In this document: piece after piece, positions 1 through 64,000 of the stretch
Numbering within the stretch: the first letter of the stretch is position 1
How the letters are laid out: each line of letters opens with the position of its first letter
From: Pseudomonadales bacterium
Lineage (GTDB): Bacteria; Pseudomonadota; Gammaproteobacteria; Pseudomonadales; Azotimanducaceae
NCBI GenBank assembly: GCA_030749725.1
Contig: JASMJM010000173.1
Span: 4,521-68,520 of the forward strand
Length of the DNA stretch: 64,000 bases
Reading direction: 5' to 3'
Translations under genes and position numbers: made by a program
Notes under the pieces: model-generated
Seen by the model: the letters and a program-made list of their open reading frames with translations, nothing else
What the model was told of the DNA's origin: nothing
Databases searched by the model: none

Positions 1-2
1 GG

Positions 3-944
3 GAGTACAAGAAGGCATCCTCTGCCGCCGGATCGGATCTCCTTGCCATCTCAGTCCACTTCCGATGCCACAATCATGACTCCGGGAAGGGGTGCATGTA
101 TTGTGAGAAAACTATTGGGAACAAGCAGGTTCCATCCGGTCAGGCCCTTTCGGATGCCATCGCCAAGTCGACTGCGACCGCTATCCAGGCGGTCAGTCAA
201 GGTTGGCGAGGGTGTCTGATGATGACCGGTGGCGTCCTGCCACCATGGCGCCGCGACAGACTGATAGATCGCCTCGAAGCAGTGATGGAGCAGCTGCACG
301 AGTCCCTCGACGACGACGTGCTGTCGCAACTGCAGATCACGCCAAACGTCTACCCCCCGAACGACCTTTCAGAGCTGGACAAATGGAAGCAGCTTGGCAT
401 CAATGCAACGTCATTCGACCTGGAGGTCATGGATCCTGCATTCTGGCGAGCCATTTGTCCGGGCAAGGCTGAAGCAACGACCCACGAACACTGGATTGAA
501 GCATCTGAAGCCTCGGCGGAAATATTCGGCAGGGGACGCGGTGCCATGGCTGCCGTGGTGCTGGGCGTAGAGCCCATGAGTACATTCGTAAAGGGATTCG
601 AAGATCTGGTTTCACGCGGTGTGTTTCCAACACCCTACTTCTTCCTACCCCCAAGGAGGAAGCTCGGTTTTCATGGTTTCCGACCGCCCACCGCCGACTG
701 GCTGGTTGAGGTAACCGAGGAGATGGCAGACATCCTGTTTCACTATGCCGACACCTTTGATGTCAACCTGCTGATGGATGATCGTCCCGGCCTGACCCGT
801 GTAGGCAGATCGTTCAACAATATCCTGGTCTGTGATGAAGTGACCAGACGCCTGCAGGAGATGGGTCGAATCCCGCCCGGCTTGCCCCGCTCCGATGTAT
901 ATGAACCAACCAGATTTACAGAGCAAGAGGAGCAATCCGGTTGA
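3..944 (+). CDS. Cys-cluster (radical-SAM-like?) protein, 5' end outside window
   Basis: Frame 3 is open from nt 3 into listed ORF 96..944. The extra N-terminal part reads EYKKASSAAGSDLLAISVHFRCHNHDSGKGCMYCE, a CX8CX2C cluster ending in the CxxC typical of 4Fe-4S/radical SAM sites. No other family signature recognised. Confidence 0.35.
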   Translation, partial: EYKKASSAAGSDLLAISVHFRCHNHDSGKGCMYCEKTIGNKQVPSGQALSDAIAKSTATAIQAVSQGWRGCLMMTGGVLPPWRRDRLIDRLEAVMEQLHESLDDDVLSQLQITPNVYPPNDLSELDKWKQLGINATSFDLEVMDPAFWRAICPGKAEATTHEHWIEASEASAEIFGRGRGAMAAVVLGVEPMSTFVKGFEDLVSRGVFPTPYFFLPPRRKLGFHGFRPPTADWLVEVTEEMADILFHYADTFDVNLLMDDRPGLTRVGRSFNNILVCDEVTRRLQEMGRIPPGLPRSDVYEPTRFTEQEEQSG

Positions 945-1022
945 TTAGCCTGCACTTCTCCCGTGGCAGCAGAGCTGGACTGTTAGCAGTCTACAAGGAC
1001 TTCGGCAACGCCGGGATAAACC

Positions 1023-1670
1023 ATGGCTAACGATAAATCTCAGTCAGCCCATGATGTCAGAGATGAAGATATCAAACACGATTTCGATCGGGATGGATTC
1101 ATCATACTTCGGGAATATCTCACCCCTGCCGAGCTGTCAGAAATGCGTGAACGCACTGACCGATATATGGATGGGAAAGGCGACACGGCAATCCTCAAGA
1201 ACCTTAACAAGCAGGATGCATGGTTCCAGGAGCAACTCGTTAATGGAAAGCATGTGGCGCTGATTGAAACACTTATCGAAGATGGATTGGTGCCGGCCAC
1301 TGCCGCCTGGTTTAACAAACCTCCGGGCAGTTCATCCATGCTGAAACCACATTTCGATGCCATAGGTAATCCGAGAAGACCGCGTAACGGTTGCACCATA
1401 TGGATCGCGCTGGACGAGGCCGATCAGCAGAATGGCTGTCTGTATTACGCAAAAGGTTCACACCAAACAAAACATGATGACAGCGCCCTGTATCTTGACT
1501 ATGACACTCATACGGATCAGGCCGTGGCGGGAGTGGTTGCAGCCGGAGACGCAATCATTCACAGTGCTCTGACAGTTCACTGGTCGGGAGAGAATCGCTC
1601 GAGCCGTTCAAGGCGAGCAATTTCCTACTTCTACTGGGGTGCTTCTTCAAAACTGAATTCCCTCGCCTGA
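1023..1670 (+). CDS. phytanoyl-CoA dioxygenase (PhyH) family Fe(II)/2-oxoglutarate oxygenase
   Basis: 215-aa ORF. FDRDGFIILREYL N-terminus, KPHFD (HxD iron ligands) and distal HSALTVHWSGEN fit the PhyH pattern. Confidence 0.75.
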   Translation: MANDKSQSAHDVRDEDIKHDFDRDGFIILREYLTPAELSEMRERTDRYMDGKGDTAILKNLNKQDAWFQEQLVNGKHVALIETLIEDGLVPATAAWFNKPPGSSSMLKPHFDAIGNPRRPRNGCTIWIALDEADQQNGCLYYAKGSHQTKHDDSALYLDYDTHTDQAVAGVVAAGDAIIHSALTVHWSGENRSSRSRRAISYFYWGASSKLNSLA

Positions 1671-1797
1671 AGCATCCAATCATCCTACCCAACAGAGCGG
1701 CTAAGTGAGGAACGCGAGCCGGACACAATAAGATTGCGACCCAAGGCTCTGATCGATATCACTACCACCAAGACTGCGGGTACATAGAGAGCAAGAT

Positions 1798-2589
1798 ATG
1801 ACCAGCGAAACTTTGGATCCAAATCGTCACATCCCCCTGGTGAGCGTCCAGAATCTGCGTGATCTTGGCGGCTATTCAACCACTGACGGTCGTACCACTC
1901 GATGGCGGCGATTTGTCAGATGTGCCGGTCTATGGAACTTGACGGACGCAGACCAACAAGAAATGCTGAACTACGGTATCGGAGCCGTGGTCGATCTAAG
2001 GTCACAGCTGGATATAGAGAAGTGGCCCAACTCATTTGCCAATTTGGAAGACATTGCCTACCACCATCACGATCTGTGGGGAGACCGGGTAGCTGACTTC
2101 AAGTCCGCAAAGTCCTCGCTGACACAAGCAGAAAAGATGGCTGACCTGTATAGATTAGGTTTTGTGCGCTGCGAGGGTATCATCGGGGAAATCATGGGCA
2201 CCTTGGCCGATGCTGGGGACCATGCTTCGCTGTTTCATTGTGGCGCCGGGAAGGACCGCACGGGAATGATCGCTGCATTGCTGTTGGGTATCGCCCGTGT
2301 TCCCCACCAGACCATTGCGGCCGACTATGGCCTAACTGACCTTTATCTGCCGGATCCGAAGAGGGATCATGAGAATCCCGATCCCATGTTCATACCGGGA
2401 CAGGAAGATGCAATCCGGGATCCCGATCGTGCGCCATTGCCACTCTACATGTTCAGTTGCCTGCCAGGAACGATGCTATTGGCGCTTGAGTTTCTGGATG
2501 AAAACTACGGTGGTGTGGACGGATACGTTCGCAAGATTGGATTGTCCGACGCACAGATTGACCGTCTGCTGTCAAAATTCCTGGACTGA
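1798..2589 (+). CDS. protein-tyrosine phosphatase (Y_phosphatase3-type), copy 1
   Basis: 263 aa. VQNLRDLGGY N-terminus and CX5R P-loop HCGAGKDRTG. Confidence 0.8.
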   Translation: MTSETLDPNRHIPLVSVQNLRDLGGYSTTDGRTTRWRRFVRCAGLWNLTDADQQEMLNYGIGAVVDLRSQLDIEKWPNSFANLEDIAYHHHDLWGDRVADFKSAKSSLTQAEKMADLYRLGFVRCEGIIGEIMGTLADAGDHASLFHCGAGKDRTGMIAALLLGIARVPHQTIAADYGLTDLYLPDPKRDHENPDPMFIPGQEDAIRDPDRAPLPLYMFSCLPGTMLLALEFLDENYGGVDGYVRKIGLSDAQIDRLLSKFLD

Positions 2590-2604
2590 CAGAGGATTGA
2601 GTCG

Positions 2605-3369
2605 GTGGATGAGACAAGGGATCCAAAACGGCACCTGGAGCTGGAAGGTGCACAAAACGTGCGTGATCTGGGTGGATATACAACCATGGATGGCGATCGC
2701 ACCCGCTGGCGACGCTTTCTCAGGTCGGACGGCATGCATCTTCTAACCGAAGCAGACCAGGACACCCTGCTGGCCTACGGCGTGGGCACCGTCATCGACC
2801 TGAGAATGTCGATGGAAGTTGAAAAATCACCCAACGTATTCACCAACTCGAACAAAGTCGTCTTTCATCATCTCGATCTGATGGCAGACTTGAAAAAAGA
2901 TAGTCTACGAAAGGATTCTGAACTGTCGAACCCGGCCCAGAGATTCGCTTACATGTATCAGCAATTTCTTTCCAAATGCCGGGACAATGTCGGGAAGATC
3001 ATGGCTACACTGGCGGACGCTGAGAATAACGCATCCATGTATCACTGTGCCGGGGGAAAGGACCGCACCGGTGTTATTTCTGCATTGCTGTTGGGTATTG
3101 CCGGAGTCCCGGATGACACCATCGCGGAGGATTATGCGCTGACATCCATGTACCCAACGAAGACAAAACGGCCAACGCTGGGCAGTCCGGAAACAGACTT
3201 CGTTCTGGATCCGCTCTATGCATACAAGATGGTCTGTCCCCCGGAAGCCATGTTGCTGACACTGGGTTATCTAAAAGAAAAATACGGCAGCGTGAAGAGC
3301 TATCTTCGCTGGATTGGCTTGACCGCAAAGCAGATCGATCGGCTGAAGTCTAAGATGCTGGAAGCATAG
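2605..3369 (+). CDS. protein-tyrosine phosphatase (Y_phosphatase3-type), copy 2 (tandem paralog)
   Basis: 254 aa. GTG start 8 nt after GAGGA. AQNVRDLGGY and P-loop HCAGGKDRTG. Collinear with copy 1. Confidence 0.8.
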   Translation: MDETRDPKRHLELEGAQNVRDLGGYTTMDGDRTRWRRFLRSDGMHLLTEADQDTLLAYGVGTVIDLRMSMEVEKSPNVFTNSNKVVFHHLDLMADLKKDSLRKDSELSNPAQRFAYMYQQFLSKCRDNVGKIMATLADAENNASMYHCAGGKDRTGVISALLLGIAGVPDDTIAEDYALTSMYPTKTKRPTLGSPETDFVLDPLYAYKMVCPPEAMLLTLGYLKEKYGSVKSYLRWIGLTAKQIDRLKSKMLEA

Positions 3370-3440
3370 GATCCGAAGAGGGATCATGAGAATAGGATCG
3401 CAACGCTGATCTGTTACGACCGCAGATCCGGGTCCTGACC
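3369..3440 (+). pseudogene. decayed fragment of a further phosphatase paralog
   Basis: 25-nt exact copy (ggatccgaagagggatcatgagaat) of nt 2352-2376 from inside copy 1. It starts at the last base of the copy-2 stop codon. A weaker match follows about 30 nt later (gcagatccgggtcctgacc vs gcaatccgggatcccgatc). Confidence 0.4.
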
Positions 3441-3508
3441 AACTTTGTGATTTCTCGTCAACCGTGGCAATCTGGGGATTGGATGATGGGAAACAAACAC
3501 AATCGCTG

Positions 3509-4228
3509 TTATTCGACGCCCAACAGTTTCATAAAGTCTGACTTCTGAGCATCGTTCATTTTGGCCACGTCCGGTACACCCCAACTCGACTGAGGCAGCG
3601 CCAGCAATTCTGGAGAGTGTTTGAGTGCTCGCGCTGTCAGATTATGTAGGCCCTTGCCTTCAGCCGTATCAACACTCAATGCCTCACCTATTCCGGGTGG
3701 CCATACCGGACACTTTTCCCTGACATGATCCGTAGAACCACAGACATGACACCTTGGTGCATTCTTGTCCTCGACCTTGCCTTTGCCTTTGAACGCTTTC
3801 AGTGGCTCAGCATTATCACCTCTCAATTCTGCAATCGCCGCCCACATCTTTGCCTCGTCAGCACCGCGTCCCCGGTTCCCCTCGCTGTCATAAAAGTAAG
3901 AAGATTGGGATGCGATCGAGGCCCAATTTGCCCTTATATGAAATCCGGGTAAAGCCAGGCACTCTTCCGGCAACCCGGCGCCACCACTTACTTCACCGTC
4001 GGATATCATAAAATAGTAGCCGGCTGCCTTACGACCCGCCATGAGCCTTTCCGGCGTCAGCGTATATTCTTCACTGAATCCCCAGCTGTATTTATTGAGA
4101 TCAAGATCCGACTCCCGCAACAGACTGGCACCCAATTCACCACAGTGCTGACACCATTCCGCACTGGCGAATTCCCACTTTCCAGTACCAATTACTTCCT
4201 TGTTCATCTGTTCCAGTAGTTCATTCAT
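3509..4228 (-). CDS. hypothetical protein with a CCHC zinc-knuckle motif
   Basis: ORF 3509..4303. I prefer the internal ATG at 4228 (MNELLEQ..., GGGAG about 9 nt upstream). Contains CHVCGSTDHVREKC (CX2CX4HX4C). No family recognised. Confidence 0.55.
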   Translation of the reverse strand: MNELLEQMNKEVIGTGKWEFASAEWCQHCGELGASLLRESDLDLNKYSWGFSEEYTLTPERLMAGRKAAGYYFMISDGEVSGGAGLPEECLALPGFHIRANWASIASQSSYFYDSEGNRGRGADEAKMWAAIAELRGDNAEPLKAFKGKGKVEDKNAPRCHVCGSTDHVREKCPVWPPGIGEALSVDTAEGKGLHNLTARALKHSPELLALPQSSWGVPDVAKMNDAQKSDFMKLLGVE

Positions 4229-4638
4229 TGCTGCCCGCTCCCGTGTTTTCAGATTCACCATGAGTGTCAGCCATAGGCAGGACTTAGTCAAATTGGAGTC
4301 CACCCATTTTTCGAACAGGACGTCAGAATCTCTGCCACAATCCGAATTCGTTTCACTCCTTCGTCAACTATGGTTCCTGAACAAACCTCGTGAAACGACT
4401 AACAGGATGTTTGGGTGAACTCCACAGGGCGAGATTTGCCAACTAGTGATCATTGCTTTAAGTTCTGCAGATACACTCTGAAATTTCCAGTGCCACTCTC
4501 TGTACGCACCTGGAAGGCAGGCTCAGATATGTCTGGTACGGTAGCCATCCTGCCCAGGTAAACTGAAGCTGAAACAACCAGCCGGCGATGCAATTATTAT
4601 CCGGCAACGGGTGTCTACTCTTGCAGGAGAGAGTTTGA

Positions 4639-5388
4639 ATGAAGATTCTGATCATCGCCGATATTCACGGCAACGCGGACGCACTGGCGGCCGTCCTGGA
4701 AAAGGAAAACGACGCCGATACTACTGTGTTTCTGGGTGATTCAGTATTACCGGGTCCTCAGCCCAACGAGACCATTAAACTGCTCGAGGGCATTTCCGGG
4801 ACCTTTATCATCGGCAACCACGATATCGAGGTCCTTGAACCAGAGCGATTTGCGAACTGGCCGGCAAACTGGCTCGCCTTCAACCGTGGTGTCATCGGTC
4901 GACTGGAGCCAACAGCATACGACTTCCTCAAGAAGTTGAAACCGGAAGGTGAATACGAAGTGGGTGGAATGCGGATGCATCTCAAACACGGGGTGCTTCC
5001 GGACCGGTCGGCACAAGCCCTGCCGGACACCTCAGACGATCGACTATCGGTTCTTGCAGATGGCAGTGATTGTCCCATTGTGCTTTTCGGTCACTCACAC
5101 ATCCAGTTTGAACGTACCATCAATGGCCAGCAGTTCATCAATCCGGGCAGCATAGGCCAGCCCCGCTGCGGCAAGATGGTCGCCTGCTACGGCCTCTTCG
5201 AGGACGGTGAATTCCGTCACTGTCATGTAGCGTATGATGCCACTCCCTGGCTCAAGGCCATGGATGAGATGGCCACACTGGATGAGTTTCCCGAGTTTCG
5301 CGACTGGGTTAAACAGGGACTGGTCACCGGCTATGGCATCGGTCGGAACGAGCCATGGACCCGGTTCGCCAAAGAGGGTTATCTGTAG
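4639..5388 (+). CDS. metallophosphoesterase (YfcE/MJ0936-like)
   Basis: MKILIIADIHGN, FLGD, GNHD and GHSH motifs in canonical order. GGAGAG RBS upstream. Confidence 0.8.
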   Translation: MKILIIADIHGNADALAAVLEKENDADTTVFLGDSVLPGPQPNETIKLLEGISGTFIIGNHDIEVLEPERFANWPANWLAFNRGVIGRLEPTAYDFLKKLKPEGEYEVGGMRMHLKHGVLPDRSAQALPDTSDDRLSVLADGSDCPIVLFGHSHIQFERTINGQQFINPGSIGQPRCGKMVACYGLFEDGEFRHCHVAYDATPWLKAMDEMATLDEFPEFRDWVKQGLVTGYGIGRNEPWTRFAKEGYL

Positions 5389-5522
5389 GATACGGGCGAC
5401 GGTTACCCATCTGCCCATTGTTGGGTGAACTCCATTCCCTCCGTTTTGACAAGAAGACGGTATACCCATATCGTAAGAATCTGGCTGCCGAGGCACAGCC
5501 AGCGGCAATTATCGGAGGAATT

Positions 5523-6287
5523 ATGTTTGATGTAGACAAGTATCGTCTGGTGGATCTCAGTCCAAGAATGGTGGCCAGGATTAAGCGACTTAACGGTGAC
5601 ATTGAGGAAGGCAACACGGACCAATACGGCTTGCCCTGGGTGCTTGAAGAGGGCGTCGCCGACTACGATAACACCAAGTACACCTGGATCGGCGGATGGC
5701 CGGACGATAAGGTCTGGAAGTGGAGATTGAGCGGTCATTTTGGTTCCCACACGGAGGGTGGTAAAGGCCACCTGGACCACTGGGAGGGTCTTCCTGATGA
5801 TGTCAAGGGTCTGTGGGAGTATCCCCTCGAGCAGTTTTTTGGGCCGGCAGCCGTATGCAATCTGTCAGCACTTAAACCTGTTGAGACGAAAAATGATCAG
5901 GGTGAAACCGTGCAGCGGGGTCAGGCAGTAAAGCCGGAACACCTGAGCAATGTGCAGGAAGGTGATATCGTCCTGATGTGCAGTCCTTATGAGGGTGCAG
6001 AGCAACCCTATATGCCGGCTGAAACATCAGCATGGCTGGCTGAGCAGAAGATCAAGATGCTTGCGGTTCAGGTACCGGGTCTAATCTGGGAAGTAGATGC
6101 CCAGAAACCTCAGCCCAACAATTCTCCTACGCATCGGAACATGCTGGGTAATAACATTCCGATTACCTATCCGCTATCCAATATCACTTCGCTCAAAAGA
6201 GACAGAGTCTTTTACTTCGGATTTCCACTCAGCGTCGAACGGCTGGACGGGTGTTGGATCAGGGCCATTGCCTTTGAAGAGTTATAG
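5523..6287 (+). CDS. cyclase family protein (kynurenine-formamidase-like fold)
   Basis: Internal ATG at 5523 preceded by GGAGGA. The longer ORF from 5355 overlaps the previous gene. GHFGSHTEGGKGH resembles the HxGTHxDxPxH motif. C-terminal ...NSPTHRNMLGNNIPI...GCWIRAIAF fits the putative cyclase family. Confidence 0.55.
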   Translation: MFDVDKYRLVDLSPRMVARIKRLNGDIEEGNTDQYGLPWVLEEGVADYDNTKYTWIGGWPDDKVWKWRLSGHFGSHTEGGKGHLDHWEGLPDDVKGLWEYPLEQFFGPAAVCNLSALKPVETKNDQGETVQRGQAVKPEHLSNVQEGDIVLMCSPYEGAEQPYMPAETSAWLAEQKIKMLAVQVPGLIWEVDAQKPQPNNSPTHRNMLGNNIPITYPLSNITSLKRDRVFYFGFPLSVERLDGCWIRAIAFEEL

Positions 6288-6472
6288 AGTAGATATCAGC
6301 GTCATTTGAAACGCGACTGTAGGAGTCCGTCAGAATTGGATGATCATACGCTAAGATGGTGGCAGTAGATTAACCCTGGGTCCGGCAGCCTTTTGCCTGT
6401 TGATCCCGCCAACCCAGGATGGTATTCAGCGGCGTCGCGTCCAGCCCTATCGCTTTTGGATCAAGGAACGAA

Positions 6473-8512
6473 ATGAAAACTCATACAGCCAATGGAAAAA
6501 GCAATACAGTCCTGCTGTTCTTTATCGTCGTTGCCCTGTCCATGCAGGCATCACCGGCAACCGCGCAGGAATCCTACTCACCCAACGTTTATCAAACGTA
6601 TCCCGGAAACGTCTATTGGGGAGACACCCACGTCCATACCTATCTATCGGGAGACGCTTATACCCTTGGTACACTGCGGACACCTGACGATGCCTATCGT
6701 TTTGCCAAAGGCGAAACGATTCGTGCAACGGGTGGCGAGGAAGTACGATTGCGCCGTTCGCTGGACTTCCTGATGGTAGCCGATCATGCTGAAAATCTCG
6801 GTGTCTTGCCGCGACTTGTAGCGGGTGATGCCTTGGTCCCCGACACGAAAGTCAGTCGTTACTGGCAACAGCTCATTGCCGGCTTGATGCCGTTGCCGGA
6901 AATCCTCAATGCCGACTCAGCCGAAACATTCAACCTCGGCAACCAGACTCTGGGTCAGGCCAAGGGGGCATGGCAACCTGACTATGGCATCGATGAAAAC
7001 TTCCGACGCACAGTGTGGCATGAAGTGGTGGCAATCGCAGAAAAGCACAACAATCCCGGCACGTTCACAACGTTCGCCGGTTACGAATGGAGTGGACGAG
7101 CGCCTGCCATGATTCACAGGAACGTCCTCTTCCCGGACGGCCCCGAGCAGACCGGGCAGACTTTGCCGTTTTCGCGATTTGACAGCGATAACGTAGAGAT
7201 GTTGTGGGAGCATCTCAACACGTATGAGGACCATACCGGCGGCCACGTGATTTCCATCCCTCACAACAGCAACTTGAGCGGGGGACAGATGTTCAAGCCT
7301 GATAACTATGCTGGCGAACCCCTCACAAAAGCCTATGCACAGACCCGTGCTCGATTTGAACCAATCGTCGAGGTCACTCAGATCAAAGGTGACAGTGAGA
7401 CTGCCCCCTGGGTCTCACCGTCGGATGAATTCGCCGATTTTGAAAGGTGGGGAAAGTCTCCGCAAAACGCCAAAACGGGAGCCAAGAAGCCGGTCTCAGC
7501 AGGCATGAAGGCGAAAGCGAAGACGAAAGGCAAATATTCGACAGACCCCAAGAAGAAAGTGCAGCCGAAATCTCAAACTTCCGAATCCGGGAAAAAGCAA
7601 ACCGGCAAACTGCCCCAGGCAGCCGCAAAGAAGCCACCGCAGGATCCCTATGATTTAGCCAGGCAATCATATGCGCGTTCTGCTTTGAAACTCGGTCTGG
7701 ACCAACAGGCTGAACTCAGCACCAATCCATTCAAGTTCGGCATGATCGGCAGCACCGATTCCCATACCGGACTGGCAACAGCCGACGAAGACAATTTCTG
7801 GGGCAAGATGGGGCTGAATGAACCCAGTCGCTATCGCGCCGTATTTCAATCCATCTACGGGGCTTCCGGATATGCGGGTGTCTGGGCTCATGAGAATACG
7901 CGTGCTTCGCTGTTCGCGGCCTTCAAACGCCGGGAGGTTTATGCCACAACCGGACCTCGTATCATGCTGCGGTTCTTTGGTGGTTGGGACTACACGGAAT
8001 CTGATGCATCCAGTCCGAACGTGGCTGCCGTTGGTTACCGGAAAGGCGTACCCATGGGAGGGGATCTCACACTTGCGGCCAACGGAAAGGCACCCGGTTT
8101 CCTGATTCGTGCCGTAAAGGATCCGCAAGGTGCTAATCTGGATCGCGTTCAGATCATCAAGGGCTGGCGGGATTCCAAGGGCAAACTCTTCGAGAACGTC
8201 TACGACGTAGCCTGGTCAGACGAGCGAAGCGTTGGCAAGGATGGCAAACTGCAGCCGGTCGGTACAAGCGTGGACGTGGCAAGCGCAACTTACCATAACT
8301 CCATCGGTGCGGCGGAATTGTCAGTCACCTGGACCGATCCGGATTTTGATGCTACAGAAGCGGCATTCTATTACGTGCGCGCAATCCAGATACCGACACC
8401 GCGTTGGACGGCTTACGACGCAGCGTACTACGGTTTGACGGATCTGTCTGAACAAATACCCCTGGTCACACAGGGACGGGCTTATTCTTCACCCATCTGG
8501 TATACCCCTTAA
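6473..8512 (+). CDS. DUF3604 domain protein, secreted, with Lys-rich insertion
   Basis: Start chosen at MKTHTANGKSNTVLLFFIVVALSMQASPATAQE (signal peptide). YWGDTHVHTYLSGDAY and GSTDSHTG match DUF3604. Confidence 0.7.
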   Translation: MKTHTANGKSNTVLLFFIVVALSMQASPATAQESYSPNVYQTYPGNVYWGDTHVHTYLSGDAYTLGTLRTPDDAYRFAKGETIRATGGEEVRLRRSLDFLMVADHAENLGVLPRLVAGDALVPDTKVSRYWQQLIAGLMPLPEILNADSAETFNLGNQTLGQAKGAWQPDYGIDENFRRTVWHEVVAIAEKHNNPGTFTTFAGYEWSGRAPAMIHRNVLFPDGPEQTGQTLPFSRFDSDNVEMLWEHLNTYEDHTGGHVISIPHNSNLSGGQMFKPDNYAGEPLTKAYAQTRARFEPIVEVTQIKGDSETAPWVSPSDEFADFERWGKSPQNAKTGAKKPVSAGMKAKAKTKGKYSTDPKKKVQPKSQTSESGKKQTGKLPQAAAKKPPQDPYDLARQSYARSALKLGLDQQAELSTNPFKFGMIGSTDSHTGLATADEDNFWGKMGLNEPSRYRAVFQSIYGASGYAGVWAHENTRASLFAAFKRREVYATTGPRIMLRFFGGWDYTESDASSPNVAAVGYRKGVPMGGDLTLAANGKAPGFLIRAVKDPQGANLDRVQIIKGWRDSKGKLFENVYDVAWSDERSVGKDGKLQPVGTSVDVASATYHNSIGAAELSVTWTDPDFDATEAAFYYVRAIQIPTPRWTAYDAAYYGLTDLSEQIPLVTQGRAYSSPIWYTP

Positions 8513-8542
8513 TGTTCCTGTTGGATTGAGAGGGTTCGTCGC

Positions 8543-9940
8543 ATGCCGCTATCGACCGGCAATCCTCCAAATATACTCTGGATCTACATCGAAGATCAGG
8601 ATCCCCGATACGGCTGCTATGGCGAGAAGCTGGTCAACACGCCCAATATCGATGCGCTGGCAACGGAAGGTGTTTTATTCCAACGAGCTTACTCGCCCGC
8701 GCCGGTATGCAGCCCAAGCCGGTCAGCCATTATTACCGGCAGCGATGCCATTCGGGTCGGCGCGCAGCACCAGCGATCCAGCCGGTTTTCCGGCGAAGAG
8801 ATCTATCTTCCAGACGGCGTTGAGACCGTACCGGAAGTATTCCGCAAAGCCGGTTATTTCACATTTAATCGGGGTAAGGACGACTACAATTTTGTTTACG
8901 ATCGAACGAAACTGTATTCGACCGGTAACACAGGAGTTGATCCAGGTAAATTAAAAGGCGTCCAGGCCGGAAAAGGTAACTGGAGTGAGTGTCCTGAAGG
9001 TATGCCGTTCTTTGCACAAATCCAAACCTGGGGCGGCAAACACGCCTATTCCCATGGTGACCTCAGCGCATACATGACAACGGTAAATGCAAAAGCGGTT
9101 GACCCGGCCGACGTTACGGTGCCTCCCCAGTATCCGGACATTCCGGAGATGCGCGAGTTAATCGCCGGTCAACTGAGCACCATGATGATCAGTGATTACG
9201 AAGTGGGTGAAATCATCAACAAACTAAAAGATGACGGCTTGTGGGAAAACACCGTCATTTTTCTAATCAGCGATCATGGCTCACTGCTGCCACGAGCCAA
9301 ACAATTCTGCTATGAGGAAGGTCTACATATACCGCTGATCATCGCGGCGCCTGGTATGCAGGCAACGATACCACCAGGTAGCGAACGCTCAGAGCAGACC
9401 GCCCTGCTTGATGTTGCAGGGACCTCGCTGGCATTGGCCTGTATCGAGATTCCTGAATACATGGATACGAAAGACCTCTTTGCCGAGGACTTCGAGCGTG
9501 AGCACGTGTTTGCATCACGGGATCGCTGCGAATGGGCCATCGATCGAACCCGCTCGGTGATCGGTAAGCGCTACCATTATATGCGCAACTTTATGACCGA
9601 CAGGCCTCTGGCGCAATCCAGCTATCGATCCAAATGGCCTGCCTTTGTCAGAATACAGGAAATGCATGACAGGGGAGAACTAACGGATGCACAAGCCCTG
9701 CCCTATGGCGAGCGTCCGGCCGAAGAGCTGTATGATCTGCACAACGATCCGCACGAACTGGTCAACCTGGTCGATGATGCTGATCACCGGGCGATCCTGA
9801 CAGAGATGCACAAACTGCTGGATGCCTGGATAGAAGACACCGGCGACAAGGGCCAATTCCCGGAATCAGAAGCTGCTCTTCGAATCGTAAAGCAGCAATT
9901 CCCCGAACTGGCCATTGGTCCTGAATTCAGGGATCTGTAA
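8543..9940 (+). CDS. sulfatase (formylglycine-dependent, Cys-type)
   Basis: PNILWIYIEDQD and the CSPSRSAIITG (CxPxR) motif. No N-terminal signal peptide; an in-frame stop lies 31 nt upstream of the ATG. Confidence 0.85.
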   Translation: MPLSTGNPPNILWIYIEDQDPRYGCYGEKLVNTPNIDALATEGVLFQRAYSPAPVCSPSRSAIITGSDAIRVGAQHQRSSRFSGEEIYLPDGVETVPEVFRKAGYFTFNRGKDDYNFVYDRTKLYSTGNTGVDPGKLKGVQAGKGNWSECPEGMPFFAQIQTWGGKHAYSHGDLSAYMTTVNAKAVDPADVTVPPQYPDIPEMRELIAGQLSTMMISDYEVGEIINKLKDDGLWENTVIFLISDHGSLLPRAKQFCYEEGLHIPLIIAAPGMQATIPPGSERSEQTALLDVAGTSLALACIEIPEYMDTKDLFAEDFEREHVFASRDRCEWAIDRTRSVIGKRYHYMRNFMTDRPLAQSSYRSKWPAFVRIQEMHDRGELTDAQALPYGERPAEELYDLHNDPHELVNLVDDADHRAILTEMHKLLDAWIEDTGDKGQFPESEAALRIVKQQFPELAIGPEFRDL

Positions 9941-10021
9941 TATCCTCTTCTGATGCCCACATCACAACACTGCCGTTCTAACCATGAAAATCGGTTGCTA
10001 TGAAGCGTATTTTCATGTTGA

Positions 10022-11206
10022 ATGGGCGTCATGATTCCTAGACCATCGCACATCGATCGGATCCGTTCCGCACTTGCCAGAAGCACGGTAGTGATCCTCA
10101 TCGGCCCTCGCCAGTGTGGCAAGACAACACTGGCACGCGAACTGGTGCCGGTGGAATCGATCAACTATTTCGACCTCGAGGATCCTGCCAGTCTTGCACG
10201 GCTGGACGAGCCCATGACGTCCCTGTCGCCTCTTCGGGGTCTTATTGTCATCGATGAAATTCAACGGAGACCAGAGCTGTTTCCGATCCTACGGGTTCTT
10301 TCGGACCGTCAGGATTCGCCTGCGCAATTCCTGATTCTCGGCAGCGCATCAGGAGACCTGTTAAGGCAGTCTTCAGAGAGCCTCGCAGGTCGCACCGAAC
10401 ACCTGTCATTGAGCGGCTTTCACCTCAACGAGTTGCCGGAAGAATCCGCATCAGCGCTCTGGCTGCGTGGTGGATTCCCATTGTCATATCTTGCCGCCAC
10501 AGATTCAGACAGTGCGATATGGCGCAGCAACTTCATCCAGTCGCTGCTGGAAAGGGACTTACCTCAGTGGGGCGTGCGCGTGCCAGCGATTGTGCTAAGG
10601 CGATTCTGGACGATGCTGGCGCACTACCACGGTCAGACGTGGAATGCGGCGGAACCAGCCCGCGCATTGGATGTAGCGCCATCGACGACACGGCGATATC
10701 TGGATCTGCTATCAGATGCGTTCATGATCCGCCAACTACAACCCTATCATGCGAATATCCGTAAGCGCCAAGTCAAAGCGCCGAAAGTCTACATCCGAGA
10801 TAGCGGTCTGCTGCATTTGCTGCTTGGGATCCAGAGTCAAGTCGAACTGCACAATCATCCGAAACTGGGCGCTTCTTGGGAAGGATTTGTCATTGAACAG
10901 TTGCTGACGCTCGTGCAACCGGATGAGGCCTACTTCTGGGCGACCCATCAGGGTGCCGAGATCGATCTCGTCCTGCAAAAGAACGGCAGGTGGTCGGGGA
11001 TAGAGTGCAAACGCACGGATGCGCCAAGCATGACCCGGTCCATGACATCGGCGCTCAATGATCTGGGTCTCGAACGGATCACAGTCATTTATCCTGGGCA
11101 AAGACGTTTTCCACTGGGCCCGGCCGTGGAAGCTGTGCCATATCAGATGCTGCAGACAGCAACCAGTGCCTCAATACTGGCCAACTTGGGGCTTCCACAC
11201 CGTTAG
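10022..11206 (+). CDS. AAA-type ATPase with DUF4143-like C-terminal domain
   Basis: Walker A GPRQCGKTTLAR and Walker B-like LIVIDEIQ. Overall layout of the ATPase+DUF4143 family. Confidence 0.7.
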   Translation: MGVMIPRPSHIDRIRSALARSTVVILIGPRQCGKTTLARELVPVESINYFDLEDPASLARLDEPMTSLSPLRGLIVIDEIQRRPELFPILRVLSDRQDSPAQFLILGSASGDLLRQSSESLAGRTEHLSLSGFHLNELPEESASALWLRGGFPLSYLAATDSDSAIWRSNFIQSLLERDLPQWGVRVPAIVLRRFWTMLAHYHGQTWNAAEPARALDVAPSTTRRYLDLLSDAFMIRQLQPYHANIRKRQVKAPKVYIRDSGLLHLLLGIQSQVELHNHPKLGASWEGFVIEQLLTLVQPDEAYFWATHQGAEIDLVLQKNGRWSGIECKRTDAPSMTRSMTSALNDLGLERITVIYPGQRRFPLGPAVEAVPYQMLQTATSASILANLGLPHR

Positions 11207-11367
11207 GAAGACCTGACTCGGTTCTCAAGAACCTGTGACATTCTACCCGACCCGTATATGGGGGATCTCCCTTTTCACCTGGCTCGTCCGGCCAACGTGA
11301 ATTCACTATAATACGCACATCCCGATCCGGCAGCATATCCGCTGCTTACATCCCAAAAGGACTCTAA

Positions 11368-13941
11368 ATGGGCGACTATATTCTAGCGTTGGATGGCAAG
11401 AACACGTTACTTGAAGTGGTGGGGGGCAAAGGCCGATCTCTCTCAGAGATGACTATGGCGGGGCTGCCGGTGCCTGGTGGTTTCCATATCAGCACGGCAA
11501 CCTACCGGGAGTTCGTCGCAGACAATAATCTGCAGGCACGTATCCTGGAAGAAGCCGGCAAGGCATCCGGACAAGAGCAGGTCGCATCACAAAACATCGC
11601 CAGACTTTTCTCAGGCCTCGATATGTCACCTGCTGTCGCTGCAGAAATCACAGGTGCCTACGGGAAGCTCGGTGACAATCCTGCCGTTGCCGTACGCTCC
11701 TCTGCTAACGCGGAAGACTTGCCGGAACTGTCCTTTGCCGGACAACAGGAGACCTACCTGAATGTTATCGGTAACGATGCCTTGCTTGCTGCTGTTCGTG
11801 ATTGCTGGGCATCGCTGTGGACACCGCGGGCAATCACCTATCGCCAGCAGATGGGTATCGAACACGATGAGGTGGCCATGGCAGTAGTCGTGCAGATCAT
11901 GGTGGCTTCAGAAGTATCCGGAATACTGTTTACCGCGAACCCGGCAACGGGAGAAAGATCCGAGATGATCGCCAACGCCAGTTTTGGTCTGGGCGAAGCA
12001 GTCGTCAGCGGCCAGGTGACTCCGGACACCTATGTATTCGATCGTAACGAGAACAGAGTGAAGGAAACCGTGATTGGCGCCAAGGAGCAGATGATTGTCT
12101 CTGACGGTGATGGTGGCACCATCTTGCAGGAGGTGTCAGCATCGAAAAGGGGCCTTTCTTCACTCTCTGCAAAGCACCTCGCCGAACTTGCTGATCTGGC
12201 CATCAAATCAGAACAGCACTTCGGCGGCGTCCCCCAGGATATCGAGTGGGCGGTCAAGGATGACACTCTATACCTGTTACAGTCGCGACCCATTACCAAC
12301 CTGCCACCACAGCCACTCAAGGATCTCAAGTGGGAACCACCGGCACCCGGCGTCCTGCTGCTGCGCCGCCAGATCGTTGAGAACATGCCGGATCCCCTAT
12401 CGCCCCTATTTGACGAACTGTATCTTGAAATCGGCTTGCAGAACGGGATGAATCGCAGCCTGGCGCGAATGGAAGCGCCACACCGGATCGAGGATATGAC
12501 CAATGGCAATGTTCACCTGACCGTCAACGGCTATGCCTATCAGCGCAGAGACTTCAAGGCCCCGCAAGGCTTCGATCCCAAGGCCATGGCAGCATTCAAT
12601 GAGAGAGGTCCGAGGGAATGGTGGACCAAGCTGGTCGACTTCTGGCGTGATGACTGGCTGCCTGGCTACAAGGCCCTGATAGATGAATGGTCTAAACTTG
12701 ATCTTGCCAACGCGTCTGACACGCAGCTCCTGGATGGCATCAGAGTAATCTCAAACGAAGACGCAGCTTACTGGGAGGAATCCTCGAAAGTATTCGCCAC
12801 GGCCAAAGTCACCGACGAGCAGTTGCAGGGCTTCCTTAAAGCCGCGGCACCGGATCACAATTTTACCAGCGGCATGTTCCTCTCGGGATTTCCTTCCAGA
12901 ACCATGCAGGCACAACTGGACATCTGGGAAATGTCCAAAGTGATCCGGTCTGACGAGTCACTAACGGATATGGTGAACCGCACGGCCGCACCGAAACTGC
13001 TAACGGCACTACGGAAGCACCCGGCGGGCGGAGCCGTGATTGAGTTGATCGACAAATACAACGAGACCTACGGCCACCAGATTTATTCCCTCGACTTCGC
13101 GGAACCCACCGCTGCGGAAGATCCGATTCCCATCATGGTTGCATTGAAAGCCCAGGTACAGGACACGAACTATGATCCCGCCAAACATCATGCGGAAGTA
13201 TCCGAGAAGCGAAAGCAGGCAGTTCGCGAGATTCGTAACGTCCTCGACGACAACGCGATGGCGCAATTTCGCTGGCACCTGTGGAAGGCCCGAAACTTCT
13301 ATCCCCATCGCGAAGAAGTGGTCTTCTGGTTGGGCGGCGGCTGGCCGTTACTGCGCAAGATGGCGCGAGCGCTAGGTCAACGCATGGTGGATGTGGGTAC
13401 GTTCAACGAGCCCGACGATCTGTATTTTCTGCGTACAGAAAATATCGAGAAGGCTATTGCGGCCCGAGCCAACAATAGATCTCTGCCTGAACTGATGCAA
13501 CTCGCCGCTGAACAAAGAGAGCTGCGCGAAGCACGCAAGAGAATTCATCCGCCCGGCGCCATACCAATAGAGCGGCACGCCAACCCAGCCGCCACGCAGA
13601 AACTAAACGCGCCGGACAGTAACGTGATGAGCGGCTTCGCAGTCAGCCCCGGCAAGATTACAGGCGAAGTCAGCGTCATCCTGACGCCGGCTGAGTTCGA
13701 CAAGATGAAACCCAACAGCATACTGGTCTGTCCCATGACCACGCCTGCCTGGACACAGCTCTTTTCCCACGCGATTGCTCTGGTGACGGATATCGGCAGC
13801 ATTCTTGCCCACGGGTCGATTGTGGCGCGGGAATTCGGCATCCCTGCGGTGCTGGGCCTCGGCAACGTGACACAACGCTTGAAGAGCGGCCAGAGAATTT
13901 CAGTGGACGGCGATGCAGGGCTCGTCGAAATCCTCGACTGA
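11368..13941 (+). CDS. PEP/pyruvate-binding (ATP-grasp) plus C-terminal PEP-utilizer His-domain phosphotransferase, Rph-like architecture (K1)
   Basis: 857 aa. N-terminal GGKGRSL...VAVRSSANAEDLPELSFAGQQETYLN (PPDK_N type). Extreme C-terminus CPMTTPAWTQLFSHAIALVTDIGSILAHGSIVAREFGIPAV (swivel His domain). No PEP-synthase TIM-barrel region follows. Confidence 0.8.
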   Translation: MGDYILALDGKNTLLEVVGGKGRSLSEMTMAGLPVPGGFHISTATYREFVADNNLQARILEEAGKASGQEQVASQNIARLFSGLDMSPAVAAEITGAYGKLGDNPAVAVRSSANAEDLPELSFAGQQETYLNVIGNDALLAAVRDCWASLWTPRAITYRQQMGIEHDEVAMAVVVQIMVASEVSGILFTANPATGERSEMIANASFGLGEAVVSGQVTPDTYVFDRNENRVKETVIGAKEQMIVSDGDGGTILQEVSASKRGLSSLSAKHLAELADLAIKSEQHFGGVPQDIEWAVKDDTLYLLQSRPITNLPPQPLKDLKWEPPAPGVLLLRRQIVENMPDPLSPLFDELYLEIGLQNGMNRSLARMEAPHRIEDMTNGNVHLTVNGYAYQRRDFKAPQGFDPKAMAAFNERGPREWWTKLVDFWRDDWLPGYKALIDEWSKLDLANASDTQLLDGIRVISNEDAAYWEESSKVFATAKVTDEQLQGFLKAAAPDHNFTSGMFLSGFPSRTMQAQLDIWEMSKVIRSDESLTDMVNRTAAPKLLTALRKHPAGGAVIELIDKYNETYGHQIYSLDFAEPTAAEDPIPIMVALKAQVQDTNYDPAKHHAEVSEKRKQAVREIRNVLDDNAMAQFRWHLWKARNFYPHREEVVFWLGGGWPLLRKMARALGQRMVDVGTFNEPDDLYFLRTENIEKAIAARANNRSLPELMQLAAEQRELREARKRIHPPGAIPIERHANPAATQKLNAPDSNVMSGFAVSPGKITGEVSVILTPAEFDKMKPNSILVCPMTTPAWTQLFSHAIALVTDIGSILAHGSIVAREFGIPAVLGLGNVTQRLKSGQRISVDGDAGLVEILD

Positions 13942-13965
13942 CACTCAAACATTAAGGAACCGGAA

Positions 13966-14589
13966 ATGAGTCAAGCAACAAAATTCAAGGTCAGGCTGGA
14001 GTTCGAGATCGATATCAGTCCGATTTCGATACTCGACCTGGACAGTATCGAGAAACTCATCAGCCAGGCGGCTGGCAAGAAATCGAAAATGAATGCTGCC
14101 AAGCAAGGCTGGACTGAAACCGACATGCGTGCTGCCATGAAGACAAAAGGCATGACGGACGCTGACATCGAAAAGGCCCTGGCAGGCGCCAAAGCAGCTA
14201 AAGAAGCTGGCGCGAAAGGTGCGGCAGGCAAGGGCCTGGGAAAAGGCAACAAAAGGGATCCCCAGATGTTGCTGTATCCGAATTATGAGAATTGGGCGGC
14301 AGCACAGCAAACACTACAGCAGGAAATCCTCAACGACGATGCGCTGTCGACCACCTATGTGAGGGAAGTCGTCAGAGACCTCACTCGCGGGAGGATTGAA
14401 TCACTCCTCGAGGACAAATACGGTGCGCCTGACCTCAACGGTGCAATAATGCAAGCCATGCAGAAACTATCCCCGGCAGACAAGACAACACTAAAGTCCG
14501 ATGAGCCGAGTCTCTTACATGATGAAACCGAATTAATGGATGATTCTGTCGACTGTCGGTTTACCGACATGATAGTCACCAGGATTTAG
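13966..14589 (+). CDS. hypothetical protein (Lys/Ala/Gly-rich central region)
   Basis: 207-aa ORF starting 24 nt after K1 on the same strand. No recognisable family. Confidence 0.5.
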   Translation: MSQATKFKVRLEFEIDISPISILDLDSIEKLISQAAGKKSKMNAAKQGWTETDMRAAMKTKGMTDADIEKALAGAKAAKEAGAKGAAGKGLGKGNKRDPQMLLYPNYENWAAAQQTLQQEILNDDALSTTYVREVVRDLTRGRIESLLEDKYGAPDLNGAIMQAMQKLSPADKTTLKSDEPSLLHDETELMDDSVDCRFTDMIVTRI

Positions 14590-14824
14590 CCGACCACCAG
14601 CCGGACATTACAGCTCCACCAATTGGATACGCACGGGTCACATCGTTGGCCAGCTACTGACCATCTTGTTCTCTCCAGTGAATACGACACCGTCGTGGTG
14701 CCCATCGTAGACACCTCCTTCCATAGGGATCACGCATCCACTAACAGTTCAACTCCAGTGGCTTCGTTGGCGGGTGTTTCGATATGCTATGATCCACCTC
14801 AGCTACTATACCCTAGAGCACCCT

Positions 14825-16246
14825 ATGGGGAACCTTGCCAGAATCCTGCTGCTGTCGTTGCCGTTAACTGTAACCCTGTCGTGCTCATTGGACACACAGA
14901 CAGATCCAGGGGAAGAGACAACTGTTCCGTCTGCAGCGCCCATTGAGGTCCCTCTGGATGAATCCGTACCCGAGGTGACTGAACTCGTGAAAGGACTTCT
15001 TGCTAAGGCACGTGCTGAATCAAAGAGTGGTCTTCCACGGGGTGAACTGGGCATGGCCTATGAAGTCAACGGATTTCCTGACGCCGCGTTTGCCAGCTAT
15101 GGGCAAGCCGAATTACTCGATCCTGATGAAGCCCGGTGGCCGTATTATCAGGCGCTCATGTTGGCCGGCCTGGGTCAACAACAAAAGGCGCTGCAAGCCT
15201 TGGATCGGGCAATTGACATCGATGCAACCCATGCATCGGCCTGGATGTGGCGCGGTACCTGGTCGCTTGACGTGGGATTGGTTGACCAGGCCGATGAGGC
15301 CTTCAAGAAGGCAGAAGCCCTGGGGCTTGCCGCAGTCGCCAAAGCAAGCCAAGCCCGCGTACGCCTGCATCAGCATCGACCCGACGAAGCAGTTGCGCTG
15401 CTCGAACCATTGTCACGGGAAGCTCAATACCCGAGTGTGTTTCAGCTACTCGGCAGAGCCTATCGCGAGACTGGTCGACTCGATGATGCACGAGTTGCCT
15501 TGGCGCGGGGCAAGTCGGCGCAACGGCTAACTTGGCAAGATGACTGGCAGGACAGCAAGAGAACCTATGAAGTTGGCTTCCAGGCTCGTGTACGTCATGC
15601 ACAGCGCTTGCTAAAACTGAACCGGACAGGCGAAGCGAAGCAATCACTTAGATCGCTCCTTGAAGAGCGACCTGACAACGAAGTGGTCATCAACACGTTG
15701 GCCAGTGCCTATGTGAAAAATGGTGAGCTGCAGAAGGCATTCTGGACTCTAGAGAAAGCGCTCGAAAGACCGCCTGTCCACTACACCATTCACCTCAATA
15801 TTGCGCCCTTCTACGAGAACCGGGGTGACCCGGCGACTGCATTGGCGCATCTCGATCGGGCGATCGAGCTCAAGCCGGCGGCGGCTCTGCCTTACACCAG
15901 GAAGGGGCTACTCCTGCAGAAGCAAAGAAGATATGAAGACGCGCTGGCCGCTTTCGAGTCGGCGCTGCGCAATGATGCGACCGATCCTCACGTTTTCTTC
16001 TATGCAGGTGACGTTGAAGCTATCCTGCAGCGCTTGCCCAGGGCAATCCAACGATTTGAGGAATCGGTTCGCATCGATCCGTCCTTCACCCTCGGGCACC
16101 TGAATCTCGGCCTCGCCCTTGCCAAGTCTAACCGGCTTGAGGAGGCGCGCGTCTCACTTGACCGTGCGGATGCATTGGGAACGCACGAGAGCGATGTTCA
16201 AGGAGCATTCAAACACCTGGCTGAACTGGAAGAAAGGTCAGAGTAA
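14825..16246 (+). CDS. TPR repeat protein, probable lipoprotein or secreted
   Basis: Start chosen at MGNLARILLLSLPLTVTLSCS. Repeated 34-aa A/L/Y-rich helical units throughout. Confidence 0.7.
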   Translation: MGNLARILLLSLPLTVTLSCSLDTQTDPGEETTVPSAAPIEVPLDESVPEVTELVKGLLAKARAESKSGLPRGELGMAYEVNGFPDAAFASYGQAELLDPDEARWPYYQALMLAGLGQQQKALQALDRAIDIDATHASAWMWRGTWSLDVGLVDQADEAFKKAEALGLAAVAKASQARVRLHQHRPDEAVALLEPLSREAQYPSVFQLLGRAYRETGRLDDARVALARGKSAQRLTWQDDWQDSKRTYEVGFQARVRHAQRLLKLNRTGEAKQSLRSLLEERPDNEVVINTLASAYVKNGELQKAFWTLEKALERPPVHYTIHLNIAPFYENRGDPATALAHLDRAIELKPAAALPYTRKGLLLQKQRRYEDALAAFESALRNDATDPHVFFYAGDVEAILQRLPRAIQRFEESVRIDPSFTLGHLNLGLALAKSNRLEEARVSLDRADALGTHESDVQGAFKHLAELEERSE

Positions 16247-17940
16247 TGAGAACAGGTACTAACGCCATCATCCTTTGTGCACTCCTTGCCGAGATCGGGT
16301 GCGCCGACAAGGACGTGTCAACTAACGAGGATACACGGGGGTCCACTCCGCCATGGTTCGAGGACCAGGCCGACCTCCGCGGACTCAACTTCCGGTACGA
16401 TTCGGGACATTCAGACCGATATCTCCTCCCTGAAATTATGGGCGGCGGTGCCGCGCTCGCCGATCTTGACAATGACGGCGACCTGGATGCCTATCTGGTC
16501 CAGGGCGGTAAAGTGGTTTCAGAGAATCGACCTGGAAATCAACTGTTTCTCAATCGTGGTGATGGACACTTTACGGCGGTCGCAGATGCCGGTGGCGCAG
16601 GAGATACCGGGTACGGTATGGGAGTGGCGACAGGCGACTACGACAACGATGGTGATGTTGACCTCTATGTCACCAACCTGGGTCCCAACGCGCTGCTGCG
16701 AAACAGGGGCAATGGGGAGTTTGAGGATGTTTCCGCAGTAGCCGGCGTTGACGATGCGGGTTGGGGTACTGCTGCGGCATTTCTGGATCTGGATGTGGAC
16801 GGTGACCTCGACCTGTTCCTGGTCAACTATGTGAATTGGAGTCTGTCGATCGAACAGGATTGCTTTAGTACAGCGACCGGCTGGCACCTGGCAGACTATT
16901 GCTGGCCAACTGCCTATGGTGCCCCCGCGCGTGATCGTCTGTTCCGTAATAACGGCGATGGCACGTTCACAGACATCTCCGATGCAGCCGGTCTGGGCGT
17001 GGCTTTTGGTAACGGGCTGGGTGTGGTCGGCCTGGATGCCAACAGCGACGGACTCACTGACGTCTTCGTAGCCAACGACATGATGATGAATCAGTTGTGG
17101 CTCAATCGTGGCGGTCTGCGCTTCGAGGATGATGCCCTGTTACTGGGCTGTGCGGTTGACGAGCATGGTGTTGTCAAGTCAGGTATGGGCGTGGCTGCGG
17201 TGGATCAGGACAACGACGGCGATACGGATCTCCTGGTGGTGAACCTGGCCACCCAGACCGATTCCTTCTTTCGTAACGAAGGAACCCATTTCGAGGACGC
17301 CACTGTGTCGGTCGGTCTGGCGACTGGGACAAAACGTTACACGCGCTTTGGATTGGCCCTGGCAGATTTTGACAACGATGCGCGACTGGATCTCTACGAG
17401 GCCAATGGAGCCATCGGCTTTTCCAGGGAGTCCATCACCGATGATGTCTACGCCCAGCCGGATCTTCTGCTTCGCGGGCTGCCGGGGGCGACATTCGAGG
17501 AAGTCGAATTACAGGGCGGTACGGCGCGCGCGCTTATCTACACCGGTCGAGGTGTGGCGACGGGGGATGTCGACAACGATGGCGGGCTGGACCTTATAGT
17601 CGTGAACCGCGACGGGCCGACGAACCTGCTCATGAACCAGGTGCCCGACCGCGGCAACTGGGTTCGTTTCCGTGTCCTCAACCGGGACGGGCGGGATGCC
17701 TACGCCGCCACAGTTTCGACGGACATCGGCTCGATACGGATCCATCGAGACGTACAGGTCACCGGGAGTTATCTGGCCTCGAACGATCCGCATGTTCATT
17801 TTGGTCTCGGTAATGGGTCCTCGGCTCGCAACGTTACCGTTCGTTGGCCGAGTGGCGTCGTGGAAACATTTGGCGACTTCAAGGGCGCCGGCACCGTGGT
17901 ACTAAGGAGGGGCGGAGGAACGGACGCCGACAGTGAATAG
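16246..17940 (+). CDS. CRTAC1/ASPIC-UnbV family protein with FG-GAP (VCBS) repeats
   Basis: Repeated DxDxDGDxD calcium-type motifs. C-terminal GSYLASNDPHVHFGLGNGSSARNVTVRWPSG is UnbV/ASPIC-like. The start overlaps the TPR stop (TAATG). Confidence 0.8.
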   Translation: MRTGTNAIILCALLAEIGCADKDVSTNEDTRGSTPPWFEDQADLRGLNFRYDSGHSDRYLLPEIMGGGAALADLDNDGDLDAYLVQGGKVVSENRPGNQLFLNRGDGHFTAVADAGGAGDTGYGMGVATGDYDNDGDVDLYVTNLGPNALLRNRGNGEFEDVSAVAGVDDAGWGTAAAFLDLDVDGDLDLFLVNYVNWSLSIEQDCFSTATGWHLADYCWPTAYGAPARDRLFRNNGDGTFTDISDAAGLGVAFGNGLGVVGLDANSDGLTDVFVANDMMMNQLWLNRGGLRFEDDALLLGCAVDEHGVVKSGMGVAAVDQDNDGDTDLLVVNLATQTDSFFRNEGTHFEDATVSVGLATGTKRYTRFGLALADFDNDARLDLYEANGAIGFSRESITDDVYAQPDLLLRGLPGATFEEVELQGGTARALIYTGRGVATGDVDNDGGLDLIVVNRDGPTNLLMNQVPDRGNWVRFRVLNRDGRDAYAATVSTDIGSIRIHRDVQVTGSYLASNDPHVHFGLGNGSSARNVTVRWPSGVVETFGDFKGAGTVVLRRGGGTDADSE

Positions 17941-18020
17941 CTTAGGCACCGCTCACAAGAAACCCGGAATTCCCGAATTAAGTAAACTGTCCCCTTAATG
18001 GCGGACGCCGGGAACGGGTA

Positions 18021-18051
18021 GAAAAAAGGCCTGCATGGCAGGCCTTTCTTC
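18021..18051. terminator. bidirectional rho-independent terminator between convergent genes
   Basis: Perfect 8-bp stem AGGCCTGC/GCAGGCCT (18027-18045) with a 3-nt loop. Preceded by AAAAAA and followed by TTCTT. Confidence 0.6.
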
Positions 18052-18092
18052 ATGGTTTCGTCAAGCCCATAGCTAGGAGGGCTAGACTGGGA

Positions 18093-21038
18093 CTACTGGT
18101 TTTGCCAGCTGACGCTCAAGCCAATTTGCCTTGGTTCCACCATGGTTCCATAGGGGCTACCGGTGCCTTCACGGGGCGACCACATCGATATGGCGGCCTC
18201 ATCCAGCAGGTTCTGAGCGAAAGCGGTCACCGTCCATGCCGAGTTCGCCAGCCGCCAGTTTGCACGAAGGTCCCATCTGGTATAGGAAGGTACGGCGTAT
18301 GCGTCGAAATTCCCCAATTCCACATACTTCTTACTGCGGTGGTTGACAATCGTCAGCAGTTCCAGGGTTCCCATTTCTGCCGGGATTGGCACGTCATAGG
18401 CCAACGTCAACGAACCCTTGTGCTCTGGCTGATTGGCAAGCTGGTTGCCACCCAGTTCGACCGGATCGGCCGACCCAAAAATCCATGAACTCTGCGCATT
18501 GCCATTGCCATCGACCCATGGGAGTTCAATCCAGCCGCCGGCCTCACCGGGAACTGCGAATGGATAGAGCGACGGGTAGTCGCCGACACTCGTGTCCAGG
18601 TAGTTGTAGAACCCACGTACTGACAGCGAGTCGGTAATGCGCCAGGCACCCTCCAACTCGATACCGTGAATCTCGGTCCCGGAGATAGGCGTGATTTCAC
18701 TGGTCAACGGGCCACTGTTGGGATCTATGGCGATCTCCGCTTCAGTCTTCAACCGGCTCGCGTACATCCAGTGACTTTCAAAATCCTGGAAGAAATAGGA
18801 GGCCTGTAACTGCAGGGCGTTATCGAGAAACATCCCCTTGAGACCGACTTCGTAGTTGGTCAACTCTTCGGCCTCAAACTGCCATGGTGCCTGGCTCGTA
18901 CCATAGCCATAGGAGCCACCGGCCCGGTATCCCGTGGAGATGCGACCATATACCATAATGTCGTCATTGGGTCGGAACTCGGTCCCAACATTCCAGGTGA
19001 TATCATCCCAGTTCATATCTCCCCTGCCTGCGTAATTGTCGATGCTCGAATCGTGCGGACCCGCCCTCACAACAGCGAAGCAATCGTCGGAGACAGCATC
19101 GCTGCACAGGGTACCATCGGCCTGGTAGCCTTCGACGTAGGCATACATGGACTGTGTACGATCCTTATCGTCCTCGTCTTTTCGAATGCCGCCAAACACC
19201 GTCCATAGGTCATTGACCACATATTCGGTATTCAAGTAAGCACCCCACATTTCATAGTCTGCGCTGCCAAAAAAAGCCCAGCCAAAGCCGTCCAGGTTGG
19301 CACTGAAACTATTGTCCCCGGTGTCGCCATAGGCGGAAATCCCCGGTGCGCCTGCGCAAGCGTAGGAGTATGCCCCGGTCCCCACGTGGGCCATGGCATC
19401 CGAATCCGTATCGATGTCTCTGAACAACTGGCTGGTGCCACCGCTCAACGTACCGCCGCTTCCCCAGAGCCCTGCAAGCGCCGCTTCACATTGAGCGAGG
19501 TTGTCCTCGTACAAATAATCTTGCGCCGCTGAACCGTGGTCAGGGCCTGAATAGAAGTTGGGTTCCTCGCCCTCCATCGTCACGTATCCGAGGGTGAAGT
19601 TAAAGGGTCCATCGAAGTCGGAGGTCAGGGTGATTTCGTGGCTCGTCTGCGTGGATGTAAAAACGGAGTACAGGTAGGTGTCACTGAAAGTGCCGTTGCC
19701 ACCGCCATCCAGCGCACAGTAGCGGCTGGTCTGACCTTCTGTGAGCTGAGCAACCGCACCAACCACGGCTGTGCCTGGTTCCAGCCAGTTGCCACTCCCC
19801 TCCGGAATCTCGACCCAGTCGGCGTACACCGGCACCGCTACCTTGGGATGCTCCGCAGGGCAGACACCGCCGCCCGTGCGGTTGCCCTGGTCGGTATCGT
19901 TGGTGTTACGCTGCGCGACGTCGCGCCAACCGAACTTGTAGTTGAGAGTCAGCGTATCGTTGAGGGCAAAAAGCACATCAAGCGAGGCGTTTTCAGCTTC
20001 ATTGTCCTGTTCGAGCGGTGCCTTAAAGGCGACTTCCCATTGCATGTCATCTGGATCACAGATGATATTGAGTTCATCCCGGGTACCATCGGAGTTGATG
20101 TTGCTACATTTTTCCGTGGCCGGGTTTGCCGGGTTCCCAAAGAACGGGTTCCTTTGACACACCGACTCTCCGGTCACGGGGTCCGTAACCGTCAGGCATT
20201 CCCCGGTCGCGTCATTCAATATGTATTGGTCTACCGTATTCACGCTGCCGAGGGGAAGCGAGGAATGTGGCGTGCCCCGGTCCGTCTGTCTGGAATAGCG
20301 TGCGGTGATGTCCCAGCGATCGTTTTTCCAGCGCAACTGTGGTGCAAAGATGGTCTGATCCGGTTCGCCCACATCAGGTCCAAAGCCGATATTGTCAATC
20401 GTACCGTCTCCGGTCCATCTGCCGAGACCCAATCGGTAGCTGAAGCCACTGTCACTGATCGGGCCGCCAAAGGCTACCCGCATGCGTTGGGTAGTCTGAT
20501 CCGTAAACTCCGCCTCGGTCCTCACATCGAAGACATCAGTCGGCTTCCGGGTGTGGAAGCTGATCGACCCGCCAATGGCTGCCCGGCCACCGGTAGTGCC
20601 CTGTGGGCCTCGCGCGACCTCGACGCGCTCGACATCGAACATGCCGTCACTGCCATAGGTCTGGTCGGTCCAAACGCCATCGATATATACGGCGACTGAT
20701 GTGTCGCTGAAGAAGTTGACGCTTCGCTCGGAGCCGAGACCCCGCATATAGTAGTGGTCATCTTCCATTTTACCGCCGCCCTGGCTGCGGTTGCCTATCT
20801 GCAAGCCCGGTACGAGGACCTCGAGGTCCTGTTCATTCTGGATGCCAAGTTGCTCGATCATCTGCTGGTTGAAGCCGGTTACTGTCATGGCTCTATCCAA
20901 GACGTTTACTTCTCCCCGTTCACCCTGAACGATGATCTCCTCGATGTATTGTCCTTCCTCGGCCTCTTCAGCCAAGACAGCTGGTAATACCGTAAAGCAC
21001 AGCACTGGACCCAGTGCGAACAGCAGCAGTCTCTTCAT
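18093..21038 (-). CDS. TonB-dependent receptor
   Basis: Start chosen at MKRLLLFALGPVLCFTVLPAVLA (signal peptide). Plug-region motifs (EEIIVQG, VERVEVARGPQG) and a long beta-barrel with alternating aromatic pattern. Confidence 0.85.
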   Translation of the reverse strand: MKRLLLFALGPVLCFTVLPAVLAEEAEEGQYIEEIIVQGERGEVNVLDRAMTVTGFNQQMIEQLGIQNEQDLEVLVPGLQIGNRSQGGGKMEDDHYYMRGLGSERSVNFFSDTSVAVYIDGVWTDQTYGSDGMFDVERVEVARGPQGTTGGRAAIGGSISFHTRKPTDVFDVRTEAEFTDQTTQRMRVAFGGPISDSGFSYRLGLGRWTGDGTIDNIGFGPDVGEPDQTIFAPQLRWKNDRWDITARYSRQTDRGTPHSSLPLGSVNTVDQYILNDATGECLTVTDPVTGESVCQRNPFFGNPANPATEKCSNINSDGTRDELNIICDPDDMQWEVAFKAPLEQDNEAENASLDVLFALNDTLTLNYKFGWRDVAQRNTNDTDQGNRTGGGVCPAEHPKVAVPVYADWVEIPEGSGNWLEPGTAVVGAVAQLTEGQTSRYCALDGGGNGTFSDTYLYSVFTSTQTSHEITLTSDFDGPFNFTLGYVTMEGEEPNFYSGPDHGSAAQDYLYEDNLAQCEAALAGLWGSGGTLSGGTSQLFRDIDTDSDAMAHVGTGAYSYACAGAPGISAYGDTGDNSFSANLDGFGWAFFGSADYEMWGAYLNTEYVVNDLWTVFGGIRKDEDDKDRTQSMYAYVEGYQADGTLCSDAVSDDCFAVVRAGPHDSSIDNYAGRGDMNWDDITWNVGTEFRPNDDIMVYGRISTGYRAGGSYGYGTSQAPWQFEAEELTNYEVGLKGMFLDNALQLQASYFFQDFESHWMYASRLKTEAEIAIDPNSGPLTSEITPISGTEIHGIELEGAWRITDSLSVRGFYNYLDTSVGDYPSLYPFAVPGEAGGWIELPWVDGNGNAQSSWIFGSADPVELGGNQLANQPEHKGSLTLAYDVPIPAEMGTLELLTIVNHRSKKYVELGNFDAYAVPSYTRWDLRANWRLANSAWTVTAFAQNLLDEAAISMWSPREGTGSPYGTMVEPRQIGLSVSWQNQ

Positions 21039-21599
21039 AAGGTTGCCCCTTGTTTCTCTATCGTGAATCGCATGAGTGTCAATCTGACACGCGACAAATG
21101 TCGCTCTTTTTCCCAACAAAATCAACCTCTTTGGTTGCCAGAATTGGTCCAGTCTCCACATCAGAACAAAACTATAGATGGAGTTCCCCCATTTTTTCGA
21201 CGATCTAATGGATATGATGTCGGGAAATGGTCATCAATTAACATGAGAGACATCATGCTGGCGCTACGCTGCCATGATGCACCAGGCCAAGAGCCATATT
21301 CTCGAGTGCTCACAACCGGTTGACCAGGATCCGACTATGTTTTCCGGCCCGGCGGCAGTTGACTTATCCCAATGCAACATTCCGGTAATCTGTCATGTTA
21401 CAGGCTGCTGACCCAACGACTCGATACGGCGCCGCTCGTGTATGTGGAATTGGGTGATGTTCTTGACACTGATTTGGTAGTTTCAACCATGCAGGTGCTA
21501 TATTGCTCACAGATACAGCAGGGGCGAGATTCCCCATACTCATACCATGGCCGAACAGATCGTCTTCGTGTCAATATTTCCCCTTCCAGGAGATCCAGC

Positions 21600-22376
21600 G
21601 TGTCCAGATTTGAAATCAAAGATAAGGTAGCCGTTGTAACCGGTGGTGCCGGTGGCATAGGTACGTGCATTTCACAGGCATACGCGAACGCCGGTGCAAA
21701 AGTCGTGGTCGCCAGCCGGAATCAGGAGAACCTTGATAAGGTGGCGGCCGAGATCGTCGAGTCCGGGGGTGAGGCAATGGCCGTTGTTGTCGACATCACT
21801 AAACCGGAACAGGTCGACAAACTGATCGCAGCGACCGTCGACAAGTACGGCAGTCTGGACATCATGGTCAATAACGCCGGTGGCGGATCACGGATGCAGA
21901 AGGCAGAAGATACCCCCTACGACGAGTGGGTGCGATTGATCGACTTCAACCTGACCGGCACGTTCATCTGCTGCATGGCTGCCGGCAAACAAATGATCAA
22001 ACAGAAAGGCGGCAATATAATCAACATATCTTCCATTGCCGGCACCAAGGGAAATCCCGGTATGCTGCACTACTCGGCCGCCAAGGCCGGAGTTAACAGT
22101 CTGACCAACAACCTGGCTTTTATGTGGTCCGGACACAATATCCGGGTTAACTGTATCCTTCCCGGCTTGATCGCGACGCCTCTGCTCCGGCAATACAAGG
22201 TTATCCCCCCCGACACAGACAAGGACGGCAATCCGGTACCAAGATTATCCCTGCCGCCAGAGCCGGAAGAAGTCGCCGACCTGGCTTTGTTCCTGGCTTC
22301 GGATGCATCGGAAGGCATTACCGGCGAGCAGATACCGATCAGGAGATGGATGCGGTCAGAACGCCACTGGGAATGA
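21600..22376 (+). CDS. SDR family oxidoreductase (SDR-1)
   Basis: GTG at 21600 after AGGAGA gives MSRFEIKDKVAVVTGGAGGIG. Also NNAG and a YSAAK catalytic motif. The ORF extension back to 21372 has no SDR similarity. Confidence 0.85.
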   Translation: MSRFEIKDKVAVVTGGAGGIGTCISQAYANAGAKVVVASRNQENLDKVAAEIVESGGEAMAVVVDITKPEQVDKLIAATVDKYGSLDIMVNNAGGGSRMQKAEDTPYDEWVRLIDFNLTGTFICCMAAGKQMIKQKGGNIINISSIAGTKGNPGMLHYSAAKAGVNSLTNNLAFMWSGHNIRVNCILPGLIATPLLRQYKVIPPDTDKDGNPVPRLSLPPEPEEVADLALFLASDASEGITGEQIPIRRWMRSERHWE

Positions 22377-22480
22377 CCGGATCGGCGGGCGGATATTTAT
22401 GATGACCGCATGCGGTCAGAACACCACCGGGAATAACATGATCGGCGGGCGGATATCTATGATGCCCGCATGCGAGCAAG
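22351..22480. repeat. 60-bp tandem direct repeat, about 2.2 units
   Basis: Unit 1 is 22351-22410 and unit 2 is 22411-22470 (about 90% identical); a partial third unit starts at 22471. The unit1/unit2 junction forms the perfect 16-bp palindrome TGACCGCATGCGGTCA. Confidence 0.9.
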
Positions 22481-23731
22481 CCCACGGGAGAACAGATCGG
22501 GCTCCCCTATTGCCCCTGCTTTCAATAACAGGGAGATGGGCTCGGGCTTTTCTGCATGGCAGTAGCCCCCACCCAGATCATCGAATGACGAGACCACCAC
22601 CTCTTTGATACCAAGGGCATCAAAGACCTGTCCGGATGTCTCGCCACCGGCCACGACAAACTTTCGTGCACCGAGATCATACAGTTTTTTGGCAACCCGC
22701 CCGGTGATGCTATCTGCCAATTGGGCGGCTTCCTTTACGCCGAGAGCAGCCTGGATCTTTTTCAGATTGGCTACTGTGTCTGACGTTGCTATCGCAATGG
22801 GACCTTGGTCGAGATGCGGCTTTGCCCAGTCGATGATGCGACTGACGATATCGCTATCTTCGGCGGCTTCGAGCAGATTAACACGAAACAACGGATGACG
22901 TTTCTCGAAGTAGTCCAGTTGGCTGAGTGTCGCCTGGGCGCAACTACCCGCCAGTATCACTTCATGCCCGCTGGCGGCAGGCAATTCGTTGCGTAGCGGT
23001 TTTTTACTCTTTGCTGACCCTTGTTTCCATACCCTGGCAAGGAACACCGGCATTGCATCGGCACCTGACGTGCACGCCCAGTCACCAACCAGTTCGGCAC
23101 AGCGCACAACATCGTCATCATCCACCGCATCCACCAAAAAGAAATTAGTCCCCTTGACGATCTGCGCTTCTATAGCAGCCTCAGCAGCCTCACGCCCAGC
23201 GTGCAGGACCGTATGGGAGATAAGACCAACTTTCTTGCTGGTTTGGCGCTGCAGAACTTTTACCAGGTTAGCATCCTTCATGGGTGTGACCGGATCGTAT
23301 TGTTTGAAGGTGTCGGACATAAGATAGGGCCCGAGAAACATATGACCGTGGAAGACTGTGACGCTGTATTCCGGAAAGGCGGGACAGAAGACCATGCGGT
23401 CAGCACCCATGGCTTCCATCAGCATTTCGCCGCAGGGACCGATATTGCCATCATCGGTTGAGTCAAAGGTTGCACAGTATTTGTAATACAGTCGCCTGGC
23501 GCCTGCCTCGCGCAAGGCTGCCGCTGCATCCTTAACCACCTTTTTCGCATCTGCTGCCGGTATGAGTCGGAATTTGCTGGCAAATACCACCGCATCTGCA
23601 CCCGGATCAAGTCGTTCCAACTGATCCAGTGAGGTGATCAGAGGACAGGTTACTCCCTCCCGTTCCAGCAAACTTGCGATCATCATCCCGCCGGTCAAAT
23701 CATCTGCAATCCCTGCCAATTCGAGCGTCAT
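22457..23731 (-). CDS. four-carbon acid sugar kinase family protein (DUF1537; OtnK/DtnK-like)
   Basis: Start chosen at MTLELAGIADDLTGG (GAGGAGAG RBS); this is the typical N-terminal ADDLTG motif. About 424 aa, as in the family. Confidence 0.75.
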   Translation of the reverse strand: MTLELAGIADDLTGGMMIASLLEREGVTCPLITSLDQLERLDPGADAVVFASKFRLIPAADAKKVVKDAAAALREAGARRLYYKYCATFDSTDDGNIGPCGEMLMEAMGADRMVFCPAFPEYSVTVFHGHMFLGPYLMSDTFKQYDPVTPMKDANLVKVLQRQTSKKVGLISHTVLHAGREAAEAAIEAQIVKGTNFFLVDAVDDDDVVRCAELVGDWACTSGADAMPVFLARVWKQGSAKSKKPLRNELPAASGHEVILAGSCAQATLSQLDYFEKRHPLFRVNLLEAAEDSDIVSRIIDWAKPHLDQGPIAIATSDTVANLKKIQAALGVKEAAQLADSITGRVAKKLYDLGARKFVVAGGETSGQVFDALGIKEVVVSSFDDLGGGYCHAEKPEPISLLLKAGAIGEPDLFSRGLARMRAS

Positions 23732-23950
23732 AGCTCTCTCCTCGATTCCCTTTATCAAGCATGGATCATAACAAGATAAGAGACACAGATATAAGCTGTC
23801 GGCGCAGGAGTTCACCCAATACTCCGCTCCTGGAATGACGAACCGTGGGGAAATTGGGTGAACTACGCTACTGGCGAATTGACTCACTTCCGCAAACTAC
23901 TTATAACTCAGTTCTGCAGGAGAATATCACCCCGTGTTACAGGAGTAGCC

Positions 23951-25948
23951 GTGACCGAAGAAGTAGACGAGGGTTCCCCTGGGCTAACCCTGAAAACAAC
24001 TGGCAAACTCATCCTGCGTACCTGGCCGTATTACAGGCCCCAGTTAAAACATGTGATTACCTTCCTGCTCCTCAATATGTTCATGGGTGCGCTGCTGGGT
24101 GGCGCAACCTTTGTTGGATATGATCTCCTCAATAACAAAGTCTTCTTAGGTAAGTCCCTGCAACCCCTCCAGGCAGTTATTCTGGGGCTGGACGAGAGTT
24201 ATGTTCAGACCGGGGAGCCCGGTGACGCGGGGCCCGGCGCTGGTCAGGCCCAGGAGAATTCCGGTACCGAATCGGCAGACGTGTTTCTGTCAGACGATCA
24301 GAGACGCACCGTTCTATACAGAATGCTGGTCTGGGGTGCTGTCATCGGTGTCATGCTGATGGCTTCTCTTTCAGGGGTCTACTACTACATGGTTTGGATA
24401 CAGCAACGTATCAATCAGCATCTCAGGGTGACGATGCTGGAGCGCGCAGAAAACCTGTCTTTGAAGTTCCATGACCAGGCCCAAACCGGTGATGCGATCT
24501 ACCGGGTATATCAGGACAGCGCCACCATCACAAACGTCCTGCTGGAACTGATCACCAGACCCATGCGTATGATCGCCACGATGCTGTTCCTGGTGGTTGT
24601 GCTTACCTTCTTCAGTCCCTGGCTTGGCCTTCTGATCCTAATCGCCGTCATACCAGTCAGCTGCATGTTTCTGTTTTTTACGCCGAGAATACAAAGGCGC
24701 TCGAGACAGGCACGTGCGTCCAATAGCAATCTGACATCACGCATTCAAAGCGTGTTCGCAGCGATCAAGGTAATCAAGGCAAATCGCTCCGAGGGAATGG
24801 TAATCGAACAATTCAAGTTGGACTCACAGCTGGCACTGGACGCAGCATTTCATCTGCGTCTTGAAAATATCCTGCTAAGCACGGGCGTTATCATACTGAC
24901 GGTGGCCATATTGCTGCTGGCTGAATACCTGATGGCCGGCTGGGGTATTGCAGAGAAAGCCACCTATCTGGGAGGCGTAGTGGCACTGGTGGGGTTTGCC
25001 AGCTGGAACCTGGGTGCCTATCAGTCCGCTTCCAGCTCTGCTTCTGAAATGACCAGGCACAGCAGAGACCTCGTGAATGTCTGGGCAGCAGCGCAGGATC
25101 TGTCCGTGGGCCTTGAGCGGGCCTTTTACCTTTTGGACCAGGAACCCGAAGTGGTGGAAGCGGAACAGACGGTGGGCTTCCCGACGCCAATTCGGCAGGT
25201 CTCCTGGCAGGAAACCGGCTTTGCATACAAAACCGGGCAGCCGGTATTGAAGGGCGTAAATCTGCAGGCGAAAGCAGGATCGATCACCGCGATCGTCGGT
25301 ACTACTGGCGCAGGTAAGTCCACCCTGATGTCCTTGCTCCTGCGGCTATACGATCCTGACTCGGGGAGCATTCTCGTCAATGATACCAACATCAGGGACT
25401 TGGCCCTGGCCGACTTACGATCCAATGCTGCCATTGCGTTGCAGCAGAACGTGTTGTTCGCAACTACGGTCGCCGAGAATATCGCCTACGCTACACAGAA
25501 TGCATCACGCGCGGACATTGAAGCCGCAGCTGCGGTCGCTTGCGCCAACACATTTGTCGAGGAGATGCCACAGGGCTACGACACCGAACTCGGTGAGCGA
25601 GGCGGCAAATTGTCCACCGGGCAACGGCAACGCCTATCTATTGCCCGGGCCATTCTGCGCGACACGCCCGTTTTGATATTGGATGAACCCACTGCATCAC
25701 TTGATGCCAGGACCGAGCACGAAGTGCTGGAGAATCTGGCCGACTGGGGCAAGCATCGGGTGGTCTTTCTTATTACCCATAGACTGTCGACGATTCGCAA
25801 TGCCGACCAGATAGCATTCCTCGAAGATGGCCGGATCGTTGAAATGGGAAGTCATGACGAACTCATGAAACTCGGGGATGGTCGCTATCGCAGGTTTGTT
25901 AACGCTGAAGTTGAAGGGGTGGTAACTGCAGAAGGCAGTGAGTCATGA
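23951..25948 (+). CDS. ABC exporter fused permease/ATPase, subunit A1
   Basis: GTG at 23951 after AGGAG. Hydrophobic N-terminal half. Walker A GTTGAGKST, signature LSTGQRQR, Walker B ILILDEPTASLD, H-loop ITHRLST. Confidence 0.85.
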   Translation: MTEEVDEGSPGLTLKTTGKLILRTWPYYRPQLKHVITFLLLNMFMGALLGGATFVGYDLLNNKVFLGKSLQPLQAVILGLDESYVQTGEPGDAGPGAGQAQENSGTESADVFLSDDQRRTVLYRMLVWGAVIGVMLMASLSGVYYYMVWIQQRINQHLRVTMLERAENLSLKFHDQAQTGDAIYRVYQDSATITNVLLELITRPMRMIATMLFLVVVLTFFSPWLGLLILIAVIPVSCMFLFFTPRIQRRSRQARASNSNLTSRIQSVFAAIKVIKANRSEGMVIEQFKLDSQLALDAAFHLRLENILLSTGVIILTVAILLLAEYLMAGWGIAEKATYLGGVVALVGFASWNLGAYQSASSSASEMTRHSRDLVNVWAAAQDLSVGLERAFYLLDQEPEVVEAEQTVGFPTPIRQVSWQETGFAYKTGQPVLKGVNLQAKAGSITAIVGTTGAGKSTLMSLLLRLYDPDSGSILVNDTNIRDLALADLRSNAAIALQQNVLFATTVAENIAYATQNASRADIEAAAAVACANTFVEEMPQGYDTELGERGGKLSTGQRQRLSIARAILRDTPVLILDEPTASLDARTEHEVLENLADWGKHRVVFLITHRLSTIRNADQIAFLEDGRIVEMGSHDELMKLGDGRYRRFVNAEVEGVVTAEGSES

Positions 25949-27945
25949 GCGAAGCAGCACTTGCCACATCCACCACTGACAAATTGGCTTTCGATGATCG
26001 CGTAGATACCTCAACTGATATCTCATCCCTTGCATCACTCAAACTGCTTGGCCGTTCTTTGAATCTATTGAAAGATGTCAAACTTCTGTTCGCTGGCAAA
26101 TTTGTGTTTGCTGCTGTATCCATGTTCCCGGCTTTGGTAATCCCGTGGGTAGCCAAGATCATCATCGATCAGGTGCTGTTGCAGAAACCATTCGGCACAA
26201 CAGATGTTCGTTTCCCGCCATTCATGGACCCCTTTATTGACCTGGTTGGCGACATGGGCCCCATGGGAATCATGGCAGCGATTGTCCTCATGTATGGGCT
26301 ATTGCTTGTTCTATTCGGCACACGAGGCCCTGGCGGTGGCACTTACGTTTATCTGCCACAAGGCCAGGACTCTGCAACGCAATCGGAAGCCACGCTCAGT
26401 CAAGGCAGCAGCACAGCCGGAGGAATCTGGGGACTGTCTGAGATGATGGTCAACATACGATTGACTCAGCGCATGGCCAACAACTTGCGTACGCGGTTAT
26501 TTGAACGATTGACGCATCTTCCCATGACAACACTGGACGATCATCGCATTGGCGATTCTGTATACCGCGTCATGTATGACACACCACAGGTATCGGGCAT
26601 CTGCTACACCCTGACAATTACACCGGTACTCACCATTGCATTTGCAGCAATCTCACTCTACCTCATGCAATACAGCTATGGCGAAGTAGCGCCCGAATTG
26701 GTGTGGATTGCAGGTGGATTGATCCCGTTCGCGCTCGTCGTTACATTTCCGTTATCGGGTATTGCCAGGCGCCTTAATCAGGCAAGTCGTGCATCGGGTA
26801 CGGCCACCACCAATGCCATTGAAGAGAGCATGGATAATATCGCTGCGGTGCAGAGTCTGGGTGGCACTGAACAGGAAACGGAGAAATTCGAGGCCCGTAG
26901 CTCCGAGTCATTCAAACGATATCGATTGGTCTTCCTGTTCAACCAGATACTCTTTGTACTTGGCTTTATGTGCACTGGCGTTATGGGAATCTATGTGACC
27001 ATACAGATCGGCAACGGTATCATCGAAGGGATCATGTCGCCGGGTGACTTCGGTGTATTGATTGGACTGTTCTATTCTCTTGGTGCTGCTGCACTTCGAA
27101 TTGGTATGTATTGGATAACCCTGCAAAGTAATGTAGCAGCAGTGCGCAGAGTGTTCTTCTTTCTCGACTACAAGTCCGAAGATACCGACACAAAGGGCCA
27201 TACAATACCCCCAATTGAAACCGGCGTGACGCTGGATCACGTTGACTTCTCATACCCCAATCGACAGCAAGTGCTCAACGATATCAATCTTAAACTCTCG
27301 TTAGGTGAACTGATAGCAATTGTGGGGCCTACCGGCGCCGGCAAGACCAGTCTTGCATATTTGCTGCCGGGATTCCTACGGCCCACATCCGGTAGAATGC
27401 TGTTTGACGACACGGACGCAGCGAACGTAAACCTGGCCTCGTTGCGTGACCAGGTTTCCTATGTATTTCAGGAACACATACTGCTCGCCGAGTCCATTCG
27501 GGCTAATCTCCAACTGGCCAAGCCGCAGGCCACCGATGATGAAATCGTCACAGCATGCCGAACTGCGGGGGCGATGGAATTCATCAATACCTTGCCGGAT
27601 GGACTCGATACGATTCTGGGAAGATCCGGTGATACACTTTCAGTGGGGCAACAACAACGATTGTGCATCGCGCGGGGACTCATTCGGGACACCCGAATCC
27701 TGATCCTTGATGAACCCACAGCGGCCCTCGACCCGGAAACAGAAAATGCATTGGTGAGCGCACTGCTGGAAGCCGCCAAAGGGAAGCTGGTGATCATAAT
27801 TGCACACCGACTGTCAACTATTCGCAAAGCGGATCGCATCATTTTTCTCGAAGATGGCCAGGTGAAGGATGTCGGTAATCATGAGACACTCATGTCCCTT
27901 CCGGATGGCGCATATAAACAGTTCGTTGAATTGCAGAGCGGCTAG
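25945..27945 (+). CDS. ABC exporter fused permease/ATPase, subunit A2
   Basis: ATGA overlap with A1. GPTGAGKTS, LSVGQQQR, ILILDEPTAALD, IAHRLST. Confidence 0.85.
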   Translation: MSEAALATSTTDKLAFDDRVDTSTDISSLASLKLLGRSLNLLKDVKLLFAGKFVFAAVSMFPALVIPWVAKIIIDQVLLQKPFGTTDVRFPPFMDPFIDLVGDMGPMGIMAAIVLMYGLLLVLFGTRGPGGGTYVYLPQGQDSATQSEATLSQGSSTAGGIWGLSEMMVNIRLTQRMANNLRTRLFERLTHLPMTTLDDHRIGDSVYRVMYDTPQVSGICYTLTITPVLTIAFAAISLYLMQYSYGEVAPELVWIAGGLIPFALVVTFPLSGIARRLNQASRASGTATTNAIEESMDNIAAVQSLGGTEQETEKFEARSSESFKRYRLVFLFNQILFVLGFMCTGVMGIYVTIQIGNGIIEGIMSPGDFGVLIGLFYSLGAAALRIGMYWITLQSNVAAVRRVFFFLDYKSEDTDTKGHTIPPIETGVTLDHVDFSYPNRQQVLNDINLKLSLGELIAIVGPTGAGKTSLAYLLPGFLRPTSGRMLFDDTDAANVNLASLRDQVSYVFQEHILLAESIRANLQLAKPQATDDEIVTACRTAGAMEFINTLPDGLDTILGRSGDTLSVGQQQRLCIARGLIRDTRILILDEPTAALDPETENALVSALLEAAKGKLVIIIAHRLSTIRKADRIIFLEDGQVKDVGNHETLMSLPDGAYKQFVELQSG

Positions 27946-28019
27946 CAGATCCGCGTACACGACTTCGGTGGCGATTGCAGGAATGAGCACGTGACCCCAC
28001 ACTCACTGGAACCCGGTGG

Positions 28020-28808
28020 CTATCTTCTTGCCGTCATCCAGTCATAAATGCTGGAAAGATACTCAGCATCGTCACCCGATATCTGTGGGATCTCTTCCTT
28101 CTGGTTTGCCAACGCCTGGCGAGCAGCCAGGTAGGATACGCAGTAGGCCTCCAGATTTTCCATACGCCAGTAAGCCATCTCCAGGTGGAACGCCCGTGTG
28201 ATGATACCGTGATGTATCATCATCACAGTTGGATGATCTGTGCCAACGCGTCCCACAACATCACTCATCTCCGCACTGCCCGGTCTGCAAAACGGTGCTA
28301 ATCCCACCTCACCTACAAATACTTCACCTTCCGGGGTGAGAAAACGCGGCGGCGCTATCCCGGCGATCGCAAACCCTGTGGCCGTCGGGGGATGTGCATG
28401 GATACATGCTTTTGCCTGAGGTTGTCGCTTCATAATGCCAATATGGGTCATCACCTCGCTGGACCGTGCTCTGGTGCCGGCAAGTTGCGTACCTTCCATA
28501 TCGACCAGGCACATATCCGTCGTTTTCATATGTCCCTTGCTGATCATGGTCGGTGTACCAAGTACAAGATTGTCCCCGACCCTGATACTCAGATTGCCCC
28601 CGTTACCATCGACGAATGCCCTCTGCCAGAGACGTTGTCCCAAATCACACATCAGTTCTTTCAGTTTCTCGATCTCGGGAGAGTGAAAAAAAGTATCGAT
28701 TTCTGACTCGGTTTGTGCGTCAGCACCGGGGGTCCAGTTATATTGCGGGTCCGGCGTTTCGGGTTTCTGTTTCACTGTCTTCTCCAGGAAAAAACTTATT
28801 GTGATCAA
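28020..28808 (-). CDS. class II aldolase/adducin family protein (OtnC-like decarboxylase/aldolase)
   Basis: GNGGNLSIR, SSEVMTHIGI and HAHPPTATGFA (metal His cluster). The exact start is uncertain. Confidence 0.75.
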   Translation of the reverse strand: MITISFFLEKTVKQKPETPDPQYNWTPGADAQTESEIDTFFHSPEIEKLKELMCDLGQRLWQRAFVDGNGGNLSIRVGDNLVLGTPTMISKGHMKTTDMCLVDMEGTQLAGTRARSSEVMTHIGIMKRQPQAKACIHAHPPTATGFAIAGIAPPRFLTPEGEVFVGEVGLAPFCRPGSAEMSDVVGRVGTDHPTVMMIHHGIITRAFHLEMAYWRMENLEAYCVSYLAARQALANQKEEIPQISGDDAEYLSSIYDWMTARR

Positions 28809-28930
28809 ACTACTGGTTCATATTTCCAATGTCAAAATGACCGGAGCTGCACTTCATCCATAATCCTGATACGTGATACAGGTTTCCCTATCAGTATCGA
28901 CCTGTGTGACACTGCGATGTCGTGGGCGAA

Positions 28931-30124
28931 TCAGGGTGTCCTTCGACGATGAAACTCGACAGTGTTTTCATCCAGCGTGAGTTTCTGTCGAGTTGCGGAG
29001 AAATAGGACGCTGCCTGAATCAGGGTAAGCATATTCTTAAGTCGCACAAAGCTGAGAACACGAACATCATCGAAATCATAGTTCAGCAGGGACTCGCGGT
29101 TAGCGCGACCTATGCGATTAATCTTGAAACACGCTTGCAGCATATCAGACAAAACATTTCGATTGCGACGCAATGGCTCCGTCGTTAGATATGCTTCAGG
29201 CTCACCAAATTCGGATTTGATGACCAACAACGAAAGCGGGCGATCGGCTTTTTCCGGCAATCTAACCGGCAAAAAACCGAAATGGATAAACACATCCAAC
29301 TCATGTGTGCCAGGAAAACCATACTCCGAGAAATCGGAATCAGGTAGGTATTTGAAGATAGTCTTACCATAGGGTGTATCACACATCTGGACAAGTTCGT
29401 AAACAGTGTAAGGCCTTTTGTTGTACATAAGCACACTGCTATCCCGTTGCCTGATAAGGAACCGGCTTGTTTCATCCCCGACCCAGGAAACCAGAATGTC
29501 GCGCTTGTCACCGGAACGTCCGGTCACAAGCAGCCCATTGCCTTTTGACGCAGCGCGGACCTTTTCCGTTAGAAGTTGGACGGACTCTTCCTCGGTTATC
29601 TCCAGGTTGTTGCTTGACCAGGGCGTTAGCAATACAGGTGTCAGTATTTCCGTTTCCAGCTCACAGTTAACAACGTCCCAGAGATGGCATTCAGTGTCGA
29701 CCGTTACGTTCTGGTCTGATTCGATGCTGCTCATATACTCCATGCTTTTTGCATACTTCTTTTGCAGTTTGATTGGATGAATCAAAATGAGGGAATCTTT
29801 CTTGATCCTGCGACCGGCAAGTTCAAGTATTTTCCCACCAACAAAAAGCGAGATTTCCGGATCGCCCAAATTTCTACTCAAACGCTTCTGGGTAGCATGT
29901 AGAGAAATATCTTCCTGAAGGACATGGCTGATATCTGTCAACTTCAGCGATTGAGATCCTAGAACACCCAGTATGAATTCTTTCACAAATCTGGTGGATA
30001 CTTTCCTCAGACCCGTGGAGATTTCCTCGATGAACGAGTCAAAATCGTCGTCCTTGCACAATTGTTCAATGTCTCGCATCTTACTTGACTCTGGCACTTC
30101 TAAGTCTGCGCGCCGGCCGGGCAC
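28931..30124 (-). CDS. hypothetical protein, possibly a degenerate IS4/IS701-like transposase derivative
   Basis: 397-aa ORF that is AT-richer than its neighbours. The layout recalls DDE transposases: N-terminal ...GVLGSQSLKLTDISHVL...KRLSRNL, mid LLVTGRSGDKRDIL...RFLIRQRD, C-terminal ...VRVLSFVRLKNMLTL. The expected catalytic D/D/E and YREK positions look substituted, and no terminal inverted repeats were found. Confidence 0.4.
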   Translation of the reverse strand: MPGRRADLEVPESSKMRDIEQLCKDDDFDSFIEEISTGLRKVSTRFVKEFILGVLGSQSLKLTDISHVLQEDISLHATQKRLSRNLGDPEISLFVGGKILELAGRRIKKDSLILIHPIKLQKKYAKSMEYMSSIESDQNVTVDTECHLWDVVNCELETEILTPVLLTPWSSNNLEITEEESVQLLTEKVRAASKGNGLLVTGRSGDKRDILVSWVGDETSRFLIRQRDSSVLMYNKRPYTVYELVQMCDTPYGKTIFKYLPDSDFSEYGFPGTHELDVFIHFGFLPVRLPEKADRPLSLLVIKSEFGEPEAYLTTEPLRRNRNVLSDMLQACFKINRIGRANRESLLNYDFDDVRVLSFVRLKNMLTLIQAASYFSATRQKLTLDENTVEFHRRRTP

Positions 30125-30188
30125 AGGCTATCGGTATACGTCATTGGTACTGTTGACATCTGTATGCGCAAGCTTCAATGATCTCTAT

Positions 30189-30222
30189 ATATGATTGAGC
30201 ACGCTAGATATGACTGAGCACG
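30189..30222. repeat. two 15-nt direct repeats, 19-nt period
   Basis: ATATGATTGAGCACG (30189-30203) and ATATGACTGAGCACG (30208-30222), one mismatch. They lie 65-98 nt upstream of the 28931..30124 ORF. Confidence 0.7.
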
Positions 30223-30285
30223 GAAGGGATGACATTAGCAAACTCCTTTTCAGCCAGCAACCAAGCAGGGAGTCTGCCATTAACG

Positions 30286-33048
30286 CTAGTCAGACTGAAT
30301 CACCACAGTGCCTGCGTCACCGTCGACTTCCAGGATCTGCCCGTTCTTCACTCGCCGGGTGATATTGCCCGTACCCACCACAGCAGGGATGCCATACTCC
30401 CGCGCAACAATGGAACCGTGGCCCAGAATGCCACCGATATCGGTGACCAGGCCGCTGGCGTGGGCAAAGAGTTGCGTCCAGGCAGGCGAGGTCATGGGGC
30501 ACACCAATATCGAACCCGGTCGCATCTGGTCGAATTCATCAGCGTTATGGATCACGCTGGCTTGACTCGTGATGGTCCCGGGGCTCACTGGAATACCCCT
30601 CAGCGTACCGCTGGAATCATCATTGATAAACTGCGTTTCCTTGAACTTGACGCCCGGATTTTCGCTAATCTCCGGCGGAATCGTGCCAGGGGGATGCAGA
30701 CGCCTGCGCGCCTCTCTCAATTCACGGCGCTCAGCGGCCAATTGTGCGTATTCCGGTATAGCGTTACCCCCTTGGCGCGCTTCCATGGCAGGTTCAATTT
30801 CGGAGGTATTGAGAAAATATATATCTTCTGAGGTTGCCAGTGTGCCGATATCAACCAGACGCTGCCCAAGCTCGGTTGCAATCGGCCGCAGCACAGGCCA
30901 GGCAGTACCCAGGACGAAACAGGACTCTTCCCGGATGGGATAGTACTTTCGCGTAAACCAAAGGCGGTACCGGAACTGCCAGTATTGCAGACCATCGAGC
31001 AACTCCTCGATGTCCTTCATGGCCTGTTCACGTTTACGGGTTGCCTGCTCCTCGTGTTGTTTCGGGTGGTAGTCCCTGTTCTGCACCATCGCCTTCAAGG
31101 TCACGAACAGCGTCGACGGATCTTCAATCTGCGTCGGTTCACCGAAATCCAGACTATAGCCCTGGTGACCATAGATCTGCAGATAGCTGTCGAGCGCCTC
31201 GAGTATCGGCCCGCTGTCGGGATGTGCCTGAAGCTCGCCCATCAGACGTTTTGCAGGGGTCGCAACGACAGTTTCAAAGAGTGATTTGCTGGCCCGGATC
31301 ATCTTGCAGATATCATATAAGTCGTCATTGGCCTGCATGATCCTCGACTTGAATCCAGAGAGGAATTGCCCACTGGTGAATTGGTGGTCGGGCAGGGTTT
31401 CCCTCAGAAAGCACTGCAGCTGATCGTCTGTGGATTTCGCAACACCAAAGGTGTGGCCGCCGTTGCTGCTCCAGTACCAACCTTCGGCAGCGGCCAATTC
31501 CCGAATCCCCGTCAGGAGCTGCTCATCCGGGGCAGTCTCTACGTCTACCCGCCGCCACTTCTCGGTGGCTGCCTCCAGTTCCGGAACGGCTCTTTCGCGC
31601 CAGTCAGCATGCTGCCGGTCGTTTACGGCAGTCTTGTTAAACGCAACGTACGTTGGATTGTCACTCTCTGGCATGGTCACCGCGTGGGCCAGATTATCCG
31701 TCGCCAAACCATCAGCCATCGTCTGAAAGTCGGCACGTTCCTGTTCTGTCAACTGGTCCAGGAACATCTGTAGATCATGCTGTTCCTGCGCTCTTCCCTC
31801 AGGGCTGCTGGTGGCTGCTTCTTTCTGGGCCTTGATTTCACGGCGAAACTGCTCATCGTTTGTCTGTGTGGCAAATCCCGCTATCTGAAATGCAAAGCCA
31901 TGCAGCGTCGTAAAGCCGGACCTACCGCCCGGTTTCCTGCCTGCCAGACCCTTATGGATGTACAACTCATCAAACAGTGGGAAAGTGGGATCCGGAACAT
32001 TTTCGATAAGCTGGCGACGGACCAGGCCCTTGATGCCTTCCGGAGCTTCCCACTGCACCTCGATAGGTTGAGGTGGCAGATTGGTGATCGGCCTGGATTG
32101 CAGCAGTGAAAGCTTGCCGTCTGCTATCGCCCACTCAATATCCTGGGGTAAGCCATCGAAGTGTTCTTCAACTTTGATGGCCAGGCTGGCCAACTCGCCG
32201 AGAAGAGCATCGGATAGTGACGACTGAGCACGCTCGTTTTCAGACACATCTTCCAAACGGGTGCCCTGCCCAGCATCGGAAATAACCTTCTGCTCCTTCG
32301 GACCGATGATCGTTTCCTTCACGGCCATGGAATTCCGATCCACGATGAACGTGTCCGGTGTCACCTGCCCTCCGACCACCGCTTCACCGAGGCCAAAACT
32401 CGCATTGATAATGAGTTCCGAACGTTCACCGGTGGCCGGGTTTGCGGTAAACAGGATGCCGGCCACATCTGCCGGCACCATGATCTGGACCACGACAGCC
32501 ATGGCGACCGAGCCCTGATCTATAGCATGCTCATGACGATAACTGATTGCCTGCACAGTCCAAAGAGAAGCCCAACAGTTTCGCACTGCCGCAAGCAGGG
32601 CTTCGGCGCCGCTGACATTCAGGTAGGTCTCCTGCTGACCTGCGAAGGAAAGCCCCGGCAAGTCCTCAGCGTTAGCTGATGAGCGCACCGCTACGGCTGG
32701 TGCTCGGCCCCCGGAAGGATCGACCAGTGCCGCATAGGCTTCGCTTAGCTCTGCAATGGTCTCTGCGGACAGATTATATTCGCCGATCAACTGTTGAATG
32801 GCTGTTGAGGCCCTTTCAAAGGACGCTCTGACAGCCGTAACTTCAGGCCTGGCAAGTTCCACTATCTTCGCCTGCAGATTGTTGTCAGCAACGAATGCCT
32901 TGTAGGCAGCAGTCGTTAGGTGAAATCCATCGGGCACAGAAAATCCCGCATTAACCATCCTGGCAAGTGATCTGCCCTTGCCACCAAGCACTTCAAGATC
33001 ACCATCAGTCGTCGCGAGGAGTCGTACATTCGTTATGTCGTCTTTCAT
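30286..33048 (-). CDS. Rph/PpsA-like phosphotransferase, paralog K2
   Basis: 920 aa, collinear with K1. GGKGRSLARM...VAVRSSANAEDLPGLSFAGQQETYLN at the N-terminus. CPMTSPAWTQLFAHASGLVTDIGGILGHGSIVAREYGIPAV at the C-terminus. Confidence 0.85.
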   Translation of the reverse strand: MKDDITNVRLLATTDGDLEVLGGKGRSLARMVNAGFSVPDGFHLTTAAYKAFVADNNLQAKIVELARPEVTAVRASFERASTAIQQLIGEYNLSAETIAELSEAYAALVDPSGGRAPAVAVRSSANAEDLPGLSFAGQQETYLNVSGAEALLAAVRNCWASLWTVQAISYRHEHAIDQGSVAMAVVVQIMVPADVAGILFTANPATGERSELIINASFGLGEAVVGGQVTPDTFIVDRNSMAVKETIIGPKEQKVISDAGQGTRLEDVSENERAQSSLSDALLGELASLAIKVEEHFDGLPQDIEWAIADGKLSLLQSRPITNLPPQPIEVQWEAPEGIKGLVRRQLIENVPDPTFPLFDELYIHKGLAGRKPGGRSGFTTLHGFAFQIAGFATQTNDEQFRREIKAQKEAATSSPEGRAQEQHDLQMFLDQLTEQERADFQTMADGLATDNLAHAVTMPESDNPTYVAFNKTAVNDRQHADWRERAVPELEAATEKWRRVDVETAPDEQLLTGIRELAAAEGWYWSSNGGHTFGVAKSTDDQLQCFLRETLPDHQFTSGQFLSGFKSRIMQANDDLYDICKMIRASKSLFETVVATPAKRLMGELQAHPDSGPILEALDSYLQIYGHQGYSLDFGEPTQIEDPSTLFVTLKAMVQNRDYHPKQHEEQATRKREQAMKDIEELLDGLQYWQFRYRLWFTRKYYPIREESCFVLGTAWPVLRPIATELGQRLVDIGTLATSEDIYFLNTSEIEPAMEARQGGNAIPEYAQLAAERRELREARRRLHPPGTIPPEISENPGVKFKETQFINDDSSGTLRGIPVSPGTITSQASVIHNADEFDQMRPGSILVCPMTSPAWTQLFAHASGLVTDIGGILGHGSIVAREYGIPAVVGTGNITRRVKNGQILEVDGDAGTVVIQSD

Positions 33049-33158
33049 TCAGTTTCCTTTGGGGTTGTCCATGTAGTAGGAAAATCCATTGATCATGCTA
33101 TTTAGTTATCCTGGCCCACTTCCTGTTTCAATCTGTCCAATGCTGAAGGTGCATCGCT

Positions 33159-35171
33159 TCAGCCGCTCTGCAGCTCGACAAAGGTTCTGTATGGACTATC
33201 CGGATTCGCCATCAGCTCTTCATGATTGCCAACATCACGAATCTCACCTTCTTCGAGAAAGACAATCCTGTCGGCCCTGCGAATCGTCGACAGGCGATGC
33301 GCAATGACGATGACCAGGCGGTCCTGGGCTGCAGCCCGCAGGGATTCGACCAGTTGACCCTCGGTGCGCGGATCGAGGGCCGCGGTCGGTTCATCAAGGA
33401 TCAGGATTCGCGCATCGCGGACCAGCCCACGAGCAATAGACAGACTTTGCTGCTGCCCAACGGACAGGGTGTCGCCGGAACGGCCAAGGACGCTGTCGAT
33501 GCCATCCGGCTTTGAGTCGATGAACTCCATACATCCGGCCGTCTCCAGTGCAGCCATCATCTCCGCCTCGCTTGCAGCGGGATTGGCCAGCAGCAAATTG
33601 TCGCGAATGCTCTCAGACAGGAGCAGGTGCTCCTGGAACACATAGGTCACCTGCTGTCGCAGCGAGTCGAGATCGACCTCGGATAGGTCCTTGCCGTCAA
33701 TGAGCACGCGGCCGGCTGTCGGCATCACCAACGACGGTATCAGGTAGGCGAGCGTGGTCTTGCCTGCGCCGGTGGGGCCGACCAGCGCCACCAGTTCGCC
33801 CATCGGCAATTCAAGATCGACGTTGGTGAGTGCGCGATGTCCGTCAGGATACTCAAAGTCGACCCCTTGGATGCTAACCCCGTCAGAGATGGTGCCCAGA
33901 TCCACTGTACCAGGCCGATCTTCTTCCGATTCATAGTCCACGAAGAAGAATACCCGGCGGACCGCGGCGATGGTCTCCTGCAGCTTGATCCACATGGCGC
34001 CAAAGAAACTGGCCGGCTCAACAATGCCCTTGTAAACCCCAAACAGCACGGCAAAGTCGCCGGGTGACATGGTGCCTTCAATGATCTGATCGCTGATGAG
34101 TATCGTGACGTAGATACCGGCGGTGCCCGTCGCTGCTCCGGCAATTGTGGCCACTACAATAACGACCGCCAGGGCGTAGCGTTCGCGCAGAAACGTGTGG
34201 CTACTCCGATCCGCAAACCGTTCTTCTTCCCGCCCCGTGCCGCCCAGGCTCTGCACGGCCCCAATGTTGCTCATGGATTCTTCCATGGCATTGGTAGTGG
34301 CGGCACCGGCGGCTCGCTTGTTCTGATTGGTTCGTCGCAACACGCCGGAAAAAGGAAAACAGATCGCAAACATGGCGGGAAACGTCGCCCAGGCGATCCA
34401 TATCAATTCAGGCGATATGTCACCATAGGAATATTGCAGAATGTATATATTGATGAGTGCACTCACCAGATATAAGAACGGCGTCAATGTCAGGTTGTAA
34501 GCGAGGTCGGGTGCGTGCGGCGCATCGTAGAGGACCCTATACACCGAGTCACCTATACGCTGGTCATCCAGTATGGTCATGGGCAGACGACTCAGACGGT
34601 CGAACAGGCGCGTGCGCAGGTGATTCGCCATGGTCTGGGTGAGTCGCACATTCACCATAAACTCCGCGACTCCCCAGATGCCACCACCACTACTACCACC
34701 GGAACTCAGGGCATTTTCAGCCTGGGTCGCGGCGTCCCTGCCCTCCTCCAATTGAGCACCCATCTTGCTGGACCGCATGCCTATCGTCACCAGCATAACG
34801 GCGTATATGATGGTCAGAGTGAGCATAATCTCGAGCGGACCCTTGCCATCCACGAAGTTCACGATCGGATTCATAAAGGGTGGATAGGCGACAGCAGTAT
34901 CACCAAAAGGGCGCTGCAATATGACATTGTCGATGACGATCTTCGCCATCCATGGCAGCAGCAGTACTGGAAACATCAGTCCCAACGCCAGCAGGAATTT
35001 AGCCAGGAAAAGACCCTTAGCACGCGTAATCAGCTGGATGCAACGTCCGATAATCGAGAGCGCCTCGATCGTGTTGATGTCCGATTGTACATCGACCCGG
35101 TCATCGAATGTGTTCTTGCCAAGAACCCTCTGAAGGATGGAATCCTGTTCTTTTATAGCGACTTCGCTCAT
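33159..35171 (-). CDS. ABC exporter fused permease/ATPase, subunit B2
   Basis: GPTGAGKTT, LSVGQQQS, ILILDEPTAALD. Shares DDQRIGDSVYRVLYD and the C-terminal FVELQSG with A2. Confidence 0.85.
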   Translation of the reverse strand: MSEVAIKEQDSILQRVLGKNTFDDRVDVQSDINTIEALSIIGRCIQLITRAKGLFLAKFLLALGLMFPVLLLPWMAKIVIDNVILQRPFGDTAVAYPPFMNPIVNFVDGKGPLEIMLTLTIIYAVMLVTIGMRSSKMGAQLEEGRDAATQAENALSSGGSSGGGIWGVAEFMVNVRLTQTMANHLRTRLFDRLSRLPMTILDDQRIGDSVYRVLYDAPHAPDLAYNLTLTPFLYLVSALINIYILQYSYGDISPELIWIAWATFPAMFAICFPFSGVLRRTNQNKRAAGAATTNAMEESMSNIGAVQSLGGTGREEERFADRSSHTFLRERYALAVVIVVATIAGAATGTAGIYVTILISDQIIEGTMSPGDFAVLFGVYKGIVEPASFFGAMWIKLQETIAAVRRVFFFVDYESEEDRPGTVDLGTISDGVSIQGVDFEYPDGHRALTNVDLELPMGELVALVGPTGAGKTTLAYLIPSLVMPTAGRVLIDGKDLSEVDLDSLRQQVTYVFQEHLLLSESIRDNLLLANPAASEAEMMAALETAGCMEFIDSKPDGIDSVLGRSGDTLSVGQQQSLSIARGLVRDARILILDEPTAALDPRTEGQLVESLRAAAQDRLVIVIAHRLSTIRRADRIVFLEEGEIRDVGNHEELMANPDSPYRTFVELQSG

Positions 35172-37186
35172 GGTCCTTCTCCGACATCACTGCCAGCGAT
35201 CTCCGCGTTAACGAAGCCACGGTACTTACCTGCTTCCTTGGACATCAGTTCGTCGTGCCGACCCTGTTCCACGATTCGACCATCCTCCAGGAAGGCAATC
35301 TCATCGGCATTGCGGATGGTGGACAGGCGATGTGTAATGAGGAATATCACTTTCCCCCGACCCCACTCCGACAGGTTGGCGAGTACCTGCTGCTCCGTCC
35401 TGGCATCCAATGAAGCAGTGGGCTCATCCAAAATCAGGATCTGTGTGTCGCGCACGATGGCCCGCGCAATTGATAGGCGCTGGCGTTGTCCGGCAGATAA
35501 TTTCCCACCGCGTTCTCCAAGTTCGGTGTCATACCCTTTCGGCATCGCCTTAATGAAATCGTCCGCACAAGCTATCCTGGCGGCGGCTTCGAGATCAGAG
35601 CGTTTGGCATTCGCTGCTGCATAGGCGATATTATTGGCCACAGTCCCTGCAAACAGCGTGTTCTGCTGCAATGCGATCGATGTGTTGGCCCGTATGTCAT
35701 CCACCGCCACATCTTTGAGATCGATGCCGTTGACCAGCAATTGCCCCCGGTCCGGGTCATAGAGTCGCAGCAACATGGACATCAAGGTTGACTTGCCGGC
35801 CCCGGTCGCACCGACAATGGCGGTCACCGTGCCCACCCCACCGCGCAGATCGATTCCTCGCAGCACTGGATGGGCGTCATCGTAACCAAAATACACATCG
35901 CGCCAGGTCGCCTCGATGATTGGTGACGGGAAGCTGACCGGTTCATCCGGATCCACTACGTCAAGCTTAAGGTCCAGAAGATAGAACGCCCGGTCCAAGG
36001 CGATGAACAGATCCTGCATCCTGGTCCAAAGGCCAACGAAGAAGCCGCCGGTCTGGGTGAGATCACTAACTCGCTTCCTGGCAATCTCAAAGGCCCCCAG
36101 ATTCCACAGAACAAAGCCAAGGAATGACGCTGCCCAGGCGCCCAGAAACGTCTCACGTTCTTCAACTACAAAGGTCACCATGATGTATTCGGCGGATACC
36201 AGGGTGACTCCCCCTAGCAAAGCCACCATTGCAGTCAGGATCACCATATCCAATCGAAGAAAGTACGCGGTGTTTAGTGCATTCACGGAATCCCGGTTGA
36301 AACGATCGAACACCCGGGCCTCCGCGCGATTGGCTTTGACAATTTTGATCGCGGCAAAGACCTCCTGCAGGCGCGAAGTAAGATCGCTGTTGGCCATCCG
36401 ATTGTTCATGGCACGACGCCGGATGCGCGGGGTATAGACGACAATCACCCAAACTACCGGCACGCCGACAACAATAATCATGGCTGCAAAAATCGGGTCG
36501 AACGCCATGACAAAAAGCAGCGCAAACACGATCCAGCCGAGCGTCATGATCGGGTAGACTATGCCACTCTGCAGCAGGCTCATGATCATCGCGCTATCCT
36601 GGTAGACCCTGAAGATCGCATCACCCACCCTGGCATTATCGTGATACTTGAGTGACAAGGACTCCGCCCGTTGCACCATGGCCACCCTCAGATTCTGGTT
36701 GATGCTCTGCCAGACCCACATGGTGTAGTAGGGAATCAGGAGCCATACGAGTCCTGCGCCCACAGCACCCAGGATGCCCCAGATGATCAACCGGTTACGC
36801 ACTGTTTTGCGTTGATCCCAGGTCAGTTCCGGTTCAACATTTTCGAGTTGCACCGTTTTTGAGGCCGACTGCTTGCCATTCAGCCGTTCCGGGTCATCGG
36901 TGACATACTCCTCGCCCACAAACAGCACCATGGCCTGAATTGGCTGCAGCTTCTCACCAACCAGCACCTTGTTGGTGAACAGATCCGTGCCGACAAATAA
37001 AGTGACCAACCCGCCGAGACCACCGACAAAGAACAACGAGCCCAAAAAGATCAAATGCTTCAGCATCGGCCGCATGTACGGCCAGGTCTTCCATGCCAGT
37101 GCTGCCATTTTTCGAAAGCTCAACTTCGGCGTTTCGGCTTCGGCATTGCCTTGCTGGTATCCCTGGATCAATCCTAGTTCACTCAT
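35168..37186 (-). CDS. ABC exporter fused permease/ATPase, subunit B1
   Basis: ATGA overlap with B2. GATGAGKST, LSAGQRQR, ILILDEPTASLD. Shares KTWPYMRP and INQNLR motifs with A1. Confidence 0.85.
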   Translation of the reverse strand: MSELGLIQGYQQGNAEAETPKLSFRKMAALAWKTWPYMRPMLKHLIFLGSLFFVGGLGGLVTLFVGTDLFTNKVLVGEKLQPIQAMVLFVGEEYVTDDPERLNGKQSASKTVQLENVEPELTWDQRKTVRNRLIIWGILGAVGAGLVWLLIPYYTMWVWQSINQNLRVAMVQRAESLSLKYHDNARVGDAIFRVYQDSAMIMSLLQSGIVYPIMTLGWIVFALLFVMAFDPIFAAMIIVVGVPVVWVIVVYTPRIRRRAMNNRMANSDLTSRLQEVFAAIKIVKANRAEARVFDRFNRDSVNALNTAYFLRLDMVILTAMVALLGGVTLVSAEYIMVTFVVEERETFLGAWAASFLGFVLWNLGAFEIARKRVSDLTQTGGFFVGLWTRMQDLFIALDRAFYLLDLKLDVVDPDEPVSFPSPIIEATWRDVYFGYDDAHPVLRGIDLRGGVGTVTAIVGATGAGKSTLMSMLLRLYDPDRGQLLVNGIDLKDVAVDDIRANTSIALQQNTLFAGTVANNIAYAAANAKRSDLEAAARIACADDFIKAMPKGYDTELGERGGKLSAGQRQRLSIARAIVRDTQILILDEPTASLDARTEQQVLANLSEWGRGKVIFLITHRLSTIRNADEIAFLEDGRIVEQGRHDELMSKEAGKYRGFVNAEIAGSDVGEGP

Positions 37187-37726
37187 GCCTACGGCACCTC
37201 ATCAACTGTACCTGTGGTCTTGAATAGTGATCGACGATGGCTCTGGTATTGCCGTGAACCCTGCGAGCCAGCCCACAGTTTCGGTTCGTGGGCTCTCTCA
37301 CGATCTATCCGCGGTGTTCTGGGTCTATAGCACTCCACGTGCGCCCATTCTTCTTGATCGATTGATACCACATCTCGGCTTGCTCCCTTGTGATCTTGCC
37401 GGAAGAAACCGCAGCTTCGATATCCAGGGTGATTTCGGTAACCCTATCGGACAGACGTTTTGTTAGCAATTCCGATGTGGCGGAAGATCACCCAAAAACA
37501 CGATTGCGGTAGCAACCTGTCACGACGGGTGGTCACCGAAACGATCTGCGAATTGGCGTTGCGAGGTGGGAGTTTCCATTGTGAATCGTTTGCCTTTCGC
37601 GTCATGCCAGTGACTCGCGAAAACTGATATGGGTCCCTGGTGAGAGCATAGCTGCAGCCGTTTCAGGCAACGGTTTCGACTTGAGCCACGCCAGAATAGG
37701 ATAGTTCTCGCCCGTACGAGGTCAAT

Positions 37727-39684
37727 TCAGTCGAGATAAGTCGCAAGAAACTCTTCCATTTCTTCAAACAACAGAATTCGGTTCTTTTGCAGGCTGAGGT
37801 GGTGGTCACCATCTTCAAGTTCTACATATCTGTAGTTCTTTGGTTTCTGACGTTTGAGCGCCCGATTCATCTTGCGGCCGTGATCAATTGTTACCGTTCT
37901 GTCTTCCGTTCCGTGCACCATCAGCACGGGGATCTTGATTCTACTCGCGAGTTTGACTGGTGAATAGAGACCACGTTCCTTACGGCTGGTTCCTAATAGC
38001 TTTCTTACTGCGCTACCGCCAATGAATTTCATTTGGTTGCTAACGAGTATATTCAGGTCTGTGACACCAGCAAAGCTCACCGCACACTTGAAATGTCCAT
38101 CATCTCTGGCAGCAGCCATCAGAGCAGCATAGCCACCGTAACTTGCACCGACGATACAGGCTTGATCATCCTTGTCCAGCCCTTGGAACTTAAGCCACTT
38201 AAGTCCATCCACGATATCATCCTGCATGGTTTTACCCCAGTTGAGCAGCCCCTGACTCATAAAATCATGACCGTATCCATAGGAGCCACGGAAGTTCATC
38301 TGCAACACCTGATATCCCCGGCTTGCAAAGAACTCTGTCCAGTAGTCAAATTTGGTATTGTCACGAGCGATCGGGCCCCGTGGGGGAAGATGACTGTCGG
38401 TAAGGGTTCTGACGAGCCTGCCCACGAAGGCCGAGCGAGAAATCCCTCAATTTCGGTCCCATCAGATGCCTCATAGGTGACCATTTTCTTACCGTGAATG
38501 TTTGATTCATCGAGTCCAGGATAGAGTCTGGCCAATCTGGTGACCGTAGTTCCCTGGCCAAGGTAGAATGTGCCCGGGTCTTTCGTTCCAGAGGTCATCA
38601 CAATATAGGTTTGTTCGGTTCTGTCCATGTCCAGTACGAGAACTTGTCTGTCCTTGAATGTATTCTTTAGCGCACGCTCAAAAGCCTTGTAGCTGGGGTC
38701 CCAGAACGAGATGCCACCCAACATGGTACTTCGTATGCCAATGACTGCACCGCTCTTTGCTGAATAAAACAAACTGCCGGAGACATCATAGAGGGGATGG
38801 GCGTAGATCAGTTTTTGGTCACCCGGTTCACGCACATCTATCTTGAAGATTGAGTCCCGTCCATCATGTAAGGTGACGATATAGAGCGTGTAACGGTCCG
38901 GGTCGAATCCCAGGATTTTGATCTTATCCTGTGAATAGGATTCAAAGTCCCAGAGCGGTTCGAACTCTCTTTCTCCCGGCGCTTTATACAGTACTCTGTT
39001 GGTGGCACCTTTTCGGTAGAAGCCAATGCGGATTTCTTGCTGACGATCCGTCAACCATCTGCGGATGTCACGCTTAAAGTTCTGCACAACCTTGCCGCAA
39101 GTGTTTCTCTGTAGATTGACTCTGCAGACCTGGGGCTCCCCCGGACTTGCCAGATCAACACTCAACAGAATGTGGTCCGGATCGTTTTCGAGGATATCCA
39201 CAATCCGATCAAGATACTGCGGGCTCCAATCACCGGGTCTGTGTTTGATAATTCGTCGGACATTCGTCCCATCTGCATTGGCAACCAGCATTGTTGTGCC
39301 ATAGATCTTGGTGTTCTGAACGTTGGTCATGAAACGACTGCTGATCAGCAATTCGCGATTGTTTGCCCACTTCACCCAGTTGTATCCAACTTTGCTGTTG
39401 CTGTTTGTGAAAACCACCTGCCGTTGCTTGGAAACCAGATCCATTGTGACGATAAGCTCTATTCCGGATTCGCTCTGGATCAACGCTATACGCTGACCAT
39501 CCGGTGATAGCGCGATGCCTTTGACTCTGGGAAGTGCTGCGTAGGTCGAAAGTGGAAGCCTTTCAGGATGTTGTGCTGCGAGAAGGTCGGGAATCGCAAA
39601 GCATAGCAGTGTTGTCAGAATAAGCAGGGAGTGCCCTAACAGCGAGGTGTGCTTCATATTGTACTTAGTTGCTGTGATTGGCAT
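37727..39684 (-). pseudogene. S9 (prolyl oligopeptidase/DPP-type) serine peptidase disrupted by a 1-nt frameshift
   Basis: ORF 38296..39684 (signal peptide plus propeller-like N-domain) ends ...TVIFPHGARS. ORF 37727..38425 continues in another frame with GPIARDNTKFDYW...GASYGGY...HGTEDRTV...GDHHL (Ser/Asp/His triad). Adding one G to the G4 run (plus-strand C-run 38376-38379) restores the canonical HGGP. Confidence 0.8.
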
Positions 39685-40019
39685 GGATGATTCACCAGGT
39701 TAACTCACAGGCCGCCATCGTATAGCGTCGGCAACCGCATGCTGATCGCCGGGCCAACCGGCGACCATTGCGAGCGTGCGACGATATTTGCCCAGCCATG
39801 GTATGAATTGGCCCTGCTCCACTCAAGCGGCGGCATAAAATAGTCCTTATGATTTGTGTGGTTAATGATACTGCAGCTGTGAATCTTGTCCAAGCCGGTA
39901 ACATCTCAACACTTGGGACAAGATCGATCGGTACCACATTGGGGGTGGCTCTCGCGCGCCTCTTCCAGTTACCATGTCCGTATTCACATTTAGCAAAGAG
40001 ATGGACCATGTCTATCTGG

Positions 40020-40203
40020 GCGAATTCATCAGCAGCAGTGGGATGATCATACCACCATACCGATCTGTCCTATGACCACGCCTGCTGGGCCCAGCTGTTT
40101 TCCAACGCAATTACTCTGGTGACAGACATGGGTAGCATTCTTGCCCACGGTTCTATCGTGGCGCGGAATCCGGTTGTTTCTATGGTGAGAGGATTGATTG
40201 TAA
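40020..40203 (+). pseudogene. relic of the 3' end of a third Rph-like phosphotransferase gene (K3)
   Basis: nt 40063-40166 align with the K1 His-domain DNA. They translate as ICPMTTPA then, after a 1-nt deletion near 40085, WAQLFSNAITLVTDMGSILAHGSIVAR. Similarity is lost after ARE. The relic lies directly upstream of ABC C1. Confidence 0.7.
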
Positions 40204-42618
40204 GTGAATGAACAGAACCTGATTAATGCACTGCCGACATGGGGTGATGCTGATCTTCCCGCCCATCGCGATCGCAGCGCCGACTCGGATCCGCGCGGAC
40301 TGAGTGATGTCGTTAAGATACTGATACGCACCTGGCCGTTTCTGTTGCCGCAGATCCTGGGGCATTGGCGTGATTACACTCTATTGCGTTCCTCGACCTT
40401 GTCTTCTGCCGATAGTGATTGGAGCTATGGCTATGTACCTCCACTCGTGACCGTACTTGCACTTATCGGCCCGGTTTCCGGACTTACCCCGATTGGTGTC
40501 AACTGGCAGCTTGATCTGTTGGTTACGGGCAGCGCAATCATGACCTTGCTCACCTGGTCATTGATGATCGTTACAGGCAGGTGGTTTATCGCAGCCGCCG
40601 TCTTCCTCGTGTTGATCAGCAGTGGCACCCTTGCATTCGCAGTCATGGTAGTAACGGGTTGGACGGATAACCTGCAGGTCGGCTTGGTATCTTTAGGTTG
40701 CCTCGGTATCTGGTTGCTGCAGTTTAGAAGAGCGAACGGGGCAGTACAGGTGCGGATCCGTTTAGGATGCCATCTGGTCTACTACTATGTATTGGTGTGG
40801 GTAGGTCTATTGTTGACCACCATAGCCGGACTGTTCACCATTGATCTGCTCAATCAGTCAATTCTGCAAGCCAAACCACTGACCCCTTTCCTGGCAGACT
40901 TCATCGGCCGGCCGGATATCGCCAGAGACAGCATCGAAACCCTGACAGTTGCCCAGCGACAGGAACTGCAAGTAACGTATATGGTGCTGGTGGTCGTAGT
41001 CGGGTTCCTGATGTTTCCATTCGCTGCCGTATTGCCTTATTACAATGTGTGGATCATGCAACGCATCAACCAGGATTTGAGACTGGCACTGGTTGAACGC
41101 TGGCACCAGCTTTCCCTCCGATATCACAGTGACCACCGCGTGGGCGATTCCGTCTATCGCATCTACCAGGACAGTGCCCAGGTAACTGCCATCATCGGTA
41201 TGCTGATCTCGGTGATTCAGCAACTGACAATGTACCTGGTCACAATCCTCTTTGTCACTGCCCTCGATCCCCTGCTGGGATTGCTGGCGGCAACGATTGG
41301 CATCATTGCCATTATCTGGGGTCACTGGTTTTCGCCTCGTCTGCGTGTCAGATCACTGGTGGCCCGGGAAGCCAATTCAGATCTGACATCACGTATCCAG
41401 GAAGTTTTTGCTTCCATCAAGGTGATTAAAGCCCATGGCACCGAGGGGCTTGAGCAGCAACGCTTTGAAAAGGATTCGGTGGTGGCTTTCAATTCTGCCT
41501 ACAAGGTGCGCTCATTGACCGCCATCGTCACAATCGTCATGTTTACCCTCAGCGCTGCCATATTGATCGGTGGGGAATTCATGATGGCAATCTGGGCCAA
41601 TGAGAGTCGAGAGACATTCGCTGCCGTACTGATTGGATTGATCGGCCTTAGCTTTGTTAAGTGGAACCTGGCTGCATTTCAATGGGCACAGGGGGAGTTT
41701 TTCAAGACCAGTAGTCAAGTGCGGGGATTGCTGCGCTCATGGACCAGCGCCCAGGACATGTCAATGGGCATCGATCGTGTATTTCACATCCTCGACATTG
41801 AGCCGGATGTGCAAAATGACCCCAACGCTATTCCCCTGCCGCCATTCAGTGATGAAATCACGTTCGACAACATCAGCTTTGCCTACGAAGCGGACCGTCC
41901 GGTGTTGCACAATGTCAGTTTTTCTGCAAAGCCCGGCACCATCACCGCAATCGTTGGGCCAACTGGTTCCGGCAAAAGCACACTGGTAGGACTGTTGACG
42001 CGTATCTTCGATCCGGATTCGGGCAGTATCACCATCGATGGCAACGACCTGCGCAAGCTGGATCTGGACAGCCTGCGTGGCAATGTCTCTATCGCGTTAC
42101 AGGAAAACGTCCTCTTTGCCATGTCGGTACGAGACAACATTCGCTATGTAGTACCAGATGCTACAGACGATCAAGTTCGTGTTGCAGCAGCGGTCGCCTG
42201 CGTCGATGACTATATCGATGAACTGCCGCAGGGCCTGGATACGATACTGGGTGACCGGGGAGGAAAACTCTCCACCGGGCAACGTCAAAGACTCTCTATT
42301 GCCAGGGCAATAATGAAAGACGCGCCGATACTTATCCTCGATGAACCTACCGCCGCGCTCGATGCGAACACGGAGCACCGGGTGCTGGAGAGACTTGCCG
42401 AGTGGGGCGAAGGCAGAGCCATCTTTTTGATCACGCATCGTATCTCAACCATACAAAGGGGTGACCAGATCCTTTATATCGATCAGGGCGAGATTATTGA
42501 AAGCGGTTCTCATGCAGAACTTATGCAGATAACCGGAGGACGTTACCGGCGTTTTGTCGAAACGGAATCGTCCTTATCTAACCGTTCCAGTGAGGCGGGA
42601 GATGGCAGCCATGACTGA
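40204..42618 (+). CDS. ABC exporter fused permease/ATPase, subunit C1 (extended N-terminal membrane region)
   Basis: GTG start. 804 aa. GPTGSGKST, LSTGQRQR, ILILDEPTAALD. Shares RTWPF and INQDLR motifs with A1/B1. About 140 extra hydrophobic residues sit near the N-terminus. Confidence 0.8.
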   Translation: MNEQNLINALPTWGDADLPAHRDRSADSDPRGLSDVVKILIRTWPFLLPQILGHWRDYTLLRSSTLSSADSDWSYGYVPPLVTVLALIGPVSGLTPIGVNWQLDLLVTGSAIMTLLTWSLMIVTGRWFIAAAVFLVLISSGTLAFAVMVVTGWTDNLQVGLVSLGCLGIWLLQFRRANGAVQVRIRLGCHLVYYYVLVWVGLLLTTIAGLFTIDLLNQSILQAKPLTPFLADFIGRPDIARDSIETLTVAQRQELQVTYMVLVVVVGFLMFPFAAVLPYYNVWIMQRINQDLRLALVERWHQLSLRYHSDHRVGDSVYRIYQDSAQVTAIIGMLISVIQQLTMYLVTILFVTALDPLLGLLAATIGIIAIIWGHWFSPRLRVRSLVAREANSDLTSRIQEVFASIKVIKAHGTEGLEQQRFEKDSVVAFNSAYKVRSLTAIVTIVMFTLSAAILIGGEFMMAIWANESRETFAAVLIGLIGLSFVKWNLAAFQWAQGEFFKTSSQVRGLLRSWTSAQDMSMGIDRVFHILDIEPDVQNDPNAIPLPPFSDEITFDNISFAYEADRPVLHNVSFSAKPGTITAIVGPTGSGKSTLVGLLTRIFDPDSGSITIDGNDLRKLDLDSLRGNVSIALQENVLFAMSVRDNIRYVVPDATDDQVRVAAAVACVDDYIDELPQGLDTILGDRGGKLSTGQRQRLSIARAIMKDAPILILDEPTAALDANTEHRVLERLAEWGEGRAIFLITHRISTIQRGDQILYIDQGEIIESGSHAELMQITGGRYRRFVETESSLSNRSSEAGDGSHD

Positions 42619-44641
42619 CACAATGGACGTCAAAACGTCACTCAGGTCAACGGAAGAGAGTCTGGACCAAGCAGCACATGCACTGGATGTTCATACTGAC
42701 ACCAACTTTTGGGAGGCCATTCGAATAGTTGGTCGCGGCATTACCTACATCAGATATTTCAAGGTACGATTCCTGCTGAGAGCTTTGTTATTCTGGCTGA
42801 GTCTAATGTCACCTCTCATTCTTCCCTGGCCAATCAAGATCGTCATCGACAACGTCATTCTTGGATTGCCCATGGGTCAGGGTACTGTCTACCCTCCTTA
42901 TTTTGTGCCCTTTATCGAGTTTCTGGATGGCAGGGATCCCGTGGAAATCATGGCCTGGATCGTTGTCCTCGCAGCGTCCTGGGTCATTCTCTTTGGCGCC
43001 TTTGGTACTGGAGCAGCTCAGACGTGGACGGAAGGTTTCCTTGCTGAGGGTCACGACACCGCCACACGAACCGAAAACGAAGCGAATGAAGCGGCCAGCA
43101 AATTATCCGGTTTGGTTGGCCTGATTGAGTTCAGACTGGTTCTCAGGCTCACCCAGGCCGTGAATCACCTGATTCGAGTGCAGTTGTTTGAGCGGATCAA
43201 TTCACTGTCCATGAAAGAGCTAAACGATCAACGGATCGGTGACAGCGTATACCGAATCATGTACGACACACCATCGATCACCAACATATTCTATCAGGCA
43301 GTCCTGTCACCGGTATCGGCTGTGTGGACCTTCTGCGTCGTGCTGGCAGTGATGTCCTACAGTTACGGCGACGCACCTGAATTGATCTGGCTGGTGTTGC
43401 TCATGCTGCCGTTACAAACAATCGCCATGACTCCTTTCTTCCGTCCCATGAGGCGACGCGCTCAAGCCAGTCGTGCCGCCGGATCTGTTACCACTGGCAA
43501 TATCGAGGAAGGCATGAGCAACGTGCTTGCCGTTCAAAGTCTCGGTGGCAACAAGCGCGAACGCCAGCGTTTTGGCAAGGTCAGCAACGAATCCTTTAGA
43601 CGATTCAGGGGACAGATACTGGTGGATATTCTCCGGGGAGTATCCTCAAAGGCGGCCGGTGGTTTGCTCGGACTGCTCGCTTTCTACATGATCACCAGCA
43701 GAGTCATCGAGGGTATGTTGACACCCGGTGATTACGGTGTGCTGCTATATTATTTCCTGTGGCTAGGCGGTTCACTAACCGCTCTTCCCTATGTGTGGTA
43801 CCGCATCCAGGAAAGTATTCCCGGTATCCGACGCGTCTTCTTCATCATGGATTTACCTAACGAGGTAATGCGTGGCGGAATAGATATTCCACAGATTGAG
43901 GATGCAATTGAATTCAAAGACGTTGGCTACACTTACACCGATGGACGCAGGGCACTGAGTGGTATAAACCTATCCACCCGGATTGGGCAGATCGTCGCGT
44001 TTGTCGGCCCAACCGGCGCAGGCAAAACCACCCTGGCCTATCTGGTGCCCGGCTACTATGAACCAACAGAAGGAAATGTGTTGGTGGACGGAGTCGATCT
44101 GAGTGAGATATCCCTCGCCAGCCTTCGACAGCAGGTTTCCTATGTATTTCAGGAATCCCAGTTATTCTCAGATTCAATCCTGGACAACATTCGTTACGGT
44201 AAACCGAATGCAACGCTCGAAGAGGTCGAGCAAGCCGCGCGTATTGCCGGTGCTGACGACTTTATCAAGGCACTGCCGGATGGATATGATACGCGCCTTG
44301 GAACAGTCACCAGCAAAATCTCCGTGGGCCAAAAACAGAGAATTGCTATTGCCCGGGGCTTGCTCAAGGATTCCAGCATCCTGATCCTCGATGAACCCAC
44401 ATCTGCTCTGGATCCTGAAACAGAGGCTTACCTTGTGAACGCTTTACATGAAGCCGCCAAGAACAAACTCGTCATCATCATTGCTCACCGCCTTTCTACC
44501 ATCGCGCATGCAGACACAATCGTATTCCTCAAGCAAGGTGAGATACTGGAGCAGGGATCCCACCAAGAGCTGTTGGCTGATCCCGAAGGGGCATATCGGC
44601 ATTATCTGATGTTGCAGGCTGCTGACACAACGACGGTATAA
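42602..44641 (+). CDS. ABC exporter fused permease/ATPase, subunit C2
   Basis: Start at ATG 42602 or 42611, overlapping the C1 end. GPTGAGKTT, ISVGQKQR, ILILDEPTSALD. NDQRIGDSVYRIMYD is shared with A2/B2. Confidence 0.8.
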   Translation: MAAMTDTMDVKTSLRSTEESLDQAAHALDVHTDTNFWEAIRIVGRGITYIRYFKVRFLLRALLFWLSLMSPLILPWPIKIVIDNVILGLPMGQGTVYPPYFVPFIEFLDGRDPVEIMAWIVVLAASWVILFGAFGTGAAQTWTEGFLAEGHDTATRTENEANEAASKLSGLVGLIEFRLVLRLTQAVNHLIRVQLFERINSLSMKELNDQRIGDSVYRIMYDTPSITNIFYQAVLSPVSAVWTFCVVLAVMSYSYGDAPELIWLVLLMLPLQTIAMTPFFRPMRRRAQASRAAGSVTTGNIEEGMSNVLAVQSLGGNKRERQRFGKVSNESFRRFRGQILVDILRGVSSKAAGGLLGLLAFYMITSRVIEGMLTPGDYGVLLYYFLWLGGSLTALPYVWYRIQESIPGIRRVFFIMDLPNEVMRGGIDIPQIEDAIEFKDVGYTYTDGRRALSGINLSTRIGQIVAFVGPTGAGKTTLAYLVPGYYEPTEGNVLVDGVDLSEISLASLRQQVSYVFQESQLFSDSILDNIRYGKPNATLEEVEQAARIAGADDFIKALPDGYDTRLGTVTSKISVGQKQRIAIARGLLKDSSILILDEPTSALDPETEAYLVNALHEAAKNKLVIIIAHRLSTIAHADTIVFLKQGEILEQGSHQELLADPEGAYRHYLMLQAADTTTV

Positions 44642-44791
44642 CGGCCATTTTGGGTGATGTTCCCGACACTCACTTGGTGAATTCAATTGAGCAGATGTTA
44701 TATTGACTGAATCGAGACACGCGAATCCTGATGCTTGACGCACCCACGGCAGCCGATGATCCGCAAAACGCTTGTAACAAGGAGTACTTCG

Positions 44792-45547
44792 ATGTCCCAA
44801 CTCAAAGACAAGGTTGCTATCGTGACTGGCGGTGCCGGTGGGATCGGCACCTGCATAGCCATGGAATACGCCAAAGCGGGCGCGGTGGTGGTCATCGCCA
44901 GCCGAACTCAGAAAAACCTGGATAAAGTTGCTGAAAATATCCGTTCTTCAGGTGGCGAATGTCTCGTCGTCGCCAGCGATGTCACAGACCCGGCGCAAGT
45001 AGACAACATGATCCAGCAAACCGTTGGCCGGTATGGCCGTCTGGACATCATGGTGAACAACGCCGGTGGTGCTCTCTATATGAAGCCTGCGGAGGTGCTG
45101 TCTTTCAGGGAATGGCGCGAAGGAATCGCCCTGAATCTTGACAGCGTCTTCCTCTGCAGCGCCGCAGCCGGTAAGGAAATGATAAAACGAAATGGCGGCA
45201 AGATTATCAATATCTCTTCAGTTGCCGGTATCAAGACCTCACCGAATTTCGTTCACTACGGTGCCGCGAAAGCCGGTGTCATCAGCCTGACCAAGTCACT
45301 GGCGGAATCCTGGGGACCACACAATATTACTGTGAATTGCATCGCCCCGGGTCTGACTGCAACCGAAGGCGTCAAGGACTGGTTACCCCCGGACAAGAAA
45401 CCAGATGGTACACCCGTACCCGTGCTACAGCTTCCATCCGGTCCTGAACACGTTGCTAATCTGGCAGTCTTCCTCGGGTCAGCGGCAGCAGACCGTATCA
45501 CCGGTGAAACCATACCCCTCAGGTCTCTCGTTAGCTTTGACCGTTGA
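44792..45547 (+). CDS. SDR family oxidoreductase (SDR-2, paralog of SDR-1)
   Basis: ATG after GGAG gives MSQLKDKVAIVTGGAGGIGTC. Roughly half the residues are identical to SDR-1 by eye, including the unusual PPD.K.DG.PVP.L.LP segment. Confidence 0.85.
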   Translation: MSQLKDKVAIVTGGAGGIGTCIAMEYAKAGAVVVIASRTQKNLDKVAENIRSSGGECLVVASDVTDPAQVDNMIQQTVGRYGRLDIMVNNAGGALYMKPAEVLSFREWREGIALNLDSVFLCSAAAGKEMIKRNGGKIINISSVAGIKTSPNFVHYGAAKAGVISLTKSLAESWGPHNITVNCIAPGLTATEGVKDWLPPDKKPDGTPVPVLQLPSGPEHVANLAVFLGSAAADRITGETIPLRSLVSFDR

Positions 45548-45589
45548 ACGAACCATCTGACGACGTACAACAATACGCGAAGACGTTCG

Positions 45590-46021
45590 CTACCGCTCAA
45601 GTGGATTCACATGGCGCACACCAACGAAACGCCTGAAGTCGTAGTCGGCTGAATAGATGGCGGCACCGAGCTCTATGGCTAAAGACGCTAACATGGTATC
45701 TGATGTGAGATTACCTGCTGTTCCTACTTGTAGCTGTAAGTTGCGGAAAACCTGCCACTGATTCTCGCCCCCATCCACAAAACTGACATAAGGTTGCGCT
45801 AACCACTCGTCAACGTAAGCGATTGCTTGTTCAGGGGTTAACGGATTACTTAGGATGCCTGGTCGCGTTGTGATTCTGATGAATGCCAATATGACAATCC
45901 AGGCAAAACCGACCTCTTCACTCGCCGACAGAGTTTGTTCCCACCAGCTTCTTGCCTTCGCATGATGCGTTGAGTCACTGTTGACCGCATAAATCAGCAG
46001 ATTGGCATCGACCAGGATCAT
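45590..46021 (-). CDS. vapC: type II toxin VapC (PIN domain)
   Basis: 143 aa. MILVDANLLIY start (first PIN acidic residue). ATGA overlap with the upstream antitoxin gene. Confidence 0.8.
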   Translation of the reverse strand: MILVDANLLIYAVNSDSTHHAKARSWWEQTLSASEEVGFAWIVILAFIRITTRPGILSNPLTPEQAIAYVDEWLAQPYVSFVDGGENQWQVFRNLQLQVGTAGNLTSDTMLASLAIELGAAIYSADYDFRRFVGVRHVNPLER

Positions 46022-46281
46022 TTGCGAAGCTTGAGTTTTCGAACGATCTCGTCGTCTTCCAGTTGATCTGCGAGCTGAAGACTCTTGGTGAGGTCATAAC
46101 TCGGATCTGGTTCCCCCAGAGAACTAGTCTTAAGTTTATATCTGCGTCTGGGACGAGTAGATTTAGCTAATCCTCGTTGTAGTGTCTCGTTCACGACTTG
46201 CTTATAGGTCTTGCCTGTCTGCTTGGCAATCTTCTTTAGTTTTCGATCAACAGCATCGTCAAGAGTTAATGTCGTGCGCAT
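46018..46281 (-). CDS. vapB: type II antitoxin (VapB-like, ribbon-helix-helix type)
   Basis: Start chosen at MRTTLTLDDAVDRKLKKIAK. About 87 aa, immediately upstream of and overlapping vapC. Confidence 0.7.
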   Translation of the reverse strand: MRTTLTLDDAVDRKLKKIAKQTGKTYKQVVNETLQRGLAKSTRPRRRYKLKTSSLGEPDPSYDLTKSLQLADQLEDDEIVRKLKLRK

Positions 46282-46416
46282 AATAATGTCCTTGCAGGCA
46301 TTAGACATCATAGCACACGAACATGAGGCATCAAGGCATCAATTCATCTGCTGCCCTCAACAGGCAGATATCTGGCGTTCGGATGTGCCCAGGCGCTCGC
46401 CAGGAGCAATCTGCCA

Positions 46417-47280
46417 TCACTTCAGAACAAGCACGTCGCTGTTGACGTGATGCAGGATGGCTTCTGACGTGTTTCCCAAGACTAATCCACTCGGTCCGTG
46501 GCGCTGTGACGTTCCCATGATCAGAATCTCGGCGTCCTTGTCGTCAACCAGCCTTTCGAGGGCGACGTGGGGCGTACCTTCTGCGGCATATATCTGCTCC
46601 GGTTCGATTCCGGTCTTACGCGCCAGATCACTCAGTTTGTTGGTGATCTCGTCACCAACCGTTTGTCGCATCTGAACGGTGAATTGGCTGATCCCGGGGA
46701 ATGCGTTGACCAGATACAATTGTCCATCCAGTGTTCTGCGCATCTGATCCGCAGCGCGCAGTATTCGTTCGCTCAATTCCTCCTGGTCGGGGTCTGCAAT
46801 ATCGATGGCGGCAACGACCAGTGGCTGACTCTTCCACGTCAACGGTTTTACCAACATAACGGGCACGTCTGTATGGCGAAGCAGGTGCCAATCCTGCGGT
46901 GTGCGGATGACCTCCGGCACCGGATGATTGGTCGATTTCTCGATTAGATCCGCCGCCAGTTCCGTGGCTGCATCGATGATGCCCTGGAATTCATGCTTGC
47001 GCCACAGTACCGCTGAATCCACTTCCAGGCTTGTCGATTCCAGGATGGGTGAGAGCAGCAGCTCAAGCATGGTTTCTTCAGTGGTGATGAGGCGCTTCTT
47101 GAGCACCTCATTGCGCTCAAAGTCATCCGTCGTAGAGGGGTGAAGGGCCTCGTAGATCACTTTGATGGCACGTATACCGGCACCGCTCGCCTTGGCAATC
47201 TGCTCTGCCTTTTGCAGCACGATTTCACCATCGTCCGTGTGATTAACGACTGCCAGTATGTGTTTTATGTCGTTTAGCAT
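46417..47280 (-). CDS. universal stress protein, tandem Usp domains (UspE-like)
   Basis: Start at MLNDIKHILAVV after AGGAGCC. Second domain ends ...ILIMGTSQRHGPSGLVLGNTSEAILHHVNSDVLVLK (the G-x2-G-x9-G(S/T) Usp motif). Confidence 0.75.
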   Translation of the reverse strand: MLNDIKHILAVVNHTDDGEIVLQKAEQIAKASGAGIRAIKVIYEALHPSTTDDFERNEVLKKRLITTEETMLELLLSPILESTSLEVDSAVLWRKHEFQGIIDAATELAADLIEKSTNHPVPEVIRTPQDWHLLRHTDVPVMLVKPLTWKSQPLVVAAIDIADPDQEELSERILRAADQMRRTLDGQLYLVNAFPGISQFTVQMRQTVGDEITNKLSDLARKTGIEPEQIYAAEGTPHVALERLVDDKDAEILIMGTSQRHGPSGLVLGNTSEAILHHVNSDVLVLK

Positions 47281-47480
47281 GATATTGGCTCCTTGACAGA
47301 AAAGTAGTGTGCAGCCACCGATCTTCATCGTAGATCGGAATGAGGGGCAACGTCTACCAGAACTTCCGCAAGAAATGCAACGACTCCTTTCTTGGTAGTT
47401 TGCCACCTCCTGTTCTGCTTACTTGCCAAACTGCACGAAACGTGGAGAATTCTACTTATCCTGACAAAAGAGGAACTGCA

Positions 47481-48536
47481 ATGAACAATAAATCCCTGTT
47501 TTTGGTGGCGGTTACCGGGTTGCTCCTATCCTTGTTGACCCATGCCGATATTCAGCGCGCAGCAGATGGTAAGCCGGATCTGACCGGTACCTATGACACT
47601 GCCACGGTGACCCCAGTGCAACGCCCACCGGCACTCGGAAACACCCTGACGCTGTCGGAGGAGCGAGGTCGACAGATTGCCGCCCAAGTGGCTGCCGTAA
47701 AAGCAGCAGGCGTTCGGAGCAGCGACCCGAAGCGGGATGCACCACCGGTGGGCGGGGACGGTTCCACCGGCCCTTCGGGTAACGTCGGTGGTTACAACTT
47801 GTTCTGGGTGGATTTCGGTGACACGGCGATCAAGATTAACGGCGAGTACCGGACCTCAATCATCATCGACCCACCGAATGGTCGATATCCTGCTATGACG
47901 CCGGTGGCCCAGATGAAGATGTCTAAGCTGTTCGGACAGGTCCTTTATAAGAACGAAGGTGATGCCTGGTGGCTCAAAGAGAAGGGACCAGGCCCCTACG
48001 ACGGCCCCGAGAATCTGACACTGAGCGATCGATGCCTGCTGGGGTTTGGGTCCACCGGAGGGCCGCCCATGCTACCCACCTTGTACAACAACATGAAGAG
48101 AATCGTACAGACCCCCGATCACGTGATGATCCTGGTTGAAATGGTGCACGATGCGCGCATCGTCCGGCTGAACAGCGAACACGTCGATCCGTCAGTGCGC
48201 AAATGGCTGGGTGATTCCATCGGCTGGTGGGAAGGCGACACGCTGGTGGTGGATACCACCAATTTCACCAACCAACCATCGCTATACGGAGCCAGTGGGG
48301 ATCTGCACGTCGTTGAGCGATTCAAGCGTACCGACAAGGACAGCCTGCTTTACAGTTTCACTGTGGACGACCCGAAGTCCTGGTTGGCGCCCTGGAGTGG
48401 TGAGTACCCATGGCCGGCAACGAAGACCAGCGTGTATGAGTACGCCTGCCACGAAGGGAATTATGCCATGGGAAACATCTTGCGAGGTGCACGACTGCTT
48501 GAAGGCGAGGCCATCGCCGGGGATGCACGTAACTAG
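47481..48536 (+). CDS. hypothetical exported protein
   Basis: Start chosen at MNNKSLFLVAVTGLLLSLLTHA (signal peptide). No family recognised. Confidence 0.55.
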   Translation: MNNKSLFLVAVTGLLLSLLTHADIQRAADGKPDLTGTYDTATVTPVQRPPALGNTLTLSEERGRQIAAQVAAVKAAGVRSSDPKRDAPPVGGDGSTGPSGNVGGYNLFWVDFGDTAIKINGEYRTSIIIDPPNGRYPAMTPVAQMKMSKLFGQVLYKNEGDAWWLKEKGPGPYDGPENLTLSDRCLLGFGSTGGPPMLPTLYNNMKRIVQTPDHVMILVEMVHDARIVRLNSEHVDPSVRKWLGDSIGWWEGDTLVVDTTNFTNQPSLYGASGDLHVVERFKRTDKDSLLYSFTVDDPKSWLAPWSGEYPWPATKTSVYEYACHEGNYAMGNILRGARLLEGEAIAGDARN

Positions 48537-48651
48537 TCTGGCAACGGGGAAACCAAGCGCCTGGTGTAGATTGATCGGCTGCGCTGGCAGTTGAGTATCC
48601 AGCCGTCGGTGGTACCGCCACGGACTGTTCCTGCCCTTGACCAGTCCATGC

Positions 48652-50529
48652 TTACCTTCCGGTTTCTACCGATGTGACCCAGTCTTTTACTCTGTGTTCG
48701 AGAATAGGTAACGGCAACGCTCCGCCACCCAGGATTGTGTCGTGAAAGAGACGAATATCGAACTTGTCGCCCAGTGCATTCTCTGCAAACTGACGTAGTT
48801 CCAGTATTTTCAGCATGCCAATCTTGTAGGCGGTCGCCTGTCCTGGCCACACCATATAGCGACGGACTTCTGACCTGGCAGTTGCATCAGCAATGGGTGT
48901 TTTTTTCTTAAAATAGGTGATGGCCTGTTCTTCCGACCAGCCCTTTGCATGTATTCCTGTATCCACCACCAGTCGCACTGCACGCCACATTTCACCACTG
49001 AGGCGGCCAAGGTCCGAGTAGCTATCCTGATAGGCACCCATTTCCTTAGCTAACAGTTCTGCATACAGGCCCCATCCTTCGGAATAAGCCGCGAATCCTG
49101 CCTGGGTTCGAAATAACGGTATGGTGGTAAGTTCTTGCGCGATGGATATCTGCATGTGGTGACCGGGCAGGCCTTCGTGAACTGCAACAGCTTCCATCTC
49201 GTATCTCGGCATAGCTTTCATGTCCGATAGATGAGCGTAATACACGCCGGGACGGGAGCCATCTGGTGTACCGGGAAAATAGTGTGCAGCAGCGCCATCC
49301 TGTTCTCGGAATGATTCCACCCGTTTAACGACTAGGTCCGCCTTCGGTAGAATACCGAAGTAATTCCCTAGCTGCTGTTTGATGAAAACATAGTAACTTT
49401 CCGTATCCGTGATATAGCCCTGACGACCTTCATCCGTATCGGGGTAGTAGAACTGGCCATTCGTTACCAGATAGCTGAAGAACGCCTGCAAGTCTCCCTC
49501 AAAACCGACTTTTGACTTGATGGCTAACATCTCACCCGTGATCCGCTCAACTTCACGCAAACCTATGTCATGTATTTGGTCTGCAGTTAAATCCGTTGTT
49601 GTTCTCGCTTTGAGACTGTACTCATAAAAAGCCTTGCCGTTGGGCAGATGGCCAACGCCACGAGCGATGTCGTCGGTATTCTCAATGTCAGCTTTGAACC
49701 AGCTGATCAAGGCTGCATAGCTCGGCTTAAAATGAGACAGGAGTGCTTGTCTTGTTCCCTCTCTTAACGCATCAGCCGTTGCTTCATCGATTTTGCCTTC
49801 CTCTGCGAGGGCGGAGATCTTCCTCTGAGCATCTGCCCATAGGGGGGCTGCCTCGTTGTCGTCCGTAAAAGGCGCGCCCCTGACCAGATTCGTTGCTTGC
49901 TCGACAACACCCTCATAGGCAAACCGCGGCGGGCGCACTCCTTCATTGGCGTGGATTTTCGCTCTTGCCAGCAGATCTGAAATGCCTTTGGCTACGCCGG
50001 CAATACGCTTGTTGTAAGCTACCATATCGCTCTCGTTATCGACCTTGTGATAGTTGATCATGAACTGTGCAAGCAATGCTTGCGCGCCTTGCATTTGTAC
50101 AAAAATGTAGTCACTACGCATAAACTCTTGGGCCGCTGCCGCTTGTTCGTATTGATAGACCCACAGGTCATAGGATGTTCTGGCTTCCGGTTCGAGCTTG
50201 TCGTAATCAAACTGGGACTGCAACTCTGTAACGGTTGCAGCACGCCATGCAAGTTGGCGTTTCTCCTCGGCTTCAGTAAATTCGTTGAATTGATCGTACC
50301 TGTCCTTACGACCCAGAATCGTCAGCGCTAGTGGGCTCATCTGTAACTGCTCTTCAAATCTTGCCGAGAACCACTCGTTGAGTCGTTCAGTTTCAGATGT
50401 CTGTGTGACTTGAGAACGATCGGATTCAGACGTGCTCTTGAGAGTTTGGTTGAGATCATCGTTGGGTTGACAGGCGGCCAACAACCCGATAATGCCAAGG
50501 AGCTTTACGAAGTTGCGCATGGGATACAT
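48652..50529 (-). CDS. DUF885 family lipoprotein (metallopeptidase-like)
   Basis: Lipobox LLAAC near the N-terminus. HEGLPGHHMQ motif typical of DUF885. Confidence 0.7.
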   Translation of the reverse strand: MYPMRNFVKLLGIIGLLAACQPNDDLNQTLKSTSESDRSQVTQTSETERLNEWFSARFEEQLQMSPLALTILGRKDRYDQFNEFTEAEEKRQLAWRAATVTELQSQFDYDKLEPEARTSYDLWVYQYEQAAAAQEFMRSDYIFVQMQGAQALLAQFMINYHKVDNESDMVAYNKRIAGVAKGISDLLARAKIHANEGVRPPRFAYEGVVEQATNLVRGAPFTDDNEAAPLWADAQRKISALAEEGKIDEATADALREGTRQALLSHFKPSYAALISWFKADIENTDDIARGVGHLPNGKAFYEYSLKARTTTDLTADQIHDIGLREVERITGEMLAIKSKVGFEGDLQAFFSYLVTNGQFYYPDTDEGRQGYITDTESYYVFIKQQLGNYFGILPKADLVVKRVESFREQDGAAAHYFPGTPDGSRPGVYYAHLSDMKAMPRYEMEAVAVHEGLPGHHMQISIAQELTTIPLFRTQAGFAAYSEGWGLYAELLAKEMGAYQDSYSDLGRLSGEMWRAVRLVVDTGIHAKGWSEEQAITYFKKKTPIADATARSEVRRYMVWPGQATAYKIGMLKILELRQFAENALGDKFDIRLFHDTILGGGALPLPILEHRVKDWVTSVETGR

Positions 50530-50791
50530 TCCTAGCTTCTTTGCCTGGTGACTGAAGATATCCGGGCTAGTTTACGCTATCATCCCCGCCGCCGACCAAT
50601 CTCAAATCCCTGTCGATGGTTCACCGTCCGTATCTTCATCAACTTTGACTCGCTGTGAGAAACATGTTCTATTTTAGTTATCCTCAATGCGATCTGTTCG
50701 TGTTTTAGCAGCGTGATCACTGAATTCATCATATGAGTTGTAGGGACACAGCGAGGAGAGATTACTCACCAATTGATAGGAGTGAATTAGC

Positions 50792-51739
50792 ATGCGTATC
50801 GGTTTGATGATCGAAGGCCAGGCAGGGCTTACCTGGGAGAGGTGGCGACGGATCTTGAGAACAGCGGAGGCGCTCGGAATTCCATCTGTATTTCGATCCG
50901 ACCACTACCATACCGGTCGTCAGACCAATGCACTGGAAGCCTATCTGTCCTTCGTTATGGCAGCCGAGGAAACAAACAACCTCCGCTTTGGCTCACTGGT
51001 AACTCCCATGACCTTTCGATCTCCCGTTGATGTCGGCCGCATGGCGGCACAGATCAGCCAGTTGAGTCGCGGCCGTTTTGTGCTGGGGCTTGGTGCCGGC
51101 GACATCCCCGCTGAGCACGAAACCTATGGCATCAACTTCCCGTCGGTGGGAGAACGCATCGATCGTTTGGAGGAGGGAATCGAGGTCATCAGGACTCTGT
51201 GGGGCCCAGGTCCTGCATCCCACGAAGGGAAATACTACAAGCTGCACGAAGTCGACTGCCTGCCGAAGCCCACGGAAGGCATTGATTCCCCGATGCTCAT
51301 CGGCGGTAACGGCGAGAAGCGCATGCTGCCTATGGCCGTTAAGTACGGATCAGAATGGAACTGTATGCCGCTGCCCATAGACGTTTACAAAAGGAAGGCA
51401 CAGGTGGTGAATCGATTGTGCGAAGAATCCGGCCGGGATCCCCAAGGTCTGCAGCGCTCCATGATGTCCTTTGGCCTGGTTGCCCATAACCCGCATATGC
51501 TGGATCGCATCACCAGACGTCAGATGCGGGCCTATGGTGCGACCGGTTCTCCTGCAGCCTTTCGTGAGAAGTTCTCCAGCAGGGGGCACTTCATCTGCGG
51601 ATTGACCAACGAGGTCGCGGATCTTCTTCATCAATATGCGGAGGCCGGCCTGGACGAAATAGAATTCGAACAGTTCAATTTTGACTCCGATGAGATACCG
51701 GCCTATCTGGCACAGGAACTTGCGCCACTGGTAGTCTAG
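50792..51739 (+). CDS. LLM-class (luciferase-like) flavin/F420-dependent oxidoreductase
   Basis: MRIGLMIEGQ... N-terminus, SVFRSDHY, and LGLGAG motif region typical of luciferase-like monooxygenases. Confidence 0.7.
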   Translation: MRIGLMIEGQAGLTWERWRRILRTAEALGIPSVFRSDHYHTGRQTNALEAYLSFVMAAEETNNLRFGSLVTPMTFRSPVDVGRMAAQISQLSRGRFVLGLGAGDIPAEHETYGINFPSVGERIDRLEEGIEVIRTLWGPGPASHEGKYYKLHEVDCLPKPTEGIDSPMLIGGNGEKRMLPMAVKYGSEWNCMPLPIDVYKRKAQVVNRLCEESGRDPQGLQRSMMSFGLVAHNPHMLDRITRRQMRAYGATGSPAAFREKFSSRGHFICGLTNEVADLLHQYAEAGLDEIEFEQFNFDSDEIPAYLAQELAPLVV

Positions 51740-51913
51740 TGTACTGTCCCACAATTACGTGGCCTTATTCGCTGGCCTATTTTGCCCCTGGACTTCGACT
51801 GGGCGTCCCCGTTGTTCGTCCTTATGGGTGCCCAACCCACGGCGTCCTCGCGCCTTGCCAGGAACAAAATATGCCGACCGAATAACGACCACTTAATTGC
51901 GGGACAGTACACT
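51738..51913. repeat. 176-bp imperfect palindrome (long hairpin or MITE-like element)
   Basis: Left arm agtgtactgtcccacaatta (51738-51757) pairs with the right arm taattgcgggacagtacact (51894-51913), 19/20. Complementarity continues inward for about 53 nt per arm with a few mismatches and 1-nt indels. The element fills the gap between convergent genes. Confidence 0.85.
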
Positions 51914-51951
51914 CGCGGAAATCGATCAGTCCGAGCGCTCCGGAACTAACG

Positions 51952-52383
51952 CTACTCCTTGTCTTTCGGCTCATCCTTCTCGTCAGACGCTTTCGGGGGC
52001 GCGACCTCTTCCTCTCGTTGGTCGTCTGACTGCCCGTCCGTCCCGTCGACGGGTTCGTCTGGCTCTGCGTCAACCACACCAACCTGCTCTTCCACGAAAC
52101 CGGGTCGCTCGTTGGGCCAGGGCCCCAAGGGGAACGGACGTACCTCGGTGCTGAACGAGACATATAGCAATATCTCATAAAGATACGCGCACAGGTTCTC
52201 ACTGAAGTCCAGTAACGGGTCGCTTGGTTTGCCCACGAACAACGTGTGGCCAAACTGGAACGGTACGATCAAAAACCAGACACCGATGGCAACGGTGTAA
52301 ATAATCACGAACAAACACATGAATACTCCGCGCACCCATGTGTCCGTAGCGGTCAAGTTTTTCCTAATCTCTTCGTCCATCAT
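51952..52383 (-). CDS. small membrane protein (DUF4389-like) with acidic C-terminal tail
   Basis: Start at MMDEEIRKN after GGAGG. Two hydrophobic segments, then a D/E/P-rich tail. Family assignment is tentative. Confidence 0.45.
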   Translation of the reverse strand: MMDEEIRKNLTATDTWVRGVFMCLFVIIYTVAIGVWFLIVPFQFGHTLFVGKPSDPLLDFSENLCAYLYEILLYVSFSTEVRPFPLGPWPNERPGFVEEQVGVVDAEPDEPVDGTDGQSDDQREEEVAPPKASDEKDEPKDKE

Positions 52384-52569
52384 CCACCTCCAAATGCTCT
52401 GGCTACGTTCGACTCCATTCACTGGTGAGCAACTTCGATGCCATTTTCCACATTCCTATACAAAACAACCACTTAGCATGACGGCATTGGCAGATTCACG
52501 TTGTTTTCGCCAGATTGTGGCGAGCCAGACGATGTTGCCCTGCTCCAAGCCACCTCGACTTAGGCACGA

Positions 52570-53583
52570 CTATACGCCCTGACCCGTCCGCAGAGAATTG
52601 GCCAGGTCTGCGACCATCTTAATTGCTGCCGCTTCGCGCTCTGCAGTTGCTCCCAATAACTTCACTTTTTCACCGCTATCCATCTCCCTGCTACTTGCTG
52701 TCTGCAGGTCCGTGGCGATTTCTGCGTAGGCCTTCTCCAGTTGAGATGCCTGGCGGGAGACACGGCTGTATTCTTTTCCAATCTCGGCAAAATATCCCGA
52801 TGCCATCGTTCTGCATTCACTCCATACCGTTCCATTCCACCAATTGCCGTGACTGGCACCGTAGTCGGCAGCGGCATCGATCCATTGTGCATACGCATCG
52901 GGACCGACGCCATATTGCTGGTGGCTGTGGGTAGAGGGATTCTCGTGGAGATCGACCGCGTAGGCCAGGCTGTCGAGAGTCGTGGTCAGGCGGTCGCTCG
53001 GCGTCACTTTCTCGAGAATGTAGAAGTTGACGTGGAACTGGTCGCCCAACTCCTGCCATGATCCAAAGCTTAGCCTTGCAGGTGGAAAGTTCCTCTCCCA
53101 GGGCTGGTCGGTAAAGAAACCCGTGTTGTCATAGCCGGTAATCAGCTGATTTTCGAGATTGATCAGGAAACAGGGGAACCCCTTGTCAAGGGCATCACGC
53201 AGCTTGCCCTCGACGCCTGGTCTGTCCTTCTCGCTGCTCTGTGGGGAGTAGAAACCAAGGTCTGTCATTCGCAAGCCGATGTTTTCTACCAAAGGGTCGG
53301 CCAGATCGCGTCGCCAAACGTATGGGCCGCTCGGGTCCAACCGCTTGTGGATGTTGATAAGAAACGCGTGGCCGCTAGCGCCGAATATCATCGGTGTGCT
53401 GCTGTTGAATTTGTAGTAGTCCGAAGCACCCTTTAACACACCCATGAAGGTAGTGTTGAGTGGTGGCATTGCGAGGCCCTCAATGTTCACCGGGCCTTTC
53501 TTCGCCGCTACAGTGGAACCTAACGGCAGCCCTCCCAGCAGCGCCGATCCGGCAGCAAGCTTCACTAATTCACGTCTTTTCAT
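52570..53583 (-). CDS. hypothetical protein with Tat-type signal peptide
   Basis: Start chosen at MKRRELVKLAAGSALLGG (twin-arginine motif). No family recognised. Confidence 0.55.
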   Translation of the reverse strand: MKRRELVKLAAGSALLGGLPLGSTVAAKKGPVNIEGLAMPPLNTTFMGVLKGASDYYKFNSSTPMIFGASGHAFLINIHKRLDPSGPYVWRRDLADPLVENIGLRMTDLGFYSPQSSEKDRPGVEGKLRDALDKGFPCFLINLENQLITGYDNTGFFTDQPWERNFPPARLSFGSWQELGDQFHVNFYILEKVTPSDRLTTTLDSLAYAVDLHENPSTHSHQQYGVGPDAYAQWIDAAADYGASHGNWWNGTVWSECRTMASGYFAEIGKEYSRVSRQASQLEKAYAEIATDLQTASSREMDSGEKVKLLGATAEREAAAIKMVADLANSLRTGQGV

Positions 53584-53739
53584 CACCACCTCCGTCAAGC
53601 CTAACATTCTCTTTGAGGCGCGTCATGCGGACACGGGAATGGACGTTACTCCACCCGTCGCCAATGTGCAAGCCGTCTGGAGCAGCGGCTCGCCCGCTGA
53701 CGCTCACAGACGAAATCGCTGCCCTGGACTTGATATATC

Positions 53740-53773
53740 TAGACTATCTATGTATCCTACCCTAGAATATCTA
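53740..53773 (+). promoter_or_regulatory. two TAGA-N3-TCTA inverted repeats, candidate PadR operator
   Basis: TAGACTATCTA (53740-53750) and TAGAATATCTA (53763-53773), 23 nt apart. They lie 37-70 nt upstream of the PadR start. Confidence 0.3.
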
Positions 53774-53809
53774 TGCACGTGGGATAAACTTGGTTATTGG
53801 GGAAAGAAT

Positions 53810-54151
53810 ATGGCTTTAGCTAAAGGTCTTGTTGCAGCATCAGCGACCCCGCTGATCCTCTCTATATTGAGTCATAGAGACAGCTATGGGTACGCCATTA
53901 TAGAAGAGGTGCGAAAGTTGTCCGACGGGGAACTGCAGTGGGCCGATGGCATGCTCTATCCAATCCTACACCGCCTGGAAGACCGACAGCAGATCGAGTC
54001 CTATTGGGGCGCGTCTGAAAATGGCCGTAAGCGCAAATACTATCGTCTGCGTAAATCGGGACTCAAGGAACTCGACGAGCAACGGAACAATTGGAACAAG
54101 CTACATGCCATGTTGATGAATCTGAAGGGAGGCAAAGCATGTTTCAACTAG
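53810..54151 (+). CDS. PadR family transcriptional regulator
   Basis: 113 aa. SYGYAIIEEV...GMLYPILHRLEDRQQIESYW...RKRKYYRLRKSG is the classic PadR winged-helix pattern. Confidence 0.85.
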   Translation: MALAKGLVAASATPLILSILSHRDSYGYAIIEEVRKLSDGELQWADGMLYPILHRLEDRQQIESYWGASENGRKRKYYRLRKSGLKELDEQRNNWNKLHAMLMNLKGGKACFN

Positions 54152-55317
54152 AATCGGCAATTCGCGATTGGTGTGATGCCATACGAGACAGCGGCTGTGA
54201 GGATGAAGCGAGTATCGAGGAGCTTCGAGATCATCTTTGCTGTGAGATCGAGCAACTCCAGGAACGGGGTCTTAGCGAAGAGAAGGCCTTCAGGTCAGCA
54301 GTGGCCAAACTCGGTCCGGTAGAAGACTTAGCGGCGGAATTGCATAAGCTCATGGGATACATCACGGATCATCCATGGGCTTCTAACGAGGAGACTAGTA
54401 TGGCATCCAAAATCACACACGGCGAGATCACCTTGTTTACGCGCCAAGTGTCGACGATGATGAAGGCGGGCGTTCCGGTTGTACAATCGCTGATAATTGT
54501 CGCCGACGGTACCGACAACCCAACGATGAAGGATTTGATTCTCCAAGTCAGGGACGACGTATCCGGTGGTCAATCGTTGACCGACGCCCTGAGGGGGCAC
54601 CCGGATCAATTTGACGATCTGTATTGCGATCTGGTGAATAAGGGTGAGCAATCCGGTTACCTTGAGGTGATGCTGGACCGCATAGCGATCTACAAGGAAA
54701 AAACCGAAGGGCTCAAGGCCAAGATCACACGTGCATTGAATTTTATGATCACCGTGCCGGCTGTGATATCAGGCATCCTGCTGCTCACGCTGGCACCCCG
54801 CTTCGGAATCGGGCTGCTGCTCGCTATCGCGGCATTCTATCTTGCCTGCAGGCAGGTGCTCAGACAATCCCAGAAGGTTCGCGACCGGCAGCAGCGCCTG
54901 GCATTGAGACTGCCGATATTGGGGGACCTCTTCGGCAAGTCCTGCATTGCGCGATACTCCCGTACACTGTCGATAACCTTTGCTGCCGGCGTGCCTTTGG
55001 TTGATGCCCTTGAATCGGTCTCAGGTGCTGCTGGTAACGTCGTCTACTGCGATGCCATCGAGCAAATCAAGAAGGATGTATCAGACGGCATGAGGCTAAC
55101 CGCATCGATGAAACAGACGGCTGTCTTCCCCAATATGGTGATTAATATGGTCGCCGTCGGTGAGGAATCGGGCGCGCTTGACGCGATGTTTGATAAGGCT
55201 GCCACATACTACGAAGAAGTGGTCGATAACTCGCTCGCTGGACTGAACGCCCTGGTTAACCCAATTATCATGTCCTGCATGGGCGCGGCGATCATCGCCA
55301 TGTATCTAACCTCCTAA
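54139..55317 (+). CDS. chimeric membrane protein: PadR-partner N-terminal helical domain fused to a PilC/GspF-like (T2SS-F) platform protein
   Basis: The start overlaps the padR end by 13 nt. Residues 1-75 (ESAIRDWCDAI...IEELRDHLCCEIEQLQERGLSEEKAFRSAVAKLG) resemble the helical domain usually encoded next to PadR. The rest has two T2SS-F repeats: LFTRQVSTMMKAGVPVVQS...GEQSGYLEVMLDRIAIYKEK, and IARYSRTLSITFAAGVPLVDALESVSGAAGN...VGEESGALDAMF. Confidence 0.7.
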   Translation: MFQLESAIRDWCDAIRDSGCEDEASIEELRDHLCCEIEQLQERGLSEEKAFRSAVAKLGPVEDLAAELHKLMGYITDHPWASNEETSMASKITHGEITLFTRQVSTMMKAGVPVVQSLIIVADGTDNPTMKDLILQVRDDVSGGQSLTDALRGHPDQFDDLYCDLVNKGEQSGYLEVMLDRIAIYKEKTEGLKAKITRALNFMITVPAVISGILLLTLAPRFGIGLLLAIAAFYLACRQVLRQSQKVRDRQQRLALRLPILGDLFGKSCIARYSRTLSITFAAGVPLVDALESVSGAAGNVVYCDAIEQIKKDVSDGMRLTASMKQTAVFPNMVINMVAVGEESGALDAMFDKAATYYEEVVDNSLAGLNALVNPIIMSCMGAAIIAMYLTS

Positions 55318-55367
55318 CCGGGGCCGCCGCTGCAGCCGGCTGTCAGGTTCGTGAGCGGCTCATTGCG

Positions 55368-56099
55368 CTACAGTTCCCGCACCCAGATATTTCTGAAACG
55401 AACCGGGTGACTGTGGTCCTGCAACATGATGGCAGCGTTCCCATGGGCCAGATTCCTGGGTAGTCCGATGTACTCGGTGGTACCTTTTACCTCCACGTGG
55501 TTTTGAATGAGCGCACCATTGTGAAGTACCGTGAGATAGGCGGAACTCGTTTTGATGCCATCGCCATTGAATGCCGGCGCTCTGTAAACGATATCGTAAA
55601 CATTCCATTCACCCGGCGCGGCTGTCGCATTAACCAACGGCATGGATTGCTTGTAGATTGCGCCGGCCTAACCGTTCGAGTAGGTTTTGCTCACAAAGCT
55701 ATCCAGGATCTGAACTTCGTAGCGTTCCTGTAGAAATACGCCCGAGTTGCCCCTGCCCTGCCCTTCGCCAACGATGACGGTAGGTGAGCTCCATTCGATA
55801 TGCAGTTGGATGTCGCCAAACGTTCGCGTCGTTAGTATGCCTCCCGTTCCCGGGACGACCGTCAGGTTGCCGTTGTCCACTTTCCACTTTGCGCCGCCTC
55901 GGTCTCGTTGGGATTTCCACTCACTGACTCCCGAGCCGTCAAACAGCACGATCGCATCCGAAGGCGGCGCGCCATTGCCGGCGGTAGTGATCTTGCTCGG
56001 TACGGGCTCCCACACCTCCGTGGCCACAGGGTCTTTGATCTCGGCTGACACCATTGCGCTTATGCCAACGGATAATAGAAATAGAATAGATCCTTTCAT
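55368..56099 (-). pseudogene. DUF1080 (3-keto-disaccharide hydrolase-like) exported protein with an in-frame TAG
   Basis: ORF 55668..56267 (signal peptide MKGSILFLLSVGISAMVSA from 56099) ends ...SKTYSNG at TAG 55668-55670. Reading continues in the same frame as AGAIYKQSMPLVNATAAPGEWNVYD...FRNIWVREL (ORF 55368..55643). Confidence 0.75.
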
Positions 56100-56154
56100 G
56101 TCGTACCTCTCTGTGGGGAGCCCTAATGAGATCCCTGTGAACATTAACCGGTTA

Positions 56155-58125
56155 CTATCGTGGGAGATCTCCCTTGTTAGCGGCGGTTTCGTCAAAATAC
56201 CAGGTCGCCGGATGGTAGGAGAGCGTCCAGCGATTGTCCCAACCCCAGATTGCCTCTGGCGGGACACCGCGAAGTCGCTCTGTGATGACGACCGGATGCG
56301 GCGCCAGGCCCACAGTGCCGATCATCCAGACATTCTCGGCATGGGTGGCCAGGATTTTCTTGCCGACTTCGATACGGCGGGCCGGGTCCATGGTCACACG
56401 CATCTCTTCGCCCCAAGCCTGTAACTGCTGCATGATCGGCGGAGGTTCTTCGCCAAGACGTCCGTCGGTCTGATACCAACGTGCCCAGTCGTTCCACATG
56501 GCGTTGTCCCAGCCTGAGCGGCGCGGTACCCACCAGTCCGGTTGCAGCGGAAACAGGATGTCGGTGACGCGGTCCGCATGCCACACCGTCATCTGCATTT
56601 TGCCGGCCTGGGCGCGAGCCGATTGCAGACTGCTGTCGACAATCTTCAGGCGCAAGTCGATGCCCACCTCACGCCAGTAGTTGGACACCAGCTCCAGGGT
56701 GATCTCCTTGGGCGTTTCCCAGTCGATGAATTCGAGGGTGATGGTGAGCGGCGAGCCATCGGCATATTCCCGCAGCCCGTCCGCGTCAACGTCCTTAAGC
56801 TGCAACTCGTCCAACAGGGCCCGCGCCCGAGTGGGATCGTACTCTGTATAGGCGCGTGCGAATGAGGGCTCGAAATAGGAGCTGCTGGGGTGCGCCGTGA
56901 CCTGGCGGGGTGTACCGCGGCCAAAGTAGATAATCTGGTTCATCTCCTGCCGGTTGATCGCCAACGACAGAGCACGCCGGAAGCGTACGTCCCAGTAAAG
57001 CGTGCGAAGCCGTTCATCACCGTAGTTGTAGTTGAGCTGGATGACCACGTCGCTCGAGTGCAGTCGCTTCCACACGTGTACTTTGATGGCACCGGTGCGC
57101 TCACCGAGTTTCAGAAGGGGTATGTCCTGCGTGCGCAGTTCATAGGAGGAAAAGTCGAGCTGCCCCGTCGATGCCATGGCGGTGATGACCTCTTTATTCT
57201 CGACAACTTTCGATTCGATGCCGTCTATATAAGGCAGCTGCTGCCCGGCGGGATCCACCTTGAAGTAATAGGGATTGCGCTCGTAGCGCCTTAACAAGGG
57301 TGTTGTGCTTACGATACGGTGAGCGTCCAGCGTGGGGGCGTCAACGCTCTGGTCGATCAAGCCACGGCGACAGGCGCCGATGAACGCCATCCAGCTGATG
57401 AACCCCATGTCACGGATTCGAGCGTTAAGCGCTTCTCGATTTACATAGCCAGGATGGAATTCACGGTAATAGTTCTTCGGTGCTACCAGAAAGTTACCGT
57501 ATTGCGCCAGACGATTTACGAACAGTGGGTTCGAATTCTGAAACTGGTAGAAAAACGTCAAGTCGTCAATCTTGACTGCCCTGCCACCGATGATATTGGG
57601 ATCCGTCACCGGAGACATTTCCTTATTGAGCCACAGGTCGTTGAAGACGAACATGAAATCTTCGCTGGTGAACGGCGTGCCATCGGACCACTTGATGCCT
57701 GCCCGAAGCCTGAGCGTGATCTTGCGCCCGTCCGGGCTCACCGACCACCACTCGGCCAGGTTGGGCAAGAAGGTGCGCATGTCGGCGGAGATGGTCAGGG
57801 GCGATTCGACGTTCGGGAACGTCAACCACTCATCACTGGTGATGCGTGCCGTGCCGCCATACAGGCCGAGTTCCTTGAGGGGCACTACGACCACCGGATC
57901 GCGGGGCAGACGATCCACTACCGGCGGCAGATCTCGATCATCCAACATGGGGCTCTGGGAGAAGCTGGTGATGCCAAGTTGGCTAGCCGTCCTGGCCGGT
58001 TCGAACCAGGCATCCGGCCAGTCGTCCGGCCAGATTTGCTGCCGATCGGGCTCTGTTGCCTGGCAGGGGGTGAGCGTGACCGTCGCACAGGACAGCGCGA
58101 TTGCCGCGATCCAAGCCGGCCTCAT
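56155..58125 (-). CDS. ABC transporter substrate-binding protein, family 5 (DppA/OppA-like)
   Basis: 656 aa with signal peptide MRPAWIAAIALSCATVTLTPCQA. Size and W/Y-rich pattern fit family-5 SBPs. No permease or ATPase genes adjacent. Confidence 0.65.
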   Translation of the reverse strand: MRPAWIAAIALSCATVTLTPCQATEPDRQQIWPDDWPDAWFEPARTASQLGITSFSQSPMLDDRDLPPVVDRLPRDPVVVVPLKELGLYGGTARITSDEWLTFPNVESPLTISADMRTFLPNLAEWWSVSPDGRKITLRLRAGIKWSDGTPFTSEDFMFVFNDLWLNKEMSPVTDPNIIGGRAVKIDDLTFFYQFQNSNPLFVNRLAQYGNFLVAPKNYYREFHPGYVNREALNARIRDMGFISWMAFIGACRRGLIDQSVDAPTLDAHRIVSTTPLLRRYERNPYYFKVDPAGQQLPYIDGIESKVVENKEVITAMASTGQLDFSSYELRTQDIPLLKLGERTGAIKVHVWKRLHSSDVVIQLNYNYGDERLRTLYWDVRFRRALSLAINRQEMNQIIYFGRGTPRQVTAHPSSSYFEPSFARAYTEYDPTRARALLDELQLKDVDADGLREYADGSPLTITLEFIDWETPKEITLELVSNYWREVGIDLRLKIVDSSLQSARAQAGKMQMTVWHADRVTDILFPLQPDWWVPRRSGWDNAMWNDWARWYQTDGRLGEEPPPIMQQLQAWGEEMRVTMDPARRIEVGKKILATHAENVWMIGTVGLAPHPVVITERLRGVPPEAIWGWDNRWTLSYHPATWYFDETAANKGDLPR

Positions 58126-58423
58126 TTGGTCCCACCCATCACAGTTCGCATGTGCACATGACAGCCCGATAGTGACTCACTTGCTTTGGCCTACTCCTGA
58201 CAAACTCGTTCGCTCACGAGCCTGCGCGGACGTTGCAGGTCGTTGCATCGGGGCCAAGCATACTTGCATCTCCCTGGGGATGCACGTCTGCAGTCTTTCC
58301 ATCCGGCTGCGCAGATCAATGCGGGCTGCGCAGATCATGTCGGGCTTAATCGATCTGTTTTGACTCTCTGATACAAACGTGGTTTATTCCGGCTCTGCTA
58401 TACAAGGCTGACTGGAGGCGATA

Positions 58424-59437
58424 GTGAGCAATTCCATACGATGTCTCGATGACTATGTGGTAGGCCAAAAAGGAGTGACGGCCACCAGGACTGTAACCGA
58501 GGCTGACATCGTCAATTTTGGCGGTGTCACCGAAGACTATAACCTGCCGCACATGGATCGCCACGCCATGGCAGATAGCACCTATGGCGCAAGGGTGGCT
58601 CACGGGTTACTGGGATCCAGTCTGGTGACGGGGATGCTTTCCCTGCGCGCCCCTCACGTTATCGGGCGTGGTGTTCCCGGAGCCTATCTCTACAGTTTCG
58701 ATTCGAACTATCGGGATGGTATCAGGCTGGGCGATACCATCAGGATCGAGTGGAGCGTCGCGGATAAATCCGACGCCTCTCCTTATCAGGATTTCGGTTT
58801 GGTCACCACCGACTTTCAGGTAGTGAATCAGGACGGCGTCTCTATCTATGATGGCACCCTCGGTACGCTCGTCAGGAAAGCATCTACCGAGGATGCAACC
58901 CTGCAATTAATGCATCAGGAACCATGGCAGGTCACGGAGTTTATCACCGAGCCGGACAAGGCCTACTATGTGGAAGATTACGTGCTTGGCGAGGGAGGAG
59001 ATACTGACGGGCGAACCATCACGGAAACAGACATCGTCAACTTCGCGGCTCTTACCGGTGATTACAATCCTCAGTTTGTCGATGCGGAATACGCGAAACA
59101 AGGCATTTTTGGAACGCGAGTTGCACATGGCCTCTTGATCTTCAGCGTCGTCTTCGGGCTGTGGACCTCCCAGGGCTCTGCTCATCGCCGCGCGCCCCCC
59201 AGCAAGGGCGCTATGGTGGCGGGTCACCTCAACGACCGGGCGTCCTTTGTCGGTGCCGTGAGAATTGGTGACACCATCCGTTGCCGCTACAAGACCCTGG
59301 CGACTAGGGCCTCTAAAACCAGACCGGGAATCGGCCTCATCACCACGGGGCTGCAGGCGATCAACCAGAACGATGAGGCGGTTATGGATGGGTCCACCAT
59401 ACTGATGGGAATCTCAAGAAGCGGAAGTGAAAGCTAG
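58424..59437 (+). CDS. MaoC-like (R-specific enoyl-CoA hydratase fold) double hot-dog protein
   Basis: GTG start. Two repeats each carry ...DIVNF..(V/L)TGDYN(L)P(H/Q)...(Y/A).....G.RVAHGLL. Confidence 0.75.
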   Translation: MSNSIRCLDDYVVGQKGVTATRTVTEADIVNFGGVTEDYNLPHMDRHAMADSTYGARVAHGLLGSSLVTGMLSLRAPHVIGRGVPGAYLYSFDSNYRDGIRLGDTIRIEWSVADKSDASPYQDFGLVTTDFQVVNQDGVSIYDGTLGTLVRKASTEDATLQLMHQEPWQVTEFITEPDKAYYVEDYVLGEGGDTDGRTITETDIVNFAALTGDYNPQFVDAEYAKQGIFGTRVAHGLLIFSVVFGLWTSQGSAHRRAPPSKGAMVAGHLNDRASFVGAVRIGDTIRCRYKTLATRASKTRPGIGLITTGLQAINQNDEAVMDGSTILMGISRSGSES

Positions 59438-59452
59438 CTGAACCGATCCTTG

Positions 59453-60502
59453 TCAGTAGCCCAACTCATCCATGATCGCCGGGATGCCTTGCTGCCAGTT
59501 CACGGGCAAGTCTTCGGAGATTTCCAGTGCCAGCAACCGACCATCCGGCGCCCCTTCCAAAACCTTGCGGCGAATCTCGATTTGGAGTTGATCCGCGGGC
59601 AGGTCGAACAGCCCTACGTTAATGTTGGACCAGATGCCTTTCTCCGGCCAAACCGCCCTGCACTCTGCCAGTGTCATATCCCCCTCGGGGGGTTCGGTGA
59701 AGGATTCGATGTGGTCTATGGGTGCTGCAGCGATGGCCTGCCTGGTGGAGGATAGCTTGCCATCATAATGGGTACCGACGATCTTGCCGGCCTGATGCAG
59801 CATCGGCAGACACTCCTTGTACACGGGTAGCAGAAATTGCTCGTAACGCACAGGACCGAGGGTTTCGGCAGTGAAGTTTTCAGCACACTCGATGTACCGG
59901 CCCGGGCCTTCGGCGTTTATTTCGACGATCTTACGAAAGTTCACAAGCAGCACCTGATACAGCGTCATCATCTCATCTTCAAGGTCCACCAGGTGGTATG
60001 AAAACTGCTCCAGCCCCGCATCATCCACGAGGATGGTCTGGATCGGTGTCCGTCCGATCATTGGCAGCACCAGCCCCCAGGGAGCAACCTGCTTCTGCAG
60101 CTCGTCGTAGTTGTCGAAGGCAGGGCTTATCTCCGTGTTTTCCACAATCCACGTGCGCACCCGAAAGTCCTCGGCCATCGCCAGCCAGTATTTCTGGGGC
60201 CAATAGGGAACGGTATTCTGTGCCACCAGTGCCGTGGTATATATTTCACCGACAGGTGTCTTAAGCGTCGTTCGGCGCATGGTATTGCCGTCTTCCTGGT
60301 AAGTGTTTACCACTCGCTCGACATCCTTTGCCGATTTGCTGATGGTCGACACCCAATATGTCGGCACCAGTCCCCGCTCGAACAGCGCCACCCAGTCAGG
60401 GTTTTCTCTCAGCGAACCGCAGAACGCGCCATAGATGGAAAATGGGATACGCTCCGGTCGTTCGCCATCCCAATACAACTGGAAATTTTCGTGTGGTGTC
60501 AT
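59453..60502 (-). CDS. uroporphyrinogen-decarboxylase-like (URO-D/MtaA family) protein
   Basis: Start chosen at MTPHENF. Size and C-terminal ...HYDGKL...ESFTEPPEGDM... pattern are reminiscent of URO-D-like TIM barrels. Tentative. Confidence 0.4.
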   Translation of the reverse strand: MTPHENFQLYWDGERPERIPFSIYGAFCGSLRENPDWVALFERGLVPTYWVSTISKSAKDVERVVNTYQEDGNTMRRTTLKTPVGEIYTTALVAQNTVPYWPQKYWLAMAEDFRVRTWIVENTEISPAFDNYDELQKQVAPWGLVLPMIGRTPIQTILVDDAGLEQFSYHLVDLEDEMMTLYQVLLVNFRKIVEINAEGPGRYIECAENFTAETLGPVRYEQFLLPVYKECLPMLHQAGKIVGTHYDGKLSSTRQAIAAAPIDHIESFTEPPEGDMTLAECRAVWPEKGIWSNINVGLFDLPADQLQIEIRRKVLEGAPDGRLLALEISEDLPVNWQQGIPAIMDELGY

Positions 60503-60710
60503 GCGCTTTCCCCCAATTGAAATCCTTTTGATGGCAGTTGGCTGCATTCGAGTCTACGCGATCACGTATTGAAATCCCATCGGCCCGGTTACGTTTGAAT
60601 GGCCTATGTCTTGCCGTCTGTTCGCCGGACGCGAGCATAAGGACGTTCTGCGCAATCATGTTACACTCGATCTGCAGCTTGCAGGAATCCAGGAGTTATC
60701 AGTGGCGGAA

Positions 60711-61496
60711 ATGAAAAGATTGGAAGGCAAGGTTGTCATCGTCACAGGCGGCGGTAGCGGGCTCGGTAAGGGAGCCTGCCAACGAATCGCAGAGGAAGGT
60801 GGCGCAGTTGCCGTAGTCGACATCCGCGCCGAACTTGCCGACGAGGTCGCGCGGGACATTAACAAGAACAACGGTCGCGCCATTCCCCTTAGTTGTGATG
60901 TCTCCAACGAAGCGCATGTCGCCGCGGCTGTCGAGCAGACGGTCAGCGAGTTCGGCAGTTTACATGGACTGGTGGCCAATGCCGGCACCGCAGGACGCGG
61001 TTGGATTCACGAAACGACGCTTGAAGACTGGCACTTTGTCCTGGGGGTCAACCTGACAGGTCCTTTCTTGTGCGCCAAACACGCCATCCCGCACATGATC
61101 GAGGCGGGCGGCGGTTCTGTTGTGGTTACTTCCTCCATCGCGGGGTCAGTCATCGGCGTCGGCGGTTCAGCTGCATCCTACGCCGTTTCCAAGGCAGGGG
61201 TCATTCAACTTGCCAAGCAGATCGCGGTTGACTATGGATCTCAGGGCATTCGTGCCAACGCCATTCAGCCTGCCGGCATAGCCGAGAGCAACCTCGGCAA
61301 ACACGTCAGAGAAGACTGGCAACGACGGACCACGCCGCCTGCCGATCTGCCTCGGCCGCAAGCCTGGCTACCGATTCGCCGTGCCGGGCACCCCAAGGAT
61401 GAGTATGGCGCGACCGTGGCCTTTCTTTTGTCGGATGATGCTGGTTATATCACCGGCGCGGCATTGCCGGTCGATGGCGGCTATCTAGCTACTTGA
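60711..61496 (+). CDS. SDR family oxidoreductase
   Basis: MKRLEGKVVIVTGGGSGLGKG, NAG, and a YAVSKAG catalytic motif. Confidence 0.85.
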   Translation: MKRLEGKVVIVTGGGSGLGKGACQRIAEEGGAVAVVDIRAELADEVARDINKNNGRAIPLSCDVSNEAHVAAAVEQTVSEFGSLHGLVANAGTAGRGWIHETTLEDWHFVLGVNLTGPFLCAKHAIPHMIEAGGGSVVVTSSIAGSVIGVGGSAASYAVSKAGVIQLAKQIAVDYGSQGIRANAIQPAGIAESNLGKHVREDWQRRTTPPADLPRPQAWLPIRRAGHPKDEYGATVAFLLSDDAGYITGAALPVDGGYLAT

Positions 61497-61503
61497 GGCC
61501 GTT

Positions 61504-62691
61504 CTAATCCGGCAGTCCCAGCACCCGTTTGGCGATGATATTGCGCTGAATCTCGTTGCTGCCACTGTAGATGGACGCTGCACGTGATTGCAGGAAGCGT
61601 CGCGTGGCGGCAAGTTCTTCATCGCTGAAGGAGTCGCCTTCCCAACCGTAGCCCTGTGTACCACGCAGTGAGGTCATCAGTTCAGCATACCGTTTCTCCA
61701 GATCCGTCCCCACGGTTTTGAAGATCGATGTTGCCGGCCCCGGCGTTCTACCATCGCTCGACTCCTCCACCGAGCGTCGCTGGGTTAACTGCAGTGCCCT
61801 CATGTGCATTTCATACTGCAATACATCGTCTCGCGCCAGGTCGTCTGCAATGCGGCCATCGACTTCACCAAGAAAGCCCCTGGCTGTATCCACCAGACCC
61901 ACGGGTCGAGTCCCGGCGCTTCCGGAAATGAGGGACTCCATACCGGAACGTTCATGTTGCAGCAGTCGTTTGCCGACGCTCCACCCTTGATTGAGACCGC
62001 CAATCAGATCGTCCTTGTCAGCAAATGCATTGTCGAAGAACGTCTCGGAAAAAGGTGAGCCGCCACTGATCATTTCGATTGGCGTGGTGGATATACCGGG
62101 TTGATCCATGGTCAGCAGAAGGAAACTGATGCCCTCATGTTTCGGCACATCCGGGTCCGAGCGCACCAGCATAAACATCCAGTCGGACGTATCGGCATCG
62201 GAGGTCCATGTCTTCTGACCGTTGATCACAAAGTGGTCTCCGTCCAACACGGCACTGGTCCGAAGACTGGCCAGATCCGATCCGGCGCCCGGTTCGCTGT
62301 AGCCCTGGCACCACTCGCCCTCACCCCGCGCGATCGCTGGCAGGTGACGCTTTTTCTGATCCTCGCTACCCACTTCCAGCAAAGTCGGACCGACCATCGA
62401 CGTGCCGCGATTGACCAGGGGTGGCCGCGCCCCGATGGCGCGCATCTCTTCCAGCAACACAACGTATTCGGCTGTGCTCAGACCACCGCCGCCATATTCT
62501 CTCGGCCAGGTTGGCACGGTCCAGCCTTTTTCCGCCATTCGGTCCAACCAAAGTGTCACATCCGGATCGCGGATTTTGATCTTGGAACTGCCATTGGCAA
62601 CCTGGCCCGGGCCACGCGCACCGGGGGGACAATTGGCGGCCAACCACTTGCGGGTATCCGTCCTGAATTGTTCGAGATCGCTCATATCCAC
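61504..62691 (-). CDS. acyl-CoA dehydrogenase family protein
   Basis: 395 aa. ...QGYSEPGAGSDLASL...GQKTWTS... and C-terminal ...IYSGSNEIQRNIIAKRVLGLP are typical ACAD motifs. Confidence 0.85.
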   Translation of the reverse strand: MDMSDLEQFRTDTRKWLAANCPPGARGPGQVANGSSKIKIRDPDVTLWLDRMAEKGWTVPTWPREYGGGGLSTAEYVVLLEEMRAIGARPPLVNRGTSMVGPTLLEVGSEDQKKRHLPAIARGEGEWCQGYSEPGAGSDLASLRTSAVLDGDHFVINGQKTWTSDADTSDWMFMLVRSDPDVPKHEGISFLLLTMDQPGISTTPIEMISGGSPFSETFFDNAFADKDDLIGGLNQGWSVGKRLLQHERSGMESLISGSAGTRPVGLVDTARGFLGEVDGRIADDLARDDVLQYEMHMRALQLTQRRSVEESSDGRTPGPATSIFKTVGTDLEKRYAELMTSLRGTQGYGWEGDSFSDEELAATRRFLQSRAASIYSGSNEIQRNIIAKRVLGLPD

Positions 62692-62878
62692 GTCCTAATT
62701 ATGGGAATACGACAAAATAGCAAATTCCGGCTGAATCAGAAAGGCCGTCTGCCACATCTCGCCTCCCAACGGGCGGCGGGATGGCGCGGCAAAGAATTGT
62801 TCAATGCTCCACTTAGAGATATAGTCCGGTGTCATCCAACTGAGCAAATTTGGCTTTAACCCTGATAAGGAGCGCAGC

Positions 62879-63703
62879 ATGACAAAAACCAATACCATTC
62901 TGACAGAACGTCGCGGTGAAACCGGTGGCATCTTGTGGATTACACTGAACCGACCGGAGAAGTTGAATGCGCTGACATTCCCTCTTCTGGCTGACTTCAG
63001 GGAAATCTGTGTCGAGGCGCGAAATGACCGATCCGTTAGATGCGTTGTCATCACGGGCGCTGGTCGTGGTTTCTGTGCCGGCATGGACTTCAGCGGTGCT
63101 GCCAGTTCCGAGGCACCCTCACAGCCGGTAGACACAGGCATCGACATTGAAGGCATGCGCCTCAATTTCCGCAATGAGACCGAAACCTATATTGCGCTGA
63201 AGAGACTGGAAGTACCGATCATCGCGTCCATCAACGGCCCCTGCGTGGGCGCCGGTTTCGACCTCGCCAGTCACTGCGATATGGCGGTCGGATCTACTGC
63301 GGCAAGATATCAGGTTGCCTACGTCAAACGAGGCGTTTATGCCGACTTGGGTGGCTTCTGGTCGCTGCCGAAGATCCTCGGTTGGCGCAAGGCGATGGAA
63401 ATGATGACGACCGGGCGTTTCATGAGTGCCGAGGAAGCTCACGAAGCAGGATTGACCAACTACCTGGTTGAGCCGGACGAGCTGGAAGCAAAGACCATTG
63501 AGCTGGCCACTGCCGTTGAACAGGGCCCACCCATCGCCCAGAAACTGGGCAAGCTGCTGGCAACGAAAACAGCAGGGATGGACTTCGAAAATGCCATGCT
63601 GTGGTCTGAGACTGCCATTCCACTGGTGATGATTTCCGAAGACAGCAAGGAAGGCGGCCGTTCATTTGCGGAGAAGCGCGAACCGGTATTTACCGGTCGA
63701 TAA
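62879..63703 (+). CDS. enoyl-CoA hydratase/isomerase (crotonase) family protein
   Basis: LNRPEKLNAL, VVITGAGRGFCAGMD, ING.C.GAG and C-terminal EG..SF.EKR motifs. Confidence 0.85.
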   Translation: MTKTNTILTERRGETGGILWITLNRPEKLNALTFPLLADFREICVEARNDRSVRCVVITGAGRGFCAGMDFSGAASSEAPSQPVDTGIDIEGMRLNFRNETETYIALKRLEVPIIASINGPCVGAGFDLASHCDMAVGSTAARYQVAYVKRGVYADLGGFWSLPKILGWRKAMEMMTTGRFMSAEEAHEAGLTNYLVEPDELEAKTIELATAVEQGPPIAQKLGKLLATKTAGMDFENAMLWSETAIPLVMISEDSKEGGRSFAEKREPVFTGR

Positions 63704-63734
63704 AGTCTCAGCGAACTCAAAGGAGGATCAGATT

Positions 63735-64000
63735 ATGGCAGATAGTGTCTCAGCACATCCGGTACTTTCGCTTTTTACGGAACTGCTGGTGCCATCCCCT
63801 TCCGGTAGGGAAGATCGACTCGCCGGCATCGTTGGCAAGAAACTGAAAGCCATGGACTATGCTTTTGAGACAGATGCCGTCGGCAATCTAACGGTCCAAC
63901 TAGAGGGGCACCAGGCAAACGCCGGCACCTGCATGTTTGCCGCTCACATGGATGAGATTGCCATGGTGGTCACGAACGTTAACGGCGACGGGTCACTTAG
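63735..64000 (+). CDS. M42-type (glutamyl aminopeptidase/endoglucanase-like) peptidase, 3' end outside window
   Basis: Not in the ORF track because there is no stop in the window. ATG 63735 follows AGGAGGA. Translation is MADSVSAHPVLSLFTELLVPSPSGREDRLA...DAVGNLTVQL...FAAHMDEIAMVV. Confidence 0.55.
   Translation, partial: MADSVSAHPVLSLFTELLVPSPSGREDRLAGIVGKKLKAMDYAFETDAVGNLTVQLEGHQANAGTCMFAAHMDEIAMVVTNVNGDGSL

Follow-up and report, generated by a model that had tools for sequence, protein, structure and literature searches.

Half-transporter operons and rifampin phosphotransferase-like dikinases in a proposed shared accessory neighbourhood of marine Gammaproteobacteria

In a 64,000-nt stretch of DNA from a Pseudomonadales bacterium (the window), three pairs of ABC half-transporter genes (A, B, and C) lie among genes for dikinases with the architecture of rifampin phosphotransferase (RPH, or Rph), here called K. 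Coupling between K and ABC genes is fixed in two forms, a gene cluster in a sister ABC clade (clade D) and a B1-B2-K2 string in the present lineage, and there is no universal two-part module. Our preferred reading, held with a little less than even confidence, is a shared accessory neighbourhood in which genes are readily gained and lost, with facultative K-ABC coupling and the following mechanism. By homology, K would pass the β-phosphate of ATP through its swivel histidine to a hydroxyl of an organic small molecule, releasing AMP and phosphate, and partner phosphatases would later strip the phosphate, in the manner of established catabolic dikinase pathways. Across the inner membrane the ABC pair may carry the same compound class or a phosphorylated form of it; the substrate class, the direction of transport, and any hand-over from K to the transporter are what we infer. 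The sequence-only reading of the window had instead proposed a repeated phosphorylate-and-export module. Adjacency is close to chance outside clade D and, as kinase and transporter occur together only in some lineages, such a fixed machine is not supported.

Three paralogous half-transporter operons

Pair A is encoded on the forward strand by A1 (first subunit, 665 aa, 23951..25948) and A2 (second subunit, 666 aa, 25945..27945). Pair B, on the reverse strand, consists of B1 (first subunit, 672 aa, 35168..37186) and B2 (second subunit, 670 aa, 33159..35171), and pair C, on the forward strand, of C1 (first subunit, 804 aa, 40204..42618) and C2 (second subunit, 679 aa from its ATG, 42602..44641). 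The longest A1 ORF opens at a GTG at 23858, with the public gene call and the onset of orthologue homology favouring 23951; that of C2 opens at a TTG at 42554. Each protein carries Pfam ABC_membrane and ABC_tran domains, and tblastn and motif alignment further identify A2, B1, B2, C1, and C2. The ORF list, Pfam, and tblastn bear out the three fused permease-ATPase pairs read earlier from the sequence, and the within-pair overlaps, given there as 4-17 nt, are 4 nt for A1/A2 and B1/B2 and 17 nt for C1/C2 in the ORF list.

In tblastn comparisons A1 is 52% identical to B1 and 42% to C1, and A2 is 55% identical to B2 and 43% to C2. First and second subunits share only 30-34% identity, indicating that duplication took in whole pairs. 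These values support A, B, and C being three anciently diverged paralogous operons, with pairs probably of the heterodimer type. The nearest orthologue of A2 is 80% identical (locus L032). A protein identical to B2 is present on a 152-kb metagenome scaffold.

Alignment confirmed that all six nucleotide-binding domains (NBDs) are canonical, with consensus Walker A, Q-loop, signature, Walker B with catalytic Glu, and H-loop. The first- and second-subunit motifs quoted earlier are likewise all present in the alignment, and A2 and B2 do both end in FVELQSG. The GD..YR..YD elements of the motifs fall inside the generic Pfam ABC_membrane domain and are presumably variants of a common ICL1 motif, not a special signature. 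Whether the proteins are MsbA or CydDC had been raised as a check; in NCBIfam none of the six reached those cut-offs or matched a characterised equivalog. The best PDB matches were generic ABCB proteins, HlyB, and MsbA, and none of the proteins specifically resembled a known exporter-fold importer.

Each operon encodes a predicted ABCB-like (type IV fold) heterodimeric half-transporter whose two ATP sites are both consensus. Pfam and PDB matches place the pairs with SmdAB/MdlAB, TM287/288, BmrCD, and MsbA in the type IV exporter family, and they share with heterodimeric ABCB-type exporters the adjacent, overlapping genes that each encode a fused ABC_membrane and ABC_tran protein. Many heterodimeric exporters carry one degenerate ATP site, whereas both sites are consensus in A, B, and C. 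They differ further in additional residues before the Pfam ABC_membrane match and in its early part, in reaching no equivalog cut-off, and in forming a subfamily found only in marine Gammaproteobacteria. C1 is set apart by an N-terminal extension of about 190 residues with several hydrophobic segments; the 804-aa length and the extension are kept in orthologues, with homology from residue 1-2.

Dikinases of the rifampin phosphotransferase type

K2 (920 aa, 30286..33048, reverse strand) is an Rph-type small-molecule dikinase with PPDK_N and PEP-utilizers domains and a precomputed Rph_4th domain. Its paralogue K1 (857 aa, 11368..13941, forward strand), with PPDK_N and a C-terminal PEP-utilizers domain, is 50% identical to it (tblastn). 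The best PDB sequence match of K2 is Listeria RPH (E 3e-101). In the AF2 model of K2 (pLDDT 79.5) an ATP-grasp domain is followed by an all-helical centre and a C-terminal swivel His domain, and the catalytic His lies in GHGSIVAREYG. Foldseek matched Listeria RPH to the model end to end (E 1e-41) and PpsA over the ATP-grasp domain only; HpeI (9GOJ) was also among the fold matches. Model and Foldseek agree with the RPH architecture that had been read from the sequence, and the central region, for which a structure check had been suggested, contains no PEP synthase TIM barrel. With an RPH fold over the full length and no barrel in the K2 model, an assignment of K as PpsA was rejected. These results support the prediction that K proteins are dikinases of the Rph architecture, not PpsA.

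K shares with Listeria monocytogenes RPH (PDB 5FBS, 5HV1; PMC4844700) the N-terminal ATP-grasp domain, the helical middle substrate domain, and the swivel His at the extreme C-terminus. However, K genes are multi-copy, in Gram-negative marine bacteria, and beside phosphatases. Identity to RPH is about 25-27%, with residues 330-573, the central substrate domain, left unaligned by sequence, and K scores 418-433 bits against the NCBIfam Rph equivalog, under half of its cut-off of 999. We found nothing in the sequences that would point to rifamycin as a K substrate. The prodiginine ligases PigC/RedH/HapC (PMC13534948) share the PPDK_N and C-terminal swivel architecture, but no prodiginine biosynthesis genes lie near K, and K scores 377-391 bits against PigC/RedH NCBIfam models with cut-offs of 1300-1350. 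K2 reaches none of the Rph, PpsA, or PigC/RedH cut-offs.

Dikinase chemistry and domain set are also common to K and HpeHI/AcvAB, CreHI, and PpsAB (PMC12167813, PMC9618137). Those enzymes are two-component, while K, like RPH, is one polypeptide. In their catabolic pathways a dikinase acts, the phospho-intermediate is transformed, and a dedicated phosphatase follows, with a trapping role proposed for the phosphorylation (PMC12167813, PMC9618137); the genomic logic of K loci is alike. The differences are that the pathway phosphatase is HAD-type and K partners are YfcE-type and Y_phosphatase3, that K loci showed neither carboxylase nor P450 partners, and that the GH32, OtnK, and aldolase neighbours of K suggest non-phenolic substrates, with sugars favoured over phenolics. 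Both the difference of the phosphatase families here from HAD-type HpeD and the hint at sugars from these neighbours count against our preferred reading.

Neighbours of K and gene turnover in the window

In the mechanism we propose, the multi-copy K genes (K1, K2, and the K3 relic) would act within a neighbourhood that also contains families recurring with K, namely a YfcE-type phosphodiesterase, Y_phosphatase3, short-chain dehydrogenases, PhyH, a putative cyclase, DUF3604/sulfatase, and a TonB-dependent receptor. The YfcE-type metallophosphoesterase (4639..5388, forward strand; Pfam Metallophos_2, above the NCBIfam YfcE subfamily cut-off) is 52-61% identical to copies in L046 and L008; in clade D its family immediately precedes ABC1, and elsewhere it adjoins K2 orthologues. 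Genes of the Y_phosphatase3 family, of which the window has two in tandem (Pfam; 1798..3369, forward strand), come after K2 orthologues in other genomes. Short-chain dehydrogenase SDR1 (21372..22376, forward strand) represents the commonest neighbour family of these ABC pairs (23/71 loci), and its paralogue SDR2 (55-58% identity; 44735..45547, forward strand) is directly downstream of C2.

Wherever the contig was long enough, the 10 kb on either side of K2 orthologues (69-83% identity) contained no ABC pair (L001, L002, L008, L010, L174, L175, L176/L177), and on one 4.33 Mb chromosome the K2 orthologue is about 290 kb from the B2 orthologue. Their companions are the phosphodiesterase, Y_phosphatase3, a 515-aa metallophosphoesterase, a short-chain dehydrogenase or MFS transporters, and a second K, families that also occur in the window. 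K is more steadily accompanied by phosphatases, by short-chain dehydrogenases, and by additional copies of itself. Such neighbours resemble known catabolic dikinase pathways more closely than detoxification by export.

Gene birth and death in the window are evident from three relics and a split peptidase. Directly upstream of C1 is the K3 relic (40051..40196, forward strand; tblastn and translation), a swivel-His-domain fragment of a K1-like gene spanning about 115-150 nt. Described in the sequence-only reading, it proved real (E about 1e-10, one frameshift). It retains GSILAHGSIVAR, its terminal stop overlaps the C1 start codon, and at the DNA level it matches K1 13716-13830 with 84-88% identity; no comparable relic was present in the 80 related loci. 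Two ABC relics had gone unreported. The first, between C2 and SDR2 (44632..44766, forward strand), is a decayed NBD fragment from an A2/B2-type subunit (tblastn, 49% to A2 residues 552-598). It retains the signature and Walker B, is interrupted by an in-frame stop, and is in part a paralogue of 21450-21505. The second, upstream of SDR1 (21355..21505, forward strand), comprises a second-subunit 3' end and an NBD fragment and is paralogous to 44569-44705 through three collinear direct repeats (D6, D8, D3) spaced about 23.2 kb.

Distribution of the K-ABC coupling and competing explanations

We surveyed the neighbourhoods of 80 species-level genome loci of the ABC subfamily. All 80 are from marine gammaproteobacterial MAGs, the only source of the subfamily, which is multi-copy, with several chromosomes giving 2-3 loci each. 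K is within 10 kb of an ABC pair in 14 loci, 11 of them in clade D. Outside clade D the count is 3/61 (other B-type 1/20, C-type 1/24, A'-type 1/12, E-type 0/4), a rate that fits chance if genomes carry roughly 5-10 K copies and that weighs against our preferred reading. The suggested survey of kinase-exporter adjacency in other genomes finds it conserved in clade D and in the relative L178, where the B1-B2-K2 string recurs (B2 87% identity), and largely no commoner than chance outside clade D; 20 other B-type loci lack the string.

Clade D keeps K, divergent from GH32, a YfcE-type phosphodiesterase, ABC1, ABC2, and DUF3089 in that order, in 11 species-level genomes plus one metagenome contig, and bins of Woeseiaceae, SAR92, and Cellvibrionales all conserve it. 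An operon is indicated by gene gaps of -8, -4, -26, 12, and -4 nt in L046; K faces away from the ABC genes and is not transcribed with them, which counts against our preferred reading. The clade-D K genes are monophyletic, and by eye the K and ABC trees look congruent. This conservation may partly reflect shared ancestry, as many of the members are relatives and synteny extends to the wider neighbourhood.

The best-placed competitor, which we nevertheless doubt, is that K and ABC families expanded independently and accumulate in recombination-prone accessory regions, their adjacency a by-product of duplication, deletion, and rearrangement without a functional link. It fits the 3/61 rate, the relics of both K and ABC genes in the window, and the K-K pairs (L002, L008, L175, L177, L047) and ABC-ABC pairs (L006, L026, L063-66, and the present window), each at least as common as K-ABC. 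One K2 orthologue adjoins an integrase and a transposase, and toxin-antitoxin and AAA_14/DUF4143 genes are close by. Against it, the clade-D cluster is retained across family-level divergence while its outer flanks differ (L046, L062, L068, L097), K ranks second in frequency among the neighbour families of ABC pairs (17/71 loci), and at least six distinct K-ABC arrangements span three K clades and four ABC clades.

Less likely still is the model in which K phosphorylates a xenobiotic or endogenous metabolite in the cytoplasm and the neighbouring ABC heterodimer exports the phospho-product, as a dedicated detoxification or self-resistance unit. Its concept is that of streptomycin-6-phosphate self-protection, in which kinase, exporter, and phosphatase phosphorylate, export, and dephosphorylate; that system has other enzyme families, and here the phosphodiesterase lacks a signal peptide and there is no biosynthetic cluster. 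As had been stated, K2 shares the strand of B2 and starts 110 nt beyond it; no terminator-like site was found in the gap, which is 74 nt in L178. The K3 relic abutting C1, the K retained beside the clade-D ABC operon, and the role of RPH as a resistance enzyme (PMC4844700) also favour the model. Yet adjacency is missing in 19/20 other B-type and 23/24 C-type loci and in all K2 orthologue contexts examined, no biosynthetic genes were seen in the window, and K is far under the Rph cut-off. No signal peptide was predicted for the clade-D phosphodiesterase and GH32 proteins, so phosphate would be removed inside the cell.

Improbable, to our minds, is that the pairs are exporter-fold importers like YbtPQ or IrtAB, fed by TonB-dependent receptors, with K trapping or activating cargo for catabolism. 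YbtPQ and IrtAB are heterodimeric half-transporters that act without a binding protein downstream of a TonB-dependent receptor, and such receptors sometimes adjoin ABC pairs here: one receptor cluster is within 10 kb in 11/71 loci and an immediate neighbour in 4. Since TonB-dependent receptors abound in these genomes, this proximity is weak evidence. MFS/GPH-type transporters after some K2 orthologues, the predicted cytoplasmic GH32 and phosphodiesterase putatively co-transcribed with clade-D ABC genes, and the trapping role proposed for catabolic dikinases (PMC12167813) are compatible with import, but A, B, and C show no specific sequence relationship to YbtPQ or IrtAB, siderophore genes are absent, and transport direction cannot be told from sequence.

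Between K1 and pair A lie genes for a TPR protein, an FG-GAP/ASPIC protein, and a TonB-dependent receptor (Pfam; 14774..21161), so that K, these families, and an ABC pair stand together in the window, an arrangement that also speaks for import. The gene-order map shows the same families flanking K plus a B-type pair in L015, the K of which groups with K1 in the K tree. The reported 10-kb distance of K1 from A1 is correct, but at this distance, seven genes away, the linkage to pair A is weak. Downstream of K2, a 397-aa protein (w397; 28931..30124, reverse strand) had no match in Pfam, NCBIfam, PADLOC, or PDB; its family recurs in clade-D neighbourhoods, and homologues of 24-35% identity are found in 11 related loci.

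ABC pairs and dikinases of the window

The window encodes three adjacent pairs of fused permease-ATPase genes, as the sequence-only reading had proposed. They are A1 (23951-25948, +) and A2 (25945-27945, +), B1 (37186-35168, -) and B2 (35171-33159, -), and C1 (40204-42618, +) and C2 (42602-44641, +), with 1 and 2 denoting first and second subunits. All six are in the ORF list with Pfam matches to ABC_membrane and ABC_tran. The genes overlap by 4 nt in pairs A and B and by 17 nt in pair C, the range (4-17 nt) read from the sequence. The subunit motifs quoted in that reading are present in a six-way alignment, and the nucleotide-binding domains are canonical as claimed, with consensus Walker A, Q-loop, signature, Walker B plus catalytic Glu, and H-loop in 6/6 proteins.

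In tblastn searches against the window, A1 is 52% identical to B1 and 42% to C1, and A2 is 55% identical to B2 and 43% to C2. Any first subunit is just 30-34% identical to any second, and duplication therefore involved whole pairs, long ago. C1 has an extra ~190 N-terminal residues with several hydrophobic segments. This extension is conserved in orthologues from residue 1-2, so the 804-aa ORF is real. The gene arrangement is of the heterodimer type, two diverged genes that are always adjacent and overlap or nearly do, and a heterodimer is predicted.

All six proteins have the make-up of a type IV (ABCB-like) half-transporter, a transmembrane domain fused to a nucleotide-binding domain. Their best PDB matches are ABCB1, HlyB and MsbA, generic ABCB-type exporters, and none of the six reaches an NCBIfam cut-off. 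MsbA was rejected, with TIGR02203 scores of 297-347 bits against a cut-off of 602 and the NF008381 cut-off (867) also missed. So was CydDC (CydD, 217-236 bits against 435; CydC, 218-239 against 329), and no cytochrome bd genes are among the scanned neighbours.

The two intact genes of the Rph-type dikinase family (K), K1 (11368-13941, +; 857 aa) and K2 (33048-30286, -; 920 aa), encode PPDK_N and PEP-utilizers domains and are 50% identical (tblastn). In Pfam, PPDK_N (PF01326) is N-terminal (E 5e-97 in K1, 8e-96 in K2) and the swivel domain (PF00391) lies at the extreme C-terminus (residues 781-851 of 857 and 843-913 of 920, respectively); precomputed Pfam adds an Rph_4th domain to K. The catalytic His of K2, in GGILGHGSIVAREYG, aligns with that of RPH, in GGLMTHGAVIAREYG, and the swivel His motif GG..HG/A.(I/V)AR is invariant across 22 homologues. 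The solved structure closest to K2 is the Listeria rifampin phosphotransferase (E 3e-101; aligned residues 20-330 and 573-917). An AlphaFold2 model of K2 from a 22-sequence alignment (pLDDT 79.5, pTM 0.74) has three parts: an ATP-grasp domain, a centre made only of helices (residues ~395-800) and a small swivel domain rich in beta structure. By Foldseek, the model matches the ATP-binding domain of 5HV6 with a TM of 0.87-0.91, aligns with RPH 5HV1 over 943 columns (E 1e-41), and aligns with PpsA 2OLS over 337 columns in the ATP-grasp part only; the PpsA and PPDK fold matches are confined to the ATP-grasp or swivel parts. Because RPH matches over its full length and PpsA in the ATP-grasp domain alone, a TIM barrel is not found. 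The Rph architecture recognized from sequence, an ATP-grasp domain, a helical middle and a C-terminal swivel domain, is borne out.

A true PEP synthase (PpsA/PPDK) is excluded by the C-terminal swivel domain, the lack of a PF02896 match and the missing barrel, and the TIGR01418 (PpsA) scores of K1 and K2 are 387-393 bits against a cut-off of 740. An orthologous rifampin resistance gene was rejected as well: the middle domain is divergent, and K1 and K2 score 433 and 418 bits with the Rph equivalog NF041857 (cut-off 999) and 328 and 307 bits with the Rph family NF000283 (cut-off 1700). For the prodiginine ligases PigC/RedH, scores are 377-391 bits against cut-offs of 1300-1350, and pig/red genes are absent among the neighbours. 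Judged by sequence and model, K1 and K2 belong to the small-molecule dikinase superfamily, with the Rph architecture and without being demonstrable Rph orthologues. All components are new and uncharacterised members of families already known.

K genes near ABC pairs in other genomes

We scanned one genome per GTDB species with transmembrane-domain motifs specific to the second subunit, which returned 80 loci. All 80 are from marine gammaproteobacterial MAGs (GTDB Pseudomonadales, Candidatus Azotimanducaceae, Porticoccaceae/SAR92, Woeseiaceae and sponge-derived bins), with 2-3 loci on a single chromosome in several cases. Adjacency of first and second subunits is nearly universal, automatic pairing of the two having succeeded in 71 loci. 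A neighbour-joining tree of second subunits separates clades C (24 loci), B (20), D (19), A' (12) and E (4); clade A consists of window pair A and one further locus, L032, and has clade D as its sister. A protein identical to B2 is encoded on a 152-kb metagenome scaffold. In the clade-E loci L063-L066, first- and second-subunit homologues are ~2.3-5 kb apart and do not overlap, and a C-type pair follows ~5.5-6.7 kb downstream, a different organisation of the same ABC subfamily.

A K gene lies inside the ~10-kb flanks of 14/80 ABC loci. Eleven of the 19 clade-D loci have one, or 11/17 among those with enough flank. The other clades together have K in 3/61: 1/20 in clade B (L015, 3.5 kb upstream), 1/24 in clade C (L081, 3.4 kb downstream on the opposite strand), 1/12 in clade A' (L051, 7 kb downstream), 0/4 in clade E and 0/1 in clade A. 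This is about the level expected by chance, assuming ~5-10 K genes per 4.5-Mb genome, an estimated copy number.

No K is present downstream of the B orthologues L006 and L007, taken from the protein database, and at the B orthologue L004 a K lies 6 kb upstream. Seen from the kinase, K2 orthologues (69-83% identity) at L001, L002, L008, L010, L174, L175 and L176/L177 have no ABC pair within 10 kb, as far as the contigs reach. A distance of ~290 kb separates the K2 orthologue from the B2 orthologue on one chromosome of 4.33 Mb. The single exception is contig L178, which encodes a B2 of 87% identity and, 74 nt past it, the start of a K2 orthologue (82% identity over the 88 residues present on the contig). 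As the B1-B2-K2 string is kept in L178 alone, the arrangement is young and was maintained at least briefly. The common strand, the gap and the lack of any terminator-like site make B1-B2-K2 look like an operon; promoter and terminator scans were at shuffle level. The predicted conserved adjacency is seen in clade D and in the string kept in L178 but not in the other clades, with the chance level resting on the estimated K copy number. A metagenome scan seeded on K motifs listed mostly distant PPDK_N proteins, with L094-L097 and L100 close, and speaks for the wider PPDK_N family rather than for K2 orthologues. Among the matches listed, the distant PPDK_N/Rph-like loci have no ABC association except on the clade-D-type contig L097.

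Of the evidence for a functional tie between K and the ABC pairs, the clade-D cluster is the strongest. In 11 species-level loci and L097, K is on one strand, and GH32, a YfcE-type metallophosphoesterase of ~250 aa, ABC1, ABC2 and often DUF3089 are on the other. The GH32 and phosphodiesterase proteins have no signal peptide, and DUF3089 has an N-terminal membrane anchor. From GH32 to a sulfatase at L046 the gaps are -8, -4, -26, 12 and -4 nt, consistent with an operon. The K genes of clade D form a monophyletic group whose tree seems to follow that of the ABC proteins, hence the cluster was passed down as one unit in bins labelled Woeseiaceae, SAR92 and Cellvibrionales; the outer flanks differ in the deepest members. 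Two clade-D loci (L048 and L053) keep GH32 and the phosphodiesterase with K absent, and one subclade has lost GH32, phosphodiesterase and K together.

Accessory genes and possible roles

Clustering of the neighbours of 71 ABC loci gave one short-chain dehydrogenase family as the commonest (23/71), followed by K (17/71). A phosphodiesterase is near the pair in 16/71, in 13 of them directly upstream of ABC1. K2 orthologues are accompanied by a second K, a YfcE-type phosphodiesterase, and a short-chain dehydrogenase or MFS transporters downstream; further downstream are Y_phosphatase3, a 515-aa metallophosphoesterase and another Y_phosphatase3. Families of this context are also found in the window, mainly in its left part, which encodes PhyH (1023-1670), two Y_phosphatase3 genes (1798-3369), a family common to clade D without a Pfam or PADLOC match (3509-4303, -), a YfcE-type phosphodiesterase (4639-5388), a putative cyclase (5355-6287), DUF3604 (6419-8512), a sulfatase (8543-9940) and, next to K1, AAA_14/DUF4143 (10022-11206). 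By gene order the window is a shuffled clade-D neighbourhood. Its string of K1, TPR, FG-GAP/ASPIC, TonB-dependent receptor and pair A is mirrored at L015 by K, a B-type pair, receptor, FG-GAP/ASPIC and TPR. The family at 3509-4303 and that of w397, a 397-aa protein downstream of K2 (28931-30124, -), are side by side in clade D (c7, w397, PhyH). For w397 no Pfam, NCBIfam, PADLOC or PDB match was found, even with a 9-sequence profile.

Three repeated phosphorylate-and-export modules had been proposed for the window, and this proposal is supported in part. The components are as claimed and sister clade D has a conserved K-ABC cluster, but three modules is an overstatement: K1 is 10 kb from pair A, the K2 and K3 adjacencies are essentially limited to the window lineage and its closest sampled relative, L178, and phosphatases are steadier partners of K. 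We tentatively favour a shared accessory neighbourhood in which K and the ABC pairs are coupled facultatively. That the two have no functional link is possible, if on the unlikely side; the near-chance frequency outside clade D points that way, and the clade-D cluster points the other way.

RPH, PigC/RedH/HapC and the two-component enzymes HpeHI/AcvAB, CreHI and PpsAB form one small-molecule dikinase family, in which a phospho-histidine swivels between sites (PMC4844700, PMC12167813, PMC13534948). Hpe catabolism begins with phosphorylation; the enzymes that follow act on the phosphorylated intermediate only, and a dedicated phosphatase takes the phosphate off (PMC9618137). The sets of kinase, dehydrogenase and phosphatase fit Hpe-like catabolic logic better than antibiotic inactivation. 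The GH32, 3-oxo-tetronate kinase, class II aldolase and sulfatase neighbours suggest that the substrates are sugar-like or otherwise polar and not phenolic. A dedicated K and ABC export module, to which the clade-D cluster and the L178 string would lend themselves, is rather unlikely: a cytoplasmic glycosidase and phosphodiesterase, predicted to be co-transcribed with the transporter, are at odds with a simple export of phosphorylated product. A search of the dikinase-family literature found no described system in which a dikinase of this kind is paired with ABC half-transporters. Phosphorylation has been proposed to trap substrates diffusing into the cell (PMC12167813). Import by the ABC pair with trapping by K is quite improbable here.

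We regard as doubtful a genuine two-step system in which K would phosphate-tag a hydroxylated compound and a heterodimeric ABC transporter would carry it, with or without the tag, across the inner membrane, for conjugate export or for import and trapping, with the clade-D cluster as the ancestral complete form and B1-B2-K2 as a derived minimal one. Cooperation between K and the ABC pairs, if real, would couple an Rph-family dikinase to a dedicated transporter for the first time, and would point to a phosphorylation-based way of dealing with some class of dissolved organic compounds in abundant marine Gammaproteobacteria, including sponge-associated bins. Even without coupling, "rifampin phosphotransferase" labels in such environmental genomes should not be taken as rifamycin resistance, phosphatases and short-chain dehydrogenases are the steadier dikinase partners, and clade D now provides a defined, testable conserved cluster. 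Antibiotic self-resistance in a biosynthetic cluster was rejected, with no biosynthetic genes within the 64 kb, as was anti-phage defence, with zero PADLOC matches among five unannotated ORFs.

AAA_14/DUF4143 ATPase genes repeatedly adjoin K genes or ABC pairs (the window gene, L001, L006 and L177). The 3-oxo-tetronate kinase gene OtnK (22457-23887, -), above its NCBIfam cut-off, adjoins A1, and a class II aldolase/decarboxylase-like gene (28020-28808, -) is near A2. Both are parts of a four-carbon acid-sugar pathway, and their homologues are met again at the margins of clade-D loci. Two dikinase copies lie within a few kb, in tandem or divergent, at L002, L008, L175, L177 and L047; K-K clustering is at least as frequent as K-ABC clustering. 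At L174 (6668-9787, 4.33-Mb chromosome) the K2 orthologue immediately follows genes for a DDE transposase and a phage-type integrase, a context that hints at possible spread of K genes by mobile DNA. A Wadjet-like set (DUF3375, JetB, AAA_23/SbcC-type, JetD_C) at L175 14203-20843 is ~1.5 kb from a divergent K-K pair. A PIN-domain toxin gene (45590-46021, -) is just past the dehydrogenase gene SDR2 in the window, and PIN and PhdYeFM pairs flank K genes in L002 and L176. The lowest GC of the window (0.487) is at 28-30 kb. No Rfam families or tRNA were found.

Relic genes and a duplicated block

The K3 relic reported upstream of C1 is real by tblastn and translation. Positions 40051-40101 read TTIPICPMTTPAGPSCF; after a 1-nt deletion, 40083-40196 read CWAQLFSNAITLVTDMGSILAHGSIVARNPVVSMVRGL, up to a stop codon overlapping the GTG with which C1 begins. 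Its DNA is 84-88% identical to K1 13716-13830, with K2 clearly less similar, and no comparable K relic occurs in the 80 related loci. A second relic, absent from the sequence-only reading, lies between the C2 stop and SDR2 (44632-44766, +). It is what remains of a nucleotide-binding domain from an A2/B2-type ABC subunit, decayed to the signature and Walker B with an in-frame stop (DGITAILG...LNRDTRILMLDAPTAADDPQ), and is evidence for a lost or recombined ABC gene.

SDR1 (21372-22376) is a paralogue of SDR2 (44735-45547, downstream of C2). Likewise, 44569-44705, comprising the C2 3' end and part of the 44632-44766 fragment, has its paralogue at 21355-21505, immediately upstream of SDR1. The paralogy is supported by three collinear repeats whose spacing is constant at ~23.2 kb: an ABC second-subunit 3' end, a nucleotide-binding-domain fragment and a short-chain dehydrogenase are present twice, ~23.2 kb apart. 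The noncoding fragment of the block is 74-77% conserved, about level with the dehydrogenase coding DNA, and the long SDR1 ORF passes in frame through the relic fragment upstream. The ABC pair is lost from the copy upstream of SDR1. Given the K3 and ABC relics, the window has lost a fourth ABC pair along with a third kinase. A recent segmental duplication of a K-ABC unit was rejected, as the paralogues are just 42-55% identical and K is downstream of B2 and upstream of C1.

Between pair B and the K3 relic, an S9 prolyl-oligopeptidase-type gene (37727-39684, -) is broken into two ORFs that overlap, the N-terminal one of 462 aa without a Pfam match and the other, of 232 aa, with Peptidase_S9, and is likely a frameshift or pseudogene. 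The 3' ends of SDR1 and OtnK, which converge, are covered by a tandem 60-nt direct repeat (22350-22469, 88% identical).

Follow-up and report, generated by a model that had tools for sequence, protein, structure and literature searches.

A PadR regulator gene paired with a HAAS-like domain-PilC fusion gene in marine bacteria

Ravi et al. (mSystems 2024, PMC11237479) put forward the HAAS-PadR dyad as an alternative to two-component systems. According to the available portion of that paper, the HAAS protein always adjoins a gene for a standalone PadR-like winged helix-turn-helix (wHTH) protein, and the HAAS domain consists of three consecutive α-helices, the third of which is kinked and carries a GxP motif. 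The fusion partners named there are FtsX/MacB, FtsW/RodA, PspC, LiaI-LiaF-TM, Toastrack, VanZ, 2-, 4- and 6-TM modules and pentapeptide modules. Among them is the HAAS-FtsX/MacB_PCD combination (PMC11237479, same portion). This is the architecture of the ADOP permeases, in which perm_prefix_1 occurs beside padR_acidobact-type regulators. A second related case comes from Listeria, whose PadR repressors act mainly on the operons that encode them (Hauf et al., Sci Rep 2019, PMC6624303, available portion). The LstR operon of Listeria monocytogenes encodes Lmo0421, which is homologous to RodA/FtsW but does not carry out their function (PMC6624303, same portion).

Here, a two-gene locus was analyzed within a 64-kb stretch of DNA from a Pseudomonadales bacterium of the Azotimanducaceae (hereafter, the window). 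As in the HAAS-PadR dyads, a standalone short PadR gene is followed by a gene for a membrane protein that carries an N-terminal helical domain of ~70 aa and an exchanged C-terminal module. However, the C-terminal module in the window is a T2SSF/PilC derivative, a type that is not among the fusions named in the available portion of PMC11237479, and it consists mostly of helical bundle on the cytoplasmic side, unlike a sensor of the multi-TM or extracellular kind. A literature search for PadR and PilC fusions returned nothing relevant. Like LstR/Lmo0421, as far as the available portion of PMC6624303 describes it, the locus combines a presumably self-regulating PadR with a homologue of a core envelope-machine protein that has probably lost its canonical function. 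The Listeria pair differs in that it belongs to the Bacillota and derives from the cell-wall synthesis machine, and its loss of function was tested by experiment, whereas we infer that of the window protein from deletions and genomic context. By analogy, the Listeria pair, as described in that portion, directly anticipates the concept of an exapted PilC. The first-pass annotation, made from the letters alone, had read the locus as a PadR gene coupled to a chimeric gene, in which a PadR-partner domain precedes a shortened PilC that stands as an orphan; Pfam and NCBIfam profiles and alignment to canonical PilC bear this reading out, with matches that far exceed chance expectation.

The padR operon and its promoter region

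The following features were located at the 5′ end of the operon.

53730–53758, + strand: sigma-70-like promoter of the padR operon, from a promoter scan (−35 TTGATA, 17-nt spacer, −10 TATCCT)
53739–53754, unstranded: operator-like palindrome copy 1, CTAGACTATCTATGTA, direct repeat, within the −35/−10 spacer
53762–53777, unstranded: operator-like palindrome copy 2, CTAGAATATCTATGCA, direct repeat, just 3′ of the −10 hexamer and 23 nt from copy 1
53810–54151, + strand: padR, 113 aa, short single-domain PadR-family winged-helix repressor (Pfam PF03551)
54139–55317, + strand: fusion gene, 392 aa plus stop, encoding a HAAS/perm_prefix_1 domain followed by a PilC with a truncated N-terminus and a deleted loop

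The padR product matched PF03551 in Pfam with 75.2 bits (cutoff 27) over residues 16–89. Its top NCBIfam model was TIGR03433 (padR_acidobact), the cutoff of which was not reached (90.4 vs 101.8 bits). Every PadR homologue found at 66–83% identity is likewise a 113-aa PadR protein, and the comparison of the window PadR with that of locus L026 gave a dN/dS of 0.076. The fusion ORF runs from the ATG at 54139 to the TAA at 55315–55317, with GGGAGG located 6 nt 5′ of the ATG. The two genes form a bicistron with a 13-nt overlap, which was noted at first reading and follows from the coordinates (54139–54151); the overlap suggests translational coupling of padR and the fusion gene.

Two conserved, operator-like palindromes overlap the padR promoter. 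The tandem pair was kept upstream of padR in all eight related loci compared, with a family consensus of approximately ACATAGA-N3-TCTATGT, and the same promoter geometry with better hexamers (TTGACA-17-TATTAT or TATATT) was present 5′ of the homologous padR genes in L029, L030 and L035. Within the 64 kb, matches to the palindrome with zero or one mismatch occurred at the padR promoter only. Since the only good operators in the window thus lie at its own promoter, the fusion protein is the only evident regulated product. PadR would be expected to occupy both operator-like sites and thereby repress its own operon.

The N-terminal domain of the fusion protein is encoded directly behind padR in 8/8 loci examined (the window, L026, L031–33, L035, L027, L028, L029 and L030), most of which share the 13-nt overlap. 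The partners of the closest PadR relatives were 2-TM proteins, ~6-TM proteins or PilC-derived proteins. In a neighbor-joining tree constructed without support values, the PadR proteins separated into clades by partner type (fusion, 2-TM or ~6-TM), those of the three fusion lineages grouping together, so that the partner type apparently tracks PadR phylogeny.

Domain structure of the fusion protein

The fusion gene was divided into six segments.

54139–54363, + strand: residues 1–75, PadR-partner domain (NCBIfam perm_prefix_1), a HAAS-like three-helix domain
54364–54417, + strand: residues 76–93, variable linker and fusion junction (low pLDDT, length variation)
54418–54732, + strand: residues 94–198, PilC cytoplasmic helical-bundle domain 1, T2SSF repeat 1 (pLDDT 88–96)
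54733–54864, + strand: residues 199–242, remodelled TM1-tight turn-TM2 hairpin (alignment and AF2; turn P220-x-x-G223-I224)
54865–55242, + strand: residues 243–368, second PilC cytoplasmic domain, T2SSF repeat 2 (Pfam T2SSF 274–391; pLDDT mostly 84–92)
55243–55314, + strand: residues 369–392, shortened TM3 (alignment to canonical PilC), ending ...AMYLTS

The first ~75 residues had been assigned to the PadR-partner type, and the NCBIfam profile NF038403 (permease prefix domain 1) supports this assignment at residues 23–69, with 45.3 bits for the whole protein and 49.3 bits for the isolated domain against a cutoff of 30. The fusion of L026 scored 32.3 bits with the same profile and that of L031 27.5 bits, slightly under the cutoff. 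A full HMMER search with the N-terminal domain retrieved 475 homologues, in which it is typically N-terminal in proteins of 150–180 aa with one or two TM helices, and all 15 residues that are near-invariant across the family are present in the fusion protein. NF038403 was matched by 62/62 N-terminal homologues, including three ADOP FtsX/MacB_PCD permeases. The AF2 model placed helices at residues 4–17, 23–42 and 47–57, followed by G59-P60, with pLDDT of 65–80 for an N-terminus modelled from a single sequence. Across the family, conservation is at least 90% for G59 but not for the proline, so the GxP kink motif is only partly conserved. The Pfam HAAS model PF22564, which stands with DUF1700, DUF1129 and DUF1048 in the HAAS superfamily, gave a sub-threshold match at residues 26–67 (13.6 bits, cutoff 27, E = 0.088), the L029 homologue gave a similar sub-threshold match at the same profile positions, and no Pfam model exceeded its threshold on this domain. 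A PDB profile search with the domain returned spurious TM matches only and no solved relative, and a search of the word index for homologues of the first 96 residues returned only a fragment of the same gene. The PilC part was absent from all top 150 N-terminal relatives, in a library whose 50% clustering could hide fusions inside PilC clusters.

The junction itself is variable. Residues 59–89 had pLDDT below 50 in the AF2 model, and the linker differs by 8 aa between the window and L026. PilC homology begins at about Met88 (54400–54402), a residue that is invariant in the fusions and the 2-TM partners and aligns with a Met of the canonical PilC consensus.

In canonical PilC/GspF proteins (EpsF, OutF, TcpE) the T2SSF repeat occurs twice, and in each copy a bundle of cytoplasmic helices leads into a TM helix. 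The fusion protein has the same composition: Pfam PF00482 detected two T2SSF repeats over residues ~94–392 with 178.6 bits (E = 5.7e-53). The cytoplasmic bundles are the ATPase-facing parts of PilC in type IV pili (T4P) and type II secretion systems (T2SS). In Foldseek searches, the first bundle matched EpsF (2vmb/3c1q), OutF (5nbg) and PilC (2whn) with target-normalised TM-scores (TMt) of 0.82–0.92, and the cytoplasmic domains also matched TcpE, the structures being 2whn, 3c1q, 2vmb, 5nbg and 4hhx. The T2SSF fold was thus confirmed for the predicted model against EpsF, OutF, PilC and TcpE structures. All three TM segments are still present. The TM1-TM2 hairpin was modelled as a helix at residues 175–218, a turn at 219–222 and a helix at 223–243, with low to moderate confidence for both the linker and the hairpin.

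The PilC part was aligned with canonical PilC proteins of 406–411 aa, and invariant columns were derived from 118 canonical PilC sequences. Three differences that had been read from the letters were recovered by this alignment and given exact extents. The native N-terminal domain of ~64 aa is replaced; the gap of "roughly 30" residues between the first two membrane helices measures 31 aa (3+5+23) and removes the canonical periplasmic loop together with the start of TM2; and the early stop at MYLTS removes the 14–15-aa periplasmic tail that follows AMYL. In addition, TM3 is 4 aa shorter than canonical. The internal deletions are all in frame, and the 118 canonical relatives are without such N-terminal, loop or tail deletions. 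The PilC motifs quoted at first reading are all present (LFTRQ, GEQSG, AAGVPLVDAL, FPNMVI..GEESG and YYEE.VDN). Among the PilC-invariant columns, 110/135 (81%) are kept in the fusion protein, compared with 25–33% at variable columns; 40/45 are retained in the first bundle and 53/59 in the second cytoplasmic domain, and 16 of the 25 changes fall within TM regions. All periplasm-exposed parts of PilC have been removed and the membrane helices minimised, while the cytoplasmic bundles are well conserved. The PilC part is 56–60% identical to PilC of marine Pseudomonadales/Ca. Azotimanducaceae and is sister to the marine Pseudomonadales PilC clade in a tree, on a branch about twice as long as those of the sister PilCs. 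The equivalog cutoffs were all missed, for GspF (TIGR02120, 241.8 vs 424 bits) as well as for PilC (NF052607, 238.5, and NF052606, 236.1, vs 700 bits).

Conservation across lineages and genomic context

A search for the same fusion in other genomes identified the padR-fusion pair with the same 31-aa deletion in two further lineages, L026 and L031–33. The L026 and L031 fusions are 46–60% identical to that of the window, and their reading frames stay open for at least 360 and at least 297 codons, respectively; these contigs end earlier, and the complete C-terminus is given by the window lineage only. The hairpin region is gap-free across the three fusion lineages, with N201, L214, P220, G223 and I224 invariant. 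Between the window and L026, the fusion proteins share 60% aa identity and the genes show a pS of 0.762, which is saturated, and a pN of 0.229, with the highest pN (0.40) in the segment of residues 199–242. In the L031 lineage, 17/45 PilC-invariant residues of domain 1 are changed. Purifying selection has maintained the architecture in no fewer than three diverged lineages. The survival of the fusion in three long-diverged marine lineages argues that the gene is intact and its repurposed product functional. The upstream flanks of the fusion lineages are not syntenic.

The exact fusion protein is listed in 80 blocks of the collection, of which 24 contigs from different projects were read, and the 1508-nt locus is 99.9–100% identical across the 12 contigs compared; a misjoin unique to one assembly, which had been named as a possible refutation, is thus contradicted. 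Fusion-specific peptides were absent from 185,579 species representatives, where the matches were canonical pilC genes of Alcanivorax, Paraglaciecola and others, so the host species is either missing from that set or does not carry the locus. Two scans of metagenome contigs yielded nothing in the first and only the already-known Ga0114932 contig in the second, and a scan of viral contigs found nothing.

A minority of strains carry an insertion in the fusion gene.

55036..55037, unstranded: IS630-type insertion site, where L002 and L025 diverge; the window is uninterrupted here

Beyond this position, L002 and L025 are AT-rich, and in L025 transposase genes (DDE_3 and HTH_23/32) follow. Because these strains carry the insertion, the fusion gene is presumably dispensable, at least under some conditions. 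The 305-aa "short" cluster members were considered as split genes and rejected as contig-start or IS-junction artefacts. In most contigs the neighbouring DUF1080 gene contains a nonsense mutation. The composition profile revealed no GC anomaly across the operon.

Canonical loci (L014 and others) show the gene order pilB-pilC-pilD, whereas the fusion gene is paired, and apparently co-evolving, with a PadR repressor gene rather than lying beside pilB and pilD. The first-pass annotation had reported no pilB, pilD, pilin or gsp genes nearby. No pil or gsp genes were found within ±10 kb of the fusion gene, and a tblastn search that took the regions flanking six canonical pilC loci as queries found no PilB or PilD homologue in the 64 kb; an adjacent pil operon, which had been named as a further possible refutation, was likewise not seen in the window. 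The accessions of 10 of the closest canonical PilC proteins all lay outside the host MAGs.

Proposed function and competing explanations

The locus is probably a two-gene cassette for HAAS-PadR-type signalling that regulates itself and uses an exapted PilC as its membrane module; the earlier suggestion of a repurposed platform protein acting as the membrane partner of a PadR switch is supported by the data. The fusion protein would be an inner-membrane protein whose HAAS domain and two PilC bundles face the cytoplasm, consistent with the N-in topology of PilC. A signal received through the PilC-derived module may alter the HAAS domain, so that PadR is bound or released and transcription is switched. 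The PilC part would then serve as a sensor or docking module and no longer as a pilus or secretion platform. The most plausible inputs would be factors that PilC ordinarily encounters on its cytoplasmic side or within the membrane, namely a PilB/PilT-type ATPase, a PilC-targeting molecule or the state of the membrane. It is possible, though doubtful, that the PilC module still docks with PilB/PilT-type ATPases or with platform-targeting molecules or phage proteins, that the state of the pilus or secretion machine, or an attack on it, is thereby wired to the PadR switch, and that HAAS-PadR dyads more generally recruit degenerate versions of core proteins from envelope machines (FtsW/RodA, FtsX, PilC) as molecular decoy sensors.

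We consider it rather unlikely that the protein is instead an effector or decoy, in which case the derepressed PilC derivative would dock on PilB/PilT or GspE-type ATPases or on the pilus inner-membrane complex and block or re-route their activity, with the HAAS domain feeding back on PadR. Such a role would fit the best conservation being found in the ATPase-facing bundles while the periplasmic parts are deleted, the restriction of good operators in 64 kb to the operon's own promoter, and the statement, in the available portion of PMC6624303, that Listeria PadR repressors mainly control own-operon membrane proteins. However, the 64 kb contain neither a PilB/PilT gene nor a canonical PilC gene of the host, the changes at 17 of the 45 invariant domain-1 residues in L031 argue against strict retention of a partner interface, and a HAAS domain would be superfluous for a pure effector. 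A genuine but unusual platform protein, serving a machine encoded elsewhere and carrying an acquired regulatory N-terminal tag, is highly improbable. Its two T2SSF repeats with a strong Pfam score, the 81% of PilC-invariant residues kept and the three TM segments are what such a protein would retain, but every equivalog threshold is missed, the protein has lost the first ~64 residues of PilC, its periplasmic loop and its C-terminal tail, none of which is deleted in the 118 canonical relatives compared, 16/25 substitutions at invariant positions lie in TM regions, the branch is roughly double the length of the sister PilC branches, and the gene is an orphan in 64 kb where canonical loci have pilB-pilC-pilD.

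The remaining explanation, a decaying chimeric relic still open by chance or an assembly artefact, is effectively refuted. The IS630-type disruption in some strains, the nonsense mutation in the neighbouring DUF1080 gene in most contigs and the doubled branch length of the PilC-derived part could be taken as signs of decay. Yet the identical gene recurs in 80 listed blocks and 24 contigs from different projects, the L026 and L031 frames are open (≥360 and ≥297 codons) with the same deletions, and the 305-aa short forms are contig-start artefacts. The recent chimeric pseudogene offered as an option by the first-pass annotation is also rejected on account of two diverged lineages sharing the deletion, a saturated pS of 0.76 against a pN of 0.23, internal deletions that are in frame, and retention biased towards invariant residues.

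If the cassette reading is correct, a T4P/T2SS platform protein can be exapted by stripping its periplasmic parts and become the membrane module of a PadR signalling pair, which would extend the module repertoire of the HAAS-PadR dyads, the proposed alternative to two-component systems, by a new class. A pipeline label such as "type II secretion system F family protein/PilC" would wrongly imply a pilus or secretion function for this protein. As a naturally minimised PilC, it indicates which parts fold and are selected alone, and it may offer a handle on binders of the cytoplasmic face. Together with the Listeria FtsW/RodA case, as described in the available portion of PMC6624303, the locus suggests a recurring strategy in which degenerate components of envelope machines are used as sensors.

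Operon architecture and the two halves of the fusion protein

The regulator gene and the fusion gene lie on the same strand and overlap by 13 nt, behind a tandem operator-like repeat.

Features of the padR-fusion operon
53739-53754: operator-like repeat copy 1, CTAGAMTATCTATG, upstream of padR
53762-53777: operator-like repeat copy 2, CTAGAMTATCTATG, upstream of padR
53810-54151 (+): padR, 113 aa; Pfam PadR, 75.2 bits
54139 (ATG) to 55315-55317 (TAA) (+): fusion gene, 392 aa

The top NCBIfam model for the padR product was TIGR03433 padR_acidobact, at 90.4 bits and below the cutoff of 101.8. A GGGAGG sequence is located 6 nt 5' of ATG 54139, which was taken as the true start of the fusion gene because all homologous partner proteins open with MF(Q/R/D/N)L; the upstream TTG of the mechanical ORF was rejected on the same ground. 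The two CTAGAMTATCTATG copies are spaced 23 nt, and no further copy at 0-1 mismatch was found elsewhere in the 64 kb. Each of the eight related loci carries the same tandem pair upstream of padR, with a consensus of about ACATAGA-N3-TCTATGT. The sigma-70-like padR promoter reads TTGATA-17-TATCCT in the window and TTGACA-17-TATTAT in the related padR loci L029 and L030, with copy 1 inside the 17-nt spacer and copy 2 just 3' of the -10 element. From this operator/promoter geometry, we infer that PadR probably represses its own operon.

Residues 23-69 of the fusion protein matched NCBIfam NF038403, "permease prefix domain 1" (perm_prefix_1), at 45.3 bits for the whole protein and 49.3 bits for the isolated domain (cutoff, 30 bits). 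When the N-terminal 96 aa were searched with full HMMER against 1.84 billion representatives, 475 relatives were returned. The typical relative is a protein of 150-180 aa in which the domain occupies residues 1-70 and one or two TM helices come after it; FtsX/MacB_PCD (ADOP) permeases of 870-890 aa make up a few of the set. NF038403 was matched by 62 of the 62 relatives tested, and all 15 near-invariant residues of the family were kept in the window protein. The match to Pfam HAAS was sub-threshold, so the equation of perm_prefix_1 with HAAS rests on common architecture and the literature.

The C-terminal half contains two T2SSF repeats (E = 5.7e-53) and is 56-60% identical to the 406-411-aa PilC of marine "Pseudomonadales bacterium" and Ca. 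Azotimanducaceae MAGs. Alignment to 7 and later 118 canonical relatives showed that the N-terminal ~64 aa of PilC had been swapped out, that the TM1-loop-TM2 region and TM3 were short by 31 aa (3+5+23) and 4 aa, respectively, and that the 14-15-aa C-terminal tail was missing, the full C-terminus being visible in the window lineage only. With these losses every periplasm-exposed part is gone, and both cytoplasmic bundles are still present. The AlphaFold2 model (mean pLDDT 78.8) scored 88-96 in the cytoplasmic bundles, 65-80 in the three N-terminal helices and below 50 in the linker (residues 59-89), and predicted a TM hairpin with its turn at residues 219-222. Foldseek matched the cytoplasmic domains of EpsF, OutF, PilC and TcpE (TMt 0.82-0.92). 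The chimera of a PadR-partner domain and an altered PilC described in the first-pass annotation was thus confirmed by the Pfam PadR, NF038403 and T2SSF matches and the 13-nt overlap, and its list of differences from canonical PilC by both alignments.

Distribution, origin and selection

The exact 392-aa protein is present in 80 blocks of the sequence collection according to the index listing, and the 24 contigs read (Tara, JGI, ENA, Logan and NCBI MAGs) share a common synteny. The 1508-nt locus was 99.9-100% identical across 12 contigs; comparison of 53810-55317 with contigs L001-L012 showed near-identity across many unrelated samples from all these sources, and the host population appears to be very clonal. 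Proteins of neighbouring genes have near-identical counterparts named "Pseudomonadales bacterium" at NCBI, which makes the host a marine Pseudomonadales MAG lineage. Cluster members of 305 aa were rejected as genuine short forms, being contig-start artefacts or IS junctions.

A PadR search followed by the gene context of the nearest relatives revealed two further fusion lineages. In L026, the PadR is 83% identical to that of the window, the overlap is again 13 nt and the partner has at least 360 aa; in L031, L032 and L033, one identical sequence from three samples, the values are 76% and at least 297 aa, both partner lengths being minima. Both partners matched perm_prefix_1 (in the L031 lineage just under the cutoff) and T2SSF, with 60% (L026) and 46% (L031 lineage) identity to the window protein. 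The remodelled hairpin aligned without gaps across the three fusions, with N201, L214, P220, G223 and I224 invariant, which marks the 31-aa deletion as a shared derived character. In an NJ tree the PadR proteins of all three grouped in one clade, and the sequences point to one ancient fusion event behind all three lineages. The family is small and so far consists of metagenome-derived sequences only, the window lineage being marine.

The junction Met88 (54400-54402) does not vary among the three fusions or the 2-TM partners of two related padR loci (L027 and L028), and it aligns with the consensus Met that immediately precedes GAKITPGD in sister-clade PilC. It may be a trace of the fusion's origin, for example by read-through into a 5'-truncated pilC ORF or by microhomology. 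In L031 the gene upstream of the fusion locus (3-617, -) is not syntenic with the one in that place in the window; it encodes a secreted protein whose GxT/GxQ triplet repeats resemble collagen.

Between the window and L026, synonymous sites of the fusion gene were saturated (pS 0.762) against a pN of 0.229, and the PadR pair gave a dN/dS of 0.076. The window protein keeps 110 of the 135 columns invariant in 118 canonical PilC (81%), compared with 25-33% of variable columns; among the 25 invariant columns that have changed, 16 fall in TM regions. In the tree, the PilC part is sister to a marine Pseudomonadales PilC clade on a branch about twice as long (root-to-tip 0.52 versus 0.38-0.41). By these comparisons the membrane parts show a relaxation or redirection of constraint, and the cytoplasmic domains its continuation.

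In some strains an IS630-type element interrupts the fusion gene after codon ~298, so the gene appears non-essential. In two independent assemblies, L002 (10001-10947) and L025 (193-2230), at a site equivalent to window ~55036, the gene gives way to AT-rich sequence and then to an IS630-type element with DDE_3 and HTH_23/32 genes; in L025 the remainder is missing, its place being taken by unrelated genes. Either a genuine rearrangement or a jump of the assembly via the repeated IS could account for this. The convergent downstream gene (55368-56100, -; DUF1080/3-keto-disaccharide hydrolase family) carries a CAG-to-TAG nonsense change at ~55668-55670, which leaves ORFs of 143 aa and 91 aa in the window and most contigs; the gene is intact (243 aa) in L004.

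Elsewhere in the window, three pairs of adjacent fused ATPase/permease ABC exporter genes (23858-27945; 33159-37186, -; 40204-44641) and two large paralogous PEP-utilising (pyruvate, water dikinase-like) genes (11368-13941; 30286-33048, -) form an unusual concentration of paralogs within 64 kb. A tandem paralogous pair at 1798-3369 (~255-263 aa) shows a tyrosine-phosphatase-like motif, HCxAGKDRTG, by eye in translation.

Possible role and relation to HAAS-PadR systems

The operon structure, operator-like sites at the promoter, intact partner domain, conserved PilC bundles, periplasmic deletions and purifying selection are all in evidence, and the data support the proposal that a platform protein has been repurposed within a PadR switch. 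The fusion protein would share the N-in orientation of PilC, its HAAS domain and two bundles lying in the cytoplasm and the tight TM hairpin and short TM3 serving as its anchor. A signal on the PilC-derived module would alter the HAAS domain and thereby PadR occupancy at the operators. General membrane state is one candidate signal; PilB/PilT-type ATPases or PilC-targeting agents are possible, if rather doubtful, ones.

That the fusion acts instead as a decoy or effector is a live rival of low probability. A true platform protein is quite unlikely: the fusion scored below all PilC/GspF equivalog cutoffs, and neither a PilB nor a PilD homologue occurs in the 64-kb window, unlike the pilB-pilC-pilD order of canonical pilC loci and in keeping with the earlier remark that no pilB, pilD, pilin or gsp genes are nearby. 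The first-pass annotation had also offered a recent chimeric pseudogene, which is excluded by pS/pN, invariant-column retention, the TM-biased changes and the occurrence of three lineages; a misjoin unique to this assembly conflicts with the 80 blocks and the two further lineages. A pseudogene or artefact is accordingly highly improbable.

Other close PadR relatives (73-78% identity) also have an overlapping perm_prefix_1 partner, but its C-terminal module differs: two TM helices in the 164-165-aa proteins of L027 and L028, and about six in the 258-281-aa proteins of L029 and L030. Downstream of padR and the 2-TM partner in L027 (5001-8528) and L028 (5001-8512) lie genes for an ABC-2 type transporter (ATPase and permease) and a methyltransferase, which may be the regulated output of this branch. 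In L030 (3535-5494), padR precedes two adjacent genes for perm_prefix_1-like proteins with ~6 TM helices (258 and 278 aa); the match of the second to perm_prefix_1 is weak (15.7 bits), and the pair looks like a tandem duplication of the partner.

Similar swapping of C-terminal modules is described for HAAS-PadR dyads in PMC11237479, where the fusion modules listed are FtsX/MacB_PCD (ADOP architecture), FtsW/RodA, PspC, LiaI-LiaF-TM, Toastrack and assorted TM modules; T2SSF, present in the window fusion, is absent from that list. In the Listeria LstR operon, according to PMC6624303, a RodA/FtsW homologue lacks that function and PadR regulates mainly its own operon, which makes this operon a direct precedent for the exaptation of a machine component, as proposed for the PilC of the window. 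The PilC-derived module is thus new within an otherwise known HAAS-PadR kind.
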